Source of the DNA: Phormidesmis sp.
GTDB taxonomy: Bacteria; Cyanobacteriota; Cyanobacteriia; Leptolyngbyales; Leptolyngbyaceae
NCBI GenBank assembly: GCA_965248535.1
Contig: CBDFJR010000002.1
Coordinates: forward strand, 1,824,001-1,888,000
Direction of reading: 5' to 3'
Length of the DNA: 64,000 bases
Shown: positions 1 to 64,000 of the stretch, piece after piece
Layout of the letters: each line of letters begins with the position of its first letter
Position numbering within the stretch: position 1 is the stretch's first letter
Notes under the pieces: model-generated
Told to the model about the DNA's origin: nothing
What the model saw: the letters and a program-made list of their open reading frames with translations, nothing else
Database searches by the model: none
Translations under genes and position numbers: made by a program

Positions 1-420
1 GTGTTTTTCCGATCGTTTCCTTTTATGGGCACCGTTTCTTATAACGCTCAAGCTCGACAGATTTCGTCTGATCAAGCCCGGTTTAACTATGGCGCGCTTT
101 ACGCTGATCCTTTGCCCGTGGGCGGTGCAGGCATTCCGCCGACTCTGTTGATGCAAGATTTACGGCACGATCTGCCGCCCTATTTGCATGAGTTTTATCA
201 GCGATCGCTGCGGGGTGAAGAAGATCTGCGCGTCAGAATTTGCGTCAGCTTTCAAAAGTCGATGTTTTGCGTCACCACGGCGGCGATTTTAGGCTTGATG
301 CCCCATGCCATCGACACGATCGACGCAAGAGAGCAGCAAGCCAATCGCCAGTATCTTGAGGGCTGGATGGATCGATTGATAGATTCCCAGTTGCCCAATC
401 TGCAAGTTTGTGATGTTTAG
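1..420 (+). CDS. cupB: CO2 hydration protein CupB/ChpX, 3' part (truncated at window start)
   Basis: GTVSYNAQA, YGALYADPLPVGGAGIPPTLLMQD and SFQKSMFCVTTAAI resemble the CupB-type paralogue; clearly homologous to CupA at 6077. Confidence 0.8.
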   Translation: MFFRSFPFMGTVSYNAQARQISSDQARFNYGALYADPLPVGGAGIPPTLLMQDLRHDLPPYLHEFYQRSLRGEEDLRVRICVSFQKSMFCVTTAAILGLMPHAIDTIDAREQQANRQYLEGWMDRLIDSQLPNLQVCDV

Positions 421-1982
421 GCGATCAGTTCGGGCACGGCGATCGGGGTGAGTAGTTTCTGCTCCTTCAGACCTTCTAACTGCTGCCGTAGCTGGGTTCT
501 GACCTGGTGGCGATAGCTGAAAAAATGTTCGCCTGCTCCTAAGACAACAAAATAGTCATAGACCAATTTGGGCTTTTGGAGCACGATCGTCACTAGCTGC
601 CGCCAAAATTGCAGGCGCGTCGATCGCACAATGCCCTGCCGCCAGCAGATGGCCGAAAATAACCGCCACTCGATCAAGGTGAGACGGCGATCGCTCTTGC
701 CACGCCAGCCGTTCATCGCCATAAAGTGGCGGAAGGTGCGTTTGAGATAGGGCATCGGTTCATAAATTTCCCAAAAGGCCTCGATGAATTCTTCGGTGAT
801 TTCTTCAACAGGTCGAGTTGGCACAAAATTCATGATCACGCCAGAGTGAAAGGTGCCCGTGCCTCCCATCAGCCTGTTTTCCTGTTCGAGTCGGTTCCAC
901 ATGGCGGTGTTTTGCAAGGCTTGCAGAAGACCAAACTGCGCCTGGGGAATGCCCGCATCTTCAACAAAAGCTTGAATTCGTTGCCCTGCGCCCGGCTGCT
1001 CGTGGTCAAAGCCCATGATGAACCCTGACATAATTTGCAGCCCTCTCTCGGTGATTTGGTGACACGATTCTAAGAGCGATTGGCGCGTGTTTTGCATCTT
1101 GTTGATGCCGATCAAACTCTCAGTGTCAGGCGTTTCGATGCCCATAAAGACGGTTGTAAACCCGGCTTTGACCATCAACTCGACTAACTCTAGATCTTCT
1201 GCCAGATTAAGCGAAGCCTCGGTGATCAAAATAAAGGGATAGTGATGCGACTCCATCCACGGAATCAGCGCTTGAAGAAAGATTTTGGCATTGCGTTTAT
1301 TGCCGATAAAGTTGTCATCGACGACAAACACATAGCGCCGCCACCCCAACTGGTAGAGCACCTCAAACTCAGCTAACATTTGGTCTGGATCTTTGGTGCG
1401 GGGCTTGCGACCGTAGAGATTGATGATGTCGCAAAACTCACATTGAAACGGGCAGCCTCGCGAAAACTGCACCGTGATGGCCAGATAAGCATTGAGATCT
1501 AACAAATCAAATCGCGCGATCGGGGTTTGAGTCACATCAGGTTTTTCAGCCGATCGAAAAATTCCAGATGGCTCGCCTCGCGCCAGTGCGTCTAAAAACT
1601 GCGGAATGGTGTGTTCTCCCTCATCTAAAATTAGATAGTGGGCACCCGCTTCGAGGGCAACACTGGGCACCGAAGTTGGGTAAGGGCCGCCGACCGCAAC
1701 TTTTTTGTTTAACGCCACGCCCCTGCGAATCAGCGCTTGAAAGTCTTGTTTTTGAATCACCATCGCCGAAAGAATGACGAGATCGCACCACTCCCAGTCG
1801 GCATCGGTTTCAAACCGGACGTTGCGATCGACAAACCGAATCTCCCAATCGGTCGGCAACATCGCCGCGATCGTAATCAATCCTAAAGGGGGATTGGTCG
1901 ATCTCAATCCTGCTAAATCTAAGGTTTCTTGATAAGACCAAAACGAGTTAGGCATCAGTGCCCAAAGCAGCAAAGCTTTCAT
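417..1982 (-). CDS. B12-binding domain radical SAM protein (DUF4070-type C-terminus)
   Basis: PPLGLITIAA N-terminus, RGCPFQCEFC CxxxCxxC motif, VDDNFIGN. Confidence 0.88.
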   Translation of the reverse strand: MKALLLWALMPNSFWSYQETLDLAGLRSTNPPLGLITIAAMLPTDWEIRFVDRNVRFETDADWEWCDLVILSAMVIQKQDFQALIRRGVALNKKVAVGGPYPTSVPSVALEAGAHYLILDEGEHTIPQFLDALARGEPSGIFRSAEKPDVTQTPIARFDLLDLNAYLAITVQFSRGCPFQCEFCDIINLYGRKPRTKDPDQMLAEFEVLYQLGWRRYVFVVDDNFIGNKRNAKIFLQALIPWMESHHYPFILITEASLNLAEDLELVELMVKAGFTTVFMGIETPDTESLIGINKMQNTRQSLLESCHQITERGLQIMSGFIMGFDHEQPGAGQRIQAFVEDAGIPQAQFGLLQALQNTAMWNRLEQENRLMGGTGTFHSGVIMNFVPTRPVEEITEEFIEAFWEIYEPMPYLKRTFRHFMAMNGWRGKSDRRLTLIEWRLFSAICWRQGIVRSTRLQFWRQLVTIVLQKPKLVYDYFVVLGAGEHFFSYRHQVRTQLRQQLEGLKEQKLLTPIAVPELIA

Positions 1983-2217
1983 CAGACCTCCTATTAATTA
2001 GGGGTAATGTGAGTGAGCAATTCCTAAACCAACCGCGTTTTCTCGTTCCCAAGTGGATATCGGATTATTCTATAGAAACGATTGCTGAACGCCCTATCTT
2101 TTAAGAATTCGTATTACATCAAAGCAGTGTAGAAAATAATACAAGTGCTGCTTTTAGGTATGAATGATTACTCATTAAGTTGTGACACGGATAGGTCTAC
2201 TGAACTGCCAATCCGTC

Positions 2218-2362
2218 ATAGATAATCATCAATATCAATGATTGGCTTTAGCTAAGGATAAAGTCTGCAAATGCTGTGCATTGAAATTTGGGTAGCAATA
2301 CGATCGAGTCTATTCAATCCATCAAAAAAATCAACGGTTGTCATCAATAAAGATGACTCTAT
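2218..2362. promoter_or_regulatory. Three CcmR/NdhR (LysR-type)-like boxes upstream of ndhF3
   Basis: ATAG-N8-CAAT (2218-2233), ATAC-N8-CTAT (2298-2313) and ATAA-N8-CTAT (2347-2362) each differ by one base from the ATAG-N8-CTAT CcmR consensus; ndhF3 operons are known CcmR targets. Confidence 0.6.
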
Positions 2363-2509
2363 TGGACTTAAGAATGTGATAGAAATTATAGTGAATCGCG
2401 AATCTTAAAAAACTCTTATCGCTGCCCTCAATCGCAGTCTTCGCCATCAAAAGGCGAGCGCTTTAGGCGATTCACCAGCCTTTTTCTAGCTTTATACTCC
2501 GAGATAATT

Positions 2510-4405
2510 GTGATGGCTCACCTGCTGCTCCAGTCCGTCTGGTTAATTCCCTGCTATTCACTTTTAGGTGCAGCCCTGTCTGCCCTTTGGTTTCCGGGCA
2601 TCACTCGCCGCACGGGCCCCCGTCCTGCGGGCTATGTCAACGCCATTATGACTTTTCTATCATTTGCCCATGCGGCGATCGCGTTGCCCGCCACCTGGAA
2701 CCAACCTGCTCAACAGATCCTGGTTCCCTGGCTGCACGTCGCGGGGCTAGATTTAACCATCCCGATCGAGATTTCTTCGCTGACGATCGGGGCTATTGTC
2801 GTCGTCACCGGGTTGAATTTGCTGGCGCAAATCTTCGCGATCGGCTACATGGAAGTTGATTGGGGCTGGGGGCGACTCTATTCACTCATGGCAGTGTTTG
2901 AAGCGGGAATGGCCGCTTTGGCTCTTTGCAATTCTCTGTTTTTTAGCTACATCATTCTCGAAATTCTCACCCTGGGCACCTACTTGATTGTGGGCATTTG
3001 GTTTAACCAATCGTTAGTGGTGACCGGGGCGCGAGATGCCTTTCTCACCAAGCGACTGGGCGACCTATTTTTGCTGATGGGCGTGATTGCGCTGCTGCCG
3101 ATCGCCGGAACCTGGAACTTTTCAGAATTGGCAGAATGGGCCAAAACCGCCGACGTTGATCAAGGCATGATCACCCTAATCGGATTAGCATTAATCGCGG
3201 GGCCGATGGGCAAATGCGCTCAGTTTCCCCTGCATCTGTGGCTCGATGAAGCGATGGAAGGGCCAGTTCCTGCTTCGATTTTGCGAAACTCGGTCGTCGT
3301 GGCAACAGGTGCCTGGGTGCTCGTCAAGCTAGAACCCGTGCTGTCTCTGTCGCCCGTGGTGCTGTCTACGATGATGGTGATTGGGTCAATTTCGGCGATC
3401 GGGGGTTCGTTGATTGCTCTAGCTCAAATCGACATCAAACGAGCCTTTTCTTATCTGGTTACCGCTTACATGGGCGTTGTGTTCATCGCCATCAGTGCCC
3501 ACCAAATCGAAGCAGCGTTGCTAATCGTGTTAACTCACGCATTGTCAATGGCGTTAATGATGATGAGTAGTGGGGCCATCGTTTGGAACAACATTACCCA
3601 AGATGTCACGCAGCTAGGCGGTTTGTGGGCGCGTCGTCCGGTGTCAGGCTCGGCGCTGATTGTCGCCACAATTGGACTGATTGCCCTGCCGCCTTTTGGC
3701 AGTTTTTGGTCAATGCTCAAACTTGCAGATGGTCTGCAACAATCTGGGCATCCCTGGCTAGTGGGAGTGCTGCTCATTACAAATGCCCTGACCGGATTTG
3801 GACTGACTCGTGTATTTTGCCTCGTGTTTGGCGGCAAACCTAAGCAGATGTCAGAGCGATCGCCCGAAGTCCATTGGCCGATGGCGCTCCCAATGATCAT
3901 TTTGTCTGCGATGACGCTGCATCTGCCGCTCATCTTGCAAGCCCTATCGCTGCTGCCTGATTGGGCAAGTCTCAATCAAGACATGGCGCTATTGTTAATC
4001 TGGTCAAGCATTTTTGGATGCAGTCTGAGCGCAGTGATCTATCTAGGCAGCTATATTCAAAAGCCTGTGCAGTTTCCGATTAAGGCGCTGCAAGATTTAG
4101 TTGCTTATGACTTTTATACGCCAAAGCTTTATCGCAACAGCATTGTGTTGAGCGTTGCTGCCATTTCTCAACTGACTTCCTGGGTTGATAAATATCTTGT
4201 TGATGGTGTGGTTAATCTGTTTGGACTAGTCACTTTGTTTAGTGGTCAAAGTCTTAAATACAGCACGTCTGGACAATCGCAGTTTTATGCGTTGACGATT
4301 TTAATCGGAGTCACCGTTTTAGGGGTCTTTTTATGCTGGTCTTCACTCTCGCATCTGGTGCTAGTGATGACTGCCAGCCTGTTTCATTCGCAATCTCTAG
4401 GTTAA
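2510..4405 (+). CDS. ndhF3: NDH-1 subunit F3 (high-affinity CO2 uptake)
   Basis: NdhF membrane protein with RRTGPRPAGY and GKCAQFPLHLWLDEAMEGP; in an operon with ndhD and cupA. Confidence 0.9.
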   Translation: MMAHLLLQSVWLIPCYSLLGAALSALWFPGITRRTGPRPAGYVNAIMTFLSFAHAAIALPATWNQPAQQILVPWLHVAGLDLTIPIEISSLTIGAIVVVTGLNLLAQIFAIGYMEVDWGWGRLYSLMAVFEAGMAALALCNSLFFSYIILEILTLGTYLIVGIWFNQSLVVTGARDAFLTKRLGDLFLLMGVIALLPIAGTWNFSELAEWAKTADVDQGMITLIGLALIAGPMGKCAQFPLHLWLDEAMEGPVPASILRNSVVVATGAWVLVKLEPVLSLSPVVLSTMMVIGSISAIGGSLIALAQIDIKRAFSYLVTAYMGVVFIAISAHQIEAALLIVLTHALSMALMMMSSGAIVWNNITQDVTQLGGLWARRPVSGSALIVATIGLIALPPFGSFWSMLKLADGLQQSGHPWLVGVLLITNALTGFGLTRVFCLVFGGKPKQMSERSPEVHWPMALPMIILSAMTLHLPLILQALSLLPDWASLNQDMALLLIWSSIFGCSLSAVIYLGSYIQKPVQFPIKALQDLVAYDFYTPKLYRNSIVLSVAAISQLTSWVDKYLVDGVVNLFGLVTLFSGQSLKYSTSGQSQFYALTILIGVTVLGVFLCWSSLSHLVLVMTASLFHSQSLG

Positions 4406-4420
4406 AGGATCTCAATCACT

Positions 4421-5974
4421 ATGCTGAGTGCATTAATTTGGCTGCCTGCGATCGGGGCTGCATTAATCGGATTTTTTCCAGGTCAGGTTTCGGCGAGTCG
4501 GGCGCGAGGGGTGGCGATCGCGGTCTCTGGCACCCTCTTGCTGTGGACAATCTATCTGCTAACGCAATTTAACCTCTCAACGCCTGGGCTACAGATGTCA
4601 GAATATCTGCCCTGGATTCCGACCTTGGGGCTGAATTATAGTTTGGGTGTTGATGGCTTGTCGTTGCCGTTGATAGCATTAACCAATCTGTTAATTTTTC
4701 TAGTCACTTTTAGTGGCGATCCGCAATCGCCCAAGTCAATTCCTCTCAAGCGTCCGCGATTGTTTTATTCGCTGGTGTTGCTGATTGGTGCTGGCATGGC
4801 AGGTGCGTTATTAGCGCAAAATTTACTGTTGTTCTTCCTATTCTATGAAGTGGAGTTAATTCCGTTTTATTTGCTGATCTCAATCTGGGGCAGCGAGAAA
4901 CGCGATTATGCAGCCATTAAGTTTTTGCTCTACACGGCGGTCTCTGGAATTCTAATTTTGGCGGCGTTCTTAGCGATGAATTGGCTCACGAATGCGTCTA
5001 GTTTTGACTATGACGCGATCGCCACTCAAGGGCTAACTCAACGCACTCAATTAATCTTGCTAACGCTGATGGTTGTTGGGTTTGGCATCAAAATTCCGCT
5101 AGTGCCGCTCCACACTTGGCTACCCGATGCCTATGTCGAAGCCTCGACCCCGACCGCGATTTTGCTCGGCGGCGTGTTAGCTAAGTTAGGCACCTATGGC
5201 TTAGTTAGATTTTGTTTGGGACTGTTCCCGGAAACTTGGGCCCTAGTGACTCCTGGATTGTCGATCGTCGCCGCCTTTAGCGTCATGTATGGCGCACTGG
5301 CCGCAATCGCTCAAAAAGACATCAAACGCATGGTGGCCTATAGCTCGATCGGGCACATGGGTTATGTTTTGTTGGGCACGATCGCGTTAACGCCCTTAGC
5401 CCTGGTGGGCGCGGTTTCTCAGATGGTCAGTCATGGCTTAATTTTGGCACTGCTGTTCTATCTCGTCGGTGTGATCGAGTCAAAGGTTGGCACTCGCGAT
5501 TTAGATGTGCTGAATGGGTTGCTCAATCCGATTCGCGGGTTGCCAACGATTAGCGCACTGCTGATTTTGGCAGGCATGGGCAGTGCCGGAATCCCCGGTA
5601 TGGCTGGCTTTGTTGCAGAATTTTTGGTGTTTCAAGGAAGCTTTGCAGCGTTTCCATTGCCGACGCTGCTGTGTGTCGCCGGAACAGGATTAACGGCTGT
5701 CTATTTTGTGATTTTGCTCAACCGAACTTGTTTTGGCAAGCTCGACAGCAAGACGGCCTACTATCCCAAAGTTACCTGGTTAGAACAACTTCCGGCGCTG
5801 GCGCTGACGGGTCTGCTCATCTGGCTCGGAGTCCAACCCACTTGGCTCGTGCGCTGGAGTGAATCGACCACCACCGCTTTAGTAGCAGCGACTCCGGTTT
5901 ATGAGTCTCGACAATTGGCGATGAACCCGATCGTGCTCCCCCCTCAGGCATCTCCTCCGGTCATTGGCGAATAA
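4421..5974 (+). CDS. ndhD3: NDH-1 subunit D3
   Basis: NuoM family: KIPLVPLHTWLPDAY, KRMVAYSSIGHMG, LNRTCFGKLD. Confidence 0.9.
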   Translation: MLSALIWLPAIGAALIGFFPGQVSASRARGVAIAVSGTLLLWTIYLLTQFNLSTPGLQMSEYLPWIPTLGLNYSLGVDGLSLPLIALTNLLIFLVTFSGDPQSPKSIPLKRPRLFYSLVLLIGAGMAGALLAQNLLLFFLFYEVELIPFYLLISIWGSEKRDYAAIKFLLYTAVSGILILAAFLAMNWLTNASSFDYDAIATQGLTQRTQLILLTLMVVGFGIKIPLVPLHTWLPDAYVEASTPTAILLGGVLAKLGTYGLVRFCLGLFPETWALVTPGLSIVAAFSVMYGALAAIAQKDIKRMVAYSSIGHMGYVLLGTIALTPLALVGAVSQMVSHGLILALLFYLVGVIESKVGTRDLDVLNGLLNPIRGLPTISALLILAGMGSAGIPGMAGFVAEFLVFQGSFAAFPLPTLLCVAGTGLTAVYFVILLNRTCFGKLDSKTAYYPKVTWLEQLPALALTGLLIWLGVQPTWLVRWSESTTTALVAATPVYESRQLAMNPIVLPPQASPPVIGE

Positions 5975-6017
5975 TCTCAATTTCAAATTCATTAGCGACG
6001 ATTCAACCATTGCCGGA

Positions 6018-6041
6018 GGACACGACACGTCGTGTCCCTAC
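6018..6041. repeat. REP-like palindrome (family A)
   Basis: GGACACGAC-AC-GTCGTGTCC-CTAC; hairpin ending in CTAC (GTAG on the - strand). Confidence 0.6.
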
Positions 6042-6076
6042 GGTGGAAAATTTTATAACTTTGGGAAAAAAATCCT

Positions 6077-7378
6077 ATGAATATGACCGCAACTCGCACC
6101 CAATTGCCGCCTTCACAACACCCGTTAGCTGACATTATTCATCGTCTCGAAGCTGGGGGAGCGATGCTGCCCGACACACCCGAAAACTTGATGCAAATCA
6201 TCGGGTTGTATAAGGCTTATGCCGTCCCGATGGATTTTTATTGGCGAGATTTGCTCTATATCGGTGAGCAGGTGTTCTTAAATCCGTTCCCATTCTTCAA
6301 ATATTTTATCTCAGAGGAATATCTCGATCGCCCCAATCATTACGCCGGAGACGACGCAGATCTGCGAATCTGGCGCGGACAAGCCGATGCCCACCCCGAG
6401 CTGCGAGAATTTATGGCCAAAGGGGAACTGAAGATGACGCTGCCCCGATTGGCCCATCACCTCTGGCACGATCGCATCAACATGGAGTTTGCTGAAGAAT
6501 GTATGCGATCGATGCTCTGGCATCGCGGGATGTATGTCCCGGTGAATCAGTTCGATCCATTTTTGGATAGCGATGAATATAAAGCGAACGCCGATCGCGC
6601 CATCAAAGCCTACTTTCAGGGCAATCCGGCCATGCTGGCACTCCACAAAGCCTTCCCGGAGTTGTTTTTAGAGCAGTGCCGTCAGTCATCTTATTACGCC
6701 AATTTAGGTCTGTTTTGGGAAGTGATGGCTCCGGTGTTTTTTGAAATGTCCGATTTATACGACGAAGGCAAAATGACCAGCGTGCCTCAAGCAATGGACT
6801 TTTTGGTGAATGGAATCTTCGCGATCGCCGGGCGACCCATCTACCACAACGTCTATATCCGAGGTGAATGCTACGAAATCATTCCCAAATCTAAAGGCTT
6901 TACCTGGCTCTATGAAGCGGCATTGCCCTATGTCGAAGCCGTGTTTTATCGCACGTCTCCCTTTCGAGGCACCAAGTCTTACAACGCTCAAGCGGGACAG
7001 GTTCCTGCCGCTCAAAAAGACTTTCACTATGGCGTGTTGTATGCTGACAAATTCCCCGTCGGCACGGCTGGCATTCCACCAACGCTGTTAGCGCAAGATA
7101 TGCTGCACTTCTTGCCTCAATATCTTGTGGATTATTATCAACAACACTGTCGAGGTGAAGACGATATGCTGATCCAATTGGCAATCAGCTTCCAGCGATC
7201 GATGTATTGCGTTACGTCTGCTGTGATTCAAGCGCTGCGCTGTGCGTTGCTCTACCCGTTAGATGATCCAAATCCAAATCATTTAAAAGCCAATCGCGCC
7301 TTTTTTGAGTCTCAACTCGATCGATTCTTGCGTCCAGAAGCCCGGATTCTAGATATTCAGACCCCAGATTATCGCTAG
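6077..7378 (+). CDS. cupA: CO2 hydration protein CupA/ChpY
   Basis: IIHRLEAGGAMLPDTPENLMQIIG, WHDRINMEFAE, GTKSYNAQA; follows ndhF3-ndhD3. Confidence 0.92.
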   Translation: MNMTATRTQLPPSQHPLADIIHRLEAGGAMLPDTPENLMQIIGLYKAYAVPMDFYWRDLLYIGEQVFLNPFPFFKYFISEEYLDRPNHYAGDDADLRIWRGQADAHPELREFMAKGELKMTLPRLAHHLWHDRINMEFAEECMRSMLWHRGMYVPVNQFDPFLDSDEYKANADRAIKAYFQGNPAMLALHKAFPELFLEQCRQSSYYANLGLFWEVMAPVFFEMSDLYDEGKMTSVPQAMDFLVNGIFAIAGRPIYHNVYIRGECYEIIPKSKGFTWLYEAALPYVEAVFYRTSPFRGTKSYNAQAGQVPAAQKDFHYGVLYADKFPVGTAGIPPTLLAQDMLHFLPQYLVDYYQQHCRGEDDMLIQLAISFQRSMYCVTSAVIQALRCALLYPLDDPNPNHLKANRAFFESQLDRFLRPEARILDIQTPDYR

Positions 7379-7387
7379 GGTTCAACC

Positions 7388-7419
7388 AGATCTCCGACTT
7401 CTTAGAGAGTCGCAGATCT
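7388..7419. repeat. Palindromic repeat (family B), probable bidirectional terminator
   Basis: AGATCTCCGACTTCT-TAG-AGAGTCGCAGATCT between convergent cupA and murQ; near-identical copy at 25945-25976. Confidence 0.65.
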
Positions 7420-8336
7420 CAGTGTTCACCTACTTGTGAAGCAGCTTGCCGCAGGTTTCCTTGATGGTTGGCTAACAAGCGATCGCTCTCTGCTTTCTCT
7501 AACCCCGTCCAGTGCATCAACAGCGCTAGTTTCACAGATCGTCCACTGCGTTCTAACAACTCTCCAGCCTCTTCTCGGCCCAACTCGGTCAGGTCTTGCA
7601 AAATGCCAATCGCCCGATCGTGCAGTTTTTGATTGGTCACTGCCACATCGATCATGCGGTTGCCATAAACTTTGCCAAGCTTGACCATGACGCTAGTTGA
7701 GAGAATATTCAGCGCCAGTTTGGTGACAGTTCCCGCTTTGAGGCGAGTCGAACCCGCCACCACCTCTGGCCCGACTAGCAAGCGAATGTTGATATCGACC
7801 TCAGCACTCACCTGCTCGATCGGAACGCAAGCCATAAAAATTGTGGTTGCGCCTCGCTGTCGGGCAGCTTTGAGCGCTCCATGAACGTAGGGCGTGGTGC
7901 CCCCAGCGGCAATGCCCACCACCACATCTAGCGAGGTGATCTGATGCTCGGCGATCGCGGCGGCTCCATCATCTGCCCGGTCTTCTAAGCCTTCAGAGCT
8001 TCGCACTAGGGCCGCTGCACCTCCGGCGATGATGCCTTGCACTAGGTCAGGAGGCGTGCAAAACGTGGGCGGACACTCTGCGGCATCCAAAACACCCAAC
8101 CGTCCGCTGGTGCCAGCCCCGACATAAAACAGCCGTCCGCCCTGGCGTAGAGAGATCGCAGTGCGATCGATCGCCTCTGCCAGCGATAATTTAGCCTCAG
8201 CGATCGCGGTGATCGTTTTGGCATCTTCGCGGTTAAATAACTCAACTAGCTCGATCGCCGACAGTTGATCGAGATTCAAGCTATCGGCATTGACCTGCTC
8301 AGTGAGCAAGTGACCCCGTGTTTTAAATGGTTGCAT
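7419..8336 (-). CDS. murQ: N-acetylmuramic acid 6-phosphate etherase
   Basis: GAGTSGRLGVLDAAECPPTF, GPEVVAGSTRLKAGTVTK, KLGKVYGNRMID. Confidence 0.95.
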   Translation of the reverse strand: MQPFKTRGHLLTEQVNADSLNLDQLSAIELVELFNREDAKTITAIAEAKLSLAEAIDRTAISLRQGGRLFYVGAGTSGRLGVLDAAECPPTFCTPPDLVQGIIAGGAAALVRSSEGLEDRADDGAAAIAEHQITSLDVVVGIAAGGTTPYVHGALKAARQRGATTIFMACVPIEQVSAEVDINIRLLVGPEVVAGSTRLKAGTVTKLALNILSTSVMVKLGKVYGNRMIDVAVTNQKLHDRAIGILQDLTELGREEAGELLERSGRSVKLALLMHWTGLEKAESDRLLANHQGNLRQAASQVGEH

Positions 8337-8359
8337 GGAGAATTAACGTAATGAGGTGA

Positions 8360-8758
8360 TTAGAGCAGCCCTTCTAGCTTGCGACGCATTCGCTCGATTT
8401 CGGGGTCGGGTGACTCGATCGCTTCGATCTCAGGCTCACCTTCCGGCTTCCAGTCGGTGGAGTCAATGTTTTTTTCGGGCGGAGAAAGCAACACCCGATC
8501 GAATTCATCTTGAGGCACAAAACCCTGAGGAATCAGCTTGCACTCATAGCCCGACCCATTGCAAAACTCTTCAACTTCATCTTGGTCGATCGCTTCGACT
8601 GCGGGTTCTGGAAAGTCTTGCGCCTCAAGCAGGAGGGCATATCGAGTGGCATCATCTTCTTCAGCAAACATCAAGACCACGTTGCGATCGCCAATGCTAA
8701 TGGTGTGAATTCCCTCGTTTTCAGTTCGGGCATTAAACAGGAGAACGAAAACTCGCAT
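8360..8758 (-). CDS. DUF3110 family cyanobacterial protein
   Basis: VLLFNARTENEGIHT...VLMFAEEDDATRYALLLEAQDF; typical neighbour of murQ. Confidence 0.8.
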   Translation of the reverse strand: MRVFVLLFNARTENEGIHTISIGDRNVVLMFAEEDDATRYALLLEAQDFPEPAVEAIDQDEVEEFCNGSGYECKLIPQGFVPQDEFDRVLLSPPEKNIDSTDWKPEGEPEIEAIESPDPEIERMRRKLEGLL

Positions 8759-9026
8759 GGTTAGAACAGGGGAGGTGAATTGTTTTCCATCAGGTTACCA
8801 AGAAATTGAGTCTAAAGCTCCCTCCTGGTTAGACGGCTTTTCTCTTGACGGGCAAATGAACTCTCAAATCACAGTAAATTTTTAATATTGCGGTCAGGGG
8901 TGGGAGATACGATCGCAAGCTAACACTACAAAAATGAGACTATACACAAGGAGAAAACCAGATGACAGCGAGCAAGAACCCTACCTGATTTACGCCCAAA
9001 TAATGTTTGGAAATCGAGCGCATTAA

Positions 9027-9115
9027 GATTGTTCGGAACTGAATCCGATTGAAACTCAGTGGCATCAATTGAAGAGTCAGGAGATTGCAGGACAATGAGT
9101 ACGATCTAGCAATAG
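9027..9115 (+). pseudogene. IS630-family transposase C-terminal remnant
   Basis: Translates to DCSELNPIETQWHQLKSQEIAGQ, then after a frameshift DNEYDLAI; resembles the IS630 S-x-LNPIExxW motif region. Confidence 0.7.
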
Positions 9116-9420
9116 TTAGCAATAGCTGTCCCGGCTGGGATGAACGGAAAGATACCGGGAAAAAATCAGCAGATCTATCTACCTGAAACTAAGCAAACCT
9201 TGTTTGAATATCTTCTGGAGCGGGGAACAATACTAGGTCGGCGCACCATTCCTGCTCCACTTCGAGGTCTGCTCTAGCACACTCGTGAAGAATCTGGTCT
9301 GGTCGCAAAAACAAGAGTCTTTGAGTATATGGAGTATGTAAAAAATTACTAGGGTAAGGGTTCACAATAAACACCCAAACGCTAGCACTACTGCCCTAAC
9401 GCTCTTGCCAGATAACTATT

Positions 9421-9468
9421 AAAAAAGTGCCCAGAAAGTCTTTGAAATTAAGACTGACAGGCACTTTT
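9421..9468 (-). terminator. Probable terminator downstream of tRNA-Gly
   Basis: AAAAGTGCC...GGCACTTTT inverted repeat with inner AGTCTT/AAGACT arms. Confidence 0.6.
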
Positions 9469-9475
9469 ATCAGAA

Positions 9476-9547
9476 AGCGGGTGACGCGATTCGAACGCGC
9501 GACATTCACCTTGGCAAGGTGACGCTCTACCACTGAGCCACACCCGC
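9476..9547 (-). tRNA. tRNA-Gly (GCC)
   Basis: Reverse complement GCGGGTGTGGCTCAGTGGTAGAGCGTCACCTTGCCAAGGTGAATGTCGCGCGTTCGAATCGCGTCACCCGCT folds as a cloverleaf; no encoded CCA. Confidence 0.96.
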
Positions 9548-9721
9548 ATTTAGTGCACTTCTTAATTTCGCAGATTGCTCTAAGTTTGTCAACCCCTTTT
9601 GACGATCGCCAAAAAGTTCGCCTGTCGATCTCAGTCGATCGTCCTTCACAGATCGATTCGCTCTCTTTAAGTGACCGAGGTCGATACAATAGGGACAACC
9701 CTTTGGACAGAAGCCTGACTC

Positions 9722-10540
9722 ATGACTGCTCCTTCGGAACTTGAAACGGCGACTCAACCCGATATCCCTCAAGCTGCTGCCCTCACCCATGAGGTGAGTC
9801 AAGCTGCTTTAGACCCTGAAAAAGATGAAGATGACATCATTGATGATGTAGAAATGTCGCTCTTTGATCACCTCGAAGAGTTGCGGCAGCGAATTTTTTA
9901 TTCGTTGATTGCGATCGCTATCTCAGTCGCAAGCTGCTTTGCCTTTGTGAAACCGATCGTGCAGTTGCTAGAAGTGCCCGCACAGGGGGTGAAGTTTCTT
10001 CAGCTTGCGCCGGGAGAATACTTCTTCGTCTCGATCAAAGTGGCGGGCTATATGGGCTTGCTGCTGTCGGCTCCGTTTTTGCTTTACCAAATTATCGCCT
10101 TTGTGATTCCGGGGTTAACGCGGCGAGAAAAGCGGTTTTTGGCTCCGATCGTGCTCGGCTCTAGCGTCTTATTTGTTGGCGGTTTGTGGTTTTCCTATAG
10201 CGCTCTGATCCCGGCGGCGCTGAATTTTTTCATTACCTACGGGCAAGACGTAGTGGAGCAGGCTTGGTCTATCGATCGCTATTTTGAGTTTGTCTTGCTG
10301 CTCATGTTTAGCACTGGGCTAGCGTTTCAGATTCCTGTCGTGCAGGCGCTTCTGGGCTTTTTGGGGATTGTCTCGTCTCAGACGATGCTAGCAGGGTGGA
10401 AATATGTGCTGCTAGGGGCAGCGGTCTTGGGGGCTGTGATCACGCCTTCTACTGACCCGCTCACCCAGTGTCTGCTGGGAGGAGCCGTTCTCGCCCTCTA
10501 TTTTGGCGGTGTTGGCATCGTGAAGCTGTTGGGTAAATAG
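9722..10540 (+). CDS. tatC: Twin-arginine translocase subunit TatC
   Basis: [33 protein letters not shown]. Confidence 0.95.
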
Positions 10541-10736
10541 GTCGGCAGCAGCCCCTAAAGATACGAGGGTGACGATGCAGACCCAAACAAATTCCTAAAC
10601 CCTTTCTAGTCAAAGGCTGCTGCCAATAGGTGAGCGAATTGTTAGCTGGCAAGTGGGCATAGGGAATACTGTAAAGAAGTACTTCATATAAGCATGAGTA
10701 CTGGATTTACACAGTAAATCCATTGGCAATACAGTT

Positions 10737-11111
10737 ATGACAATTTATGAACGCGCCGCACAGATTTGGGCAGTTCTAGCTTTGGCTGCTCGAAACCGCC
10801 AGATTTTGACCTACGACATTGTTGGGAAATTAATTGGAGTTCCCCGACAGGCGTTAGGGCGGATGCTGGAACCAATTCAGTCTTATTGTTTGGTAAATCA
10901 TCTTCCACCGCTTTCAATTCTTGTGATCAGCGAACAAACAGGGATTCCCGGAACAGGTTTCATTGCGGCTCAAGATATTCCTCGAACTCAGGTTGAAGTG
11001 TTTGGATTCGACTGGTTGGCGCACACAGCACCTTCACCCGAAATTTTAGAGCAAGCTGCCAAACAGCTACCGTCTAATGGCGTTTCAATAGCACTGACTT
11101 CAAAGCCATAA
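10737..11111 (+). CDS. Hypothetical protein, possibly cassette-borne
   Basis: 124-aa ORF with LTY..VGKLIG...IQSYC..NHLPPLSILV...GIPGTGF pattern; lies in a HIP1-free segment. Confidence 0.75.
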   Translation: MTIYERAAQIWAVLALAARNRQILTYDIVGKLIGVPRQALGRMLEPIQSYCLVNHLPPLSILVISEQTGIPGTGFIAAQDIPRTQVEVFGFDWLAHTAPSPEILEQAAKQLPSNGVSIALTSKP

Positions 11112-11153
11112 TTGGCGATAACATAGAAATGCTGTCGAGATGTGAAACGTCGT

Positions 11154-11375
11154 ATGACTACTCGGCTAGAAGTTGAATCAGCGATCAAGCAATTGCCAGA
11201 GAGTGAAGTTCGCGATCTGGCAAAGTGGCTTCAAGACTATCTCGACGAGACGTGGGATCGACAAATTGAAGCAGATTTGGCATCAGGAAAATTAGATCGC
11301 CTCATTGCTCAGGCAGAAAAAGATATTGCAGCAAACAACGTAAGGGATCTCGATGAAATCCTTTGCGACGGCTGA
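11154..11375 (+). CDS. Putative antitoxin
   Basis: Small acidic ORF (WDRQIEADLASGKLDRL) overlapping the downstream toxin-like gene. Confidence 0.7.
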   Translation: MTTRLEVESAIKQLPESEVRDLAKWLQDYLDETWDRQIEADLASGKLDRLIAQAEKDIAANNVRDLDEILCDG

Positions 11376-11610
11376 TTTTTGGAAAGCGTATGGTGAATTG
11401 TCACCTGAGATGCAAAAGCAAGCGCGAAAAACTTATCAGCTTTGGCAGGAAAACTCACTTCATCCATCTTTGCATTTCAAGAAGGTCGGTAAAAACCTTT
11501 GGTCTGCCCGTGTTAGTGGTGGGTTTCGAGCATTAGCCTTGAAAAAGGGCGACGATTACTATTGGATTTGGATCGGTGATCATGATGAATACGAGAGTTT
11601 GTTGAAGTAG
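11353..11610 (+). CDS. ParE/RelE-like toxin
   Basis: FWKAYGEL...HPSLHFKKV...WSARVSGGFRAL...WIWIGDHDEY; about 85 aa. Confidence 0.8.
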   Translation: MKSFATADFWKAYGELSPEMQKQARKTYQLWQENSLHPSLHFKKVGKNLWSARVSGGFRALALKKGDDYYWIWIGDHDEYESLLK

Positions 11611-11626
11611 CTCGTTATGACAAGCC

Positions 11627-11711
11627 ATTTAATAACCCAGTGGAGCGGACGGTACAGAGTCTTCGCGCTACGTTCTGAACCTCTCGCCGCCGCTCACTTT
11701 AGCCGTTAGAA
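11627..11711 (+). other. attC-like integron cassette recombination site (degenerate R'')
   Basis: Left arm AGTG-G-AGCGG-A-CGG (11639-11652) pairs with CCGCCGCTCACT (11687-11698), leaving two extrahelical bases; ends in GTTAGAA at 11705; lies just after the toxin stop. Confidence 0.75.
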
Positions 11712-13292
11712 CGGAATCGCCGCTCCGTCTTCAGGAATGTGACCCAACTCAAGTCGATAGGTGCCGCTAAAGCCCGTTCCAACGATCTTAAACTCCCAGC
11801 CATCGTCCACTTTTTGCATCGGCGTTGCATTCTTAAGCGGATCATCTCCATCGGCAAACTCTTCGCCCGTATAGAGATAAAGCTGAAGCGTTGGCTTTAA
11901 GATCGCCCGCACATAATACTGTTTGGCAAACACAATATTATCCGAGAAGCCCACCCCAAACAAATCGCGTTCACCCACATAAAACTCTAGTCGCATCACC
12001 AGATCAGTTTGGGTCATGCTAGCAGCGCTGTTGAGAAATCCTTCCCAGATGAGGGCACGATCGTCTGCCCACCCAAAAGCCACCTGACTGTCGCTAAAAT
12101 CTCCTGTGCGAAACGGGCCATAGCAGTTTTCGGCTTCTTTGCTTTGGTGAAACAACTCGAAATCTACGCCCCGTGGTTTAATCGACAGGCCGAAAAAGAA
12201 CTCGCTTTTGCCAAATAGATCAAACCCGCGCTCAACCTTGGCCCGCACTTGCCGCAGTCGCACCCGCACGTCGCCAAAAAAGAACCGCGTTGCCACTTCA
12301 AACGACTCACGAGCGCTAGTTAAGGAATCAAACCCGCCATGAGGCTTGTGTACAAACGTCCGAGGTGCTCCCGGAATCTGAGCAAACTCTTGCTTGACCA
12401 GTCCATCGCTGCGGTTATAGTTTGTGCCAAACTCGCCAGCCACCGAAAACAGACGATTGAGGGCAGAGGCGGCGACATTGTTATAGGCTTTGTAGTTAGT
12501 GCCTACGACGGTGAGCAAGCGATCGAGGGGAAAGCATTTCGTGAAATTTTGATAACCCGCGCTGTTAGCAGGATCAGCCTGATTTTCGGGGTTGAAGTGC
12601 GCTAGCTCGTCGGCTGACTCAATGCCCAGCCAGCGCAGATCGTGAAGCACCTGAAACGAGATGCCCTTGTGGGGGGTGCCCAAGGTGACGACTTTGTTGA
12701 TGGCTTCATCGGCCGCCGTGACGCTCTGTTGGGGATAGGTGCGCTGAATGGCTTCTCTAACAATCAGCCCGCCCATCGAGTGAGCAATGATATTCACCTT
12801 GGGCTTGATGCCGTGTTTGACCTCTGCCAAGGCTCGAATAAACTCGATCAGCCGCGTTAGGGCTTCACCATATTTTGCAAACTCGCGATCGCACAGATCA
12901 TAATAGCGAAACACCCATAGGCTATGGCATGGGTCGTCATCTGCCTGCAACAACCGCAGGGCCATCGCAGGATCGATAATAATTTTTCCTTGAAAGAAGC
13001 TTGGATCAAACTTTTCTAGCGCCGCCGGAATGATCGGAGGGGCCGTTAGAGTGTTCGCATAGTAGCCAATGACATTTGTGGTGTCTTGATATCTCCAGTG
13101 CGACTTCATAAACCGCAGAATCAGCCCCTCATAGATATAGTTTTCGCCCCGTTTTTGAGGATAGACGCTGCCATCGTTGAACCCTTGATAGGTCATCTTG
13201 CGTTCATCGATCGTGTCGGTGCCTCCAAACCCGCGCACCAAAACGACGGGCAGAGGGCGACGAGTCGGAGCAGACCACCCAGAATTTGACAT
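11706..13292 (-). CDS. Alpha/beta-hydrolase (PGAP1/lipase-like) with C-terminal extension
   Basis: KVNIIAHSMGGL nucleophile elbow, VVTLGTPHKG, SDGLV. Confidence 0.75.
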   Translation of the reverse strand: MSNSGWSAPTRRPLPVVLVRGFGGTDTIDERKMTYQGFNDGSVYPQKRGENYIYEGLILRFMKSHWRYQDTTNVIGYYANTLTAPPIIPAALEKFDPSFFQGKIIIDPAMALRLLQADDDPCHSLWVFRYYDLCDREFAKYGEALTRLIEFIRALAEVKHGIKPKVNIIAHSMGGLIVREAIQRTYPQQSVTAADEAINKVVTLGTPHKGISFQVLHDLRWLGIESADELAHFNPENQADPANSAGYQNFTKCFPLDRLLTVVGTNYKAYNNVAASALNRLFSVAGEFGTNYNRSDGLVKQEFAQIPGAPRTFVHKPHGGFDSLTSARESFEVATRFFFGDVRVRLRQVRAKVERGFDLFGKSEFFFGLSIKPRGVDFELFHQSKEAENCYGPFRTGDFSDSQVAFGWADDRALIWEGFLNSAASMTQTDLVMRLEFYVGERDLFGVGFSDNIVFAKQYYVRAILKPTLQLYLYTGEEFADGDDPLKNATPMQKVDDGWEFKIVGTGFSGTYRLELGHIPEDGAAIPF

Positions 13293-13451
13293 ATGCTTAA
13301 CCTCTCACAAGACCATTTAAGTCGAACAATATTCAGTCAGTTCGGCAAACCTAGCTACACGGTCAAGGCAGCGTTTACGGAACTAAAGCTGTTTTATCAT
13401 TTCCTCGGTCTGGCGATCGTGAGCAATAACAGGTTTTAGCAGACCCGATCG

Positions 13452-14696
13452 CTAAACCGGATAGATGCGATCGAGGCGAATCAGCGTCTGCAACAGCATA
13501 TTCACCCCTTGAGCGCAGTCTTCGGGCGAGGTGTATTCGTCTTCGGCGTGACTGATGCCCGCCTGACTAGGGACAAAAATCATCCCCATGTCGGTGATCA
13601 ACCCCATTTCTTGAGCATCGTGACTGGCGCGGCTGGGCAGGTGGCAATAACTTAATCCCAAGTCTTTGCAGATTTGCTCGATCGCCGTCTGAATTTGAGC
13701 CGTCGCCAACACCGCTTCGGTTTGCAGAATAGGCGTGATCGTGATTTCGGTTTGGCTAGATTTAGCGATCGCTTGTAGCTGCTGCTGAAGCTGTTCTGAC
13801 AGCAAGATCAAATGCTCTTGATCAACATCGCGCATATCGATCGTCAGTTCAACTTGCCCCGGCACAATGTTGGCCGCGTTAGGAGCCACGTTTAGCGCGC
13901 CCACGGTGGCCACGGGCGAACCCGTCGCATTTTTGGCGAGATTGTTGACGGCCAATACAATCTGAGAGGCCGTCACTAACGCATCTTTTCTTAAGTGCAT
14001 CGGCGTAGTGCCCGCGTGATTCGATCGCCCAATCACCGTCACGATATAGCGGTGTTGCCCGACGATTCCTTCGACGACTCCGATCTGTTTCTCATAGTGT
14101 TCTAAAACGCCGCCCTGCTCAACGTGTAGCTCTACAAATGCCGCCATATCTGCTGGGTTGCGTTTAGCCGTGGCAAGCTTTGCCCAATCGCCACCCACGC
14201 GCTGAAGACAGGTCTCGATCGCGGTGCCATCATCTCGCCGATAATACTCAGGATCGCTCAGGGCAGTGCCAGAGATGGCTTTTGCGCCAATCATGCCGCC
14301 TTCTTCGTCGGTGAAGACGATCACTTCGACGGGATGGTTGAGTTGCAGGGAGCGATCGCGCAATACTCTCACCACTTCAATGCCCGCTAACACTCCCAGC
14401 GCCCCGTCATAGCGTCCGCCCGTCGGAACGGTGTCAATGTGAGATCCGGTGACTAGGGCAGGGGCCCCCGGTTTTTTTCCGGCGTAGGTGCCAATAATGT
14501 TGGCTGCCGCATCAATGTGGACACTCATTCCGGCTTCTCGCATCCATCGCTGCACCAGTTGCCGCGCCTGAATCACTTCTGGACTATAGGCAATGCGGCA
14601 CACGCCCCCATTGGGCAGCTTGCCGATCGTGGCAAGTTCAGCAATGTTGCGATTGAGACGATCTTGATCCACAAAGGGTGTGGTAATCACAGTCAT
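13452..14696 (-). CDS. Zn-dependent amidohydrolase (allantoate amidohydrolase / N-carbamoylase, M20 family)
   Basis: GSHIDTVPTGGRYDG, FTDEEG, ELHVEQG, NHAGTTPM, SHDAQ. Confidence 0.88.
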   Translation of the reverse strand: MTVITTPFVDQDRLNRNIAELATIGKLPNGGVCRIAYSPEVIQARQLVQRWMREAGMSVHIDAAANIIGTYAGKKPGAPALVTGSHIDTVPTGGRYDGALGVLAGIEVVRVLRDRSLQLNHPVEVIVFTDEEGGMIGAKAISGTALSDPEYYRRDDGTAIETCLQRVGGDWAKLATAKRNPADMAAFVELHVEQGGVLEHYEKQIGVVEGIVGQHRYIVTVIGRSNHAGTTPMHLRKDALVTASQIVLAVNNLAKNATGSPVATVGALNVAPNAANIVPGQVELTIDMRDVDQEHLILLSEQLQQQLQAIAKSSQTEITITPILQTEAVLATAQIQTAIEQICKDLGLSYCHLPSRASHDAQEMGLITDMGMIFVPSQAGISHAEDEYTSPEDCAQGVNMLLQTLIRLDRIYPV

Positions 14697-14843
14697 AATG
14701 ATTCACGGGTTAGACAACGAATGAAAAATGAACGATCGGGCCAGCGTTGACCGATCGCTATAGAGAATTTGATATAAACACTGTGGCTAATGCCTAGAGT
14801 ATTTTTAAGAGACGCGGGCAGCCGCCGCAGAATTGGCTACGGG

Positions 14844-14864
14844 AATTGTATACTGTATACGATT
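14844..14864. promoter_or_regulatory. Palindromic GntR/FadR-like operator
   Basis: AATTGTATAC-T-GTATACGATT between divergent genes; related TGTATACA at 16306-16313, upstream of puuE. Confidence 0.6.
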
Positions 14865-14943
14865 TCAAGCAAATCTCTAATGTGCTTCCCTATACTTTTT
14901 GCAAGAAGTCGCTCTCGTGTTCCTGTCTTAAAACGGTGATGTT

Positions 14944-15342
14944 ATGACTGAAACAAGTCTCGAAGCAAAACGTGTATTCATCTGTGGGTCGGCGCTCAAA
15001 GGGCAACCCGATCACAGCAATCTTCAATCTGCTCAGTTTATCCGATCGGCTAAAACTCGCCCTTTTTATCGTCTTCATTCAGCCGCCGACGGTTGGCATC
15101 CGGCGATTTATCAAGTTGAGGAAAATGGGGTGAGCATTCCCGGTGAGGTCTATGAACTAACGCGAGACCAGTATGATTATTTGGTGTCAACCGAGCCGCC
15201 CCATATGTATCCCAGCGATGTGATTTTAGACGATGGAGAAGTGTTAACCGCCATGCTCTATCCGCAGGAGTTGGTCGAGAAATTTGGCTGGTTAGATATC
15301 TCTGATCTGGGCGGCTGGGCGGCTTATAAATCAGCCCTTTAA
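14944..15342 (+). CDS. Gamma-glutamylcyclotransferase-like protein (allophanate hydrolase C-terminal-domain-like)
   Basis: FICGSALKGQPDH...T.P.YRL...GVSIPGEVYEL...DIS..GGWAAY. Confidence 0.75.
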   Translation: MTETSLEAKRVFICGSALKGQPDHSNLQSAQFIRSAKTRPFYRLHSAADGWHPAIYQVEENGVSIPGEVYELTRDQYDYLVSTEPPHMYPSDVILDDGEVLTAMLYPQELVEKFGWLDISDLGGWAAYKSAL

Positions 15343-16263
15343 GGCATTCTCAATCAGATTTGGCTGGTGATATTGATGCCAGTGTTTAGCGATATCAATG
15401 CGACGACAGAGCCATACGCGATCGTGTTGCTGCACATAATCGAGAAAGCGTGATAAAGCGGCGGCTCTTCCGGGTCGCCCGACCAATCGGCAGTGCAATC
15501 CTACACTCATCATTTTGGGTGCTGTTTCGCCTTCTGCATAGAGCACATCAAAGGCATCTCTCAAATAGGCAAAAAACTGATCGCCAGAGTTAAATCCTTG
15601 ATTGGTCGCAAATCTCATATCGTTATTATCTAGCGTGTAGGGAATGACAAGATGGGGTTTGCCATAGTCGTGAACCCAATAGGGTAAGTCATCTGAATAG
15701 CTATCAGAATCGTAGAGGAACCCGCCTTCTTCGACGACTAATTTGCGACTTGCGGGGCTAGTGCGCCCGATATAGCAGCCCAACGGACGATCGCCCGTGA
15801 CTCGCGTGTGCACCTCGATCGCTTGGCGCAAATGCGATCGCTCTGCCTCTTCTCCAAAATATTTATAGTCGATCCAGCGATAGCCATGACTGGCGATTTC
15901 CCAGGTTGCTTCTAGCATGGCGGCTACCGCGTCAGGGTGGCGCTCTAACGCCATTGCCACGCCATAGACGGTGACCGGAATGCCCCGCTGAGTAAATAAT
16001 CGATGCAAGCGCCAAAAGCCCGATCGACTGCCATATTCATAGCAAGATTCCATATTCATGTGGCGCAACCCGTTAAGCGGCACGGCTCCCACAATTTCTG
16101 AGAGAAACGTCTCAGACGATTGATCGCCATGCAAAATACAGGTTTCGCCCCCCTCTTCATAGTTGATCACAAACTGCACCGCCACCCGTGCCTGATTAGG
16201 CCAGTTGGGGTTAGGAGGGGTGCGCCCATAGCCGATCAGATCTCGTGGATAATTTGCTGACAT
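15331..16263 (-). CDS. puuE: Allantoinase PuuE (polysaccharide deacetylase fold)
   Basis: YPRDLIGYG, INYEEGGE, YEYGSRSGFWRL, PYTLDNNDMRF, GLHCRLVGRPGR. Confidence 0.93.
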   Translation of the reverse strand: MSANYPRDLIGYGRTPPNPNWPNQARVAVQFVINYEEGGETCILHGDQSSETFLSEIVGAVPLNGLRHMNMESCYEYGSRSGFWRLHRLFTQRGIPVTVYGVAMALERHPDAVAAMLEATWEIASHGYRWIDYKYFGEEAERSHLRQAIEVHTRVTGDRPLGCYIGRTSPASRKLVVEEGGFLYDSDSYSDDLPYWVHDYGKPHLVIPYTLDNNDMRFATNQGFNSGDQFFAYLRDAFDVLYAEGETAPKMMSVGLHCRLVGRPGRAAALSRFLDYVQQHDRVWLCRRIDIAKHWHQYHQPNLIENALKG

Positions 16264-16279
16264 GAGTCGCCGTGGTGAA

Positions 16280-17479
16280 TTAATTGAGGTTTGCCTTAAG
16301 CCCTATGTATACAGCGTGATCGGCTAACTGCTCAGAATTCTCCTGACTTTGATTGCTCAAGTCTTCCAGCCCTTGATCGTCTTCAACGACGTGATCGCCC
16401 GCGATCGGGGTCAACGATCGCAGCCTCACCGCCGGAATTTGATCAGACTCAACAGGCACACAGCGACAGGTTTTAGAGGTTTTGACTAAAAGTTTAGGGT
16501 GCCAGGTTACCTTAAACACGGCTCGCAGCAAGCGACGTAAAATTCTGCGGAGGATCAGCGGCAGTCGTGGGGTGCTAGACAGCGTTGCATAGAGCGCCCC
16601 CAAACGGTAGACCAGTGGGTTGATTAGCTGACGATCGTAGCACTCATCCCACAGGGTCTGGGCCGCAGCCCGATGCCCCTGATAAGACCAATAATCGGTG
16701 TAGAAGAAATATAGCCCGCCCAACATAGCGCGGCGCTCAGACGTGAGCAGCCCTTTTTGATTAAGAGTTTCGATCAACACCTTAAAGAAATGAGAATGGG
16801 AGTTGAGCCGAGACGTTAAAAACTCGCTTTCGCTCAAGCGATCGTCGTGCAACACTCGCCAAAAACAATCTGGATAATCAAAACGCCGATAGTTTAAACC
16901 CTGAGCCACGGCTCGAAAGTGTAGCTCAGTGTCTTGCAACACTCGCAGCCCTTCGTCCCACAGCCCTAGCTTGATCACGGCATCTCGTCGCCAGATCGGA
17001 CACATGGTTTGCCAGGGGGCATCAAAATCAAGAAAGCGATCGAGGTCGTTGACATCGCTTTCAACATTGAGCAACACCTTCATATCATGGGTCTGCTGCC
17101 TAAAGAGAATGCAGGGAAACACCCCAAAATCCAGGTCGGGATGGGCCTCCATGCAGTCAAAGCGCTTCTCTAAAGCCGTGGCTGCCAGATAATCATCAGA
17201 ATCGAGATAAATAATATAGGTGCCTTGGGAAAGCTCAGTTCCCAAGTTGCGGCAGACAGGGGCACCCGATTTTCCTTCTGTGCGACGGATATAGTGAATG
17301 CGAGGATCACGCTGACTGATTTGCGACATCAGATCGCTGGTATCGTCGGTTGAGCCGTCATCGACGACCCAAGCATCCCAGTCACTAAAGGTTTGACCCT
17401 GAAGAGAACTCAACGTGGACTGGAGAAACCCGCTTCGATTGAGCGTAGGAATAACAACAGAAATTGCAGGCGAAGGCAT
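16280..17479 (-). CDS. Glycosyltransferase family 2
   Basis: ISVVIPTLNR, VVDDGSTD, YLDSDD. Confidence 0.88.
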   Translation of the reverse strand: MPSPAISVVIPTLNRSGFLQSTLSSLQGQTFSDWDAWVVDDGSTDDTSDLMSQISQRDPRIHYIRRTEGKSGAPVCRNLGTELSQGTYIIYLDSDDYLAATALEKRFDCMEAHPDLDFGVFPCILFRQQTHDMKVLLNVESDVNDLDRFLDFDAPWQTMCPIWRRDAVIKLGLWDEGLRVLQDTELHFRAVAQGLNYRRFDYPDCFWRVLHDDRLSESEFLTSRLNSHSHFFKVLIETLNQKGLLTSERRAMLGGLYFFYTDYWSYQGHRAAAQTLWDECYDRQLINPLVYRLGALYATLSSTPRLPLILRRILRRLLRAVFKVTWHPKLLVKTSKTCRCVPVESDQIPAVRLRSLTPIAGDHVVEDDQGLEDLSNQSQENSEQLADHAVYIGLKANLN

Positions 17480-17987
17480 GGAACTCTCGTTTGCTAAACA
17501 GTATCGAAGGGTCTAAGTTGGCGTAGGTAAAGGCTAGACCACCCAGACCAAGGCTAGAGACAGCCACCTAAAATTTATTCAATCTCTCATCTACATTTTG
17601 CGGATCTGCGCCGAGGATTGATCGAGGGACTTGAAGTGAGTCATCAACCTATCATTTGGCGCGACCTCCTGACAACTTTCTGCGTTAACAACCTGCCGCT
17701 GGCTCGATTTGTCAACCGCGATCGCGCTTTATTTTTACCTAAATGGTAAGGGGAGATTCTAAATTGTCCTCTTTAATCTTGGGGTTTACACGGAACCATT
17801 CGTTAAACTTTCCTTAATCATTATTAAAATTAATCGCAACTTTATCAAATCTTCAAACTCACCTCTAAATTCTCTAGAGAGTTTAGTTGTCTAAACTGAC
17901 CATTAACTGAGGAGATGCTGGCAGCGATCGCGATCAGGAATCTAACTTGTTATTCTTGCTGATGATGTCTCAAACGTCAGGGATGCT

Positions 17988-19215
17988 ATGTACGATTTTG
18001 CGATCGTTGGGGGTGGCATTATTGGGTTATCGACCGCGATGGCGTTAGGAAACCGCTATCCAGATGCCAAAATTTTGCTGCTAGAAAAAGAGAGTCAATG
18101 GGCCCATCATCAGACAGGACACAATAGTGGGGTGATTCACTCTGGTATTTACTATCAGCCAGGTAGCTTTAAGGCAAGGTTTTGTCAGGCAGGCAGGCAG
18201 TCGATGGTGCAGTTTTGCCAAACGCATCAAATCGATCATGAGGTGTGCGGCAAAGTCATAGTTGCCACTGAGCCAGAAGAGTTGGGGCTGTTAGAAACTC
18301 TCTATCAACGGGGGCTGCAAAATGGTCTCAAGGTTGAACGACTGACGGCAGAACACGTGCAAGGAATCGAGCCTCATATTCGGTCTTTAGCGGGAGTTCG
18401 AGTTGAGGCAACGGGGATTGTTAGCTATAGACAAGTCTGTCAAAAATATGCCGAGCTTGCGGCGGCTCAAGGTGCCGATTTGCGCCTCAATACGCGAGTT
18501 AAAACCCTGGTTAGAACTAAGGATGGCTATGAGATTGCGACCTCAAACGGCACGTTTAAGACTCGATTTGTGATTAACTGTGCGGGGCTGCACTGCGATC
18601 GCATGGCTCAACTGGCTCACGCAAAGCCCCCTGCCAAAATTATTCCTTTCCGAGGCGAATATTATGAGCTAATTCCAGAAAAGCGCTATCTCGTTAAGCA
18701 TCTGATTTATCCCGTTCCCAATCCCAACTTTCCTTTTTTGGGAGTTCACTTCACGCGCATGATTGACGGCACCGTTCATGCTGGCCCAAACGCGGTATTA
18801 AGCTTTAAGCGAGAAGGTTATCAAAAAACAGATTTTGATCTGCGAGATTTTGCCGAAGTGATGATGTATCCGGGCTTTTGGAAGCTGATGTCAAAGCACG
18901 CTGATCAAGGCATTCAAGAGATGATGCGATCGTGGAGCAAGGCACTATTTGTAAAAAGTCTGCAACGACTGATTCCAGAGGTGCAGGCTGACGATCTGGT
19001 GCCGACTCATGCCGGAGTCAGAGCACAAGCTTTAAGGCCCGATGGCAAGCTCGTCGATGACTTTTTAATGGTGCAAGAGGGCAAGGCGCTGCATGTTTAT
19101 AATGCATGTTTATAATGCGCCCTCTCCAGCAGCGACGGCCTCGATCGAGATTGGTCAAGCGATCGCTCGTCAGGTTGCGATCGTGACTCCTTTAACGAGT
19201 GCGTTTAAGAGTTAG
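17988..19215 (+). pseudogene. lhgO: L-2-hydroxyglutarate oxidase, frameshifted near the C-terminus
   Basis: GGGIIG, HQTGHNSGVIHSG, GVRAQA; a 13-bp tandem duplication GCATGTTTATAAT (19091-19116) puts NAPSPAATAS out of frame; the intact frame would end at 19215. Confidence 0.8.
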
Positions 19216-19254
19216 ACGTGTGAATTCAATCCTGTCAACTCTTTGCAGGGTTTG

Positions 19255-19404
19255 TTAGCTGCGATCGGCTTCGATTAATCTCAGATAACTCATGGTGCTG
19301 CAAAAGAAAAAAGGCACGAAGAACCAATTTGGAGAATTGAAATAGAGCCAGATCATTAAGACAAACCAAAGAATCAGGCAAACAGTTGCGAGGAACGTGT
19401 GCAT
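19255..19404 (-). CDS. Putative small membrane protein (49 aa, below the ORF-track cutoff)
   Basis: MHTFLATVCLILWFVLMIWLYFNSPNWFFVPFFFCSTMSYLRLIEADRS; followed by a hairpin. Confidence 0.45.
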   Translation of the reverse strand: MHTFLATVCLILWFVLMIWLYFNSPNWFFVPFFFCSTMSYLRLIEADRS

Positions 19405-19533
19405 AGACTGGCAAGCCAACTTTCAGGGGTTTGCTCAGTCATTCAGCTTTTTACTCAGAAATCAGTTAAAAAACATTGAAGAAACCGTGAAGCCTAGCAC
19501 CCGTTTCTCGCAGCGATCTGCCGAGCCTAGCTT

Positions 19534-20496
19534 CTATCGATAGGCCTGCATGGGTTCTTTGATAAACCGAATGTAGAGATGCTTAAAAGTGGACTTTAAA
19601 ACACGAGGCGCACCAAAGTCGATCGGCATCATTTTCTCAGGCAGTTGCCAATCGTCTAGGCGCAGATCTTCGGGGCGAGAGTGCACGAAGGTGATCTGAC
19701 TCAAATCGGGACATAAGCCCAAACGCTGAGAGGCGACGATCGTGGGCACGATCGCGGGGTCTACCTGGAGAATTTCAACCAAGGCACGATCGAGAGCAAA
19801 GACATTATTGGATGCGCCTAAGATGCCGATCGCTCTCGGTTCGCCACCGCTGGGGCCATTGCCTTCATGCCCAATGATGCCGTCGAGAATGGTTAAATCG
19901 GGATTGATGGCGCGGGCAGTTTCGACGAGCATTGCCCCAAAGCGCTCTTGATCTTTTCCGGCTTCCATGTGCCACCAGGCTTTCATCTTGCCCGGAACGC
20001 AGCCAAACAGGTTTTTAACGCCCATCGTCAAGGTCAACTGCATATGAGATTTGACTTTGGGCAGATTGATCACGACATCGGCTTCCATGGCTTCTTTGGA
20101 TAGCAGCAGATGGTTAAAATCTTCGCTGACCACTTCGTAGCGTTTGCCTTTAAATTCAACGATCGGGACATCCAATTCTTCTAGCAGAGGCAAATAGCCA
20201 TTGGCTTTAGCAACGCCTCTGGCACTTCCAAAGGCTGGGCCGTCTCCTAAAAAGGGCAGTCCTCCGACTTCTTGAACCAGTTTTGCAACTTCATAAACCA
20301 GTTCTGGACGGGTGACGCATTCTTTAGTGGGGCGCGCACCTGTGAGCAGATTGGGCTTGAGCAAGACGCGATCGCCGGGTTTGACAAAAGCAGACATTCC
20401 ACCCAGTGGGGCTAATAACGTCTTGATCGAGGCACGAAGTTGGGCCCGATCGTAAGACGTTGCTCGAATCAAGCTCACAGAATTTGGACTTTGCAT
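19534..20496 (-). CDS. DUF362 domain protein
   Basis: VKPGDRVLLKPNLL, INLPKVKSH...TMGVKNLFGC, EGNGPSGG. Confidence 0.85.
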   Translation of the reverse strand: MQSPNSVSLIRATSYDRAQLRASIKTLLAPLGGMSAFVKPGDRVLLKPNLLTGARPTKECVTRPELVYEVAKLVQEVGGLPFLGDGPAFGSARGVAKANGYLPLLEELDVPIVEFKGKRYEVVSEDFNHLLLSKEAMEADVVINLPKVKSHMQLTLTMGVKNLFGCVPGKMKAWWHMEAGKDQERFGAMLVETARAINPDLTILDGIIGHEGNGPSGGEPRAIGILGASNNVFALDRALVEILQVDPAIVPTIVASQRLGLCPDLSQITFVHSRPEDLRLDDWQLPEKMMPIDFGAPRVLKSTFKHLYIRFIKEPMQAYR

Positions 20497-20646
20497 AACT
20501 TTAAACAGTAGTGAAGATTAACTACAGAGTGCCTCAACCCAAATCATAAGAGCAATCAAACCAATCAAACCCTAAATCCCTGCGGGAGCACAGCACCGTC
20601 ACGCCTGCTGATCTTGCCGACTCCCACCATGATTGAGTTGATTATT

Positions 20647-21798
20647 CTACGCCACCATAGGTTGACAGATTTCACCTTGCAGGGCTAACTCTTGCGTCTG
20701 CATGGTTTGAATCGACTCCATCACAATGCGTTGGGTGTCCCAGCCTTGTTGATGCTGCTTGAGCCAGCGCTGAGCTTCGTTGCCTTCGCGTAAGATCTTC
20801 TTGACTGGGAGCAAAAAGCAGCTAAAGCCGTGTTTTTTAGCGATCGGGTACACCTCTTCATAAAGCTGCTCAACCCAATCGCGGGCCAGAATGGGTTTGC
20901 CCGATCGCCAATCGATTAATTCAGCATCCAAGCTGGCATGGGCGGCGGCGGCTTCGTTGGCATCGGCGATCGCTACTAAGTCTTCTGCTCGCGTGGTGGC
21001 TGAAAGTTGACTGATCTCTAGCGGGTCAAGCTGCGGATCTTCGATCAGTTGATGCAGTCGGGCTTCTAGCAAAGCGGTAATGGCTAACAGCGCGATCGGA
21101 TCAGAGACTAAATCACAAATTCTTAACTCTAGGCGATTGAGATTATAAGGACGGCGATCGCCATTGGGACGCACCGACGACCAGAGATGACGCACGTTCT
21201 GCATCGTTCTAGCGGCTAATTGATCTTCTGTCCATTTAATGAAGTGAGCGTGACTTTCAAACAGGGGCACATGACTCGGCGTTTTGGGAAAGACAGCCCA
21301 ACGGCTAGAGTGAGAACCAGTCACTTCACCATTTAGAAACGGAGACGCAGCACTCAGCGCCAGATAGAGAGGTGCCTCAACGCGCACCAATCGACAAGCC
21401 CGCATCAACAACTCAGGGTCACTAATGCCGACATTGATGTGAACGCTTGCGGTTACAACTTTAGTGCCGTAAGTTTGTTCAATATAGTCGTGATAAGGGT
21501 TTCCAGGATCGGAGCGATGAAACTCATTAGCCCCAGATAATGCCAATGTGCTGCCGGGGATTAAGGTGTAGTCGCCTAACTGTTTTAGATAGGTTCGCAA
21601 TTGACTACGGGGACGCAGCAAGTCACACAGCGATCGTTCATAGCGATAGCTAGGCGCAGTCGTGTATTCAACATTGCGGGTGTCGGGTTCTCGCACAAAA
21701 CCATCTAATGCCGCCACAATTTTGTCTGACATCCCCACGACTTCGCCCGATGGCGTTCCGGTATAGACCTCGATTTCAAACCCTTTTGATAGCAGCAT
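20647..21798 (-). CDS. gshA: Glutamate-cysteine ligase, cyanobacterial type
   Basis: LLSKGFEIEVYTG, REPDTRNVEY, VVTASVHIN, RHLWSSVRPNG, NRLELRICD. Confidence 0.88.
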   Translation of the reverse strand: MLLSKGFEIEVYTGTPSGEVVGMSDKIVAALDGFVREPDTRNVEYTTAPSYRYERSLCDLLRPRSQLRTYLKQLGDYTLIPGSTLALSGANEFHRSDPGNPYHDYIEQTYGTKVVTASVHINVGISDPELLMRACRLVRVEAPLYLALSAASPFLNGEVTGSHSSRWAVFPKTPSHVPLFESHAHFIKWTEDQLAARTMQNVRHLWSSVRPNGDRRPYNLNRLELRICDLVSDPIALLAITALLEARLHQLIEDPQLDPLEISQLSATTRAEDLVAIADANEAAAAHASLDAELIDWRSGKPILARDWVEQLYEEVYPIAKKHGFSCFLLPVKKILREGNEAQRWLKQHQQGWDTQRIVMESIQTMQTQELALQGEICQPMVA

Positions 21799-21958
21799 CT
21801 CGCCTCCGCAAGTTGAGCGATTCCATCTCTTCAGTATCACGGAAAAAGCGACGACTGCGAACTATCCAAAGAAAGGCTGTCCTCCCAAGGGGGATCGATC
21901 ACAAAACCTCAGAGATGGCATACTCTTCTAAGCCAGAGCGTGGTAGGGAGATGAAACT

Positions 21959-23047
21959 GTGGGATTGGGTAAATGGGTTGGGTTTTTAGGGTTAGCGATC
22001 GCGCTCTATATCTTGTGGGAGATTCGCGAGGTGTTGCTGTTGGTGTTTGCGGCCAGTCGTGTTTGCAACGGCACTCAATAGTCTGGTGCGGCGACTTCAG
22101 CGATCGGGGTTCAAGCGTGGAGGTGCGGTTGCCCTCTCGATCGTGACGTTCATAATCCTGTTAGTGGGCTTTATTGGGCTGATTGTGCCGCCGTTTATCG
22201 CTCAATTTCAGCAGTTAGTCCAACTCGTGCCGAAAGGACTCGACAACCTTCAGAATCGGTTTCAAGATATGCAGAATATGATTCCTGGCTACTCTCAATA
22301 TGTGCCGGGAGTGGATGATTTAATTCGGCAGATTCAGCCGTTAGCAACTCGCGTTGCCGGAAACTTTTTTGCCTGGTTTTCAAATGCGCTGGCGATCGTT
22401 ATTAACTTACTGCTAGTTGTGATCTTGACGGTGATGTTTTTGATCAATCCTCAACCCTATCGTCGAGGCTTGTTTTACTATTTCCCTCGTTTTATCGTCG
22501 GCGGGCTGACCAAATTTTCTCGCTGTGTGAGATTGCGCTGGTTAATTGGATCGGCGGCATCTTGATCAATATGGTGGTGATCGGCACGGTGAGCGGCATT
22601 GGCTTGCTAGTTTTGCGGGTGCCTTTGGTGTTAGCCAATGCGCTGTTGGCGGGGTTGTTAGAAGCGATTCCTAATGTCGGCCCAACGTTAAGTGTGATTC
22701 CACCTGTGGCGATCGCGCTGATCGAAGACCCGTGGAAGGCGGGGGCTGTGGTGGTTTTATACATTGTGATTCAGCAGCTTGAGCAATATTTGCTGGTGCC
22801 GTTTGTGATGTCAAAGCAGCTATCGATGCTGCCTGCGGTGACGTTGTTATCTCAAGTGGTCTTTGCCATCTTTTTTGGATTTTTAGGCCTGTTTCTAGCC
22901 ATTCCTTTAGTGATCGTGGGTCAGATTTGGCTGCAAGAAGTGTTGATCAAAGATGTGCTTGACCACTGGCATGAGAGTGAGAAGGTTGTAGCTGACCCAG
23001 CGATCGCTGATGACGGGTCGAGTGACGATTCAGAACCACTTTTCTGA
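21959..23047 (+). pseudogene. AI-2E (PerM) family transporter with two frameshifts
   Basis: GLGKWVGFLGLAIALYILWEIREVLLLVFAA / VVFATALN... / ...AIPNVGPTLS; +1 near 22054 and -1 near 22470. Confidence 0.75.
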
Positions 23048-23093
23048 GAAGTTGGGGATCTGATTTCTTCGCGTGCGAAAAGTCATCATCTAC

Positions 23094-24173
23094 CTAATAG
23101 CCATCGATCGACCAGTGAGGCGGGTCATATTCTAGTTTATAGACCCCATAAGAAGCGCCCACATCCCATAAATCAGCGTTGTCATTGCCAGCGCGAGGTG
23201 CCCCAATGCTCACGACTCGACCAGACGCATCTTTAATATTGAGATTGCCTTGCCACTCAATGATCCAATCAATGGCAAGGGCTTGAGTGTGCCGCGATCG
23301 TAGCGCCGCCGGATTTGAGCCAATGTCATAGGCATCAATCATCTGCTGCGCCGCCTGAATCGAAATCGCACTGGTGTATTGCACCCAATCAATATCCACC
23401 CCCGGCATCGAGGGCACATCTTCGGGCGCAATATCGCGATTGTTGATCGAGACACAATAGTGCATTAGATAAGCTCGTTCGGGTGGACGAAAGGTGGCTG
23501 TAACCTCGATCGTGGCTCCGGCATCTTTGAGGGCCTTTTGAAATGCTTGCACCCGTTGTCGAAATGGAGAAGCCAAATCATCGATCGACTTGCTGCCGGG
23601 AAAAAATCTCACCCACTGAGCACCGCTCAACCGTCCGCGCAGCCTGCGGGCATACTCTGTGAGAATTGTTAAGGCGGCCGCTAAATCCGTCCCTAGTTTT
23701 TGTTTGGTCGCCGCCGATAGCTGTTGCTCAAGCCGACCCTTAAAGGCCACATCAACCACCTTATAGGCTTCAGCCAATCCTCTAGTGCTGCCCAGGGCAA
23801 AGTTTCCGTCTCCCACCAGAGGAGGATTGAGCCGCCCGATCGCCGTCAAGCTGCGCTGCAAATCTCCCACTTCAGAAACGCCAAAATTGAGATAACTCAG
23901 CAACATGGCGGCGGTCAAACCCGCGACTCGATAGACAAACCCTTGAGCTAGGGCTTTGGTGTAGGTGCCCGTGCCGATAATGCCATCCACCGTCAAACCA
24001 TTCTTTTGCTGAAAGTCGCGAGTTGCCTTGTCTGTGACCGAGCCAAAGCCATTGTCAACGGCTCCGATCGGATAGTTTAAGTCTACTAAAAAGCGCTGCC
24101 AGGCTCCGACGGCCGACCCTGTTGAGCCTTGTCTTAAAACAGGTAGATTTAAAGCGCTGATTTTAAAAGCCAT
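23094..24173 (-). CDS. Peptidoglycan-binding protein with C-terminal M15-like Zn-peptidase domain
   Basis: LRQGSTGSAV..WQ, FQQKNGLTVDGIIG; C-terminal SRHTQALAID and DPPHWS. Confidence 0.7.
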   Translation of the reverse strand: MAFKISALNLPVLRQGSTGSAVGAWQRFLVDLNYPIGAVDNGFGSVTDKATRDFQQKNGLTVDGIIGTGTYTKALAQGFVYRVAGLTAAMLLSYLNFGVSEVGDLQRSLTAIGRLNPPLVGDGNFALGSTRGLAEAYKVVDVAFKGRLEQQLSAATKQKLGTDLAAALTILTEYARRLRGRLSGAQWVRFFPGSKSIDDLASPFRQRVQAFQKALKDAGATIEVTATFRPPERAYLMHYCVSINNRDIAPEDVPSMPGVDIDWVQYTSAISIQAAQQMIDAYDIGSNPAALRSRHTQALAIDWIIEWQGNLNIKDASGRVVSIGAPRAGNDNADLWDVGASYGVYKLEYDPPHWSIDGY

Positions 24174-24290
24174 GACGATCGCTCCCCAACCTTGAGACAA
24201 AAAAATGAGTCATCGGTGATTTGGCTTTTAAGTATCGCCCGATCGCCCATCACTCATTCTCTTTTACTGAAAAGGTTCAGATTTGGATCG

Positions 24291-24932
24291 CTAATAATCT
24301 TCAGCCGGAGACTTCATTTTAGATTTCGCTTTAGCTGCACTCTTCTTAAGCGCAGTCAAACGCGACTCATATTTGCCTCTCAGCCGTTTTTTAGGAGTTT
24401 GATCGATCAGCGTTTTCAAGGCGCTGCCTAAACTTTTATAGGCATTGGGCAAGGTGTAGCCAAAGCGCGTTGCTAGAGAGATCGCTTTTTCGTCGGCTTC
24501 AGTTGCTTCTTTGAGACTGCGTTCACTATTATTCTTCTGGTAGAGACGAAACCCAGCCACCCCTGAAAGACCCAACGCCAACACTAACAGCAAGCCATCT
24601 TGCACCCACAGTTCACCCACTGCGCCGCCTAGCCCGATCGCTAACGCTGCCATCTCCCACCCATCTTTGGGGATTGTATCGGCCTGAATGCGAGCCACTT
24701 CATGCCAAAACAGCAAATTGCGCTGGTCGATCGCTAACTGATCCCACTTCGGCATATCGAGTTGAATCTCGACCTCATCGCGGCCGATCTCTTCACTCGT
24801 GATCAAACTCGGATTGACCGCAGTCGTCACCTCGATCGTCACCCAGCTTTGCAGTTCTGGAGGCAGCAGGGTTTTTAAGCGTCGCAGTTCGCCCATGTCG
24901 GCTCTGGCAGTCGAAGTAGCATACGATGTCAT
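24291..24932 (-). CDS. DUF3318 family protein
   Basis: ELRRLKTLLPPELQSWV, QRNLLFWHEVARIQ, GWEMAALAIGLGG. Confidence 0.8.
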   Translation of the reverse strand: MTSYATSTARADMGELRRLKTLLPPELQSWVTIEVTTAVNPSLITSEEIGRDEVEIQLDMPKWDQLAIDQRNLLFWHEVARIQADTIPKDGWEMAALAIGLGGAVGELWVQDGLLLVLALGLSGVAGFRLYQKNNSERSLKEATEADEKAISLATRFGYTLPNAYKSLGSALKTLIDQTPKKRLRGKYESRLTALKKSAAKAKSKMKSPAEDY

Positions 24933-25130
24933 GACTTCAGCCTCGAAGTTAAAGAAATTAAAATATAAACCTCTGCTTTGATGATAGCGATTCTGCCGAT
25001 CACTGAAGTGAGGTGCATCCATTGTGCCGGATCACCAGCAGATTCAGCAATAATCTTGCGAAATAGTCTTCAGACCAAAATGAGCGACTATCAAACGACA
25101 ATCGCTCAAGGGGTGAGCTAGACAGATTTT

Positions 25131-25310
25131 TTAATCAGCGAGTTCGATCGTGGGGGCAGGCTCAACCGTTGAGGGGCTGCTCGTTGTATAACAGGCAATC
25201 ACCCAAAGGGGTAAGACCAACGTGAGTAGAGCAATGACTGTGCCAATGATGTTTGCCGCAGTGTGGGCAGATTGCCCCGCAGGGCTGGTAGAGTGGCTAC
25301 CGGATTGCAT
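25131..25310 (-). CDS. Small single-pass membrane protein (59 aa, not in the ORF track)
   Basis: MQSGSHSTSPAGQSAHTAANIIGTVIALLTLVLPLWVIACYTTSSPSTVEPAPTIELAD; co-oriented with its neighbours. Confidence 0.65.
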   Translation of the reverse strand: MQSGSHSTSPAGQSAHTAANIIGTVIALLTLVLPLWVIACYTTSSPSTVEPAPTIELAD

Positions 25311-25504
25311 AATTTATTCAAACAAACTCAACAAAATTAACCACAAAAGAGAACACTTCTTTGTTAGTTAACCCAAACGGAGGAAGAAAATTCTATCGCC
25401 CTCTCCTACCAATCTTAGCGATCGCTGCTTCGGTTTCCTGTTTTCAGCAAACAATCTATCAAAGGGTAGATCTCTAGTGTAACCAAGTTTAACGAAATGC
25501 GGCT

Positions 25505-25864
25505 TTAGTCGCGGGATTTAAGGGTCTGGTGAATGCCCCGTAGCTCAGTCAAGATCGCCTGCAAAAGCTCTTGTGTGGCATTGGGCTGAAGTTCTTGAAT
25601 CTCGATTGTGACGTGTTTAATTTTCAAAACGTCTCTCGCAAATCGGGCCACCTCGTTGGGGTGAAATAGCAGCACCTCAGCAGGACTAGAGCGCATTTCA
25701 GGGTTTAACCGCTTGGGATCATAGGCGAGATTAATCGAGTGGGGATCGGTGTTGGCATAGCGATAAACCGACGCTCTAGAGCGATTGAGCGTCTTCTGCA
25801 CTGCTTCAATATCCATCAACTCAAGAGAGGTCAGGGCCCCAACGTGAGAATCAACAACAGTCAT
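25505..25864 (-). CDS. Conserved cyanobacterial HTH-like protein
   Basis: VQKTLNRSRASVYRYANTD...LLFHPNEVARFARDVL. Confidence 0.75.
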   Translation of the reverse strand: MTVVDSHVGALTSLELMDIEAVQKTLNRSRASVYRYANTDPHSINLAYDPKRLNPEMRSSPAEVLLFHPNEVARFARDVLKIKHVTIEIQELQPNATQELLQAILTELRGIHQTLKSRD

Positions 25865-25944
25865 GGGAAGAATTTCTTGTAATTAGACGCGCAAATCTTA
25901 TCATAAGACTACTGGTGAAACGTCAGTTCGATCGCGTCAGTCCT

Positions 25945-25976
25945 AGATCTCCGACTTCTCAAGAAGTCGGAGATCT
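25945..25976. repeat. Palindromic repeat (family B)
   Basis: AGATCTCCGACTTCT-CA-AGAAGTCGGAGATCT, perfect 15-bp arms; half copy at 23047-23062. Confidence 0.7.
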
Positions 25977-26003
25977 GAAGAGAAATTGTAAATCTGAAAA
26001 AAT

Positions 26004-26765
26004 CTAGTTGTTCATTGGGTTTAACCAACGGACGATCGTGGTTTCTAACTCTTGCAGTTCGCGATAGATCTCTTGGCGCATCCACTGCCCGATCGCATCA
26101 AACGGCGAAAATGAAGTGCCTGTCTGCCATTTCAAATCTTGCCCGATCGGGGTGGTGTGAGAGCCTTTGAGAATTTGAGAAGTCACCATACCCGGAAAGC
26201 GTTTCTTTAAAAGCTCTGACAGGGTATAGGTTTGATCGATCGAGTCATTGTCAAACTTGACCAATAGATTGCGCCGAATCTGATAGCGATCGCCAATCAT
26301 TTTGTTCATCTCTAACGGCGACGGCGTAAACTCCACCGAAAACACAGGCGAAAATTGCTCCACCAAAGGCACTGCATCTCGCGCTGAAAAGTTATTAAAT
26401 GAGATCAAAATATTTCCAGACCGCTCGACTTTAAACAGACTGCCAATTAACAGATGCAGTTTGCAGCCCATGCTGTGACCGATGCCATAGATAGGAATGT
26501 AGCGTTTTTTAATCAGGCGAGTTTGCAGAATTTCTAAAGCCCGATCGAAGCTTCTTAAAACCGACTCTGCAATCTCAATGTGATCAAAAGTGTTGACAAA
26601 CGGAGTCGCCACGATCGCATATCCCTGCCCAGCCAAGAATTCTAATAATCGCCGATAGGTAAGGTGAGGCGCAGTTGCCACAAACGCTCCGCCTAAAAAA
26701 TGCACGATCGCAATGGGTCGATCGGGCACCAAAACCCAGTTGCCAGAAATTTCTTGCCAGTCCAT
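26004..26765 (-). CDS. DUF1350 family alpha/beta-hydrolase-like protein
   Basis: IVHFLGGAFVATAP, GIGHSMGCKLH, NILISFNN. Confidence 0.85.
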   Translation of the reverse strand: MDWQEISGNWVLVPDRPIAIVHFLGGAFVATAPHLTYRRLLEFLAGQGYAIVATPFVNTFDHIEIAESVLRSFDRALEILQTRLIKKRYIPIYGIGHSMGCKLHLLIGSLFKVERSGNILISFNNFSARDAVPLVEQFSPVFSVEFTPSPLEMNKMIGDRYQIRRNLLVKFDNDSIDQTYTLSELLKKRFPGMVTSQILKGSHTTPIGQDLKWQTGTSFSPFDAIGQWMRQEIYRELQELETTIVRWLNPMNN

Positions 26766-26950
26766 TCAGTCTTTGTGCTCAGAGTGCTTCCGATTTCTAT
26801 TGTGTCGTATTGGCTCACGTCTGCGCTTTTAAGGTATTTTTCTGAAAGTAGCGGTCATCGTAACCCGTTTGGTACGGTTCTACCCTCACTGATTTGGCCG
26901 AAATGCAGATAGGCTCTTATCAGATAGCGGTTAAGTGTGTCTCGGTTAGT

Positions 26951-28519
26951 ATGCACCATTGGATTTTGCCAACCTTAAGTGAGATTTTGACTCTCAGCAA
27001 TCAGCCCCAAGCGATCGCCGATCAAAGCGCTTGGAACTGTGAACCCGCGACTGAAGCAAGTCGGCACTCTACCCATGCCACGATCGCTCACCAGCGAGTC
27101 AGAGCAGAGCGAGAATGGTTTGGCGCGATCGCCGCTCTAGAATCTCTGCTGAAGCAAATCAAGCCGTCAAATTCTGCTGAATCCGTGCAGGGGTTAATTT
27201 TGTCGGGCCCGTTGCCTGTCATTAGCCAAACGGATCTAATGGCTCAGTTTGCCAGTTGGACGTTTACGGCCGATCCGACGGCGACTCTCATGGGCTTGCC
27301 CTTTCGCCTGTCGCCCGCGATTGATCAACCCACTTCGACCTGTGAAACTAACCCGTCACTGTCGCTGCTGCCCGGCGATCCCCTCGCGACTGAGCAATTT
27401 TCGATGGTGCTGACAGAGCAGTTTAGCCTAGTGATGGTGTTGGGCGAAAATCCTGACGGAGAACCGACCTTTTTGTTTACATTTGACCCCGAAGTGGTCG
27501 ATCGGGTTTGGCAAGTTTTGCGCCTGCGAGTGGTGCTGATGAATGCGTCGCAGATGGGCAGGCTAGACGCTTTGATGCAGCAGTTTCCTGCGATCGCGCC
27601 TCACTATAAATTAGTCACCCAGTTTAGTCACCTGCTGCTGTCTCATCTCGCCCCAGACGCAAAACCCACGCTTTTGAGCGAAGAGAACATCGAAGCCGCC
27701 CTGCACCGAACTCGCCAGAAAGCGGCGACTCATAAAGTTGGCAATAACCAAAAAAACAGCCATCCCACTCCTGATGATCTGTCTCAGCGCCTCTCTGAAG
27801 GCAAAAGCATTGATGTAGAACTGCTGCAAGCGATCGCCCACGAGGTTCGCACACCTCTCAGCACAATTCGCACGTTGACCCGATCGCTGCTCAAGCGTCG
27901 AGACCTGCCGCCCGATGTGCTGAAGCGGCTAGAAATGATCGATCGGGCGTGCAGTGAGCAAATCGATCGCTTTGGGCTGATCTTTCGGGCGGTTGAGTTA
28001 GAGACTTCTGCCACCAGTTTTGCGCTTTCGTCTCTCGCGCCGACTTCTCTAGCCGAGGTTTTGCAAGAAAGCATTCCTCGCTGGCAAAAGCAGGCCAGTC
28101 AGCGCAACCTGACCCTAGAGGTGAGCCTGCCTCGACAAATGCCAACGGTGGTCAGCGATCCGACGATGTTAGATCAAGCGTTGACGAGCTTAATTGATCG
28201 CTCGGCCCGCAGTTTGCCGTCGGGTAGCCATATTCAAGTCGAGGTGACCCTAGCCGGAAACCAACTCAAACTCCAGCTTGAGTCATCAGAGTCGGGGGCA
28301 GCGATCGAGTCACAGCCTCATCAACCTTTGCTCAAATCGCTGGGTCAAGTTCTCATGTTTCAACCCGAAACAGGGAGCTTGAGTCTCAATCTCAATGTGA
28401 CCAAAAACCTGTTTCAGGCCCTAGGCGGCAAGCTGATTGTGCGGCACCGCCCAGAGCGAGGCGAGGTGTTTACGCTCTTTTTGCCCTTAGAACCCGGTCG
28501 ATCTCAATCCCCTAATTAA
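26951..28519 (+). CDS. hik2: Sensor histidine kinase, Hik2/CSK-like
   Basis: AHEVRTPLSTIRTLTRSLL H-box; degenerate ATPase LMFQPETGSLSLNL..TK.LFQALGG. Confidence 0.75.
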   Translation: MHHWILPTLSEILTLSNQPQAIADQSAWNCEPATEASRHSTHATIAHQRVRAEREWFGAIAALESLLKQIKPSNSAESVQGLILSGPLPVISQTDLMAQFASWTFTADPTATLMGLPFRLSPAIDQPTSTCETNPSLSLLPGDPLATEQFSMVLTEQFSLVMVLGENPDGEPTFLFTFDPEVVDRVWQVLRLRVVLMNASQMGRLDALMQQFPAIAPHYKLVTQFSHLLLSHLAPDAKPTLLSEENIEAALHRTRQKAATHKVGNNQKNSHPTPDDLSQRLSEGKSIDVELLQAIAHEVRTPLSTIRTLTRSLLKRRDLPPDVLKRLEMIDRACSEQIDRFGLIFRAVELETSATSFALSSLAPTSLAEVLQESIPRWQKQASQRNLTLEVSLPRQMPTVVSDPTMLDQALTSLIDRSARSLPSGSHIQVEVTLAGNQLKLQLESSESGAAIESQPHQPLLKSLGQVLMFQPETGSLSLNLNVTKNLFQALGGKLIVRHRPERGEVFTLFLPLEPGRSQSPN

Positions 28520-28669
28520 GAACTCCTGCACGAATCCGGGAACGCCCTCCAAATCCTCCATTCTGGGGGATTTAGGGGGCAACCGTCCCGGCAATGACCC
28601 ATTAGAGGACTTTATACGGGTTATTTAATCCCCGATCCTTAAAATCGGTCAGAATACCAACGCTAATTG

Positions 28670-28710
28670 AATGCCCGATCGTTGATAGATTCAGTCACGA
28701 TCGGGCATTC
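28670..28710. terminator. Stem-loop, probable terminator
   Basis: GAATGCCCGATCG...CGATCGGGCATTC 13-bp arms. Confidence 0.55.
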
Positions 28711-28752
28711 TGCTGTCTATGCTTCTAAAATAAAGGCAGAATTAGCGCCTAT

Positions 28753-28938
28753 ATGAATTCTTCTATTTTTATTCTCAAAGTTTTGCTACTCTCATTAGCG
28801 ATTTCGTTAGTGATTAAATATGCGGCTCCGTGGGTGACGATTGTGCCTACTCCCGCGATCGTTCTCACCGCCATTCTCTTTCCCAGTCTGCTGATCATGG
28901 TGCTGATGATCACTCAAGGTTTACTCAAACAATCCTGA
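28753..28938 (+). CDS. Small membrane protein
   Basis: Two hydrophobic segments (FILKVLLLSLAISLVIKY; AIVLTAILFPSLLI). Confidence 0.65.
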   Translation: MNSSIFILKVLLLSLAISLVIKYAAPWVTIVPTPAIVLTAILFPSLLIMVLMITQGLLKQS

Positions 28939-28952
28939 GCGACGATGGTTGT

Positions 28953-28977
28953 GTAAGGGCATAGCATTGCTGTGCCC
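28953..28977. repeat. REP-like palindrome (family A)
   Basis: GTAAGGGCATAGCATTGCTGTGCCC. Confidence 0.65.
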
Positions 28978-29028
28978 AGGATTATCGCAAGTGCCCGATC
29001 GACTCTAATCTACAGCCCTGATATTTCT

Positions 29029-30402
29029 ATGCCCAGCTATCAATTCCCTGAAACCTTCCAGTGGGGCGCGGCGACGGCCGCTTATCAAATTGAAGGAGCC
29101 GCGCAAGCAGACGGCCGCAAACCCAGCGTGTGGGACACCTTTAGCGCCAAACGAGGTCGCACCCTGCGTGGAGACACAGGCGCGATCGCGTGTGATCACT
29201 ACCGTCGCTATGAACAAGACATCAAACTAATGGTGGCGCTGGGCATCAAACACTACCGCTTTAGCCTCTCGTGGAGCCGGATTGTGCCCGATGGTCGAGG
29301 TGCCGTGAATGAAGCAGGCATTGATTTTTATCGACGGTTGGTAGACTGCCTACGATCGCACGATATCACCCCCCACGCCACCCTCTTTCATTGGGACAGT
29401 CCGCAGGCATTAGACGATCGCTATGGCTCGTGGCAGAGTCGAGAAATGGCTCAAGATTTTGCCGATTATGTGACGGCCGTGGTGAGTCGATTGGGCGATC
29501 GCGTCACAAACTGGATGACGCTAAACGAAATTTCCTGCTTTACCCACATGGGCTATGACGTAAACCAAACGCCAAAACACGCTCCCGGCACGCGGGTCAA
29601 GTCTAAACAACAGGTTTGGCAAACCTCTCATCATGCTTTGTTGGCTCATGGGTTGGGGTGTCAAGCGATCCGGGCTGCGTCTCCGGTGCCCTGCATGATT
29701 TCGCTGGTCGATAACCCTGGCATCACCGTTCCTTTAACTGAGTCGGCGGCTGATATTGAAGCGGCTAAAAATGCGTTTCCCTATCACTGTGGCAATGGTG
29801 GAATCATTTATCCAGCGATCACGGGTGAATACAGTTCGCTGTTGCTCGATCAGTTAGGAAGCGATGCGCCTAATATTCGAGCAGGTGATTTAGAAATCAT
29901 TCATCAACCTATTGATTTTTTAGGACTAAATATTTACACAGGAACTTACATTCGCGCTGCCGATAATTTTCAAGGCTGTGAGTGGATTGATTTTTCTAAA
30001 GGCTATCCAGCGATGCATATGCCGTGGTTGCAGCTAGTGCCAGAAAGCTTATATTGGGGCATTCGTCACGTTAGCGCAACGTTAAACCGTCCTGATCTAC
30101 CCATTTTGATCACTGAAAATGGCTGTGCTGCTCAAGACGAAGTGACCCGATCGGGCGAAGTGATTGACAACGATCGCATTCTCTATCTGCGTCAATATCT
30201 CAAAGCCGTTCACCGAGCCGTTGACGAAGGCTATCCCATTCGCGGTTATTTTGTCTGGAGCTTGATGGATAATTTTGAATGGTCGTGGGGATTCGATCGG
30301 CGATTTGGCATCACCTACATCGACTATCGCACCCAAAAACGGATTCCCAAAGCCAGCTACCACTGGTACGCTGAGTGCATTCGCCAACATCGAGTCGTTT
30401 AA
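29029..30402 (+). CDS. Beta-glucosidase, glycoside hydrolase family 1
   Basis: FQWGAATAAYQIEG, TLNE and ITENG catalytic motifs, WSLMDNFEW. Confidence 0.93.
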   Translation: MPSYQFPETFQWGAATAAYQIEGAAQADGRKPSVWDTFSAKRGRTLRGDTGAIACDHYRRYEQDIKLMVALGIKHYRFSLSWSRIVPDGRGAVNEAGIDFYRRLVDCLRSHDITPHATLFHWDSPQALDDRYGSWQSREMAQDFADYVTAVVSRLGDRVTNWMTLNEISCFTHMGYDVNQTPKHAPGTRVKSKQQVWQTSHHALLAHGLGCQAIRAASPVPCMISLVDNPGITVPLTESAADIEAAKNAFPYHCGNGGIIYPAITGEYSSLLLDQLGSDAPNIRAGDLEIIHQPIDFLGLNIYTGTYIRAADNFQGCEWIDFSKGYPAMHMPWLQLVPESLYWGIRHVSATLNRPDLPILITENGCAAQDEVTRSGEVIDNDRILYLRQYLKAVHRAVDEGYPIRGYFVWSLMDNFEWSWGFDRRFGITYIDYRTQKRIPKASYHWYAECIRQHRVV

Positions 30403-30414
30403 TATCCATCGCTC

Positions 30415-30843
30415 ATGGCTGCTGCTACTAAAAAACTTCCCTGGCTGTCTCTCGCCTTGCTGCTAGCGGCCCACATCGCGTTTGGCAAGCTTCTGGCATC
30501 GACCCCTCATTCTCTGGCGACGTTTGGCTTTGCGATCGTGTGGGCGCTGGTGATGGCTCTAGTGTTTGTCAACCCCCTGACAGGTCTGAGACACCTAGTT
30601 TTCCGGTGGTTTACCTCCGATACGGTGGCGTTTTGTGCTCTGGTGGCCGGGGCCGCTTTTGCCTCGATCGTGCTCAACTGGCTCAAGATCTTTGTGCCGA
30701 TTTTGTTGGTTCTATCGGCCGAAGCTTTGGCTCGAATTGACCTGCTCACCGCAGAATTCAACAACATCCAAACCTGCACACTGCTAATCGTGACTGCGTG
30801 GCTCGGCTTGGGGCTAGGCTGGGCGCTGGGGCAGTTTCTTTAA
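30415..30843 (+). CDS. Hypothetical membrane protein
   Basis: Hydrophobic 142-aa ORF directly after the GH1 gene. Confidence 0.7.
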   Translation: MAAATKKLPWLSLALLLAAHIAFGKLLASTPHSLATFGFAIVWALVMALVFVNPLTGLRHLVFRWFTSDTVAFCALVAGAAFASIVLNWLKIFVPILLVLSAEALARIDLLTAEFNNIQTCTLLIVTAWLGLGLGWALGQFL

Positions 30844-30871
30844 GAAAGAGGATTCGATAAATTCAAACTCT

Positions 30872-31579
30872 TTAGCGATCGAAATAGATCCGCGTATCTA
30901 ACTTTCCTCGGTCTCTAAGAAAGCGCCCCATCGTCTCTGCTTGCTGACGCTGGGCAAACGGGCCCACAGCCAGATGAGGGCCTAACGGACGGTCTCTTAG
31001 CTGAATTGAGCTTTGTTGAACTCCTAATCGCAGGGCACGATCGCGAAAATCACTCAAGTCCGATCGCGATCCAGGAACGACCACATAGTAGCCTCTCGCA
31101 CTGTTTCCCGCCGGGAGCGCCCCCATATTATCGGTGGTGATCTCGCTGGAGATGCCCTGAGCGGCTAACGCTTCGGTCTGCTGACGCGCATTTGCCTCAC
31201 TGCTAAAGACTCCGGCTTGAATCACCCGCCGCCCTCCAAACTGCTGAATAAACGCCCGTGGCTCGACTCGTTTGACTTGCTGCAACATCAGAGCGCTGTC
31301 TCCATTCACAAACACGCGATACTGCGGACGATTGATCGGAGCAGCGATCGGAACTGACGGATTGATCGGAGCCTGATAAACTCGCTCGTTGGGCAAGGGC
31401 GTGCCCTCGATCGGCTGAGTCGGCAACGTCTGGGGAGGCGGTGCGGGAAGGGAAAACCCAGGCGTTTGAGCCGTCGAGATCGGAGCCATTAATACCCATG
31501 AGCATCCCCCCAACAGCAGCGATCGCCCTATTCTTTTCCAGCCAGTTTGGTCAGCAACCCTAGGCGAAACGCAAGTCAT
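30872..31579 (-). CDS. Secreted protein with SPOR-like repeats
   Basis: Signal-like N-terminus, Pro-rich linker, VIQAGVFSSEANA, GPHLAVGPF. Confidence 0.65.
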   Translation of the reverse strand: MTCVSPRVADQTGWKRIGRSLLLGGCSWVLMAPISTAQTPGFSLPAPPPQTLPTQPIEGTPLPNERVYQAPINPSVPIAAPINRPQYRVFVNGDSALMLQQVKRVEPRAFIQQFGGRRVIQAGVFSSEANARQQTEALAAQGISSEITTDNMGALPAGNSARGYYVVVPGSRSDLSDFRDRALRLGVQQSSIQLRDRPLGPHLAVGPFAQRQQAETMGRFLRDRGKLDTRIYFDR

Positions 31580-31759
31580 GTAGATTAACCCCACCGCTAC
31601 AAAATTTTGCGGTAATCGTAACACAAACCAACGATCCCAGAAAAATCAACGATCGGGGACAATGTTGTATTCTCTGAGTTCGGTCTTTTTGTGGCTACTA
31701 AAATAAAACTTGACTGATACCAATTTCGGATGCAATTGCGACTGATCGTTCAATCCGAC

Positions 31760-31784
31760 GGGGCACGGCATGCCATGCCCCTAC
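31760..31784. repeat. REP-like palindrome (family A)
   Basis: GGGGCACGGCA-TGCCATGCCCCTAC. Confidence 0.65.
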
Positions 31785-31842
31785 CGTGCCCTCGTGCGGA
31801 TCTGTCGCATTCACAAATCAAATTGGTATGAGATCGAATCTT

Positions 31843-34836
31843 CTAACCCTCGTAAGCCTCCATTGGCAGGCAAGAGCAGACGAGATTGCGATCGCCATAG
31901 GCGTTGTCAATGCGTCCGACTGCTGCCCAAAATTTATTCTCTCGCGTCCAAGGTGTTGGGTAGGCGGCCCGCTGGCGAGAATAGGGACGGCTCCACTCAT
32001 CAGCCGTTAGATCAGCCGCCGTGTGAGGCGCATTTTTGAGCAGATTATTATGGCGATCGACTCCCCCCGTTTCAATTTCGCGAATCTCTTCGCGAATGGC
32101 AATCATGGCATCACAAAAGCGATCGAGTTCTGCTTTTGATTCGCTCTCGGTCGGCTCAACCATTACCGTACCCGCCACGGGCCAAGACACCGTAGGCGGA
32201 TGAAACCCATAGTCAATCAACCGCTTGGCGATGTCATCAACTTCGACTTCAGCAGATTTTTTAAACTGGCGCAAATCGAGAATGCACTCGTGAGCCACCC
32301 AGCCATTTTTGCCCTTATAAAGCACGGGATAGTGATTTTCTAGCCGTTTGGCAATGTAGTTAGCATTCAGAATCGCTACCTCAGTGGCTTTGGTTAAGCC
32401 CGTTCCGCCCATGAGCGCGATATACATCCACGAGATCGGCAAAATGCTAGAACTGCCCCAGGGAGCCGCCGACACCGCCCCGATCGAGCTTGAAGTTTGC
32501 GCGTTAAGGTGAACCACCGAGTGACCCGGCAAGAACGGCACCAGATGGGCAGAGACTCCGATCGGGCCCATCCCCGGCCCGCCGCCCCCGTGGGGAATGC
32601 AGAAAGTTTTGTGCAGATTTAAATGACAGACATCAGCCCCAAAATCACCGGGACGACAGAGACCAACCTGAGCGTTGAGGTTTGCCCCATCTAAATAGAC
32701 TTGCCCGCCGTGATCATGCACGATCGTGCAGATCTCTCGAATGCCTGCTTCAAAAACGCCGTGAGTTGATGGATAAGTCACCATCAGCGCCGCTAAATGG
32801 CTCTGATGTTTTTCGGCTTTTGACTGCAAATCAGCGAGGTCAATATTGCCGTCAGTGTCACAGGCGACGGGCACGACCTGCATCCCTGCCATGACTGCGC
32901 TAGCCGGATTGGTGCCGTGGGCAGACTGAGGAATCAAACAGAGATTGCGATGCCCTTCTCCGCGCTGTTGGTGATAGCGCTGGATAACCAGCAGCCCGGT
33001 ATATTCGCCCTGAGAGCCTGCGTTGGGCTGCAACGAGATGCCCGCAAATCCGGTGATTTCTGCTAGCCAATCTTCTAGCTGTTGAAACAGAATTTGATAG
33101 CCCTGAGTTTGTTCAATCGGCGCAAAGGGGTGAATCTGCCCAAACTCAGCCCACGTCACAGGCAGCATTTCAGCGGTGCCGTTCAGCTTCATGGTGCATG
33201 AACCCAGGGGAATCATCGCAGTGGTCAACGACAAATCTTTAGACTGGAGCCGATACATATATCGCAACAGGTCTGTCTCGGAGTGGTAGCGATCGAAGAC
33301 TGGGTGAGTCAAATAATCCGTGGTGCGGGTCAGTCCAGCGGGAAAGTCCCGCGAGGCAGGATGCAGCGATGCTAACAAAGTGGACTGACCAGAGAAAACT
33401 TCCAGCAGATCCCGGAGGTCAGATTTAGATGTAGTTTCGTCGATCGCTACCCCGATCGTGCCCTCTCCAATTTTGCGGAGGTTGATGCGATGGGCGATCG
33501 CCCGGTTTAAAATCTCAGCTTGACGATCGCCCACTTCCACCCGCAGCGTGTCAAAAAATGGCTCTGATCCCAGGGAATAGCCGAGGTTTTGCAATCCATT
33601 CGCCAGAGTTGCCGCGATCGTGTGAATGCGATCGGCGATCTGCTTTAGCCCTTGAGCACCGTGGTAAACCGCATACATTCCAGCAATCACGGCTAATAAA
33701 ACTTGAGCCGTGCAGATATTGCTCGTGGCTTTGTCGCGCCGAATGTGCTGTTCACGAGTTTGCAGCGCTAGCCGCAGGGCAGGCTGACCGTTGACATCTT
33801 TTGAGACTCCCACCAAGCGACCGGGAATCTGACGCTTGTAGGCTTCCTTCGTCGCAAAGTAAGCCGCGTGAGGCCCGCCATAGCCGAGGGGAACGCCAAA
33901 TCGCTGAGTGTTGCCGATCGCGATGTCTGCGCCAAATTCGCCGGGGGGTTTTAACAGCGTGAGACTGAGCAAATCGGCAGCAACGGTGACGATCGCCCCC
34001 GCAGCATGAGCACGATCGATAAATTCTCGATAGTCATAAATTGCGCCATCGCTGGCAGGATATTGCAGCAGCGCCCCAAACACGGGCGTTGCAAACTCAA
34101 AGGTGCGGTGATCTCCGACGATGACTTCAATGCCTAAAGGTAGCGATCGGGTGCGAATCACGTCGATCGTTTGGGGATGACACGCCTCTGACACCCAAAA
34201 AGCTTTGGCCCCGGTTTTAGACAATCCATAACTCATCGACATGGCTTCAGCCGCCGCCGTTCCTTCGTCTAGCAGCGACGCATTGGCGATTTCTAGCCCC
34301 GTTAGGTCAATCACCATCGTCTGAAAGTTGAGCAGCGCTTCTAGGCGACCCTGGGCAATTTCGGGCTGATAGGGCGTGTATTGGGTATACCATCCGGGAT
34401 TTTCGAGAATATTGCGCTGAATCACGGGGGGCGTAATGCAGTTGTGATAACCCATGCCGATAAAGGAGCGCCAGATTTGATTCTTTTGGGCGATCGCTTT
34501 TAGGTCTGCCAGCAACTCATATTCACTGCGGCCATCTCTCAACTGCAACGGACGCTGAATCCGAATGTCGGCCGGAACTGCTTGGTCAATCAACGCGCTC
34601 AAAGAGTCTAGTCTCAACGATTTCAGCATTTGCTGAATGTCGCGATCGCTGGGCCCAATATGGCGATCAACAAAGCGATCGGGGTGAGCAAATTCGTCAG
34701 CTTGATCAGCGATCTGGGTCGAACCGTTGCGATCCGAACCGAATTCATAGAGTGAATCGATCTCGGCTGGGCTGGTCTCGCGATCGTCGTCCCTCAGTTC
34801 AGCCGTCGATTGCGCTTGAGTAATAGGCTCTGACAT
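31843..34836 (-). CDS. gcvP: Glycine dehydrogenase (glycine cleavage P protein)
   Basis: [51 protein letters not shown]. Confidence 0.96.
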
Positions 34837-34944
34837 AAGAAAGTTTAAGGTTGGATTATGAGAGTAAGCTACTTGTAAATATTCTGCAACAATTAGCCCG
34901 ATCTCGGCCCGCTTCCCCCTAAAGGAACGATGCAGCATAGCCCC

Positions 34945-34970
34945 GTACGGGCATGGCATTGCCGTGCCCC
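34945..34970. repeat. REP-like palindrome (family A)
   Basis: GTACGGGCATGGCATTGCCGTGCCCC. Confidence 0.65.
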
Positions 34971-35007
34971 AGGCCTCTACGAACCATCGACAGAATTTAA
35001 ATCACGC

Positions 35008-36958
35008 TCATGATTCTTCCCCACCTTCATCGCTCCCAGAATGACTGGGATGGAAGTAGTCATAAATCTGCTGCGCCAACCGCGGCCCCACACCCGGAAC
35101 CGTCGTCAACTGCGCCGGAGACGCTTCCCGAATGTAGTCGATCGAGCGAAACGTCGCCAAAAGCTGTTTTTGTTTGTGATGCCCCAAGCCCGGAATCTCA
35201 TCGAGGCTCGATCGCCGCATCCGATCGCTGCGCTGCTGCCGATGAAAACTCACCGCAAATCGGTGCGCCTCGTCTCGCAATCGCCGCAAAAGCTGCACCC
35301 CCGGCTGGTCTGCCTCCGTCGTCAGCGGCAGCGATTCCCCCGGCAAAAAAATTTCTTCTCGCTGCTTGGCTAAACTCACCACTTTCACATCTTCGAGCAA
35401 GTTCATATCTCGCAGCACCTTCACCACCGCCGAAAGCTGCCCTTTGCCACCATCAATCATGATCAAATCAGGAAAATCAGCATAGGCAGACGTGTGAGCC
35501 TTCAGCACCGAAGACTCGCTGCTGATCTGCTCCCCTCTGGCTTTGGCCGCCGCATATTTGCGAAAACGCCGACCGATCACCTCCGCCATGCTTGCAAAGT
35601 CATCTGAGTGACCCGACATCACTTTGGGATTTTTGATTTTATAGTGGCGATAGTGCTGTTTGGCAGGCAACCCATCGACAAACACCACCTGAGAAGCCAC
35701 GGCATCCGACCCCTGAATATGAGAGATGTCATAGCCCTCAATGCGGCGCGGCAACTCTGGCAGGTCTAAAATCTCCGCTAAGTCGAGAGTGGCTTGGGCA
35801 TTGCGATCGGCAAATCGCTGCGTTCTCGCCAATTCATATTCGGCGTTGCGCTCTACCATTTCCAGCAGTTCTGCTTTCATCTGGCGTTGCGGGGCCACGA
35901 TCGTCACTTTGCGACCCTTTGCCTGGGTGAGAAATTCTGCCAGCATCTCGGTTTCGGGCAACTCGTGCTGCACCAAAACCTCAGCCGGGATCTCAACCGG
36001 ATCGACACTCTGATAGTGTTCTTCTAACACGCGCTGCAAAATCGCCCCCGGCTCACCTGACTGAGAATCGGCCACAAAGCCCAGTCGCCCCACTAAGCGA
36101 CCCGCCCGAATCTGAAAAAGCTGCACACACGAATGAGTCTCGTCGGCGGCAAGAGCGATCGCGTCTCGCGAAATCGTGTCATCCGGCAGGGCAACTTTTT
36201 GCTCGGCACCGAGAGATTTTAGCCCGATAATCTGGTCGCGCAGGCGGGCCGCGTGCTCAAAGTTAAGCGCTTCAGAGGCTTGCTCCATTTGAGCAGCCAG
36301 GGTTTCTTCAAGCTCACTCGTGCGCCCCTGAAAGATCATCGCTACCTTCTGCACGGTTTTGCGATACTCCTCAGACGTGATCATCGCCTGACACACCCCC
36401 GGACAACGGCCAATATCATAATTGAGACAGGGACGGTCTTTAAACAGAGGCTGAGGACGTTGACGGAGGGGAAAAATCCGCTTGACCAGATGCAGCGTTG
36501 TTCTCAAGCGTGCGAGAGTCTACATAAGGGCCATAGTAGCGATCGCGCTCTTTGCCCATCCGTCTTTTGCGGGTGATGAAAATACGCGGATATTCCTCTG
36601 ACCAAGTGATGCACAGATAGGGATATTTCTTATCGTCTTTCAGCAGCACATTGAAGTGAGGCTGATGCTGCCGAATCAAGTTTGCCTCTAGGGCCAGCGC
36701 TTCAGCTTCGGTGTCGGTGACGATAAACTCAACTTCAACCACCTGACGCAGCATTAAGGCGATTCGAGGTCGGGTGTCGTGCCCATTGAAATAAGAGCGA
36801 ATGCGCGATCGTAGCCGCTTCGATTTGCCGATATAGAGAATTTGATCGCTGCTATCACGCATATAGTAGACCCCCGGTTCTTGAGGAATCTCTTTAATGC
36901 GCCCTTCGAGGCGATCGGGGTCTTGAATTAAAGGAACTGTTTTATTCGTTAGAGTCAC
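35008..36958 (-). pseudogene. uvrC: Excinuclease ABC subunit C, split by a +1 frameshift near 36506 (possibly a sequencing error)
   Basis: GIY-YIG N-terminus ([19 protein letters not shown]) in one frame; [24 protein letters not shown] and HhH in another. Confidence 0.88.
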
Positions 36959-37186
36959 AATAATTTGACGAGGTGGTAACCGTTGCAAGGCCAGATTTTG
37001 CAATCAAGCCGTTGGTCTGTTCCAGGGAGTTGAGTAGGCGGAAAACTGCTCTAGGTTTAGAGGCTCATCTTCATATTCACACCTTCATCTTAAATTTTAA
37101 ACTAGTAATCTCCGTCACCTATTCTCGCCTTCTGCTGTGATAGCTATCTTGTGAGTATCCATCTATACTCGACATACGCACTTTAT

Positions 37187-37387
37187 ATGAACATAAATGA
37201 GTTTGAAGCGCAAACTCGCGATCGTTTAGAGAGAGCACTCAATCAGCTACAAACTGCGACGCTGCTGATTGCCACTCTAGAACTGCAAGTTTCAGAATCA
37301 GGAAACACCATCAAAGATCTCAGTAGAGTAATTGAAACTTTTATTACTCAACAGAAAGGTAGTACTGAGATTTCTGACCCCCAATAA
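37187..37387 (+). CDS. Small coiled-coil hypothetical protein
   Basis: MNINEFEAQTRDRLERALNQLQ heptad pattern. Confidence 0.6.
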   Translation: MNINEFEAQTRDRLERALNQLQTATLLIATLELQVSESGNTIKDLSRVIETFITQQKGSTEISDPQ

Positions 37388-37494
37388 ACCCCAACACTCC
37401 TCACAGAATATGTAAGCCCAGGGAGCCTAAAAATAGCGGAACCTTGGAAAGACCCGTAAACTTTGGCTCCCCTTCAACCCTAGCTTGTCTAATC

Positions 37495-37902
37495 TCAATC
37501 AGGTGCAGCGCCAAGCTCTTCGCGGATCACATCCGTTAGCTGCGACAGTCGAATCGGCTTGACCAAATAGCGACGGGCACCGAGACTCAGGGCCCGCTCT
37601 TGGTCTCGCTGAAAGGCGTAGGCTGAGACCACGATCGTGGGAATTTTTTTCCAATCATCTTGCTGCTGCAACTGCTCTAGCAGCATATAGCCATCAATCA
37701 CAGGCAGCTTTAAGTCTAACAAAATTATTTGAGGGCAAAACTCTTCTAGGGTCACGGCCAGTTGAGTGCCGTCTGCCAGAGCAAACACTTCATAGCCGCA
37801 GTAGCTAAGATAGTCACTCATTAAACGACGATTGGCTTCATTATCTTCAACGAGAAGAATTCGTATCGCAGAATCTGACCCAGAATCTTCAATGATTGTC
37901 AT
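37495..37902 (-). CDS. Single-domain response regulator (CheY/DivK-like)
   Basis: ILLVEDN, ILLDLKLPVIDG, VSAYA, YLVKP. Confidence 0.9.
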   Translation of the reverse strand: MTIIEDSGSDSAIRILLVEDNEANRRLMSDYLSYCGYEVFALADGTQLAVTLEEFCPQIILLDLKLPVIDGYMLLEQLQQQDDWKKIPTIVVSAYAFQRDQERALSLGARRYLVKPIRLSQLTDVIREELGAAPD

Positions 37903-38403
37903 CGCATATGCGCCCTTGTTGACGATGTTCCCGGTCAACTGCACTCTCGGTCAACTGTGAGAATTGGGAGCGAACGCGGCAGAGTTAAGTCATTCCTCTA
38001 GGTCTATAGATTCTCACACTGTTAGCCGCTCAAAATCAAGCAAGTCTGGTTAGATTTGCTACAGCTTCACTCCAAAGACAGACCTCTCAGTCAGACGGCT
38101 CGCCGTGACAATGACTCAACCGCTACCCGGCAGGAAGGATTCCTATCGGTAGCGCTTGCTTTTTTGGGTGACTAGACAAGCGATGGGCGCTGCGGTTCTC
38201 TCGGCATGACCACAGGATCGGTCATCTGTTTTGTGGCGTGGGCGGTGATGGGATCACGGCCAGACCTCCTTCACGCGTGTGACGGCAAGAGAAGCGTGAA
38301 ATCACTAAGTCGTGAAACTTAGGCGCGAGAACGATCGCTCGAATCACATCATCATGGGGAATGTTTTGAACGATGAGAACACTCGTTAGGGTGATTTTGT
38401 CTA

Positions 38404-39060
38404 CTAAATGTGAATCTGACTCAAAATGACGCGCAGACGATCGTAGTCATCTTTGAGCAACAGGCTCAGAGTTCGTCCGGCTTGCACGAGCCAAGAGCGA
38501 TCGGCTTTTCGCAGTTGATAGACTTCTCGAATCGTCGCGGCGGTCAATGCATCAACGGGTGCGCCAGTGACATCCAGCAGCGTTCTTAAAAAATCTAGCT
38601 GTTCACTAAAGGCAATCACTTCGTCGGGATCACAGCCATAGACAGCTTGGTGAATTTGGGGCGGACGGGGCGGCAGATGCTGATAGAAGGCGGCTGACCC
38701 GTTGCGCTTGTCAGGGTTGGGGCGATAGCCGACGATCGCCGCTCTAAACTCAGTTTTGAGCATGGCAAAAATCTGGGGCTGCTGCTCTCGCAAATCGTCT
38801 AGCGATAGCCCTAACGCTCTAGCGCGGTGAACGGAGTCGATCGGGCTAGTGGTGGCGTGATAGACCACCGCATAGATCAGGTTTTTTGACTCGTCATCCA
38901 CAGCCTTCACCCAACTGCCAAACGGGGGCATCACCGGAAAGCTCAAGTTTTCTGGCTCTAGGCACTGGGCTAAAAACTCAGTGGTTGAAGTCTCAATGAC
39001 TTCGGCGATGTAGTTAGCCGGACGGTTTTGAGCGGCAAACTGAGGCAGCGGAAGGCGCAT
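38404..39060 (-). CDS. HAS-barrel domain cyanobacterial protein
   Basis: AEVIETSTTEFLAQC, PPFGSWV, LLKDDYDRL; adjacent to ndhS. Confidence 0.75.
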   Translation of the reverse strand: MRLPLPQFAAQNRPANYIAEVIETSTTEFLAQCLEPENLSFPVMPPFGSWVKAVDDESKNLIYAVVYHATTSPIDSVHRARALGLSLDDLREQQPQIFAMLKTEFRAAIVGYRPNPDKRNGSAAFYQHLPPRPPQIHQAVYGCDPDEVIAFSEQLDFLRTLLDVTGAPVDALTAATIREVYQLRKADRSWLVQAGRTLSLLLKDDYDRLRVILSQIHI

Positions 39061-39072
39061 AGGCGAGAGGAG

Positions 39073-39270
39073 TTATTTGGCTTTTTTCTTGCTTGCGGTT
39101 GGCTCAAGCACCGCGATTTCAGACATCCGAAAGGTGACGAGCTTATCCCAGTTGCCCCCTTCAAACAAAACGGCAACTTTGCCATCACTAATGCGCTGAA
39201 CTAAGCCCTGAAACCCGTAGTAGGTATCGTTGATGTTGGTGACTCGAACGGCTGAACCTGGCAAAATCAT
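39073..39270 (-). CDS. ndhS: NDH-1 subunit S
   Basis: ILPGSAVRV...[31 protein letters not shown]. Confidence 0.93.
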
Positions 39271-39371
39271 AATGATTACTTAGATGATCGCTACTTGTAG
39301 TTTAAGGGGAGTTGTGGAAATTCGGTCATGGGTTCTTGCGAACGATCGCCGCGAAACTCTTCTATCCTGAA

Positions 39372-40650
39372 TCAAAACTTTAATCGCTGGCGGAAATTAG
39401 CCACTGACTCAACTAGCCCGATCGCCAAAAAATTCATCAACAGTGCGGCGTTGCCAAAACTCAGCCAAGGGTAGCGGAATTCCCGTTACGGGAGACAAAT
39501 TAATCGTCATCCCCACGTTAATCACGACTTGAAAGACGATCATCGAGAAAACCCCGATCGCCAGCAGTGATCCAAAGTCATCTTTGGCGTTTTGAGCAAT
39601 AATCAGCAGCCGAAAGCAAATCAGCAAAAAGGTCAACAAGACAGCAGCCGACCCGATGAAGCCGAGTTCTTCGCCGATCGCCGTAAAAATGAAATCTGTG
39701 TGCTGCTCAGGAATGAAGTTGAGTTGAGTCTGCGTCCCTTTATAGAGGCCGCGTCCCCACAGTTCGCCGGCCCCGATCGCAATGCGCGACTGAATCAAGT
39801 GATAGCCTCCGCCCAGAGGATCTTGATCAGGATTCATAAACATCGTGATGCGCTGTTTTTGGTAGGGCTTGAGCACATATTGCCAGAGCACTCGCCCTAA
39901 ACCGCCTGCGACCAGATTAATCACAACAGGCACCAACGTTCCATAGAGTCGCCAGGGCAGCGTTTTCCAGGCAGTCCAGCCGATGAAGCCGATCCACAGC
40001 GCGATGACCACGATGCCGATCCCCCAAATGGGCAGCAGCACGTTAAACAAAATTGCTGAGATCACCGGGGAAACCAGCAGCAGCAGCCATCCAGGGTTGG
40101 CGTTGCCCCAATAGAGCATCCCGACGGTGATAGAGCCAAAGACCAGCGCTGTGCCTAGGTTTGGCTCTAAAAACACCAGAATCCAGGGCACGGCGGCGAT
40201 CGCCAAAACTTTGACCATCATCGGAATGGTAGAAGCCGATCGCTGATGCAAAACGGCGGCGATCGTGATGATCATGCCCAATTTGGCAAATTCTGACGGC
40301 TGGACGTTAAAGCCAAAAATGCTGATCCAGCGTTGTGCCCCTAGCTCTTCTCGCCCGACAAACATCACCAGCAGCAGCGACGCATTGGTGACCCCATAAA
40401 TAATCCACTTCCACTGCAAGAGTTGGTCATAGCGCCAGCGAGCGATTAGCAAAGCCAAAACCAACCCAACGCTGCCTGTGATCCAGTGTCGCCACCAATC
40501 GGCCCAGCCTGCGTTTAGCTCGACGCTGCGAATCATTAAGCCGCCGAGAATAGTTAGCCCGATCGGGGCCGCAAATAGCCACCAGTCAACCCCCTGCCAA
40601 GGCTGCAACCAATGCTTAAAGCGGAAAGGCAAAGCGGATTTGCGGAACAT
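39372..40650 (-). CDS. rodA: Rod shape-determining protein RodA, apparent +1 frameshift near 39469
   Basis: GAQRWI, QPSEFAK, PEQHTDFIF, PVTGIPLP; the conserved tail WLSFGNAALLMNFLAIGLVESVANFRQRLKF* is in another frame. Confidence 0.88.
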
Positions 40651-40710
40651 AAGCTCAGGATGAAATATCGGCGAAAGGGCGAGAGGTTTGACTCTGAACT
40701 CAAACTTTAG

Positions 40711-41781
40711 TTAAGTCAGTGCTGCAATTGACACTCTAGCAGCAATCTGCTGGGCGATCGCTCTCAGGGCTTTAGCCGAGGCACAATCTGGATTGCCAGC
40801 CACGATCGGCACCCCGCTGTCTCCTCCTTCGCGCAGGGGAATCTCTAAGGGCACACATCCCAAAAGCGGCACGTCTAACTCTTTGGCGGTTTTTTCTCCC
40901 CCCGCAGACCCAAAAATGTCGTAGTGACGATCGGGCATATCCGGCGGAATGAAATAACTCATGTTCTCAACAATGCCCAACACCGCAACGCCGAGTTGCT
41001 GAAACATCTTTAAACCTCGCCGAGAGTCCAGCAGCGCCACCGTTTGCGGAGTTGTGACAATCACCACGCCCGCCATCGGCACGGCTTGGGCCATCGTCAG
41101 TTGGGCATCGCCCGTTCCAGGGGGCATATCGACGATCAGATAATCCAAATCGCCCCACTCAACCTGATAGAGAAACTGACGAATCACGCCATTCAGCATC
41201 GGGCCGCGCCAGATCACGGGCTGATCTTTATCGATCAAAAAGCCCATCGAAACGAGTTTGACTCCGTGATTAAACGCAGGTTCAATAATGTCACCATTAG
41301 CCCCTTGACGCACTGTCACCCCTGCCCCTTCTAATCCCAGCATGGTCGGCGCATTGGGGCCATAAATATCGGCATCAATTAAGCCCACTTTTGCGCCCGC
41401 TTGAGCCAGAGCAACGGCAACATTGACCGCCACACTGCTTTTGCCCACGCCGCCTTTGCCGCTAGAGATGGCAATGATATTTTTAACCCCGGCAATGCCC
41501 GTGCGATCGGGCAACGATTTTTGCGACGGCGTTTCGGCAGTCACTTCGACATCAATTTTGTTGACTCCGGGCAGAGTTTTGATCGCCCGTTCGCAATCTT
41601 CGACGATGAACTGACGGAGCGGGCAGGCCGGAGTCGTCAGCACTAGCGTAAAACTAACAGTGCCGTCTTGAATTTTGACATTGCGAATCATGTTCAACTC
41701 CACCAGACTTTTGCGGAGTTCGGGGTCTTGAACGGGTTTAAGAACTTCTAAAACAGACTGGGCATTCAGCGTATCGAGCAT
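40711..41781 (-). CDS. mrp: Mrp/ApbC Fe-S cluster carrier ATPase
   Basis: SGKGGVGKS, DADIYGP, WRGPM, DMPPGTGD. Confidence 0.92.
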   Translation of the reverse strand: MLDTLNAQSVLEVLKPVQDPELRKSLVELNMIRNVKIQDGTVSFTLVLTTPACPLRQFIVEDCERAIKTLPGVNKIDVEVTAETPSQKSLPDRTGIAGVKNIIAISSGKGGVGKSSVAVNVAVALAQAGAKVGLIDADIYGPNAPTMLGLEGAGVTVRQGANGDIIEPAFNHGVKLVSMGFLIDKDQPVIWRGPMLNGVIRQFLYQVEWGDLDYLIVDMPPGTGDAQLTMAQAVPMAGVVIVTTPQTVALLDSRRGLKMFQQLGVAVLGIVENMSYFIPPDMPDRHYDIFGSAGGEKTAKELDVPLLGCVPLEIPLREGGDSGVPIVAGNPDCASAKALRAIAQQIAARVSIAALT

Positions 41782-41874
41782 TGTGTTCTTCACCCCAACA
41801 GCGGCGATCGGACGTTAGCAACGATCTCGATCTTACCGCTAGGGTGGGTCGTCATCGTGGATCAGTGAAATTGC

Positions 41875-42420
41875 TTAGAAATCAAAACAGCGACGATCGG
41901 GCGATGAAGTCTCTACGATCGGGTGCTCAACAGCCTGGGCTAACTCAGACGCAACCCTAGCAGCATAAGGCTTTGTCAACGACCACACCAACGGCGACAG
42001 CCACCCTTGCAGCGTCACCGAATAGGAGACACAGGTTCCTAAAACAGACGACTTAATTTCATAGGTGACTCGTTCTTCGATCCCCGGCAGGGCCAAAATT
42101 CTGACGCTCAAAAGAGATTTATCGTCTACCCGCTCCACAAAAATCCGAATCGGAAGTGGCCCTAAGCGAGTCATCGCTTCATAGATCAGACCGGGTTTTG
42201 CCACCAAGCCGCGAGGGACATTCGTGCTCGACAAAATGGGATGCCAGGACACATCGGCTAGGTCAATAATTTTTTTCCACACGTCATCCACCGATGCGGT
42301 GCTGATCGTCTGATAAGTTCTCGCCAGCGTATATTGCAATCGTCGCCGCTTGCGATGAAGAAATTTAAATGGAAAGTTCGCCATGTTCGACAAATTCAAC
42401 CCCTTCAGCCTATTCAGCAT
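41875..42420 (-). CDS. SRPBCC family protein
   Basis: STASVDDVWKKIIDLADVSWHP, YSVTLQGWLSPL. Confidence 0.7.
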   Translation of the reverse strand: MLNRLKGLNLSNMANFPFKFLHRKRRRLQYTLARTYQTISTASVDDVWKKIIDLADVSWHPILSSTNVPRGLVAKPGLIYEAMTRLGPLPIRIFVERVDDKSLLSVRILALPGIEERVTYEIKSSVLGTCVSYSVTLQGWLSPLVWSLTKPYAARVASELAQAVEHPIVETSSPDRRCFDF

Positions 42421-42867
42421 CGCGATCGCGCTTCTGCAACTCAGCAGGGAATCCCTATCCTAGATGGACAGGCGATCAGGTTACCATCCTCCCCAAGATG
42501 GCTGTTTGCTTTCCCACTTTACGAAAAACCAGAGACTCAAACTGTATCGCGATCGGCTGAAATCTAGAGCTTAAAATCGGAAATCTTGCCCTTCGCTCAC
42601 GAACATTTCACATATTCACAGAAATTAACAGTCGCGCAAACTCGGTTTTATCTAGGAAAAGCCCGGTCTGACTGAGGTTGAGAGGGTTGGATGCGGGCGC
42701 AATTCGCGATAGTCTAAACAAATCTGCTGATTGGGGGAGCTACAGGGCTTCAGTGGCTGAGATCGACGAGACTAGAGCTTCGTCGCCATAGCCGTCTCAA
42801 TAAGCGGGAATAAGGTGCTCCACGTTGCCAACCTCTACTTGAGTTAACTTTCCAGGGATCGCAATTT

Positions 42868-43914
42868 ATGACAGCTTTTTTCACCTCTGAAGCCACCACC
42901 ACGCAGGCTTTTCCCCCCTCTGATTCTCGCGATCGCGTCAGCCAATGGTTCAAAACCCTCCAAGACAAGATCTGTCAGGGTCTAGAACAGGTCGATGGCG
43001 AAGGCACGTTTCAACAAGACAGTTGGGAGCGCGCAGAAGGGGGCGGTGGGCGATCGCGGGTCATGAAAGAAGGCAAAGTCTTTGAGCAAGGCGGAGTCAA
43101 TTTTTCTGAGGTGTGGGGCAAAGACCTGCCGCCCTCGATTCTCGTGCAGCGTCCCGAAGCGGCCGGCCACAGCTTTTATGCCACGGGCACCTCGATCGTG
43201 CTGCATCCCCGCAATCCTTTCGTGCCGACAGTGCACTTAAACTATCGCTATTTTGAGGCCGGCCCCGTTTGGTGGTTTGGCGGTGGCATCGACCTCACGC
43301 CCTACTATCCCTTTGCCGAAGATGCGGCTCACTTTCACAACACCCTCAAGCAAGCCTGCGACGCTCACCACCCAGAATATTACCCAGCGTTTAAGCTTTG
43401 GTGTGATGAATATTTCTATCTAAAACACCGCCAAGAAACTCGTGGCGTGGGCGGCATTTTCTTTGACTATCAGGACAATCAAGGCGTTCTCTATCCAATT
43501 TCTTATCCGGGTTCACAGATGGATACCAAAGCGGCCAACTACAGCAAAGCTGTGGGTGCCGTTAAAGGCCGCAACTGGGAAAACCTATTCTCGTTTGTGC
43601 AGGGCTGCGGCAATGCCTTTTTGCCTGCTTATGTGCCGATCGTTGAGCGCCGCAACGGTTTAGACTACACCGAGCACCAGCGCAACTTTCAACTCTATCG
43701 CCGCGGGCGCTATGTAGAATTTAATCTGGTCTACGATCGGGGCACCATTTTTGGTCTGCAAACCAACGGACGCACCGAATCGATCTTGATGTCTCTGCCG
43801 CCTCTAGTTCGCTGGGAATATGGCTTTCAGCCCCAACCCGGCAGCCCTGAAGCCGAGCTTTATGACACCTTCTTAAAGCCCCAAGACTGGGCAAACTGGT
43901 CAGCCAGCGCTTAA
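42868..43914 (+). CDS. hemF: Oxygen-dependent coproporphyrinogen III oxidase
   Basis: [43 protein letters not shown]. Confidence 0.96.
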
Positions 43915-43951
43915 GTTTAGGGTGCTCAATCGAGGGTTAATATCTGAAAAA

Positions 43952-44024
43952 AGGAAGCGCGGAAGTCCAAAAATACTCAGATGAACAGCGTCTTCTTGAG
44001 GTATTTTTGATCTCTTGCGCTTCC
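43952..44024. terminator. Long imperfect hairpin after hemF
   Basis: GGAAGCGC...CAAAAATAC...GTATTTTTG...GCGCTTCC. Confidence 0.5.
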
Positions 44025-44204
44025 AGTCGTTTGAAGGTGCTCTAGCCATCTGCTGCGTTAGAGATTCAGAATTTGTGGGCATAAATGAACTGGGTGCCGA
44101 TCGCAGCCAAGTCTGATGCGAGCAGCATCGATTTAGCCCAGCGCTGGCTCAGTCAGACGGCAATTGATGAGTCACCCTAACGGTCTACCGCATGAAAAAA
44201 GCCA

Positions 44205-44594
44205 ATGGTTTACACGGAGCAGCAGGCAATTGACATGGAGCAAATCACGCACATCACCCCAGACGGAACAACCGTCATTATTCTTCAGCCGACGGGCCGC
44301 TTAGATATCACCACTGCCTGGCAGTTTCGATTGAAGCTCCAAGAATGTATCGCCAAATTAAGCCGTCATGTAGTCGTCAATCTGGGTCAGGTTAATTTTA
44401 TTGATAGCTCTGGCTTAACCTCGCTGGTCGCTGGAATGCGCGATGCTGACAAAGTGAGAGGTAGTTTTCGGATTTGCAACGTTCACCCCGAAGCAAAACT
44501 CGTCTTTGAGGTGACGATGATGGACTCGGTGTTTGAGATTTTTGAAACCGAAGCCGAAGCGCTAGAGGGAGTTCCGAAAGGAGTCGCAAGCTAA
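44205..44594 (+). CDS. STAS-domain anti-sigma-factor antagonist
   Basis: GRLDITTA, VNFIDSSGL, VFEVTMMD. Confidence 0.88.
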   Translation: MVYTEQQAIDMEQITHITPDGTTVIILQPTGRLDITTAWQFRLKLQECIAKLSRHVVVNLGQVNFIDSSGLTSLVAGMRDADKVRGSFRICNVHPEAKLVFEVTMMDSVFEIFETEAEALEGVPKGVAS

Positions 44595-44601
44595 AAAACT
44601 C

Positions 44602-45192
44602 CTAATAGGCTTGGCGTTTTGTAAATTCATAAGCACCCAAAATTGCCCCCCACAAGGCCTTGCCTGAGACGGGATCAACGCCTTTGTCGTAGCTCAAAAA
44701 CTTCTCAGCACTCGCGTCAAACCCCAAGGAGACTTGGCGAGTTTCACCCTGGTAGGAGAAGCAGCAGCGCGCATCGGCAGGGGGCAACGCCTTGAAGTGA
44801 CTGCCCTGCAAACCTTTTGTGTGCACCACATTGAGAATGCAGCCTGGCAAAACCTCGATCTGATCTTCGGTGAGAGTTTCTAACAGGTCTGGGTGTTGCC
44901 CGGCCCCGCGAAATGCTGAAGGATTTTTGAACTGATAATATTGCACCTTTAGAGCAGCCTGAGGGTCATTTTCCGTTGCCTGAATGCGGAGTAATCGCTG
45001 GCGGTAGGCTTGATCTAGCTGCAACACATTGGCTTGTTCGGCAAACACGGTGAGACTGTCGTCAGTGAAGAGCTTGACGGGGCGATGCCAGGCTCTCAGT
45101 TGCACAAACCAAGCGGGATCAGCGATCGCTTGTTCTCGATTGTCAAATTCGCCCCCCAGATAGTGAGCGAGCGTGTTGACTAAGGCATTCAT
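44602..45192 (-). CDS. cpcT: CpcT/CpeT phycobilin lyase
   Basis: GEFDNREQA, YRQRLLR, LPGC, SYDKG...WG. Confidence 0.8.
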   Translation of the reverse strand: MNALVNTLAHYLGGEFDNREQAIADPAWFVQLRAWHRPVKLFTDDSLTVFAEQANVLQLDQAYRQRLLRIQATENDPQAALKVQYYQFKNPSAFRGAGQHPDLLETLTEDQIEVLPGCILNVVHTKGLQGSHFKALPPADARCCFSYQGETRQVSLGFDASAEKFLSYDKGVDPVSGKALWGAILGAYEFTKRQAY

Positions 45193-45234
45193 AAAAAATG
45201 GTACGATCGCAACAAGATTTACAATACTGCATCC

Positions 45235-45741
45235 TTGCCGTTTCAGATTCCTCCGCCTGCGATCGCAGACCCCACCTATCTCACTCATCGCCGCTGGATG
45301 ATTCGCGCTTTAGAACTGGCAGAAGCGGCGGGAAGTGAGGGAGATGTGCCAGTTGGGGCCGTGATTGTGAATGCCGCAGGGCAGGTGATTGCCGAAGCCC
45401 AAAATCGCCGAGAGCGTGACCACGATCCAACGGCCCATGCTGAAGTGCTGGCCCTCAGAGCGGCCGGACAGCGGCTCCAAACCTGGCATCTTAATGACTG
45501 CACGCTTTACGTCACGCTAGAACCCTGCCCGATGTGTGCAGGAGCGTTAGTTTTGGCTCGGTTGGGGCTGCTAGTCTACGGGGTTGATGACTTAAAAGCG
45601 GGGGCTGTGCGATCGGTGCTCAATGTGCCCGATAGTGCGGCTTCTAACCACCCGTTGCCTGTGCTGGGCGGCATTTTAGAATCAACCTGTCGTCAGCAAT
45701 TGCAGGACTGGTTCCGCGATCGCCGCAAAAGCTCCAGTTGA
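45235..45741 (+). CDS. tadA: tRNA adenosine(34) deaminase
   Basis: VPVGAV, DPTAHAE, TLEPCPMCAGA. Confidence 0.92.
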   Translation: MPFQIPPPAIADPTYLTHRRWMIRALELAEAAGSEGDVPVGAVIVNAAGQVIAEAQNRRERDHDPTAHAEVLALRAAGQRLQTWHLNDCTLYVTLEPCPMCAGALVLARLGLLVYGVDDLKAGAVRSVLNVPDSAASNHPLPVLGGILESTCRQQLQDWFRDRRKSSS

Positions 45742-45796
45742 GGTTGACAATCTTTACAAAAATCTCTCTCAAATAAGCTGGAGAATTAAACTTGTA

Positions 45797-45868
45797 AGCC
45801 CGTGATCAGGATTGAACTGATGACCTCACCCTTACCAAGGGTGTGCTCTACCACTGAGCCACACGGGC
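45797..45868 (-). tRNA. tRNA-Thr (GGT)
   Basis: Reverse complement GCCCGTGTGGCTCAGTGGTAGAGCACACCCTTGGTAAGGGTGAGGTCATCAGTTCAATCCTGATCACGGGCT. Confidence 0.95.
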
Positions 45869-45931
45869 GTTAGAGATATCATACACGAGAGAAACCCTAT
45901 CTTCTGTCATGTATCTCGTTTAGCCGTGGAA

Positions 45932-46013
45932 TGGGCCGGGTTGGATTTGAACCAACGTAGGCGTAGCCAGCGGATTTACAGTCCGCCCCCATTAACCACT
46001 CGGGCACCGACCC
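45932..46013 (-). tRNA. tRNA-Tyr (GTA)
   Basis: Reverse complement GGGTCGGTGCCCGAGTGGTTAATGGGGGCGGACTGTAAATCCGC...; long variable arm; Tyr-Thr tandem. Confidence 0.95.
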
Positions 46014-46080
46014 ATCACTCCACGGATATAGATAGTAGCACATCATAGGGGACGATTTGCAACAGATTAGCGGAGTTAAT

Positions 46081-47691
46081 TTAAGAACGTCTTTGGCGAA
46101 CCGCATTTACCTGCTGTCGCAACGCTGGCATCAAGAACTGGGTGAGGGTGTGGGCATCGACTCCTAGCTCCGTCCGCTCTTGGGCGGCTAGCATTCCCGC
46201 TTGAGCGTGCCACCAGGCAGAAGCCTGAATTAAATCAACGCCGATCGCGCCTGCCCTTAACTCTTCGCTGGCTTGTTTAGGAAGTTTTGCGATCGCTTGA
46301 GCTACCAGTCCACCCATCAGTCCCGTTAGCACGTCACCACTACCGCCCCGGGCCAACGCTGGAGTGCTGGCTGGGTTAATGCGAGTTGCGCCGTCAGCAT
46401 CGGCAATCACCACCCTTGCCCCTTTGAGCAGCACGATCGCGCCCGTCTGCTGGGCCGCTCTCTGAACGGCGGTCACGCGGCCCTCTGTCAGCGTCAAATC
46501 GGGAAACAATCGCTTAAACTCTCCTAGATGAGGCGTTAGCACCGTCGGAGCTTTGCGGCTCTGCAAGGTGGCGATCGTGCCCTGCTGAGACAGAATATTT
46601 AAGCCGTCTGCATCGAGGACTAATGGACATGGGCTGGCGAGGACTTGCTGGACGATCGCCCTTGCGTCAGCCGTTAACCCTGGGCCACAGGCGATCGCAT
46701 CAAACGAGGTCAGGTCAAGAGACTCAGGAAAAGCGGCGATCGCGCCTGTCGGAGTTTCGGGGCAGCCCACAATCAGCGCCTCAGGGAGTTGAGCAGAGAG
46801 CGCAGGTTTCAGCGATTCTGGGACGGCGATCGACAGCATTCCGACTCCGCTAGCCCGTGCGCCCAAACCCGCTAATAGCGCGCCCCCTGCATAGCGCTGA
46901 GAGCCACAGACCAGCAGCAGATGACCCATCTTATATTTGTGGGTGGTGGGCGGTCGTGAAAGGGGTAGGGCCGTGATCGCAGCCTCAGCCGTGCCGCGTT
47001 GAACCAGAGGATTATCGCCTACCACTGCCAACACATCGGCTAGCGGTAAGCCAAAATCTACTAACTCAGCGTGACCGACGTATTCTAAGGCTTCTTCTTG
47101 CAAAAGTCCGAGTTTCCACAGCCCTAAACAAAGGGTGTGAGTCGCCCGGATAGCCGTCCCTAAAACTTTCCCGGTGTCGGTATGTAAACCAGAGGGCAAA
47201 TCAAGGCTGAGAATTGGCTGATGCCATTGATTAACCTGCTCAATCAGGGCAGCGATCGGGTCAGTCAGCGATCGTTCTAGCCCAAACCCAAACAGCCCAT
47301 CAATCAGCAAATCGCAGGGTTGCAGAACTTCGAGGGACGAATGAGCAGGTATTCCTAAACTCGTGGCGTAGCGCCAATGGCTAGCCGTGAGTTCCTTCAG
47401 GTTAGAAAAAGGACAGCACAGCATCACCTCATAGCCTTTGAAGTGCAACTCACGCGCCACAACTAGCGCATCGCCGCCATTATGCCCTGGCCCGACTAAA
47501 ACGCCGACGCGCTGAGAGGTGGAACGGGGATAAAGGGCAACGATGCGGGATGTGATCGTCAGGGCAACTTTTTCCATCAGAGCCGCGATCGGCATCCCAG
47601 CATCAAAAACGCGAGACTCGATCGCTCGCATTTGCTCTGCCGCCACGATGACGCGCTGAATCTGCTCTAGTCGGTCTTGGGGGGAGATCAC
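46081..47691 (-). CDS. nnr: Bifunctional NAD(P)H-hydrate epimerase/dehydratase
   Basis: GPGHNGGDA, DLPSG, VLDADGL, TPHLGEF, GGSGDVLTG. Confidence 0.9.
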   Translation of the reverse strand: MISPQDRLEQIQRVIVAAEQMRAIESRVFDAGMPIAALMEKVALTITSRIVALYPRSTSQRVGVLVGPGHNGGDALVVARELHFKGYEVMLCCPFSNLKELTASHWRYATSLGIPAHSSLEVLQPCDLLIDGLFGFGLERSLTDPIAALIEQVNQWHQPILSLDLPSGLHTDTGKVLGTAIRATHTLCLGLWKLGLLQEEALEYVGHAELVDFGLPLADVLAVVGDNPLVQRGTAEAAITALPLSRPPTTHKYKMGHLLLVCGSQRYAGGALLAGLGARASGVGMLSIAVPESLKPALSAQLPEALIVGCPETPTGAIAAFPESLDLTSFDAIACGPGLTADARAIVQQVLASPCPLVLDADGLNILSQQGTIATLQSRKAPTVLTPHLGEFKRLFPDLTLTEGRVTAVQRAAQQTGAIVLLKGARVVIADADGATRINPASTPALARGGSGDVLTGLMGGLVAQAIAKLPKQASEELRAGAIGVDLIQASAWWHAQAGMLAAQERTELGVDAHTLTQFLMPALRQQVNAVRQRRS

Positions 47692-47744
47692 GAGAGAAAT
47701 CTTGTGAGGATCTCTTTTAGGCTAACAGGGAAGTAGAGGTCAGT

Positions 47745-48551
47745 TTAACCAAATCGACCGCTCACATAAGCTTGCGTTGCCTGCTCTTGAGGGCTTTGAA
47801 AAATCACTTCGGTGCGATCGTATTCAACGATGTAGCCCGTTCTCTGACCTTTAGCATTGGCTTCGACGTTAAAGAAGGCGGTGCGATCGGAGGCGCGAGA
47901 CGCTTGCTGCATATTGTGCGTCACGATCAGAATGGTGTATTTCTCTTTGAGTTCTTGCAGCAGATCTTCAACTTTGAGGGTTGAGATCGGGTCAAGGGCA
48001 GAGCACGGCTCATCCATCAAAATCACATCGGGCTGAACGGCGATCGCGCGAGCGATGCACAACCGCTGCTGCTGTCCACCTGAGAGGTCAGTTCCCATGG
48101 CTTTGAGCTTGTCTTTGACATCATCCCAAAGCGCCGCTTGCTTGAGAGAGCGCTCGACCAACTCATCCATATCGCCCTTGTAGCCCAACAGCCGCGGGCC
48201 AAACGCAATATTGTCGTAGATGGATTTGGGAAACGGGTTTGGCTTTTGAAACACCATGCCGATCTGTCGGCGCACCTCGACGGGATCAATCTCCGTGGCG
48301 TAGAGATCTTGGTCGTGATAATAAAGCTTGCCGTCAATGTGAAACGACTTGATCAAGTCATTCAAGCGATTAAAGCAGCGCAGCACCGTGCTCTTGCCAC
48401 AGCCCGACGGGCCGATGAAGGCGGTGATGTTGTTTTTAGGAATCTCGATCGAGACATCTCTGACTGCTAAAAAACTGCCGTAATAGATGTTGAGGTTCTC
48501 AGTGCGAAACACCGTCTCGGTTTTACGAGCGCTCTGAATTTCGGAGGTCAT
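47745..48551 (-). CDS. pstB: Phosphate ABC transporter ATP-binding protein
   Basis: [37 protein letters not shown]. Confidence 0.95.
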
Positions 48552-48649
48552 AATAGTCAGGATGTGTAGGGGTGAACAGGGTTTAAACGCAGACTTGAGA
48601 ATTCGGACAGATCAACGCGATCGACCACTGATAGAGAAGCGCCTTAAGC

Positions 48650-49522
48650 CTATCGCTTTCTAACAATCCAGCGAGACAGAATGCTGGTTACGAGCACCAG
48701 CATCACCAACACCAAAGACCCCACCCACGCTAGCTCTTGCTGGCTTTTATAGGGGGCTGTTGCAAAGTCAAACACCAATCGAGACATTGTGGCTGTGGGT
48801 TCCCAGACCGATCTCACCCAATAGCGACTGGTGGAAGCCGTAAACAAAATGGGCGCGGTTTCTCCGGCTGCCCGCGCAAGGGCCAACATCACCCCGGTGA
48901 TAATAGCCGGAAGCGCCGCCGGAAGCACAATCTGAACCGTGGTTTGAAAGCGAGTTGCGCCCAGCCCGATCGCCGCCTGTCTAAAATCTCTGGGCACAGA
49001 CTCTAGCGATTCGGTGGCCGTCCTGACGATCGTCGGCAGCATCAACACCGCCAAAGCAAACCCACCTGCTACGGCAGAAAAGGTTCCGGTTGAGAGCACC
49101 ACGAGCGCGTAGGCAAATGCGCCAATCACGATCGAGGGCACCCCACTCAACACGTTCGTTAAAAAATTAATCGCCTCTGCCAGCTTTGTATCGCGATAAA
49201 ACTCGGCCAAAAAAATCGCCGCCAGCACCCCAAAGGGAATGCTTAAAACCGAAGCGATTCCGACCGTTAACAGAGTTCCGACGAGGGCGTTTCCAAAACC
49301 GCCTCCGCTCAGACCCGGTGCGGGCGGAAGTTGAGTAAAGACATCAAGGCTAAGACGAGAAGCCCCATTGATCAACACATAAGAGAGCACGGCCACCAGC
49401 GGAATCAGCGCCAGAGCCGCACACGCAAAGGTGACCACCGTCATCACCGATGAAAATAAGGTGCGAGGCGACATCGCCGATCGCGTCATGTTGGGTGCCG
49501 TCGCAATTTCTGAGCTTGCCAT
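48650..49522 (-). CDS. pstA: Phosphate ABC transporter permease
   Basis: LSGVPSIVIG, ARAAGETAP. Confidence 0.93.
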   Translation of the reverse strand: MASSEIATAPNMTRSAMSPRTLFSSVMTVVTFACAALALIPLVAVLSYVLINGASRLSLDVFTQLPPAPGLSGGGFGNALVGTLLTVGIASVLSIPFGVLAAIFLAEFYRDTKLAEAINFLTNVLSGVPSIVIGAFAYALVVLSTGTFSAVAGGFALAVLMLPTIVRTATESLESVPRDFRQAAIGLGATRFQTTVQIVLPAALPAIITGVMLALARAAGETAPILFTASTSRYWVRSVWEPTATMSRLVFDFATAPYKSQQELAWVGSLVLVMLVLVTSILSRWIVRKR

Positions 49523-49593
49523 AGTGAGTTAAGAGATATCAGGGTTTGGGTGCCGAGGGTTTGGATATCAGGCTTGAGTCCGTTTTCTGTTTT

Positions 49594-50544
49594 CTAAAGC
49601 TTGAGGCTAAAGCGGCGCACAATCAGTTCGGCTAGCACATTGACCACTAGAGTCAGCCCAAACAAAATCAAGGCGGCATACATCAGAGACGAGACCTGTA
49701 GCCCTCCAGCTTCGGCAAATTGGTTTGCAAGCAGCGAAGACACCGTGGAACCCTGAGACAAAATTGAGAGATTGATGGAGTTTGAGTTACCAATCACCAT
49801 GGTCACGGCCATCGTTTCGCCCATTGCTCGCCCCAAAGCCAGCATGATGCCGCCCACAATTCCAGAAAAGGCTGCCGGAAGAATCACTTGAAAAATGGTT
49901 TCCCAGCGCGTCGCCCCCAGCCCATAGGCCGCTTGACGAATTTCTGAAGGCACTGCAACTAAAGCATCTCGTGAAATCGCCGCAATGATCGGCAAGATCA
50001 TAATGGACAGAATGATCCCGGCTGCATAGATGCCCGGCCCGGCTGGGGCAGTGCTAAAGAGAGGAATCCAGCCAAAGTTGCTGTTGAGCCAGATGCCAAC
50101 GGGCCTGAGCATGGGGATCAGAACGAAGATGCCCCACAGACCATAGACCACACTGGGGATGGCTGCCAGCAACTCGATCAAAAACACGATCGGCTGCTTA
50201 AGGCGGAGAGGCAAGTAGTCTTCGCTAAGAAACAGGGCTACCCCAATGCCGATCGGGACGGCAATCAGCAAGGCCATAAACGAAGTCACTAGGGTTCCAT
50301 AGATTTGGGTTAAGGCCCCAAAGACTTCATCATTGACGCTCCAGCGAGTGGTGACTAAAAAGCCCAGCCCAAATTTTTCGATCGCCGGAAGGGCATCGGT
50401 GCCGACTCGAAAGGCGATCACCAACAAGACCAACCCGACCCCGATCGCAAACGCCCCGGTAAGCCAAACAAAGCCTTTATCTAAAAAGCGCGATGACTCC
50501 GATCGCTGCGTCGGCATTGCAGTGCGAGAAGTTGACGTAGCCAT
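49594..50544 (-). CDS. pstC: Phosphate ABC transporter permease
   Basis: ELLAAIPSVVYGLWG, GRAMGETMAV. Confidence 0.93.
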   Translation of the reverse strand: MATSTSRTAMPTQRSESSRFLDKGFVWLTGAFAIGVGLVLLVIAFRVGTDALPAIEKFGLGFLVTTRWSVNDEVFGALTQIYGTLVTSFMALLIAVPIGIGVALFLSEDYLPLRLKQPIVFLIELLAAIPSVVYGLWGIFVLIPMLRPVGIWLNSNFGWIPLFSTAPAGPGIYAAGIILSIMILPIIAAISRDALVAVPSEIRQAAYGLGATRWETIFQVILPAAFSGIVGGIMLALGRAMGETMAVTMVIGNSNSINLSILSQGSTVSSLLANQFAEAGGLQVSSLMYAALILFGLTLVVNVLAELIVRRFSLKL

Positions 50545-50615
50545 AAGATCTACCGAAGGGTGAGCAAAATAGAATAAAGGTGAGGAGCAAACCAACCGTG
50601 TGAGAAGGTTGCAGA

Positions 50616-51734
50616 CTATTTAGCCGCTACCTTGATCGTATCCAACGTTGCCGAGATTTTAGTTGCTAATTCGTCAGGCAGAGGAATATAGCCCAACTCG
50701 GTTGCATATTGTTTGCCATCTTTTAAGGCCCAACGCAAGAAACTGGCCATTTCCTTGGCTTTTACAGCGTCTTTGGGTTGCTCATAAAGGAGCATCCAAG
50801 TCAAACTGACGATCGGGTAAGCGTCGGTCTGTTCAGGGTCAGGAACTTGCAGCGCATAGTCAGCAGGCACTTGAATTCCTACGATCGCTTTAGCAGCCGC
50901 ATCGGGTGTGGGAGCCACAAACGTACCCGCTTTGTTTTGCAGGGTGGCGGTTTTTAGCTGAGTCTGTTTGGCGTAAGAATATTCGGTGTATCCGATCGCG
51001 CCTTTGGTCTGCTGAATATTGGCAGAGACCCCTTCATTGCCTTTGGCCCCAGTTCCACCTGACCAGTCAACGGTTTTACCCGATCCGGCTTTCCAGTTTG
51101 GGCAAGCTTTGACGAGATGTTTTGTAAAAATGTCGGTGGTGCCACTGCCGTCAGAGCGGTGAACAAAGGTAATGGGGGTATTTGGCAACGTCACCCCTGC
51201 ATTGTCCTTGGCAATTTTGGGATCGTTCCAAGTTTTGATAGAACCGTCGGTGATGCCACAGAAGGCTTCACGAGACAATTTTAAGTTGTCAACCCCGTCG
51301 AGGTTATAAGCAAACACTACAAACAAACCCGTCGTCGGAACTTGAATCGCGGCACCGCGATCGGCGGGCAATTTGCTGCGCTCATCTGGCTTTAACACCG
51401 CGTCTGATGCGCCAAAATCAACGGTTTGATCTAAAAATCGCTTCACTCCGGCACCACTGCCTACCGAGTCATAGCTGATTTGGACGGTTGGCTTTTGCTT
51501 GTTATATTCTTGAAACCAGCGCTGATAGAGAGGGTTAGGAGCCGTCGCCCCTGCTCCGCTAATAGAAATAGTGGCACCGCCACCGGCCGCGGCAGGGCTG
51601 GCCGTCCCTCCAGTTGGGGCATTAGCTCCGGGAGGAGCAGAGGGCACTTGCGGGGCACACGAAACCAGTCCCAGAGAGAAGGCGATCGCTGGAACTGAAA
51701 ATCTCCAACAGGTTGCACTTAGAGAAAAAGCCAT
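50616..51734 (-). CDS. pstS: Phosphate-binding lipoprotein
   Basis: Lipobox LVSC, GAGAT, SVGSGAG, HRSDGSGTT, GAKGNEG. Confidence 0.93.
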   Translation of the reverse strand: MAFSLSATCWRFSVPAIAFSLGLVSCAPQVPSAPPGANAPTGGTASPAAAGGGATISISGAGATAPNPLYQRWFQEYNKQKPTVQISYDSVGSGAGVKRFLDQTVDFGASDAVLKPDERSKLPADRGAAIQVPTTGLFVVFAYNLDGVDNLKLSREAFCGITDGSIKTWNDPKIAKDNAGVTLPNTPITFVHRSDGSGTTDIFTKHLVKACPNWKAGSGKTVDWSGGTGAKGNEGVSANIQQTKGAIGYTEYSYAKQTQLKTATLQNKAGTFVAPTPDAAAKAIVGIQVPADYALQVPDPEQTDAYPIVSLTWMLLYEQPKDAVKAKEMASFLRWALKDGKQYATELGYIPLPDELATKISATLDTIKVAAK

Positions 51735-51766
51735 AAGTTATGAACGGTCTTGTAAATAACCCTATC

Positions 51767-51799
51767 AGGTTACACCGTGACCTTAAAGACCAGGTTAAG
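51767..51799 (-). promoter_or_regulatory. Possible Pho (SphR) box upstream of pstS
   Basis: CTTAACCT-GGT-CTTTAAGG...GTAACCT on the - strand; only the first repeat fits PyTTAAPyPy(T/A) perfectly. Confidence 0.4.
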
Positions 51800-52270
51800 A
51801 CGAGCAAGAATGTGATTTTAGTGGCTGAAAAGGTTGACAGAAATCAGTTTTTTTAGACTTAAAGTTTTTGGTGGTTAGGGTTTCATTAGATACGGATGTT
51901 CCTTGACACATCAAGATCCGTATCTTGCCCAAAACTTTTTTCTGAGTGAGAGACGGGTAACTTGAGAAGTAGTTTTCATAAAATTTGCAAAACTTATAAC
52001 TTCGTCTTTATGTTTATAGCCTGGTTAAGTTAGAAGCAACAATTTGTAATTAACTCGCTGCGATTTAGATAAGTTTTGACCTCACTTTCTAATAAGAATT
52101 CATGCTTTTATCGCTAGACGAAATGCAGCGATCGTGCTTCTCTTTCAGAAAAGATTCCGTTATAATAATTTGCGAACAAGAGTTCGGCTATAGGTGCTAA
52201 TGAGATTTAGCCGTCTGCTGCATCCAAAGCACTCACCGAGTTCGCCCTCGCATCTGGTTTGGAGATAATC

Positions 52271-52567
52271 GTGACTATCTACGTTGGAAATCTGGCATTT
52301 CAGGCGACAGAAGACGACTTAAAAGAAGTTTTTGGTGAATATGGGGCGGTTAGTCGAGTCAGCTTGCCGACCGATCGTGAGACGGGCCGAAAGCGGGGCT
52401 TTGCCTTTGTTGAGATGGAAGACGAAGCCAAAGAAGATGCGGCGATCGTCGAACTTGATGGGGCAGAATGGCTCGGTCGCGAGTTAAAAGTCAACAAAGC
52501 AAAACCTAGAGAACCTCGCAGTGGAGATAGCGCTCCTAACAAGACGTTTACCAAGGCTCGCTATTAA
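52271..52567 (+). CDS. RRM RNA-binding protein (Rbp family)
   Basis: IYVGNL (RNP2), RGFAFVEM (RNP1); GGAG RBS before the GTG. Confidence 0.92.
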   Translation: MTIYVGNLAFQATEDDLKEVFGEYGAVSRVSLPTDRETGRKRGFAFVEMEDEAKEDAAIVELDGAEWLGRELKVNKAKPREPRSGDSAPNKTFTKARY

Positions 52568-52584
52568 ACTCAACTCAACCACCC

Positions 52585-52623
52585 AAAGGGGCGCAGTGTG
52601 GGATCGCGATCATGTGCCCCTTT
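52585..52623. terminator. Bidirectional terminator
   Basis: AAAGGGGCGCA...TGTGCCCCTTT between convergent genes. Confidence 0.6.
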
Positions 52624-52633
52624 GAGTCGAGCC

Positions 52634-53161
52634 TTACCCGCGCTGGTTGAGAAATTGTCCTGCCATGCCCATCACATCGCCGAGATCGACCGATCCATCA
52701 TGATTGGCATCGAGAAACGTGTTCAAAACTGGGTTGCCTGCCTGAGCATTTTGCGGGTTAGAGCCACTCTGCAAAAGATTGAGCACGATCGGCACTAAAA
52801 CGGGCAACATCGCCTGAATGGTGCCTGCGTTTAGCCCCGTCTGCTGAGAAATATCGCTAGTAACCTGCTGCTGCTGATCGGGAGAAAACACAGCTTGAAC
52901 GGCATCAGGGTTGTTGCCCAAACCGCCGAACTGGCTGACGAGCGACTGCACCTGATCGCCCCCCATAGTGGACTGTTTATCTTGCAGCGACGATCGCACA
53001 TGATTGCCGAGAGCCGACAAAATCATTTGAGTCGTGCCCGAATCGACTCCGTGGCTGCTGCCCAACTGCTGCGCCATGCCGAGAATGCCCCCTAGCTGAT
53101 CGGGGTTAGCTTGTTGTTGAGGGTTTCCGACCGCACTGATAATCTGATCAAAAAGGCTCAT
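52634..53161 (-). CDS. DUF937-like protein
   Basis: MSLFDQII, MLPVLVPIVLNLL, FLDANHDGSVDLGD. Confidence 0.75.
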   Translation of the reverse strand: MSLFDQIISAVGNPQQQANPDQLGGILGMAQQLGSSHGVDSGTTQMILSALGNHVRSSLQDKQSTMGGDQVQSLVSQFGGLGNNPDAVQAVFSPDQQQQVTSDISQQTGLNAGTIQAMLPVLVPIVLNLLQSGSNPQNAQAGNPVLNTFLDANHDGSVDLGDVMGMAGQFLNQRG

Positions 53162-53407
53162 AGATCTTTCTCCTCTGACAGGTTTAAACAATCGTGTGCT
53201 CTAAAATGCTGGCGCTGCCGAACCAAGATTTATTTAGCCTTTAGACAATAGAAAATCCATCGTCCAAAGTCAATCTGAAAGCTGAGGTTTTGCTTAAGCT
53301 CCACCAATCTCCCGCTTTAGGGGCGTTTTGCAGAGAAGGGATGCCGCAGAATGGAGACAGGTTTTCTGCTCTGCGATCGTCCTTCTGATTGAAACTGGGT
53401 TATCTCC

Positions 53408-55018
53408 ATGCCGCTGCCCCGACTTTTGACGCTGATCTTTGGTCTCACGCTCATTTTGGGGCTAATGATTTGGCTGATCGATTCGCTTTCTCGGTTGTCT
53501 TGGCAACTGGCTTACTATCCGTTGCTGGGGCCGATTTTGATCTTCTTGATCATTGCCCTGCTAGGCGTGTTGATTGCAGCCTTTGTCTACTATTTCTTTT
53601 GGCTGCCTCGTCAACAACAGCAGCGTAAACGCTCTCGCCGCACTGCTCCCAGGGTTTCACCCGTCAAAGCAGAAGCCGCCGAAGAAAATCTCAAAGCGGT
53701 GCGGCAGCAGTTAAAGCAGATTCAAGACGAGGTGACACGGCGAGAGATGTTGACGCGATCGCGCGAGATCGAGCAAAATCTCGCCCGTGGTGAACTGATG
53801 GTCGTCGTCTTTGGCACGGGATCGGCGGGCAAAACCTCAGTGGTGAATGCGCTGATGGGGCGAATGGTGGGCAAGGTCGGCGCTCCGATGGGCACAACCG
53901 AGGTCGGAGAAACCTATCGACTGAAATTAAAGGGAGTCGATCGAGAAATTTTGATCACTGACACGCCGGGAATTCTAGAAGCAGGCGTAGCCGGAACCGA
54001 ACGGGAAAAACTCGCTCGACGACTGGCGACGGAGGCAGACTTGCTGCTGTTTGTATTGGATAACGATCTGCGGCAGTCAGAATATGACCCGATGAAAATG
54101 TTGGCGGAGATTGGCAAACGCTCGATCGTGGTGGTCAACAAAGCCGATCTCTATCGAGAAGAGGATTTAGAAACCATTCTGGCTCGGCTGCGCGAACGGG
54201 TGCGTGGGGTGGTCTCGACTCTTGACGTGATCTCGATCGCCGCCAATCCTCAAGCAGCCAAACTTGACACCGGAGAAACGATTCAGCCCGATGCTGACAT
54301 CATGCCGTTAATTAGACGGATGGCGGCAATTTTGAGGGCAGAAGGCGAAGACCTGCTGGCCGACAATATTTTGCTGCAATCGCAGCGGCTAGGTGAAGAG
54401 GCCCGTCGTTTAATTGACGGTCAACGGCGACGACAGGCTGAAAAAATCGTCGAGCGGTTTCAGTGGATCGGGGCAGGCGTGATTGCAGTGACTCCGCTTC
54501 CGGTGGTGGATCTGTTGGCAACGGCTGCGGTCAATGCCCAAATGGTGGTCGAGATTGGCAGAGTTTATGGCTGCGAAATCAACATGGAGCGCGGGCGAGA
54601 AATGGCCCTATCGCTGGCTAAAACTCTGGTGAGTTTAGGCGTGGTCAAAGGCGCGATCGAGCTTCTCAGCACGGCCCTACAACTGAGCGTCGGCGGATTT
54701 CTCTTCGGGCGCGCTATTCAGGGCATCAGTGCGGCTTATCTGACTCGCATCGCAGGCAAAAGCTTTATTGAATACTTCCGGCATGACCAAGATTGGGGCG
54801 ATGGCGGCATTACTGAAGTGGTGCAGCGCCAGTTTCAACTCAATCGTCGCGACGAGTTTATCAAGTCCTTTGTGCAAGACGCGATCAAAAAAGTGATCCG
54901 ACCCTTGCAGCTTGAAGCCAAAATCGAAGACGATGACGAACCCGGTGCCCTTGTGCAGAGAGAGCCAGAACCCCTAGAAATGGAACCCCTCGAAGAGACG
55001 ATCGACGATTGGCGTTAA
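53408..55018 (+). CDS. Membrane-anchored GTPase with YcjF/DUF697 domain
   Basis: GTGSAGKTS, DTPG, NKAD, TPLPVVDLLA; two N-terminal TM segments. Confidence 0.85.
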   Translation: MPLPRLLTLIFGLTLILGLMIWLIDSLSRLSWQLAYYPLLGPILIFLIIALLGVLIAAFVYYFFWLPRQQQQRKRSRRTAPRVSPVKAEAAEENLKAVRQQLKQIQDEVTRREMLTRSREIEQNLARGELMVVVFGTGSAGKTSVVNALMGRMVGKVGAPMGTTEVGETYRLKLKGVDREILITDTPGILEAGVAGTEREKLARRLATEADLLLFVLDNDLRQSEYDPMKMLAEIGKRSIVVVNKADLYREEDLETILARLRERVRGVVSTLDVISIAANPQAAKLDTGETIQPDADIMPLIRRMAAILRAEGEDLLADNILLQSQRLGEEARRLIDGQRRRQAEKIVERFQWIGAGVIAVTPLPVVDLLATAAVNAQMVVEIGRVYGCEINMERGREMALSLAKTLVSLGVVKGAIELLSTALQLSVGGFLFGRAIQGISAAYLTRIAGKSFIEYFRHDQDWGDGGITEVVQRQFQLNRRDEFIKSFVQDAIKKVIRPLQLEAKIEDDDEPGALVQREPEPLEMEPLEETIDDWR

Positions 55019-55174
55019 ACCCACTGACGTTAAATCCAAGGGCAATAATTCCAAAATAGGCGCGGGGATCATCTCACCCCGCATATCTAAAAACTGCACC
55101 AGCACCAGATAGCCGATGCCCAAAATTAGCGCGATCGCGCCCGTCACATAAGCCACAAACTTCGAGCGATCCAT
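54974..55174 (-). CDS. Small membrane protein
   Basis: MDRSKFVAYVTGAIALILGIGYLVLVQFLDMRGEMIPAP. Confidence 0.7.
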   Translation of the reverse strand: MDRSKFVAYVTGAIALILGIGYLVLVQFLDMRGEMIPAPILELLPLDLTSVGLTPIVDRLFEGFHF

Positions 55175-55204
55175 AAAATTACTAAAAATCACAAACGACT
55201 ATAA

Positions 55205-55358
55205 ATCTCTCTGCTAGAGAACAGAATGTAAGGGCATGGCACCGCCGTGCCCATGAGATCTCTCTGCTAGAGAACAGAATGTAAGGGCATGGCATCGCCG
55301 TGCCCATGAGATCTCTCTGCTAGAGAACAGAATGTAAGGGCATGGCACCGCCGTGCCC
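55205..55358 (+). repeat. Tandem repeat, about 3 x 53 bp, each unit containing a family-A REP-like palindrome
   Basis: ATCTCTCTGCTAGAGAACAGAATGTAAGGGCATGGCAYCGCCGTGCCCATGAG at 55205, 55258 and 55311 (last copy 48 bp). Confidence 0.92.
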
Positions 55359-55507
55359 GTGGCCTGCGCCACCCACAAATATGGCTTCATCCGCCCTCCT
55401 AAGTCTAAGCAAGATTCGCCAACCTCGGATCTATCTCCTCAAAATCAGCCGAAACAGAAATCCGATAAAGTGGTTTAATGTCGTCTACACCTTGCTGACG
55501 AGACGAG

Positions 55508-56488
55508 ATGGATGCTGCCGTAGATTTACCGAGTCAACCGCCTGAGAACGATCGCCCGATCGTGATTCAAACCTACGACCTGAGCAAACGCTACCGAACT
55601 GGATTTTGGATGAATCAGACGGTGGCATCGCTCAAAACCGTTAACCTGACGGTCTATAAAGGTGAAACCTTTGGGCTGTTGGGTCAAAATGGCGCAGGCA
55701 AAACCACCCTGCTCAAAACGCTTTTAGGAATCGTGCGCCAAACGTCTGGGCGGGCAACGCTATTAGGAGAGCCTCTGGGCGATCGTGTCGTTAAACAGCG
55801 CATCGGCTATCTGCCCGAAAATCCCTATTTCTATGACTATCTGACGGGTTGGGAGATTTTGAAGTTTGCGGCCGGGTTATTTCAGGTGCCACGATCGGTG
55901 CAGCGCAAACGCATCCCCGAACTGCTTGACCTGGTGGGCTTGTCTCACGCGACCGCCCGCAAAAAGCAACTGCGACAATATTCTAAGGGAATGCTGCAAC
56001 GCATTGGCATGGCCCAGGCTCTCATCAACGATCCAGAATTGGTGTTTTTAGATGAGCCGATGTCAGGTTTAGATCCGCTCGGACGCTATCAACTGCGAGA
56101 AATTATTCTGTCTCTCAAGTCTCAAGGCAAGACAATTTTTTTTAACAGTCACGTCTTGTCGGATGTCGAAAAGATCTGCGATCGTGTCGCCATTCTCGCC
56201 CAAGGAGAATTGATTTCGGTCGGCTCGTTGCAAGATCTGTTGGGCACTGCCGACACTTATCAAGTCAAAGTCAAAGGCGGAAACCCCGACGTGCTCAAGC
56301 AGTGGATCGTTGATTTAGAATTTCAAGAAGGCTATTGGCGGGGACATCTCAAGGGCGATCCCCAAGATTTCATAGCCAGCCTGCGATTGATGAGAGCGCA
56401 GTTGATTTCAATTCAGTTAGCTCGCCCGTCGCTCGAAGAGTTTTTTGTGCAACAGTTGCACGATCGTGGCATTCACTCCAGCAGTTAA
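55508..56488 (+). CDS. ABC transporter ATP-binding protein
   Basis: GQNGAGKTT, YSKGMLQR, LDEPMSGLD. Confidence 0.92.
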   Translation: MDAAVDLPSQPPENDRPIVIQTYDLSKRYRTGFWMNQTVASLKTVNLTVYKGETFGLLGQNGAGKTTLLKTLLGIVRQTSGRATLLGEPLGDRVVKQRIGYLPENPYFYDYLTGWEILKFAAGLFQVPRSVQRKRIPELLDLVGLSHATARKKQLRQYSKGMLQRIGMAQALINDPELVFLDEPMSGLDPLGRYQLREIILSLKSQGKTIFFNSHVLSDVEKICDRVAILAQGELISVGSLQDLLGTADTYQVKVKGGNPDVLKQWIVDLEFQEGYWRGHLKGDPQDFIASLRLMRAQLISIQLARPSLEEFFVQQLHDRGIHSSS

Positions 56489-56498
56489 CCAGATTTTT

Positions 56499-57266
56499 AT
56501 GAATTCCCCAACGCCCGTCCTTTCTGCTTCGGGATTGATCAAAAGCTTTGGCGGCGTGATGGCGGTCAACAACGCCTCGATCGAGGTCGCTCCCGGCAGC
56601 GTCACCGGGTTGATCGGCCCCAATGGCGCGGGCAAAACGACGCTGTTTAATCTGCTGTCTAACTTTATCCATCCTGACCAGGGGCAGGTGCTGTTTGACG
56701 GAGAGCCGATTCAAAATTTGCAGCCTCACCAAATCGCTCAACGGGGCATGGTTCGGACGTTTCAGGTTGCCCGCGTGCTGTCTCGCCTGTCGGTTTTAGA
56801 AAATTTGCTGTTAGCGGCTCAACACCAGACAGGGGAAAAATTTTGGAGCACCTGGTTTTTAGGCAAACAGATCGCCAAAGAGGAGCGAGAAGCCCGCGAT
56901 CGGGCCATGGAAATCTTAGAATCGGTCGGGCTGGCAGCCAAAGCCCAAGACTATGCGGGTGGGTTGTCGGGCGGACAGCGCAAATTATTAGAGATTGCCC
57001 GATCGCTGATGACCCGTCCAAAACTTGTGCTGCTCGATGAGCCTGCGGCGGGAGTTAATCCCACTTTGATCAACCAAATCTGCGAATACATTCACTACTG
57101 GAACCGTCAGGGACTGTCTTTTTTGATCATCGAACACAACATGGATGTGATTATGACGTTGTGCGATCGCGTTTGGGTGCTCGCTGAGGGCAGCAATCTC
57201 GCTGTTGGCTCTCCCAGTGAGATTCAAACCAATGCTCAGGTTTTAGAAGCCTATTTGGGACAGTGA
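56499..57266 (+). CDS. Branched-chain/neutral amino acid ABC ATP-binding protein (LivG/NatA-like)
   Basis: GPNGAGKTT, LSGGQRKLLE, DEPAAGVNP, EAYLG. Confidence 0.88.
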   Translation: MNSPTPVLSASGLIKSFGGVMAVNNASIEVAPGSVTGLIGPNGAGKTTLFNLLSNFIHPDQGQVLFDGEPIQNLQPHQIAQRGMVRTFQVARVLSRLSVLENLLLAAQHQTGEKFWSTWFLGKQIAKEEREARDRAMEILESVGLAAKAQDYAGGLSGGQRKLLEIARSLMTRPKLVLLDEPAAGVNPTLINQICEYIHYWNRQGLSFLIIEHNMDVIMTLCDRVWVLAEGSNLAVGSPSEIQTNAQVLEAYLGQ

Positions 57267-57341
57267 TCCCCAAGAGTTTGAGCAGTGGTTTAGAGAATAG
57301 GAACGGTATGATTGAAGAGAAGTTAATTTATGTAACGTTCT

Positions 57342-57956
57342 TTGACTGCCACCTTTAAACCCACCGATAGCGTCATTCTGCCCACTAGCTGGAACTGTCT
57401 CAATCCCGTTTGGCAGGGCAACGATCGCGACGTTCAGCAAGGTTTGCCCCACAGCCAGTTAGCCCCCACCTGGCAAATGCTGCTGCTAGGAGATGGTTCC
57501 CCAACTCGTCACCTGCAACTCTTGACAGGCGAACCGACGGAAGTAGACGTGATCGATATGTCTACGATCGGGTTCGATCTCGACAATGCCCCTGCCTCGA
57601 TCGAGCGTGTGCCCGGCCCGCGAGTGCGGCGACAAGTTTGGCTGAGAACTGCCTCTGGGCAACGATTAGCCTATGCCACCTCTTGGTGGGAGCAAAGCCA
57701 CGTTGATGACTATTTGCAGAACCGATCGCTGCCCATCTGGGCCAGTCTCGCCCGGCTGCGAACTGAGCTATATCGAGACGTGCAGGGCATTTGCTATGGT
57801 CACTCTAGCGCCCTAGAAACCGCCTTTGAGCAATCGGGTGCTTTTTGGGGACGACACTATCTTTTCTGGCACCACGGGCAGCCTCTGACTTTGATCTACG
57901 AAGTGTTTTCACCCTACTTACAGAAATATCTGGGTGAAATGCAGCTTCCTCCTTAA
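57342..57956 (+). CDS. Chorismate lyase-like protein (DUF98)
   Basis: LLGDGSPTRHL, RRQVWL, LIYEVFSP. Confidence 0.8.
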   Translation: MTATFKPTDSVILPTSWNCLNPVWQGNDRDVQQGLPHSQLAPTWQMLLLGDGSPTRHLQLLTGEPTEVDVIDMSTIGFDLDNAPASIERVPGPRVRRQVWLRTASGQRLAYATSWWEQSHVDDYLQNRSLPIWASLARLRTELYRDVQGICYGHSSALETAFEQSGAFWGRHYLFWHHGQPLTLIYEVFSPYLQKYLGEMQLPP

Positions 57957-58552
57957 GCGTCCCGAACTGTTCTGAGATAGCGAGGGCGGCAGGGAGTCCC
58001 CCAACAAACCTGCTGTTCTGGCAGTGACGAAAAAACGCTGCTTCTGGCTCCTACTAAAGCGTTGGCTCCAATCTCAACACCTGCCCCGATAAAGCAATCC
58101 GTGGCGATCCAGACTCCGTTGCCGATGGCGATCGCAGCCGTCACCAGCCCAAATCTAGGATCTTGAGGGTCATGACTCCCGGTGCACAAATAGCTTTTTT
58201 GAGAAATCACACACTGCTCACCGATCTGAATCGACTCCAAACTATAGAAAACTACGTCATCGCCGATCCAGCTATAGTCCCCGATCGTCACCTTCCACGG
58301 ATAGGTAAACCGAGCCGTCGGACGAATCAGCACCGCTTTGCCAATTTTTGCCCCAAACAGCCGCAACAGATGACATCGCACCGAGTTCAACGGGTGAGGA
58401 GTCAACGGAAACACGACCCCTTGCACGAGCCACCACAGCAGCACATACCAACCGGGGCGGCCACGATCGAAGCCAGTCTGGTCATAGTGTCGCAAGTCAA
58501 TGAGGGGTTTTACAGCCAAAACCGGGGGACGTTCTGCCGATTCTTCATCCAT
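57953..58552 (-). CDS. wcaF: WcaF-like polysaccharide acetyltransferase
   Basis: LLRLFGAKIG, YPWKVTIGDYSWIG, YLCTGSHD; hexapeptide repeats. Confidence 0.85.
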   Translation of the reverse strand: MDEESAERPPVLAVKPLIDLRHYDQTGFDRGRPGWYVLLWWLVQGVVFPLTPHPLNSVRCHLLRLFGAKIGKAVLIRPTARFTYPWKVTIGDYSWIGDDVVFYSLESIQIGEQCVISQKSYLCTGSHDPQDPRFGLVTAAIAIGNGVWIATDCFIGAGVEIGANALVGARSSVFSSLPEQQVCWGTPCRPRYLRTVRDA

Positions 58553-58554
58553 TG

Positions 58555-59315
58555 TTATGCCGCCTGAGTCATCGATAGTGATGTAGTGATGAATTTATAC
58601 ATATACTTGGGAGTTGAGTTATTTTGAGATTGTTGAAAAGATGATTATGTTAAAAAGCGTAGATTGATTTGTAGAGGTAGATTGCAATGAACCATGAGAA
58701 ACGTCTCACAGCGATGCTCATACCGTTTTATCTAGGAGAGGAGCAAGATCCAGAAGGACGGATGATTCAAGATATGTGGGCATGGGATTTTGAAGACCTA
58801 GAATGTGCTCATGATTACATCCAGTGGTTGTTCCCAATCTCGGAGAAGAGTGCGTTTAACATGGATGCACCCGTTGTAGATGAAGAAGTTATTCAAGCGT
58901 TTCAAAGTGATCAACGCTTGCATCAAAATTTACTGAAATCGTTTACGGTCATGCTTCGGTTTTATGGGTTGCAGTGCGATCGGAAGGAAACGGAAAAAGC
59001 AGTTGTTAGTCGCTCAGAAGACTATCCAATGCGTAAGCGTGAATGGGTATGCAGGTTTGACCACAATTATCTTCGGATTACCCGTATCTTAAAATGCCTA
59101 ATGACATTCGGTTTGGAAGACGAAGCACGAGCATTTTATGAATGCTTGCGACAAATCTACCGTGAAGACAGTGATCAGATTGGAGGGGAGACATTTCAGT
59201 ATTGGGCAAATGCAGTCAAACCCAGCGTGGCAGCATAACAATCCGCTTGCACGCCGACTCTATGAATATAGGTGGTTGAGTTCGAGAGGTTCTTAGCAGC
59301 GAGTGAAGCGGAACG
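58555..59315 (+). mobile_element. Solitary integron-type gene cassette (761 bp)
   Basis: Starts G|TTATGC (58554-58560); the gene ends in the complementary GCATAAC (59233-59239); the attC ends at G|TT (59315); excision restores the RBS-ATG of wcaF. Confidence 0.8.
58687..59238 (+). CDS. Opioid growth factor receptor (OGFr)-like domain protein
   Basis: LECAHDYIQWLFP, FYGL, HNYLRITRILKCL; GAGG RBS. Confidence 0.8.
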   Translation: MNHEKRLTAMLIPFYLGEEQDPEGRMIQDMWAWDFEDLECAHDYIQWLFPISEKSAFNMDAPVVDEEVIQAFQSDQRLHQNLLKSFTVMLRFYGLQCDRKETEKAVVSRSEDYPMRKREWVCRFDHNYLRITRILKCLMTFGLEDEARAFYECLRQIYREDSDQIGGETFQYWANAVKPSVAA

Positions 59316-59321
59316 TTCTCC
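59233..59321 (+). other. attC site
   Basis: R'' GCATAAC; arm TCCGCTT-G-CAC (59242-59252) pairs with GTGAAGCGGA (59303-59312) with one extrahelical base; R' GTT at 59315. Confidence 0.8.
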
Positions 59322-59324
59322 TCG

Positions 59325-60266
59325 TCAAGATTCGGTTTGGGCAACGGCTTGAGAAGTCACTCCAGAAGACTCGGTTTTGCTCGTATTTAAGGTGCCGCCA
59401 CACTGCCGCAGTTCGTAGAGTTTTACGCCAATTTGATATTCATATTGGCTCAACAATCGTCCGTAAATGTAGCCTGCTTTTCCGTCTAAAAAGCCTAACC
59501 GGAAGATGTAGAAAAGAACAAATCGTAAGAGCGGCTTAAATGGAAGTCTGACCCAAATGTTCTTTAAAAATCGCTTGCGCTGCACAGCATTGCCAAAGAA
59601 ATTGGCTCCGATCGTGCCCTGCTCACTCTTGCCCATCAGCAGATTTAAATAAACTTGGGCCTCCCAATTTGAGTAGCGGTTGTGTCGCTCTAGCCAGTGA
59701 TAGAGATCTTTAAAGTCGATGTGCAGCATATCTTGCTTGAGATAGCCAACTTTTCCCGACAAGATGACGTGCTCATGCACCTCGTTATCGCCCGTGTTGC
59801 GAATCTCCTCCGTTTTCAGGTTTTCATAGCGCCCGTGAGAATGGCGAAACAATCGCAGATTCCAATCAGGATATTTGCCGCCGTAGCGAATCCATTGACC
59901 GAGAAAAAAGACTTTGCGATTCAGATAATAGCCCTCACACTCCGATTGCTGAATCGCCGTCTCGATTTCGTCCCAGAGTTCCGGGGGAATGCGCTCATCA
60001 CAATCGACAATCAGCACCCACTCATTGCGAAACGGCAGATTTTCGAGCGACCAGTTTTTCTTCTTCGGCCAACGGCCATTAAATTGAAACTGCACCACCT
60101 GAGCGCCGTAGTTTTGAGCAATCTCGATCGAGCGATCGCGGCTCTGAGAATCGACCACAAACACCTCATCGGCTCTGGCGACACTTTCAAGACACGCCGG
60201 GAGGTTGGCTTCTTCGTTAAGAGCCGGGATGAGCACCGAAACCGGAATTTTGGGCTTAGAGTTCAT
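59325..60266 (-). CDS. Glycosyltransferase family 2
   Basis: VSVLIPALNEE, VVDSQSRD, IVDCDE, VHEH, FLDGKAG. Confidence 0.9.
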   Translation of the reverse strand: MNSKPKIPVSVLIPALNEEANLPACLESVARADEVFVVDSQSRDRSIEIAQNYGAQVVQFQFNGRWPKKKNWSLENLPFRNEWVLIVDCDERIPPELWDEIETAIQQSECEGYYLNRKVFFLGQWIRYGGKYPDWNLRLFRHSHGRYENLKTEEIRNTGDNEVHEHVILSGKVGYLKQDMLHIDFKDLYHWLERHNRYSNWEAQVYLNLLMGKSEQGTIGANFFGNAVQRKRFLKNIWVRLPFKPLLRFVLFYIFRLGFLDGKAGYIYGRLLSQYEYQIGVKLYELRQCGGTLNTSKTESSGVTSQAVAQTES

Positions 60267-60448
60267 GAGTACAAAAAATTAGGCGTGAACGCAACCCAGG
60301 ATTTAACTAAACTAATATAGCTCTACCCCTGAATTGATGTTTTTTAGTGTTCCCATCTGTCAGCCTTTCAAAAACAATGCCCAGCGCTTGATCGGGCAGA
60401 GACTGATGGATAATAAGGTTTCTCACCCCTCATCCTTGATTTCTACCT

Positions 60449-61135
60449 ATGCTGCCCTGGTATATCAATAATGAACTTCTGCTGATCCTGGCTTATGTGC
60501 TGGGTTCGCTGCCGACGGGCTATCTAGCCGGCCGGTTGCTCAAAGGCATTGATATTCGAGAAGTCGGCTCAGGGTCAACGGGGGCAACCAACGTTTTGCG
60601 AAACTTGGGGAAAGCGCCCGCGATCGTGGTCTTACTCATCGATGTTTTAAAAGGAGTGTTGGCGATCGAGGCAGTCAATTTTGCCTTTACTCGGCTCCCC
60701 GGCTGGCTCTATTACACCAAAGTGGTCGATGTGAATCTGATCCACTGGCAGCCCTGGATGATTATTGGGGCGGGGCTACTGGCCCTATTGGGTCACAGCA
60801 AACCGATCTGGCTCAACTTCAAAGGCGGCAAATCGGTGGCCACCAGCATCGGCGTTTTGTTAGCGATGGATTGGCGAGTCGGGTTAAGCACGATCGCCAT
60901 CTTTTCAGTCAGCATTGCCTTTAGTCGCATTGTCTCCCTAAGCTCGATCACGGGGGCGATCAGCGTCACAGCGTTCATGATCGCATTTCGTCAGCCCTTA
61001 CCCTATTGCTTATTTGCGATCTCGGGTGGAATTTACGTGATCTGGCTCCATCGCGCTAACGTTCAGCGATTGCTGATCGGCACCGAACCCCAAATCGGAC
61101 AAGCGATCCCGGAGCCACCCGGAGACGGCAGCTAG
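60449..61135 (+). CDS. plsY: Glycerol-3-phosphate acyltransferase
   Basis: DIREVGSGSTGATNVLR, FKGGKSVAT, HRANVQRL. Confidence 0.93.
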   Translation: MLPWYINNELLLILAYVLGSLPTGYLAGRLLKGIDIREVGSGSTGATNVLRNLGKAPAIVVLLIDVLKGVLAIEAVNFAFTRLPGWLYYTKVVDVNLIHWQPWMIIGAGLLALLGHSKPIWLNFKGGKSVATSIGVLLAMDWRVGLSTIAIFSVSIAFSRIVSLSSITGAISVTAFMIAFRQPLPYCLFAISGGIYVIWLHRANVQRLLIGTEPQIGQAIPEPPGDGS

Positions 61136-61140
61136 ACAGC

Positions 61141-62316
61141 TTACTGTTTGGACTGCGGAGTAATCTGCAACTCAACCCTGCCCCCATTGACAGCGACTTG
61201 CTGATCGTCAAGTTTACCCGATGCTTTTGGGCCTGCCAGACTAAACGGCGGATTTTCTTGGCGATAGTTGACGTTTCCCGTCGCTTCAAACTGCTGAGTT
61301 GTGATCAGCCAGAGCACCCGATCGGCATCCAACTTCGACTGATTTTTCTGACCGATGCCCCGGACGTTGCCCACGAGATCAACGGTGTTTTTCTGCAAGT
61401 CCATTTGGCCTTGATTGGCATTCAACGTGACTTGCTGAGGTGGATTGAGAATCGTAATCGGCTGGCTAGAGGTGAGGGTTTGCAAGTCCAAATTCCAGAG
61501 CAAACTATTGCTGCTGACTTGCACCCCCTTTTCTTTAAAGTCCAGTTGAGCATTTTGCTGAAGATTGACGGTTTTGGCCTTCAAATCTACGGTGCCTTTG
61601 TCAGCAGAACCACGATCGCTCAACACCCCGTTTTTATATTGCTCAATTTGCAGGGGACGATCGCCGATCACCGTCTCGCCTTTGATATCCCACGTCAGGT
61701 GCTCGGTTTTGATCTGAAGATCAGGGCTTTTAGAAGCCGCCACAATCTGACGAAATAGCTCCATCGTTCGACCACGGGTTAAAACGCGGCCTTCTTGAGC
61801 CGAAAACTGCATCTGTTTGTGGGTGCCCGTGACGTGATCGCGAACAAATAACACATCCTCAGTAGGTCGCCACTCTAGCTCATCGCCCTTTAAAATCGTG
61901 CCGTCTCGGATATCGGTGGCGATTATTTTTCCCTTTAGGAAAATAGACTTGCCATCGCCTTTGACTTCGCCTGTAGATGCCGCAATCTGAAAAACTGGTT
62001 TGCCATCTTGATAAAGCTCCCCCTTGGGGTCTTGAATCACCGCACTTTTCTGATCTTTGCTATAGCTGGCCTGCTTGGCTTTTACCTTCCACCAGAGTTT
62101 TCCGCGATCGTCGGCTTGCTCTAGGGTGACATCGTTAAAGGTGGCGTTGCTGTCAAATCGCTGAATTTCTTTGGTGTCTGCTCTCAGTTTGTCAGCCGTC
62201 TGGTTGCGGTTGACACACCCCCCTATCCCCATGAGTAAGGACATTGAGAGCAAATTGAGGGCGATCGCTCGCTGTAAAAGGCTCGTTTTAATCGCAGTCA
62301 GCATAAAAATCATCAA
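61141..62316 (-). CDS. lptC: LPS export protein LptC-like lipoprotein
   Basis: Lipobox IGGC; beta-jellyroll-like repeats; TLEQADDRGKLWW. Confidence 0.7.
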   Translation of the reverse strand: MMIFMLTAIKTSLLQRAIALNLLSMSLLMGIGGCVNRNQTADKLRADTKEIQRFDSNATFNDVTLEQADDRGKLWWKVKAKQASYSKDQKSAVIQDPKGELYQDGKPVFQIAASTGEVKGDGKSIFLKGKIIATDIRDGTILKGDELEWRPTEDVLFVRDHVTGTHKQMQFSAQEGRVLTRGRTMELFRQIVAASKSPDLQIKTEHLTWDIKGETVIGDRPLQIEQYKNGVLSDRGSADKGTVDLKAKTVNLQQNAQLDFKEKGVQVSSNSLLWNLDLQTLTSSQPITILNPPQQVTLNANQGQMDLQKNTVDLVGNVRGIGQKNQSKLDADRVLWLITTQQFEATGNVNYRQENPPFSLAGPKASGKLDDQQVAVNGGRVELQITPQSKQ

Positions 62317-62480
62317 AACGCTCGTAAAATCTTAGACGCGATCGGGCGCTAAAATGCTCCCTGGTTAGCTCCTAGCTTTCTCCCACCCCATTTAAAAATA
62401 CTCATAAAAATGGGGGAGTGTGGAATCTCCATCACGCCCCTACTCTAGCTTTAGCAGAGAATCATCGCTGATCGCGCCTA

Positions 62481-63095
62481 TCAAAGGGAATGATCATCGT
62501 CTGAGTCATCCATGATTCCAACTCCCGTCAGCGGACGATAGGTGTAGCTGCGCGGCGTTTTCTGGATATCTTCTTTGATGTTGTCGAGATCGATGTAGCG
62601 ATCGGCAACATTAATTAAGCTATCACTGGTCATTGACCTCAGACTGACCACTTCAACCCGCACCCCACGATAGCTGACTGCATTCACAGCATAGGCTAAA
62701 TCGCCATCACCACTCACCAGCACCGCCGTATCATAAGACCCGACCAGCGACATCATATCAACCGCGATCTCAACATCCAGGTTGGCTTTTTTAGAGCCAT
62801 CGGGCAACTGCACCAAGTCTTTTGAGATGACGCGATAGCCGTTGCGTCGCATCCACAGCAAGAAGCCCTGCTGCTTTTCATTGGTGCGATCGACCCCCGT
62901 ATAGAAGAACGATCGCAGCAGGCGAGAACCCGCCGTTAGCCGACACAGCAGTTTGGTGTAATCGATTTCAATTCCCAGTTGCAGTGCCGCATAAAAGAGG
63001 TTAGACCCATCAATAAAAATGGCAACCCGACCCCGATTTTCAAGCACCTGCTCTGGTGAAAATACTATTTCAGACTCATTCATGTGATTTAACAT
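62481..63095 (-). CDS. NYN domain protein (LabA/DUF88 family)
   Basis: IFIDGSNL, KANLDVEIAVDM, LVSGDGD. Confidence 0.88.
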   Translation of the reverse strand: MLNHMNESEIVFSPEQVLENRGRVAIFIDGSNLFYAALQLGIEIDYTKLLCRLTAGSRLLRSFFYTGVDRTNEKQQGFLLWMRRNGYRVISKDLVQLPDGSKKANLDVEIAVDMMSLVGSYDTAVLVSGDGDLAYAVNAVSYRGVRVEVVSLRSMTSDSLINVADRYIDLDNIKEDIQKTPRSYTYRPLTGVGIMDDSDDDHSL

Positions 63096-63185
63096 AGTTG
63101 CTAACCTCAGTTTTTATGAAAGTATCGATGTTTAATCTGTATGCAATTTAGAAAAACCACGAGAAAACCCATGATCTGTCTTCGT

Positions 63186-64000
63186 TTATTGAGACTCTTC
63201 TAGCGGAAGATCTAATTTCTGAAACACAGGATGCGGCTCACCTAGAATCTGTTTAGCTGGAAGCACTCCCCACATCTGATGCTTCTGAAAAGTGGTTGCA
63301 ACATCTGTTAAACGAGTGTCACCAAAATCAGCCGCATAGCCCAACTGTTGGTAAATCTGAGTGCTGATGTTAGGAATAACGGGCGACAAAAGATAGGCCG
63401 CCAGGCGAACAGACTCTAAAACCGAGTAGAGAACTTGCTCAACATCTGCTTGTTTTCCTTGCTTATAGAGTGACCAGGGGGCTTGCTCATCAATGTATTT
63501 ATTGCCCATTCTGACAAAAGTCAAAATTGCGTCACAGGCATTGCTAAAGGCAAGAGAATCATAAGCTTGAGCTACTTTAGATCCTAACTCCGATCCCACC
63601 ACTTTTAAGAAATTGTCAGCCGCAACCTCCTCACCAGACACATCAGGAACGTGCCCCTCACAGTATTTTTGCGCCATTTTTAGCGTTCGATTGAGCAAGT
63701 TGCCTAAGTCGTTGGCTAAGTCGGCGTTTAGAATATTGACGAAACGAACTTCATCAAACACCCCATCCCGGCCAAACTCGATTTCCTTAAGGAAATAGTA
63801 ACGAACGGCATCGGCTCCATAGCGATCGACCAAGGGCACTGGATCAATGGCATTGCCTGTGCTTTTGCCTATTTTCAAGCCATCGCGCACCAAAAAACCG
63901 TGACCAAAGACACGATCGGGCAGAGATAGCCCGGCTGACATCAGCATGGCGGGCCAATAAACGGCATGAAACCGCAAAATATCTTTGCCAATTAGATGAA
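63186..64000 (-). CDS. metG: Methionine--tRNA ligase, 3' part (truncated at window end)
   Basis: IGKDILRFHAVYWPAML, HGF, KIGKS (KMSKS-like), LANDLGNLLNR. Confidence 0.93.
   Translation of the reverse strand, partial: HLIGKDILRFHAVYWPAMLMSAGLSLPDRVFGHGFLVRDGLKIGKSTGNAIDPVPLVDRYGADAVRYYFLKEIEFGRDGVFDEVRFVNILNADLANDLGNLLNRTLKMAQKYCEGHVPDVSGEEVAADNFLKVVGSELGSKVAQAYDSLAFSNACDAILTFVRMGNKYIDEQAPWSLYKQGKQADVEQVLYSVLESVRLAAYLLSPVIPNISTQIYQQLGYAADFGDTRLTDVATTFQKHQMWGVLPAKQILGEPHPVFQKLDLPLEESQ

Follow-up and report, generated by a model that had tools for sequence, protein, structure and literature searches.

Two solitary attC sites in a Phormidesmis chromosome, probably of single integron cassettes inserted in trans at G|TT

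Introduction

How two solitary attC-like sites came to lie in one stretch of a cyanobacterial chromosome, 47.5 kb apart and with housekeeping genes in between, is the question raised by the 64,000 nucleotides of Phormidesmis sp. analysed here (hereafter the window). An earlier sequence-only reading had proposed that a trans-acting integrase scatters single cassettes at GTT sites across the chromosome instead of into one array. The mechanism so invoked is not new, and is already in print: SALINs (single attCs lacking an integron-integrase nearby) and attC x attG insertion at 5'-GWT-3' have been described (Loot et al., bioRxiv 10.1101/2022.09.11.507474). Integrase-less attC clusters, or CALINs, need at least 2 attCs by the definition of an earlier survey, which excluded 431 single attCs on the ground that they might be false positives and which gives secondary-site integration and rearrangement among the proposed CALIN origins (PMC4889954, 2016). 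In what follows, we argue that the two sites are attCs, each belonging to a single integron gene cassette (a SALIN in the sense above), and that insertion at G|TT by an integrase acting in trans is their likely history, a reading to which we give a probability of about 0.75.

Two attC sites of the genome's own family

Both sites are genuine attC sites of this genome's own integron family. They were located with a covariance model (CM R1) trained on 20 attCs of the genome, all of them outside the window and in part the 2 + 4 attCs that adjoin the integrase genes intI-1 and intI-2:

11624..11714, plus strand: attC 1 (CM R1), with R'' extension 11624-11633, spacer AAC 11634-36 and R' GTT 11705-07
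59230..59324, plus strand: attC 2 (CM R1), with R'' GCATAAC 59233-39 and R' GTT 59315-17

In the window, attC 1 scored 58.8 bits (E 4.7e-15; 11.3 bits on the opposite strand) and attC 2 scored 30.8 bits (E 1.1e-6, or 9.1e-5 genome-wide). Both align over the full model (positions 1-93) and are matched on the plus strand only, which is the strand of their ORFs, and with filters off the 64-kb window held no further match with E<0.8. The span from R'' 7-mer to R' 7-mer is 85 nt (11627-11711) in attC 1 and 89 nt (59233-59321) in attC 2, which confirms the lengths first given for them. The R'' 7-mer of attC 1 starts 17 nt past an ORF stop at 11610, and the TAA stop of the ORF at 58687-59238 falls within the R'' of attC 2, in both cases in the same orientation. 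With respect to the core boxes (R'' RYYYAAC, R' GTTRRRY), attC 2 conforms, with R'' GCATAAC and an R' of GTT followed by host letters; those of attC 1 are degenerate, in that its R' reads GTTAGAA but its R'' triplet is AAT, not AAC, placing a C-A mismatch at the bottom-strand cleavage pair. With this triplet, attC 1 would be expected to recombine much less well than attC 2. A search by sequence only (nhmmer, 7 seed sites) recovered attC 1 at E 2.4e-7 and attC 2 at E 0.82, and the case for the latter therefore depends on its structure and junctions. DNA folding energies of both sites on both strands were no better than those of shuffles (z -1.8 to +0.3), and an Rfam scan of the window at gathering thresholds returned 3 tRNAs and no attC family.

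The structure of the family was drawn from the alignment of 20 sites, in which the proposed pairing is 82.1% paired as against at most 42.9% when slid. Its 22 pairs contain 49 double-change cells compared with 23.1 in shuffles, and 0/500 shuffles reach the observed value. The 5' arm carries an invariant bulged G and a bulged A, the bulges are confined to that one arm, and the central spacer is unpaired. One extrahelical base is a G on the top strand, and hence a C on the bottom strand. In three studied attCs the extruded bottom-strand bases are G, A or T (in part PMC5027507); set beside these, an extrahelical C is a point against.

Integrases and attC loci across the genome

The window itself contains no integrase among its 56 ORFs (Pfam scan), and blastn found no match in it to intI-2, the integron attI region, the head element described below or the attC intron, in keeping with what had been reported of it. 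Two intact integron integrases are encoded elsewhere, 0.69 and 1.66 Mb from the window. Against TIGR02249 (cut-off 265), IntI-1 and IntI-2 score 467.9 and 466 bits with no internal stops; they share 68% identity, and residues 12-320 of IntI-2 align to VchIntIA (2A3V) at 9e-93 over the IntI-specific segment and the RHRH...Y motifs. Both intI genes are adjoined by attCs in divergent orientation, which is the canonical layout. IntI recombination of a folded bottom-strand attC is predicted in this genome.

A genome-wide covariance scan recovered 45 attCs at 24 loci, with only 6/45 adjoining an integrase, and the two sites of the window are thus not the only ones. The loci comprise 13 singletons, 9 integrase-less clusters and 2 integrase-linked arrays (2 and 4 detected attCs). 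Within arrays, the R'' extension of a cassette matches the preceding R' extension, at 10/10 letters at C5:2444005. An element of about 710 nt occurs in nine copies at or within attC sites. The family is present in 40/41 related genomes sampled, at 1-90 copies each, and in 12 of those 40, several of them incomplete, a search for intI at E<=1e-40 came back empty.

A cassette between the hpsU ribosome-binding site and start codon

attC 2 closes a cassette within a polysaccharide operon:

58555..59315, plus strand: cassette 2, 761 bp, missing in 7/7 same-genus genomes with contiguous flanks
58554..58560, plus strand: left junction GTTATGC of cassette 2, in which G is host and TTATGC is cassette
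58687..59238, plus strand: OGFr_N-domain protein, 183 aa (Pfam PF04664, 1.1e-31)
57953..58552, minus strand: hpsU, hormogonium polysaccharide acetyltransferase (NCBIfam NF038307 equivalog, 341.6 bits, cut-off 305)
59318..59323, minus strand: GAGGAG, the former hpsU ribosome-binding site (RBS), 5 nt from the ATG in congeners
59325..60266, minus strand: family-2 glycosyltransferase, the upstream operon partner of hpsU (Pfam Glycos_transf_2, 4.6e-16), adjoining hpsU in congeners

Cassette 2 is a clean G|TT insertion that parts the hpsU RBS from its start codon and lies antisense to the operon. The R' GTT of attC 2 (59315-17) stands between CTCCTC (59318-23, GAGGAG on the minus strand) and the hpsU ATG at 58550-52, now 761 bp off. 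At the other end, GTTATGC is the exact complement of the cassette's own R'' GCATAAC; over ten letters, GTTATGCCGC agrees with the reverse complement of the R'' extension, GTTATGCTGC, at 9/10 (null 0.057). This left junction coincides with the break in homology to 7 congeners. All 7 same-genus genomes (G001-G007) show the empty site, with GAGGAG directly before the hpsU start codon. They read CCATT-AAT-CTCCTC where the rebuilt empty site of the present genome reads CCATT-G|TT-CTCCTC; because the congeners carry AAT there, a GTT target in this lineage is only inferred. With G|TT at both junctions, a complementary left end and an empty site, cassette 2 has the form of an attC x attG product. The insertion may affect hpsU expression; promoter and terminator scans around both cassettes gave counts equal to the shuffled expectation. 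A contig in X2 runs from 58522 to 59325 across 35 other letters, one of its sides being 23 letters long; it most likely derives from a diverged relative with the empty site and does not attest excision.

The cassette-borne gene was followed into other genomes. At 10 loci of OGFr_N homologues (Nostoc, Pseudanabaena, Pyrinomonadaceae), no attC of this genome's family was found at E<=1, and the Nostoc homologues (68-76% aa) without a family attC nearby indicate that the gene also exists outside cassettes. The attC of the homologue in G003 (21.8 bits) closely precedes the gene instead of following it, and the OGFr_N loci of G009, G007 and G003:C56 gave no significant attC match.

A cassette at the hydrolase stop codon

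The cassette closed by attC 1 lies between tatC and a hydrolase gene:

9722..10540, plus strand: tatC, the host gene left of cassette 1 (Pfam TatC, 1.3e-64); congener homology stops at 10540-10552
10641..10643, plus strand: G|TT proposed as the left junction of cassette 1 (GTTAGCTGGC)
10642..11705, plus strand: cassette 1, with three ORFs in 1064 bp, running from the proposed left G|TT to the G of attC 1 R'
10737..11111, plus strand: 124-aa ORF with no Pfam or NCBIfam match
11154..11375, plus strand: 73-aa ORF of no significant family, overlapping the start of the toxin ORF and, by that position, the putative antitoxin
11353..11610, plus strand: ParE-like toxin, 85 aa (Pfam PF24732 ParE_like, 1.2e-6, 28.8 bits, cut-off 24.4)
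11706..13292, minus strand: alpha/beta-hydrolase gene (Pfam DUF676/PGAP1), its TAA stop lying directly at the crossover

Cassette 1 has a defined right junction. The R' GTT occupies 11705-11707, the complement of 11706-11708 is the hydrolase TAA stop, and homology to G007 begins exactly at 11706, the TT of attC 1 R'. The earlier observation that the R' GTT of each site overlaps a host signal, here a stop codon and at attC 2 the spacer between the hpsU RBS and ATG, accordingly holds for both. The left end is proposed at 10641..10643, where the 10-mer is identical to the R' extension of the attC at C2:1672932; against the complement of the cassette's own R'' extension (GCCATTTAAT) it matches at 7/10, which is not significant, and it falls outside the top 3 candidates of the 10-mer scan (best 8/10, null 0.49). 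Cassette 1 is possibly a composite of two cassettes. Its flanks, on the tatC and the hydrolase side, lie on different contigs in 7/7 congeners, and at such a synteny break the empty site cannot be reconstructed. The tatC neighbour of G003, G006 and G007 maps about 770 kb off, to C2:1062189-1063439 of the present genome. An attC-mediated rearrangement at tatC was considered and is unsupported, the nearest attC being 70 kb from the partner breakpoints.

The remaining singletons

Left ends were sought at all 13 singletons as a 10-mer complementary to R''. Only those of attC 2 (null 0.057) and C2:852861 (0.093) stand out, and the remaining 11/13 have null fractions of at least 0.49; with left ends undetectable in so many, the matching-left-end test is weak alone. 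Comparison of 8 singletons with congeners found the flanks contiguous in most relatives for 3/8 and in a single relative for 1/8, with synteny breaks or repeats at 4/8. Singletons whose empty sites could serve to derive a target consensus number only 2 to 4. The locus at C2:1958673 carries a 762-bp insert ending in G|TT and missing in 6/7 congeners, and at C5:1631242 homology stops at R'. At several singletons R' matches the site's own R'' (9/10 at C2:2107265), and these fit array remnants better than attG insertion. The expectation of matching left ends and clean empty sites was thus borne out at cassette 2; it was disappointed at those 11 singletons, as regards left ends, and at cassette 1, as regards the empty site.

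Origin of the two cassettes

We propose that each cassette existed as an excised circle, and that one of the two IntI tyrosine recombinases, acting in trans, carried out the insertion. The enzyme would have recombined the folded bottom-strand attC with an ordinary double-stranded chromosomal 5'-G|TT-3' (attC x attG), giving a product of the form G + TT-cassette-...-attC-G + TT. Cassette 2 would have entered the polysaccharide operon in antisense orientation, separating the Shine-Dalgarno sequence of hpsU from its ATG; cassette 1 would have landed, or remained after rearrangement, directly 3' of the hydrolase stop codon.

An unlikely alternative, though the strongest we considered, holds that the lone attCs are relics of larger arrays broken by rearrangement and by decay of neighbouring attCs, that is, CALINs or SALINs by fragmentation. 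It can draw on the position of cassette 1 exactly at a synteny break and on its possible origin as two fused cassettes, as well as on the non-syntenic flanks of C5:1631242 and C2:852861 and on several terminal R' extensions that resemble cassette starts. It has to contend with the lack of a second attC within 3 kb of 10 singletons re-scanned with filters off, or elsewhere in the window, and with cassette 2 and C2:1958673, which are single units with cassette-type ends within collinear conserved gene pairs; for cassette 2, it is already refuted.

Arrival without IntI, whether by homologous recombination after uptake of flanked DNA or by a step via the attC-homing group II introns of this genome, is more improbable still. 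The nine copies of the 710-nt element at or within attCs, and the Nostoc genes without a family attC nearby (0 matches in the 10 loci tested), would suit such a route, but the window holds no intron copy, and at cassette 2 the G|TT at both junctions and the R' remainder on the left together form the signature of an IntI crossover and are unexpected from homologous exchange. We find it scarcely credible that a generic hairpin repeat of REP/MITE type, dispersed and with no tie to integrons, accounts for the sites: their number and dispersal (45 in the genome, 40/41 related genomes) and their unremarkable folding energy are what such a repeat would show, yet the same family forms arrays spaced by one ORF at either intI gene, diverging from it in the canonical way, combines covarying stems and AAC/GTT boxes with two bulges on one arm and an unpaired spacer, and keeps the R''/R' bookkeeping between neighbouring cassettes. 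A repeat origin is already contradicted. In-trans insertion at G|TT remains the reading that we favour for both sites.

A head element at many attC loci

A platform-like, integrase-less element is present in 17 copies and heads 12-13 attC loci, some of them counted here as singletons. It consists of a conserved 123-aa ORF (ORF123) and an attI-like repeat region, with a left end of its own at G|TTAGGGAG and with AATAATA|GTT as a candidate attI site, and it abuts the intI 3' end in integron 2 and in seven places across five congeners. ORF123 has no Pfam family and no Atlas match, and retrieved only 14 cluster representatives at E<=0.001; an Rfam scan (L043, E<=0.01) gave no matches. It is conceivable, though we consider it doubtful, that the integron of this clade is mainly a dispersed two-layer system, in which single cassettes inserted by IntI in trans at G|TT in housekeeping operons, the layer to which the two cassettes of the window would belong, are joined by a multi-copy integrase-less platform module. 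Were this the case, new arrays could arise at any place where the head module inserts, the module serving as a mobile attI.

Relation to known systems and significance

In sedentary chromosomal integrons of the Vibrio type the attCs of a host clade are homogeneous, and the cassettes, many without a known function, include toxin-antitoxin pairs. The present genome resembles them in its homogeneous attC family, in its many cassettes of unknown function and in the putative toxin-antitoxin pair of cassette 1, and differs in having no single large array; its attCs are spread over 24 loci, and only 2 and 4 were detected in the integrase-linked arrays. As in the CALINs of PMC4889954, integrase-less attCs occur in a genome that encodes IntI elsewhere; unlike them, each attC of the window is single within 64 kb and falls short of the two clustered attCs by which that class is defined there. 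At each of its two sites the window contains one attC accompanied by a CDS, with neither intI nor a further att site close by, the arrangement of SALINs. The likeness to those of Loot et al., as their preprint presents them, extends to the integrase acting in trans, the minimal G-W-T site and the placement of a cassette in an ordinary gene or operon, where it may disrupt or uncouple host genes. By contrast, theirs is class 1 IntI1 in E. coli and ours a natural event in a cyanobacterium with two chromosomal IntIs of its own; G|TTCTCCTCG shows no evident right-hand CRGM motif like that of their E. coli hotspots; and about 13 singletons occur here, against one in most of the SALIN genomes that they surveyed (1847/2469).

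The idea of scattered, trans-seeded cassettes therefore holds in essence and is partly supported. Two distant full-length IntIs, attCs at 24 loci and the left end and empty site of cassette 2 speak for it; the supposition that scattering replaces arrays was wrong, for the genome keeps arrays and integrase-less clusters too. Laboratory support for attC x attG insertion comes mainly from the class 1 integrase in E. coli, alongside a census of lone attCs that possibly includes false positives (Loot et al.). With both junctions, an R' remainder and seven empty-site genomes, cassette 2 offers a clean natural instance in a distant phylum, and it shows that insertions can land at delicate points such as that between the hpsU RBS and its start codon. 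Given an attC family so widely held among related genomes, a number of them with no intI match, the clade is a good natural system in which to measure integron biology outside arrays.

Two attC sites in the window

Read directly, the window holds two forward-strand units, each consisting of an ORF plus a hairpin:

Cassette 1: 10642-11705, + strand, 1064 bp
Cassette 2: 58555-59315, + strand, 761 bp

To avoid a circular test of the window sites, we sought the genome's own integron first. A crude scan for AAC...GTT stems, begun around the integrases and extended to the whole genome, yielded 504 candidates, 11 rows of which (7 distinct sites) had a GCGGAC/GCCGC core in common. An nhmmer profile of these seven sites matched site 1, the attC of cassette 1, at E 2.4e-7 and site 2, that of cassette 2, weakly (E 0.82), at exactly the coordinates of the sequence-only reading. 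A covariance model of the attC family, R1, was trained on 20 strong aligned attCs, none from the window, which have in common the outer boxes R'' (GCATAAC) and R' (GTTATGC/GTTAGNC), an unpaired AAC/AAC spacer, a variable loop, and a stem whose 5' arm alone carries bulges, an invariant G and an A. Across these 20 sites the written structure is 82.1% paired, a share that drops to 42.9% or less on sliding the partner columns, and its double-change cells number 49 vs 23.1 in shuffles, a value reached by 0 of 500. R1 matched the window at 11624-11714 (+; 58.8 bits, E 4.7e-15; 11.3 bits on the opposite strand) and 59230-59324 (+; 30.8 bits, E 1.1e-6), bearing out the two attC-type sites of 85 and 89 nt proposed earlier; with filters off, it found no further attCs in the 64 kb at E<0.8. 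No Rfam family reported either site in a scan of the window, and folding energy by itself was uninformative for both.

Two genes elsewhere in the window are split. An AI-2E family transporter (22047-23047, +) is divided into ORFs of 172 and 161 aa that overlap at 22562-22565 and cover profile positions 29-176 and 200-325; the split may reflect a frameshift or a sequencing error, or mark a pseudogene. In uvrC (35008-37003, -), the GIY-YIG N-terminal ORF (36440-37003) and the remainder (35008-36507) overlap by 68 nt.

A clean insertion at hpsU

Cassette 2, which encodes a 183-aa OGFr_N-domain protein (PF04664, 1.1e-31) with its stop codon inside R'', is an unusually clean example of lone-cassette insertion. 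Its left end, GTTATGCCGC (58554-63), complements the R'' extension of the same cassette at 9/10 letters, and the 7-mer GTTATGC/GCATAAC is exact between left end and R''. In all seven same-genus genomes (congeners) the flanks are joined directly, without the 772 bases 58553-59324; the matching left end and clean empty site, by which the sequence-only reading was to be checked, were thus both found. At the target the congeners read ...CCATT-AAT-CTCCTC..., that is, ATG, 5 nt and GAGGAG, and then TGA, the stop of the glycosyltransferase gene upstream, and the studied genome minus the cassette reads ...CCATT-G|TT-CTCCTC...; because the congeners have AAT there, we infer the GTT of the target. Downstream lies hpsU (NCBIfam equivalog NF038307, 341.6 bits; cut-off 305). 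The cassette lies antisense to it, between its RBS and start codon, and hpsU remains a full-length ORF despite the insertion.

A synteny break beside cassette 1

Cassette 1 carries a 124-aa ORF without a family, a 73-aa ORF in antitoxin position and a ParE-like toxin (PF24732, 1.2e-6). Its attC is strong by R1, yet the R'' triplet is AAT instead of AAC, which is a C-A mismatch at the cleavage pair of the recombining bottom strand; from this mismatch, cassette 1 would be expected to be poorly mobile. The left end proposed for it, GTTAGCTGGC (10641), has the form typical of cassette starts and recurs unchanged as the R' extension of the attC at C2:1672932, but agrees with the R'' extension GCCATTTAAT at only 7/10, not significant by the null. 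Homology to the congener G007 begins at 11706, the TT of R', where the TAA stop of the hydrolase gene also has its last base. The tatC and hydrolase sides lie on separate contigs in 7/7 congeners, one of them a 10-contig assembly, and with flanks thus non-syntenic no empty site can be rebuilt. Synteny breaks directly 3' of tatC (10541-10640). The gene following tatC in G003, G006 and G007 maps ~770 kb away in the studied genome, at C2:1062189-1063439, and no attC lies within 70 kb of that partner breakpoint.

G007 also has, at locus L065 (G007:C440), a homologue (87%) of the antitoxin region with the toxin gene cleanly deleted (vs window 11034-11625); the match does not extend left of 11034, a position within the 124-aa ORF, and upstream in G007 there is a CTAAC-N5-GTTAG remnant. 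Loss of an attC may have fused two cassettes into cassette 1.

Integrases and dispersed attCs

The studied genome, G000 (5.03 Mb, 5 contigs; the window is C2:1824001-1888000), has two matches to TIGR02249 (467.9 and 466 bits; curated cut-off 265 bits), both without internal stops:

intI-1: C2:161487-162425, + strand, TIGR02249 match, 1.66 Mb from the window
intI-2: C2:1131581-1132513, - strand, TIGR02249 match, 0.69 Mb from the window

The two products are 68% identical, and IntI-2 aligns end to end with the Vibrio cholerae integron integrase of solved structure 2A3V (E 9e-93), an alignment that covers the IntI-specific segment and the catalytic motifs. Two attCs adjoin intI-1 and four intI-2, in canonical divergent layout at both. 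After the attI-side direct repeats the integrons carry an identical ~190-nt segment (C2:1132760-1132945, 161080-161265), which ends in a short hairpin plus CAATC|GTTATGCCGC; this segment could belong to attI or be a first cassette, without an ORF, that both integrons have in common.

R1 gave 49 rows at E<=1; after removal of a duplicate on the opposite strand and of three rows whose E exceeded 0.01, the genome holds 45 attCs at 24 loci, 13 of them singletons (5-kb clustering). In arrays, each cassette's spacer is preceded by 10 letters that reverse-complement the cassette's first 10, themselves the R' extension of the preceding attC (10/10 at C5:2444005, 9/10 at C5:353095). This rule is broken at seven sites, each with an identical GGGCGTACAC in place of the R'' extension and a ~712-nt element (99-100% identical) inside the attC. 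The element at C2:1136159-1136870 has six more copies 98-100% identical and two diverged:

Further attC-inserted copies: C2:156851, 609283, 1133216, 1673011; C5:44912, 793635, 933031, 1939395

Singletons of mixed origin

Singletons compared with the seven congeners (8 of 13)
Site 2: contiguous flanks with no insert in 7/7
C2:1958673: 762-bp insert; shared with G003, lacking in the other 6/7
C2:1340891: 2.28-kb insert; lacking in 5/7; boundary ~100 nt beyond R'
C5:2161768: ~2.4 kb without a match; G003 alone has the two flanks on one contig
Site 1: flanks non-syntenic
C5:1631242: flanks non-syntenic; in G002 and G007 homology stops at R'
C2:852861: flanks non-syntenic
C2:377162: flanks repeat-rich, uninformative

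The insert at C2:1958673 ends at G|TTATTTCAC, where AGCC-GTT occurs a second time, 64 nt beyond the attC, and 11-13 host letters are missing. No second attC was found within 3 kb of the 10 singletons re-scanned with filters off. In several singletons R' still matches the R'' of the same site (e.g., C2:2107265, 9/10), a pattern that would fit decayed arrays better than insertion at attG, the genomic insertion site. Given these varied outcomes and R'/R'' matches, the claim of a genome-wide system holds as regards dispersal, but the origins of the dispersed attCs are mixed. Four terminal attCs with non-cassette-like right flanks have TTCTC or TTCTA after the G, which may be a target preference, four cases being too few to tell:

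Site 2: GTTCTCCTCG
C5:1631242: GTTCTCGTTG
C5:2161768: TTTCTCTGAG
C2:377162: GTTCTACTGC

A repeated element at the head of attC loci

Seventeen copies of a ~0.75-1 kb head element, 85-93% identical, occur in the genome, 12-13 of them immediately before an attC locus, in cassette orientation, and 4-5 alone:

Example copy: G000:C2:374799-375849 (locus L043:600-1650)

On its opposite strand lies a conserved 123-aa ORF that has no Pfam family and 410 homologues of near-identical length, yet 14 cluster representatives at E<=0.001. The left end is G|TTAGGGAG in most copies, and ~550 nt of non-coding repeats end in AATAATA|GTTAGACC where the first cassette begins. The element adjoins the 3' end of intI-2 in integron 2, and intI or its fragments at seven places in five congeners; neither window cassette has one. 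Found upstream of attC loci and beside intI, it is thus a common, platform-like head of integrase-less clusters. It may be a multi-copy integron platform that lacks an integrase, and would be a candidate mobile attI.

Relatives and known mechanism

The attC family is present in 40/41 sampled related genomes (E<=1e-5; 1 to 90 copies each) and intI above cut-off in 24/41; 12 attC-bearing genomes, several of them incomplete, have no intI match at E<=1e-40. The attCs are scattered likewise in three single-contig relatives, and in the relative G039 none of 11 lies within 50 kb of its intI. For a protein encoded outside the window, the nearest named homologues come from Phormidesmis, so the lineage probably belongs to this genus or close to it. 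The single-contig relative G024 has long attC runs with ~308-bp spacing and near-identical scores, which are arrays of tiny, duplicated, probably ORF-less cassettes:

G024 runs: C1:2607149-2612695, 2636091-2640610, 3566644-3575300

A limited search found no literature dedicated to dispersed cassettes in cyanobacteria. Integrase-less clusters (CALINs) were defined by Cury et al. 2016 (PMC4889954), who name secondary-site integration among their possible origins and leave out 431 single attCs because these might be false. Loot et al. (bioRxiv 10.1101/2022.09.11.507474) term single sites SALINs, counting 3400 in 2469 genomes, with just one in 1847, and report experiments in which IntI places cassettes at attG sites in the genome, with consensus 5'-GWT-3', insertions that can disrupt genes. 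The mechanism of the sequence-only reading, a trans-acting integrase seeding cassettes at GTT sites, was therefore already established; it was right in essence and over-generalised. The window adds two further SALINs to this known mechanism.

Follow-up and report, generated by a model that had tools for sequence, protein, structure and literature searches.

A single integron cassette between the Shine-Dalgarno sequence and the start codon of hpsU in Phormidesmis sp., most likely inserted by attC × attG recombination

Background

The attC sites of integron cassettes are recognised by their AAC and GTT cores, by paired L boxes with an extrahelical base, and by unpaired spacers. Recombination between attC and genomic non-att sites (attG) has been described for IntI1-3 in E. 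coli and V. cholerae, where it occurs at near canonical rates and at a GWT consensus; AAC is the cleavage triplet of attC (Fig. 1 legend), insertion shows no orientation bias, excision is occasional, and the products were named SALINs, of which 3400 were counted in 2469 of 21,105 genomes (Loot et al., bioRxiv 10.1101/2022.09.11.507474). A further case, summarised there, is aadB, which sits as a cassette at secondary sites on the plasmids RSF1010 and pRAY. According to excerpts of Cury 2016 (PMC4889954) and Ghaly 2021 (PMC8352920), cyanobacteria carry integrons with a taxon-specific attC model, and secondary-site integration by a remote IntI is one listed origin of CALINs. A literature search for SALINs in cyanobacteria gave nothing relevant among the matches listed. 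The journal version of the attG study is reportedly Nat Microbiol 9:228, 2024.

Here we describe a lone cassette in the hpsU operon of Phormidesmis sp. and compare it with these systems. The window is the whole stretch of 64,000 nucleotides analysed (GenBank assembly GCA_965248535.1, contig CBDFJR010000002.1, positions 1,824,001 to 1,888,000 of the forward strand), and positions without a contig label are those of the window.

Results

An insert of 761 bp occupies positions 58555-59315 (C2:1882555-1883315 in genome coordinates), between the start codon of hpsU and the stop codon of a GT2 glycosyltransferase gene. It contains one OGFr_N-family ORF, antisense to the operon, and one attC. Read as an integron cassette on the + strand, it has a G + C content of 42.8%, compared with 50-52% for the contigs, and blastn found it as a single copy in the genome. 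The left junction (58554..58565, +) consists of a host G followed by the cassette left end, which would supply the outer R′ bases of the circular attC. At the other end, the R″ box (59233-59239) matches the reverse complement of 58554-58560 at every base (7/7), and with its flank 10 of 12 bases are complementary, or 11 if bottom-strand wobble is counted. Matches to the left-end string of this grade (7/7 plus at least 10/12) occur 13 times in about 10 Mb on both strands with attC sites excluded, giving a chance of about 0.5% per 3.5 kb searched.

The trinucleotide GTT is found at both ends of the insert (58554-58556 and 59315-59317), the exact cut point within these three shared bases not being fixable by sequence alone, and neither junction carries leftover sequence. 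With 58555-59315 removed in silico, the − strand runs from the GT2 stop through 2 nt to AGGAG, which the hpsU ATG follows after 4 nt. An earlier note on this DNA had proposed this restoration of stop, Shine-Dalgarno (SD) sequence and start, which we reproduced, and had placed the G at 58554, the R″ box with its TAA overlap, and the G closing the attC at 59315, all of which were verified. Both filled-site junctions were spanned by contigs of sequencing runs X1 and X2, with 0 and 2 differences; the two runs come from one study and may include the source sample, so that what they establish is limited to excluding an assembly artefact as the origin of the filled allele. Run X3 gave two 151-nt pieces, neither of which spans a junction. 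The 5′ spacer of the cassette (58555..58686, +) is A+T-rich (33% G + C). A promoter and terminator scan found a 9/12 promoter-like match at 58624-58651 in this spacer, which is at chance level (2 found, 2.4 expected), and no terminator-like site within the cassette. HIP1 is absent from the cassette, which is uninformative with about 0.8 expected.

The attC site (59233..59321, +) is 89 nt long, with R″ at 59233-59239, L″ at 59245-59252, L′ at 59303-59309 and R′ at 59315-59321. It carries the AAC and GTT cores and 5-nt spacers, its L boxes pair at 7/7 positions, and the extrahelical G is 59249, position 5 of L″. R″ overlaps the TAA stop of the ORF at 58687-59238. A genome-specific covariance model, built from 16 other attC sites in arrays of the same genome with the hpsU-locus site excluded, scored 59233-59321 at 63.9 bits (E 3.6e-16) on the bottom strand; failure of an attC model to score this hairpin had been named beforehand as grounds for abandoning the cassette reading. 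Six of the eight L-box pairs change on both sides in the training set, and its covariation score of 0.498 was reached by none of 500 shuffles, while slid structures gave at most 0.064, a control in which the real structure is favoured since the consensus was drawn from the training sequences themselves. One detail of the earlier description was not upheld: the core is not a strict GTTRRRY, reading GTT-ATGC instead, and strict GTTRRRY is found in only 11 of 44 cores of this genome.

Of the R′ bases, none but the G and the shared TT agree with the cassette, the remainder being host DNA. The predicted DNA fold of the site is −15.1 kcal/mol as a circle versus −10.4 kcal/mol as inserted. With host bases completing R′ and a weaker predicted fold, the cassette may be partly locked in at the hpsU site.

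The cargo ORF (58687..59238, +) encodes 183 aa and matches OGFr_N (PF04664, E 1.1e-31); its SD lies at about 58674-58678, with a duplex of −10.2 kcal/mol. Homologues numbered 1126 among 1145 candidates. The predicted structure is confident and all-helical (pLDDT 91.7). The protein matched no NCBIfam family, its best PADLOC match had an E value of only 0.022, and no PDB sequence was better than E 0.8. Its model gave no Foldseek match at E ≤ 0.001, and the best VIA-align Z was 7.7, with none reaching 8. Rv1873 (2jek), whose family we take to be DUF1810, aligned to the model (58687-59235) with Z 6.4 and rmsd 3.9 over 124 of 140 residues, below the level that goes beyond a common helical arrangement; on the model, a distant link of OGFr_N to DUF1810 through Rv1873 is possible. 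Thirty columns are invariant among 56 close homologues, which hints at enzymatic activity or ligand binding. The cargo is most likely an accessory protein, small and enzyme-like, that would be dispensable at the hpsU site. Literature searches found no paper joining integron cassettes with the opioid growth factor receptor, and, among the matches listed, nothing relevant on OGFr as a bacterial or toxin domain.

The distribution of OGFr_N homologues is patchy, with 20 of 89 other genomes of the taxonomic family carrying one, and no OGFr locus in those 20 genomes adjoins hpsU or GT2. One homologue (genome G083) is the last ORF of a five-attC array and starts 129 bp from the preceding cut site, compared with 132 bp at the hpsU locus, and another genome (G063) has a frameshifted OGFr copy with an attC over its stop. 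At E < 1e-4, an attC accompanies only two of 32 homologue loci; a third locus has a borderline match (E 0.84), and the other 29 lack one. A few homologues end in TAAC plus some attC-like bases, which fits decay of attC at these loci.

The gene interrupted from its SD, hpsU (57953..58552, −), is intact and encodes a hormogonium polysaccharide acetyltransferase of the WcaF family (199 aa). Its product matches the HpsU equivalog NF038307 over model positions 1-178 of 178 (341.6 bits, cut-off 305). The previous label wcaF holds at family level, as the product passes PRK10502, but not as the WcaF equivalog, TIGR04008 being failed (201 vs 326), and hpsU is the best name. HpsU is 85-89% identical to that of seven congeners, and in five of them 62-69 synonymous versus 22-30 non-synonymous codon differences were counted. 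According to an excerpt of PMC10830646, hpsS, hpsT and hpsU belong to one cluster, which hormogonia express. The operon partner upstream of hpsU, the GT2 gene (59325..60266, −; 313 aa, PF00535), is possibly hpsT.

The original SD of hpsU, AGGAG, is now displaced to 59318..59322 (−); the same SD stands 4 nt before the ATG in four of seven congeners. The cassette end brings an SD-like AGGCGG (58560..58565, −), a putative replacement, to 7 nt before the hpsU ATG. Its duplex with the 3′ end of the genome's 16S is −5.8 kcal/mol, whereas the displaced SD reaches −8.4 and the genome median is −4.0; of 1761 long ORFs, 30% have a site that binds at least as strongly as AGGCGG. Two congeners have no SD before hpsU at all, so the gene may not need one. 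As far as the sequence can tell, hpsU is probably still expressed, through read-through across the cassette and the weaker SD-like site; no RNA dataset was among the listed runs that contain the locus.

In relatives the operon is uninterrupted. GT2 adjoins hpsU without an insert in all seven congeners, with a stop-start gap of −4 to 14 nt, and also in 11 of 15 more distant loci. The congener junctions have AGGAG 4 nt before the ATG in the four cases above, a stop/start overlap in two and GAGG in one. The OGFr gene is absent from the junction in 25 of 25 other loci, 22 of which are close hpsU matches, and no attC was detected in the 22 other hpsU loci scanned. The exact empty junction that the earlier note had predicted was found in none of the seven congeners, none having GTT at that place; the closest (L009) reads G-AT in place of G-TT. 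One X2 contig joins hpsU to the GT2 stop without a cassette, and a single base separates its GTTCTC from the start codon. The short side of this joint is 23 letters, and of 30 hpsU bases about 8 differ (by eye), which marks the contig as that of a related strain and not the ancestor. Several hpsU-GT2 alleles co-occur in run X2. No joint of precise excision, circular cassette or conspecific empty site was among the matches listed for these runs, which are contigs; contigs drop rare variants and are uninformative on excision.

An integrase encoded elsewhere in the genome had been postulated, and two intact-looking integron integrase genes without stops were found (C2:161487-162425 and C2:1131581-1132513), with TIGR02249 scores of 467.9 and 466 bits against a cut-off of 265 that none of 14 controls exceeded. 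There is no other TIGR02249 match in the genome, and the nearer IntI is about 750 kb from the hpsU cassette. One of the two integrases could be aligned with IntI4 (2a3v) across residues 5-315, broken by just one gap of 1 residue (E 3.1e-88), a region which we take to contain the integron-specific I2 helix. Above-cut-off IntI were found in three of five congeners tested, and all eight genomes of the genus have attC sites (5 to 58 per genome, as lower bounds).

A first rule-based attC scan gave 219 matches, mostly chance, and served only as a source of seeds. A profile made of attC sites of this genome found 53 matches at E < 1, against none when the genome was reversed; the 52 at E < 0.05 form 29 loci. 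Twelve of these follow one of two attI-like repeats, two with intI and 10 without. The other 17 have no such platform; 15 are single (10 of those at E ≤ 1e-3), and platform-free loci with two and three attC also exist. Lone cassettes are thus scattered in the genome, as had been surmised from this one locus. The nearest attC matches to the hpsU cassette are 47.6 kb and 75 kb away, and neither type of attI-like platform lies within 6 kb of it. When eight of the 14 other lone sites were compared with five congeners, three were empty-flanked (in 4/5, 3/5 and 4/5 genomes) but with decayed ends, and five gave no usable synteny; the hpsU cassette is the only base-resolved case found.

Several other attC loci were noted. 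The lone, decayed attC at 11627-11711 (+; 23.1 bits, E 0.00026) belongs to a cassette of about 10643-11705 with a likely left end near 10642. It follows a 124-aa ORF, upstream of which lies a gene that is presumably tatC-like, and its flanks are on different contigs in all five congeners. A lone cassette at C2:1958758 (L051), between two convergent conserved genes, is common to one congener (G003, locus L116; 84% over the region) and absent from four others, where the genes are about 10 nt apart. At C2:1340792-1343071 (L049) there is a 2.3-kb insert with one attC, whose flanks are 19-39 nt apart in four congeners; in G003 (L162) another insert, of 1 kb, occupies this position, possibly a reused landing site.

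The array heads and their neighbours also showed repeated elements. Nine intI-less arrays are headed by copies of a dispersed repeat, about 80-99% identical in pairs, whose end is a conserved attI-like GTT (C2:375801+, 2140382+ (partial) and 1675298−; C5:43601+, 350335+, 938618−, 1068901−, about 1691590+ and 1941793−), and a second attI-like end is common to the two intI loci and one orphan (C5:797642). A module of about 700 bp, present in 17 copies, has an ORF of 123 aa that matches no Pfam family, and its leader is rich in hairpins whose loops vary (for example L045:1130-1498 (−), and L043 beside intI); it lies downstream of intI in one integron here and in six of six congener intI loci checked, and its inner ends are often at HIP1 sites. 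Group II introns (Rfam RF02001, RF01998) are antisense in R″ of eight attC sites (C2:156856, 1133920, 1136863 and 1673018; C5:45613, 793639, 933035 and 1939398). Identity is 99-100% among six copies of about 700 nt, none of which has a long ORF; one longer copy has an RT-like frame.

Discussion

The matching cassette ends, the attC, the empty operon in relatives and the presence of IntI together point to recombination between attC and attG, and we consider it very probable that the insert is a SALIN, most likely formed in this way at a GWT core. This agrees with the earlier proposal of an insertion at a secondary site by a remote IntI, and nothing found here contradicts that proposal. The locus has one CDS and one attC, with no further att site and no integrase nearby. 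A CALIN, which needs at least two attC, was ruled out, as was an insertion sequence or transposon, there being no transposase and the only ORF of at least 80 aa being the PF04664 one.

With high confidence, we would reconstruct the event as follows. A single cassette would have been excised as a circle from a cassette array, and an IntI encoded elsewhere would have recombined its folded attC bottom strand with a double-stranded genomic non-att GTT in the 4-nt spacer between the hpsU SD and ATG. The host G would have been kept at the left, followed by the cassette, with host TT-CTCC completing a poorly paired R′ at the right, from which lower re-excision is expected. The computed empty site does have GTT (GWT) at the crossover and is ordinary DNA, the SD-ATG spacer of a conserved operon; by eye it has only a few scattered bases in common with the genome's two attI-like ends. 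The CRGM hotspot motif at positions 6-9 right of the cut is absent, with CTCG there instead, and this motif marks IntI1 E. coli hotspots only.

A longer route is improbable. A multi-cassette circle could have entered at attG, all but one of its cassettes being lost afterwards through attC × attC excision, or an insertion made in a donor lineage could have been imported by homologous recombination across the hps operon. The platform-free loci with two and three attC, and the mixture of hpsU-GT2 alleles in run X2, would suit such a history, as would the sharing of the C2:1958758 cassette with G003 alone among five congeners, which indicates that inserted alleles can be old or can pass between lineages. 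Nothing positive requires it, however, the junctions have no leftover sequence, and the attC × attG step is kept, so that it would refine the best explanation and not replace it.

It is very unlikely that an integron or attI-like platform once stood at the hpsU locus and was deleted down to one cassette. Such decay is a recognised origin of CALINs according to Cury 2016 (PMC4889954), and this genome has ten attC loci headed by an attI-like repeat but lacking intI. Against this, the base left of the cassette is only 2 nt from the hpsU start codon, no platform, 123-aa module or intI piece is found at the locus, the flanks rejoin to an SD-ATG spacing present in congeners, and the 22 other hpsU loci scanned are free of attC; a platform remnant is thereby largely refuted. 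Equally slight is the chance that the cassette came in without an integrase, by an illegitimate or transposon-like event that duplicated the 3-bp GTT and carried the attC as passenger. This would account for GTT at both ends, but insertion at random would not be expected to honour the two cassette ends, and this one stops exactly at the attC cut site, starts with the complement of R″ and has a single ORF of no transposase family.

Insertion by attC × attG recombination thus remains the preferred reading, and it admits a wider, rather doubtful extension: that cassettes act throughout the genus as small non-autonomous mobile elements whose SD-like left end would spare host genes, here uncoupling hpsU from its operon partner and retuning hormogonium-polysaccharide acetylation. 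There are up to 15 lone cassettes in the genome, several of them in gaps of less than 40 bp between conserved genes, and the left end common to cassettes bears the SD-like AGGCGG on its bottom strand as well, at 7 nt from where the cut falls; the idea of a portable SD itself comes from one site. If true, cassettes could land in translation-initiation regions without silencing the host gene.

Compared with known systems, the hpsU cassette resembles the SALINs of Loot et al. in having one CDS with one attC, a GWT core and an integrase elsewhere in the genome. It differs from them as a natural, base-resolved cyanobacterial case with an empty operon in relatives, and in the absence of CRGM; the main text of the preprint gives no empty-site comparison of natural SALINs (bioRxiv 10.1101/2022.09.11.507474). 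Like aadB on RSF1010 and pRAY it is a single complete cassette outside an integron, but aadB lies in sense downstream of a host promoter, whereas the hpsU cassette is chromosomal, antisense to its operon and inside a translation-initiation region. The locus offers a natural attG on which a cyanobacterial IntI could be tried directly. The process has already been described and named, and what sets this locus apart is the completeness of the case and its landing place, a tidy natural confirmation of the attG route in a distant phylum that leaves the current model unchanged.
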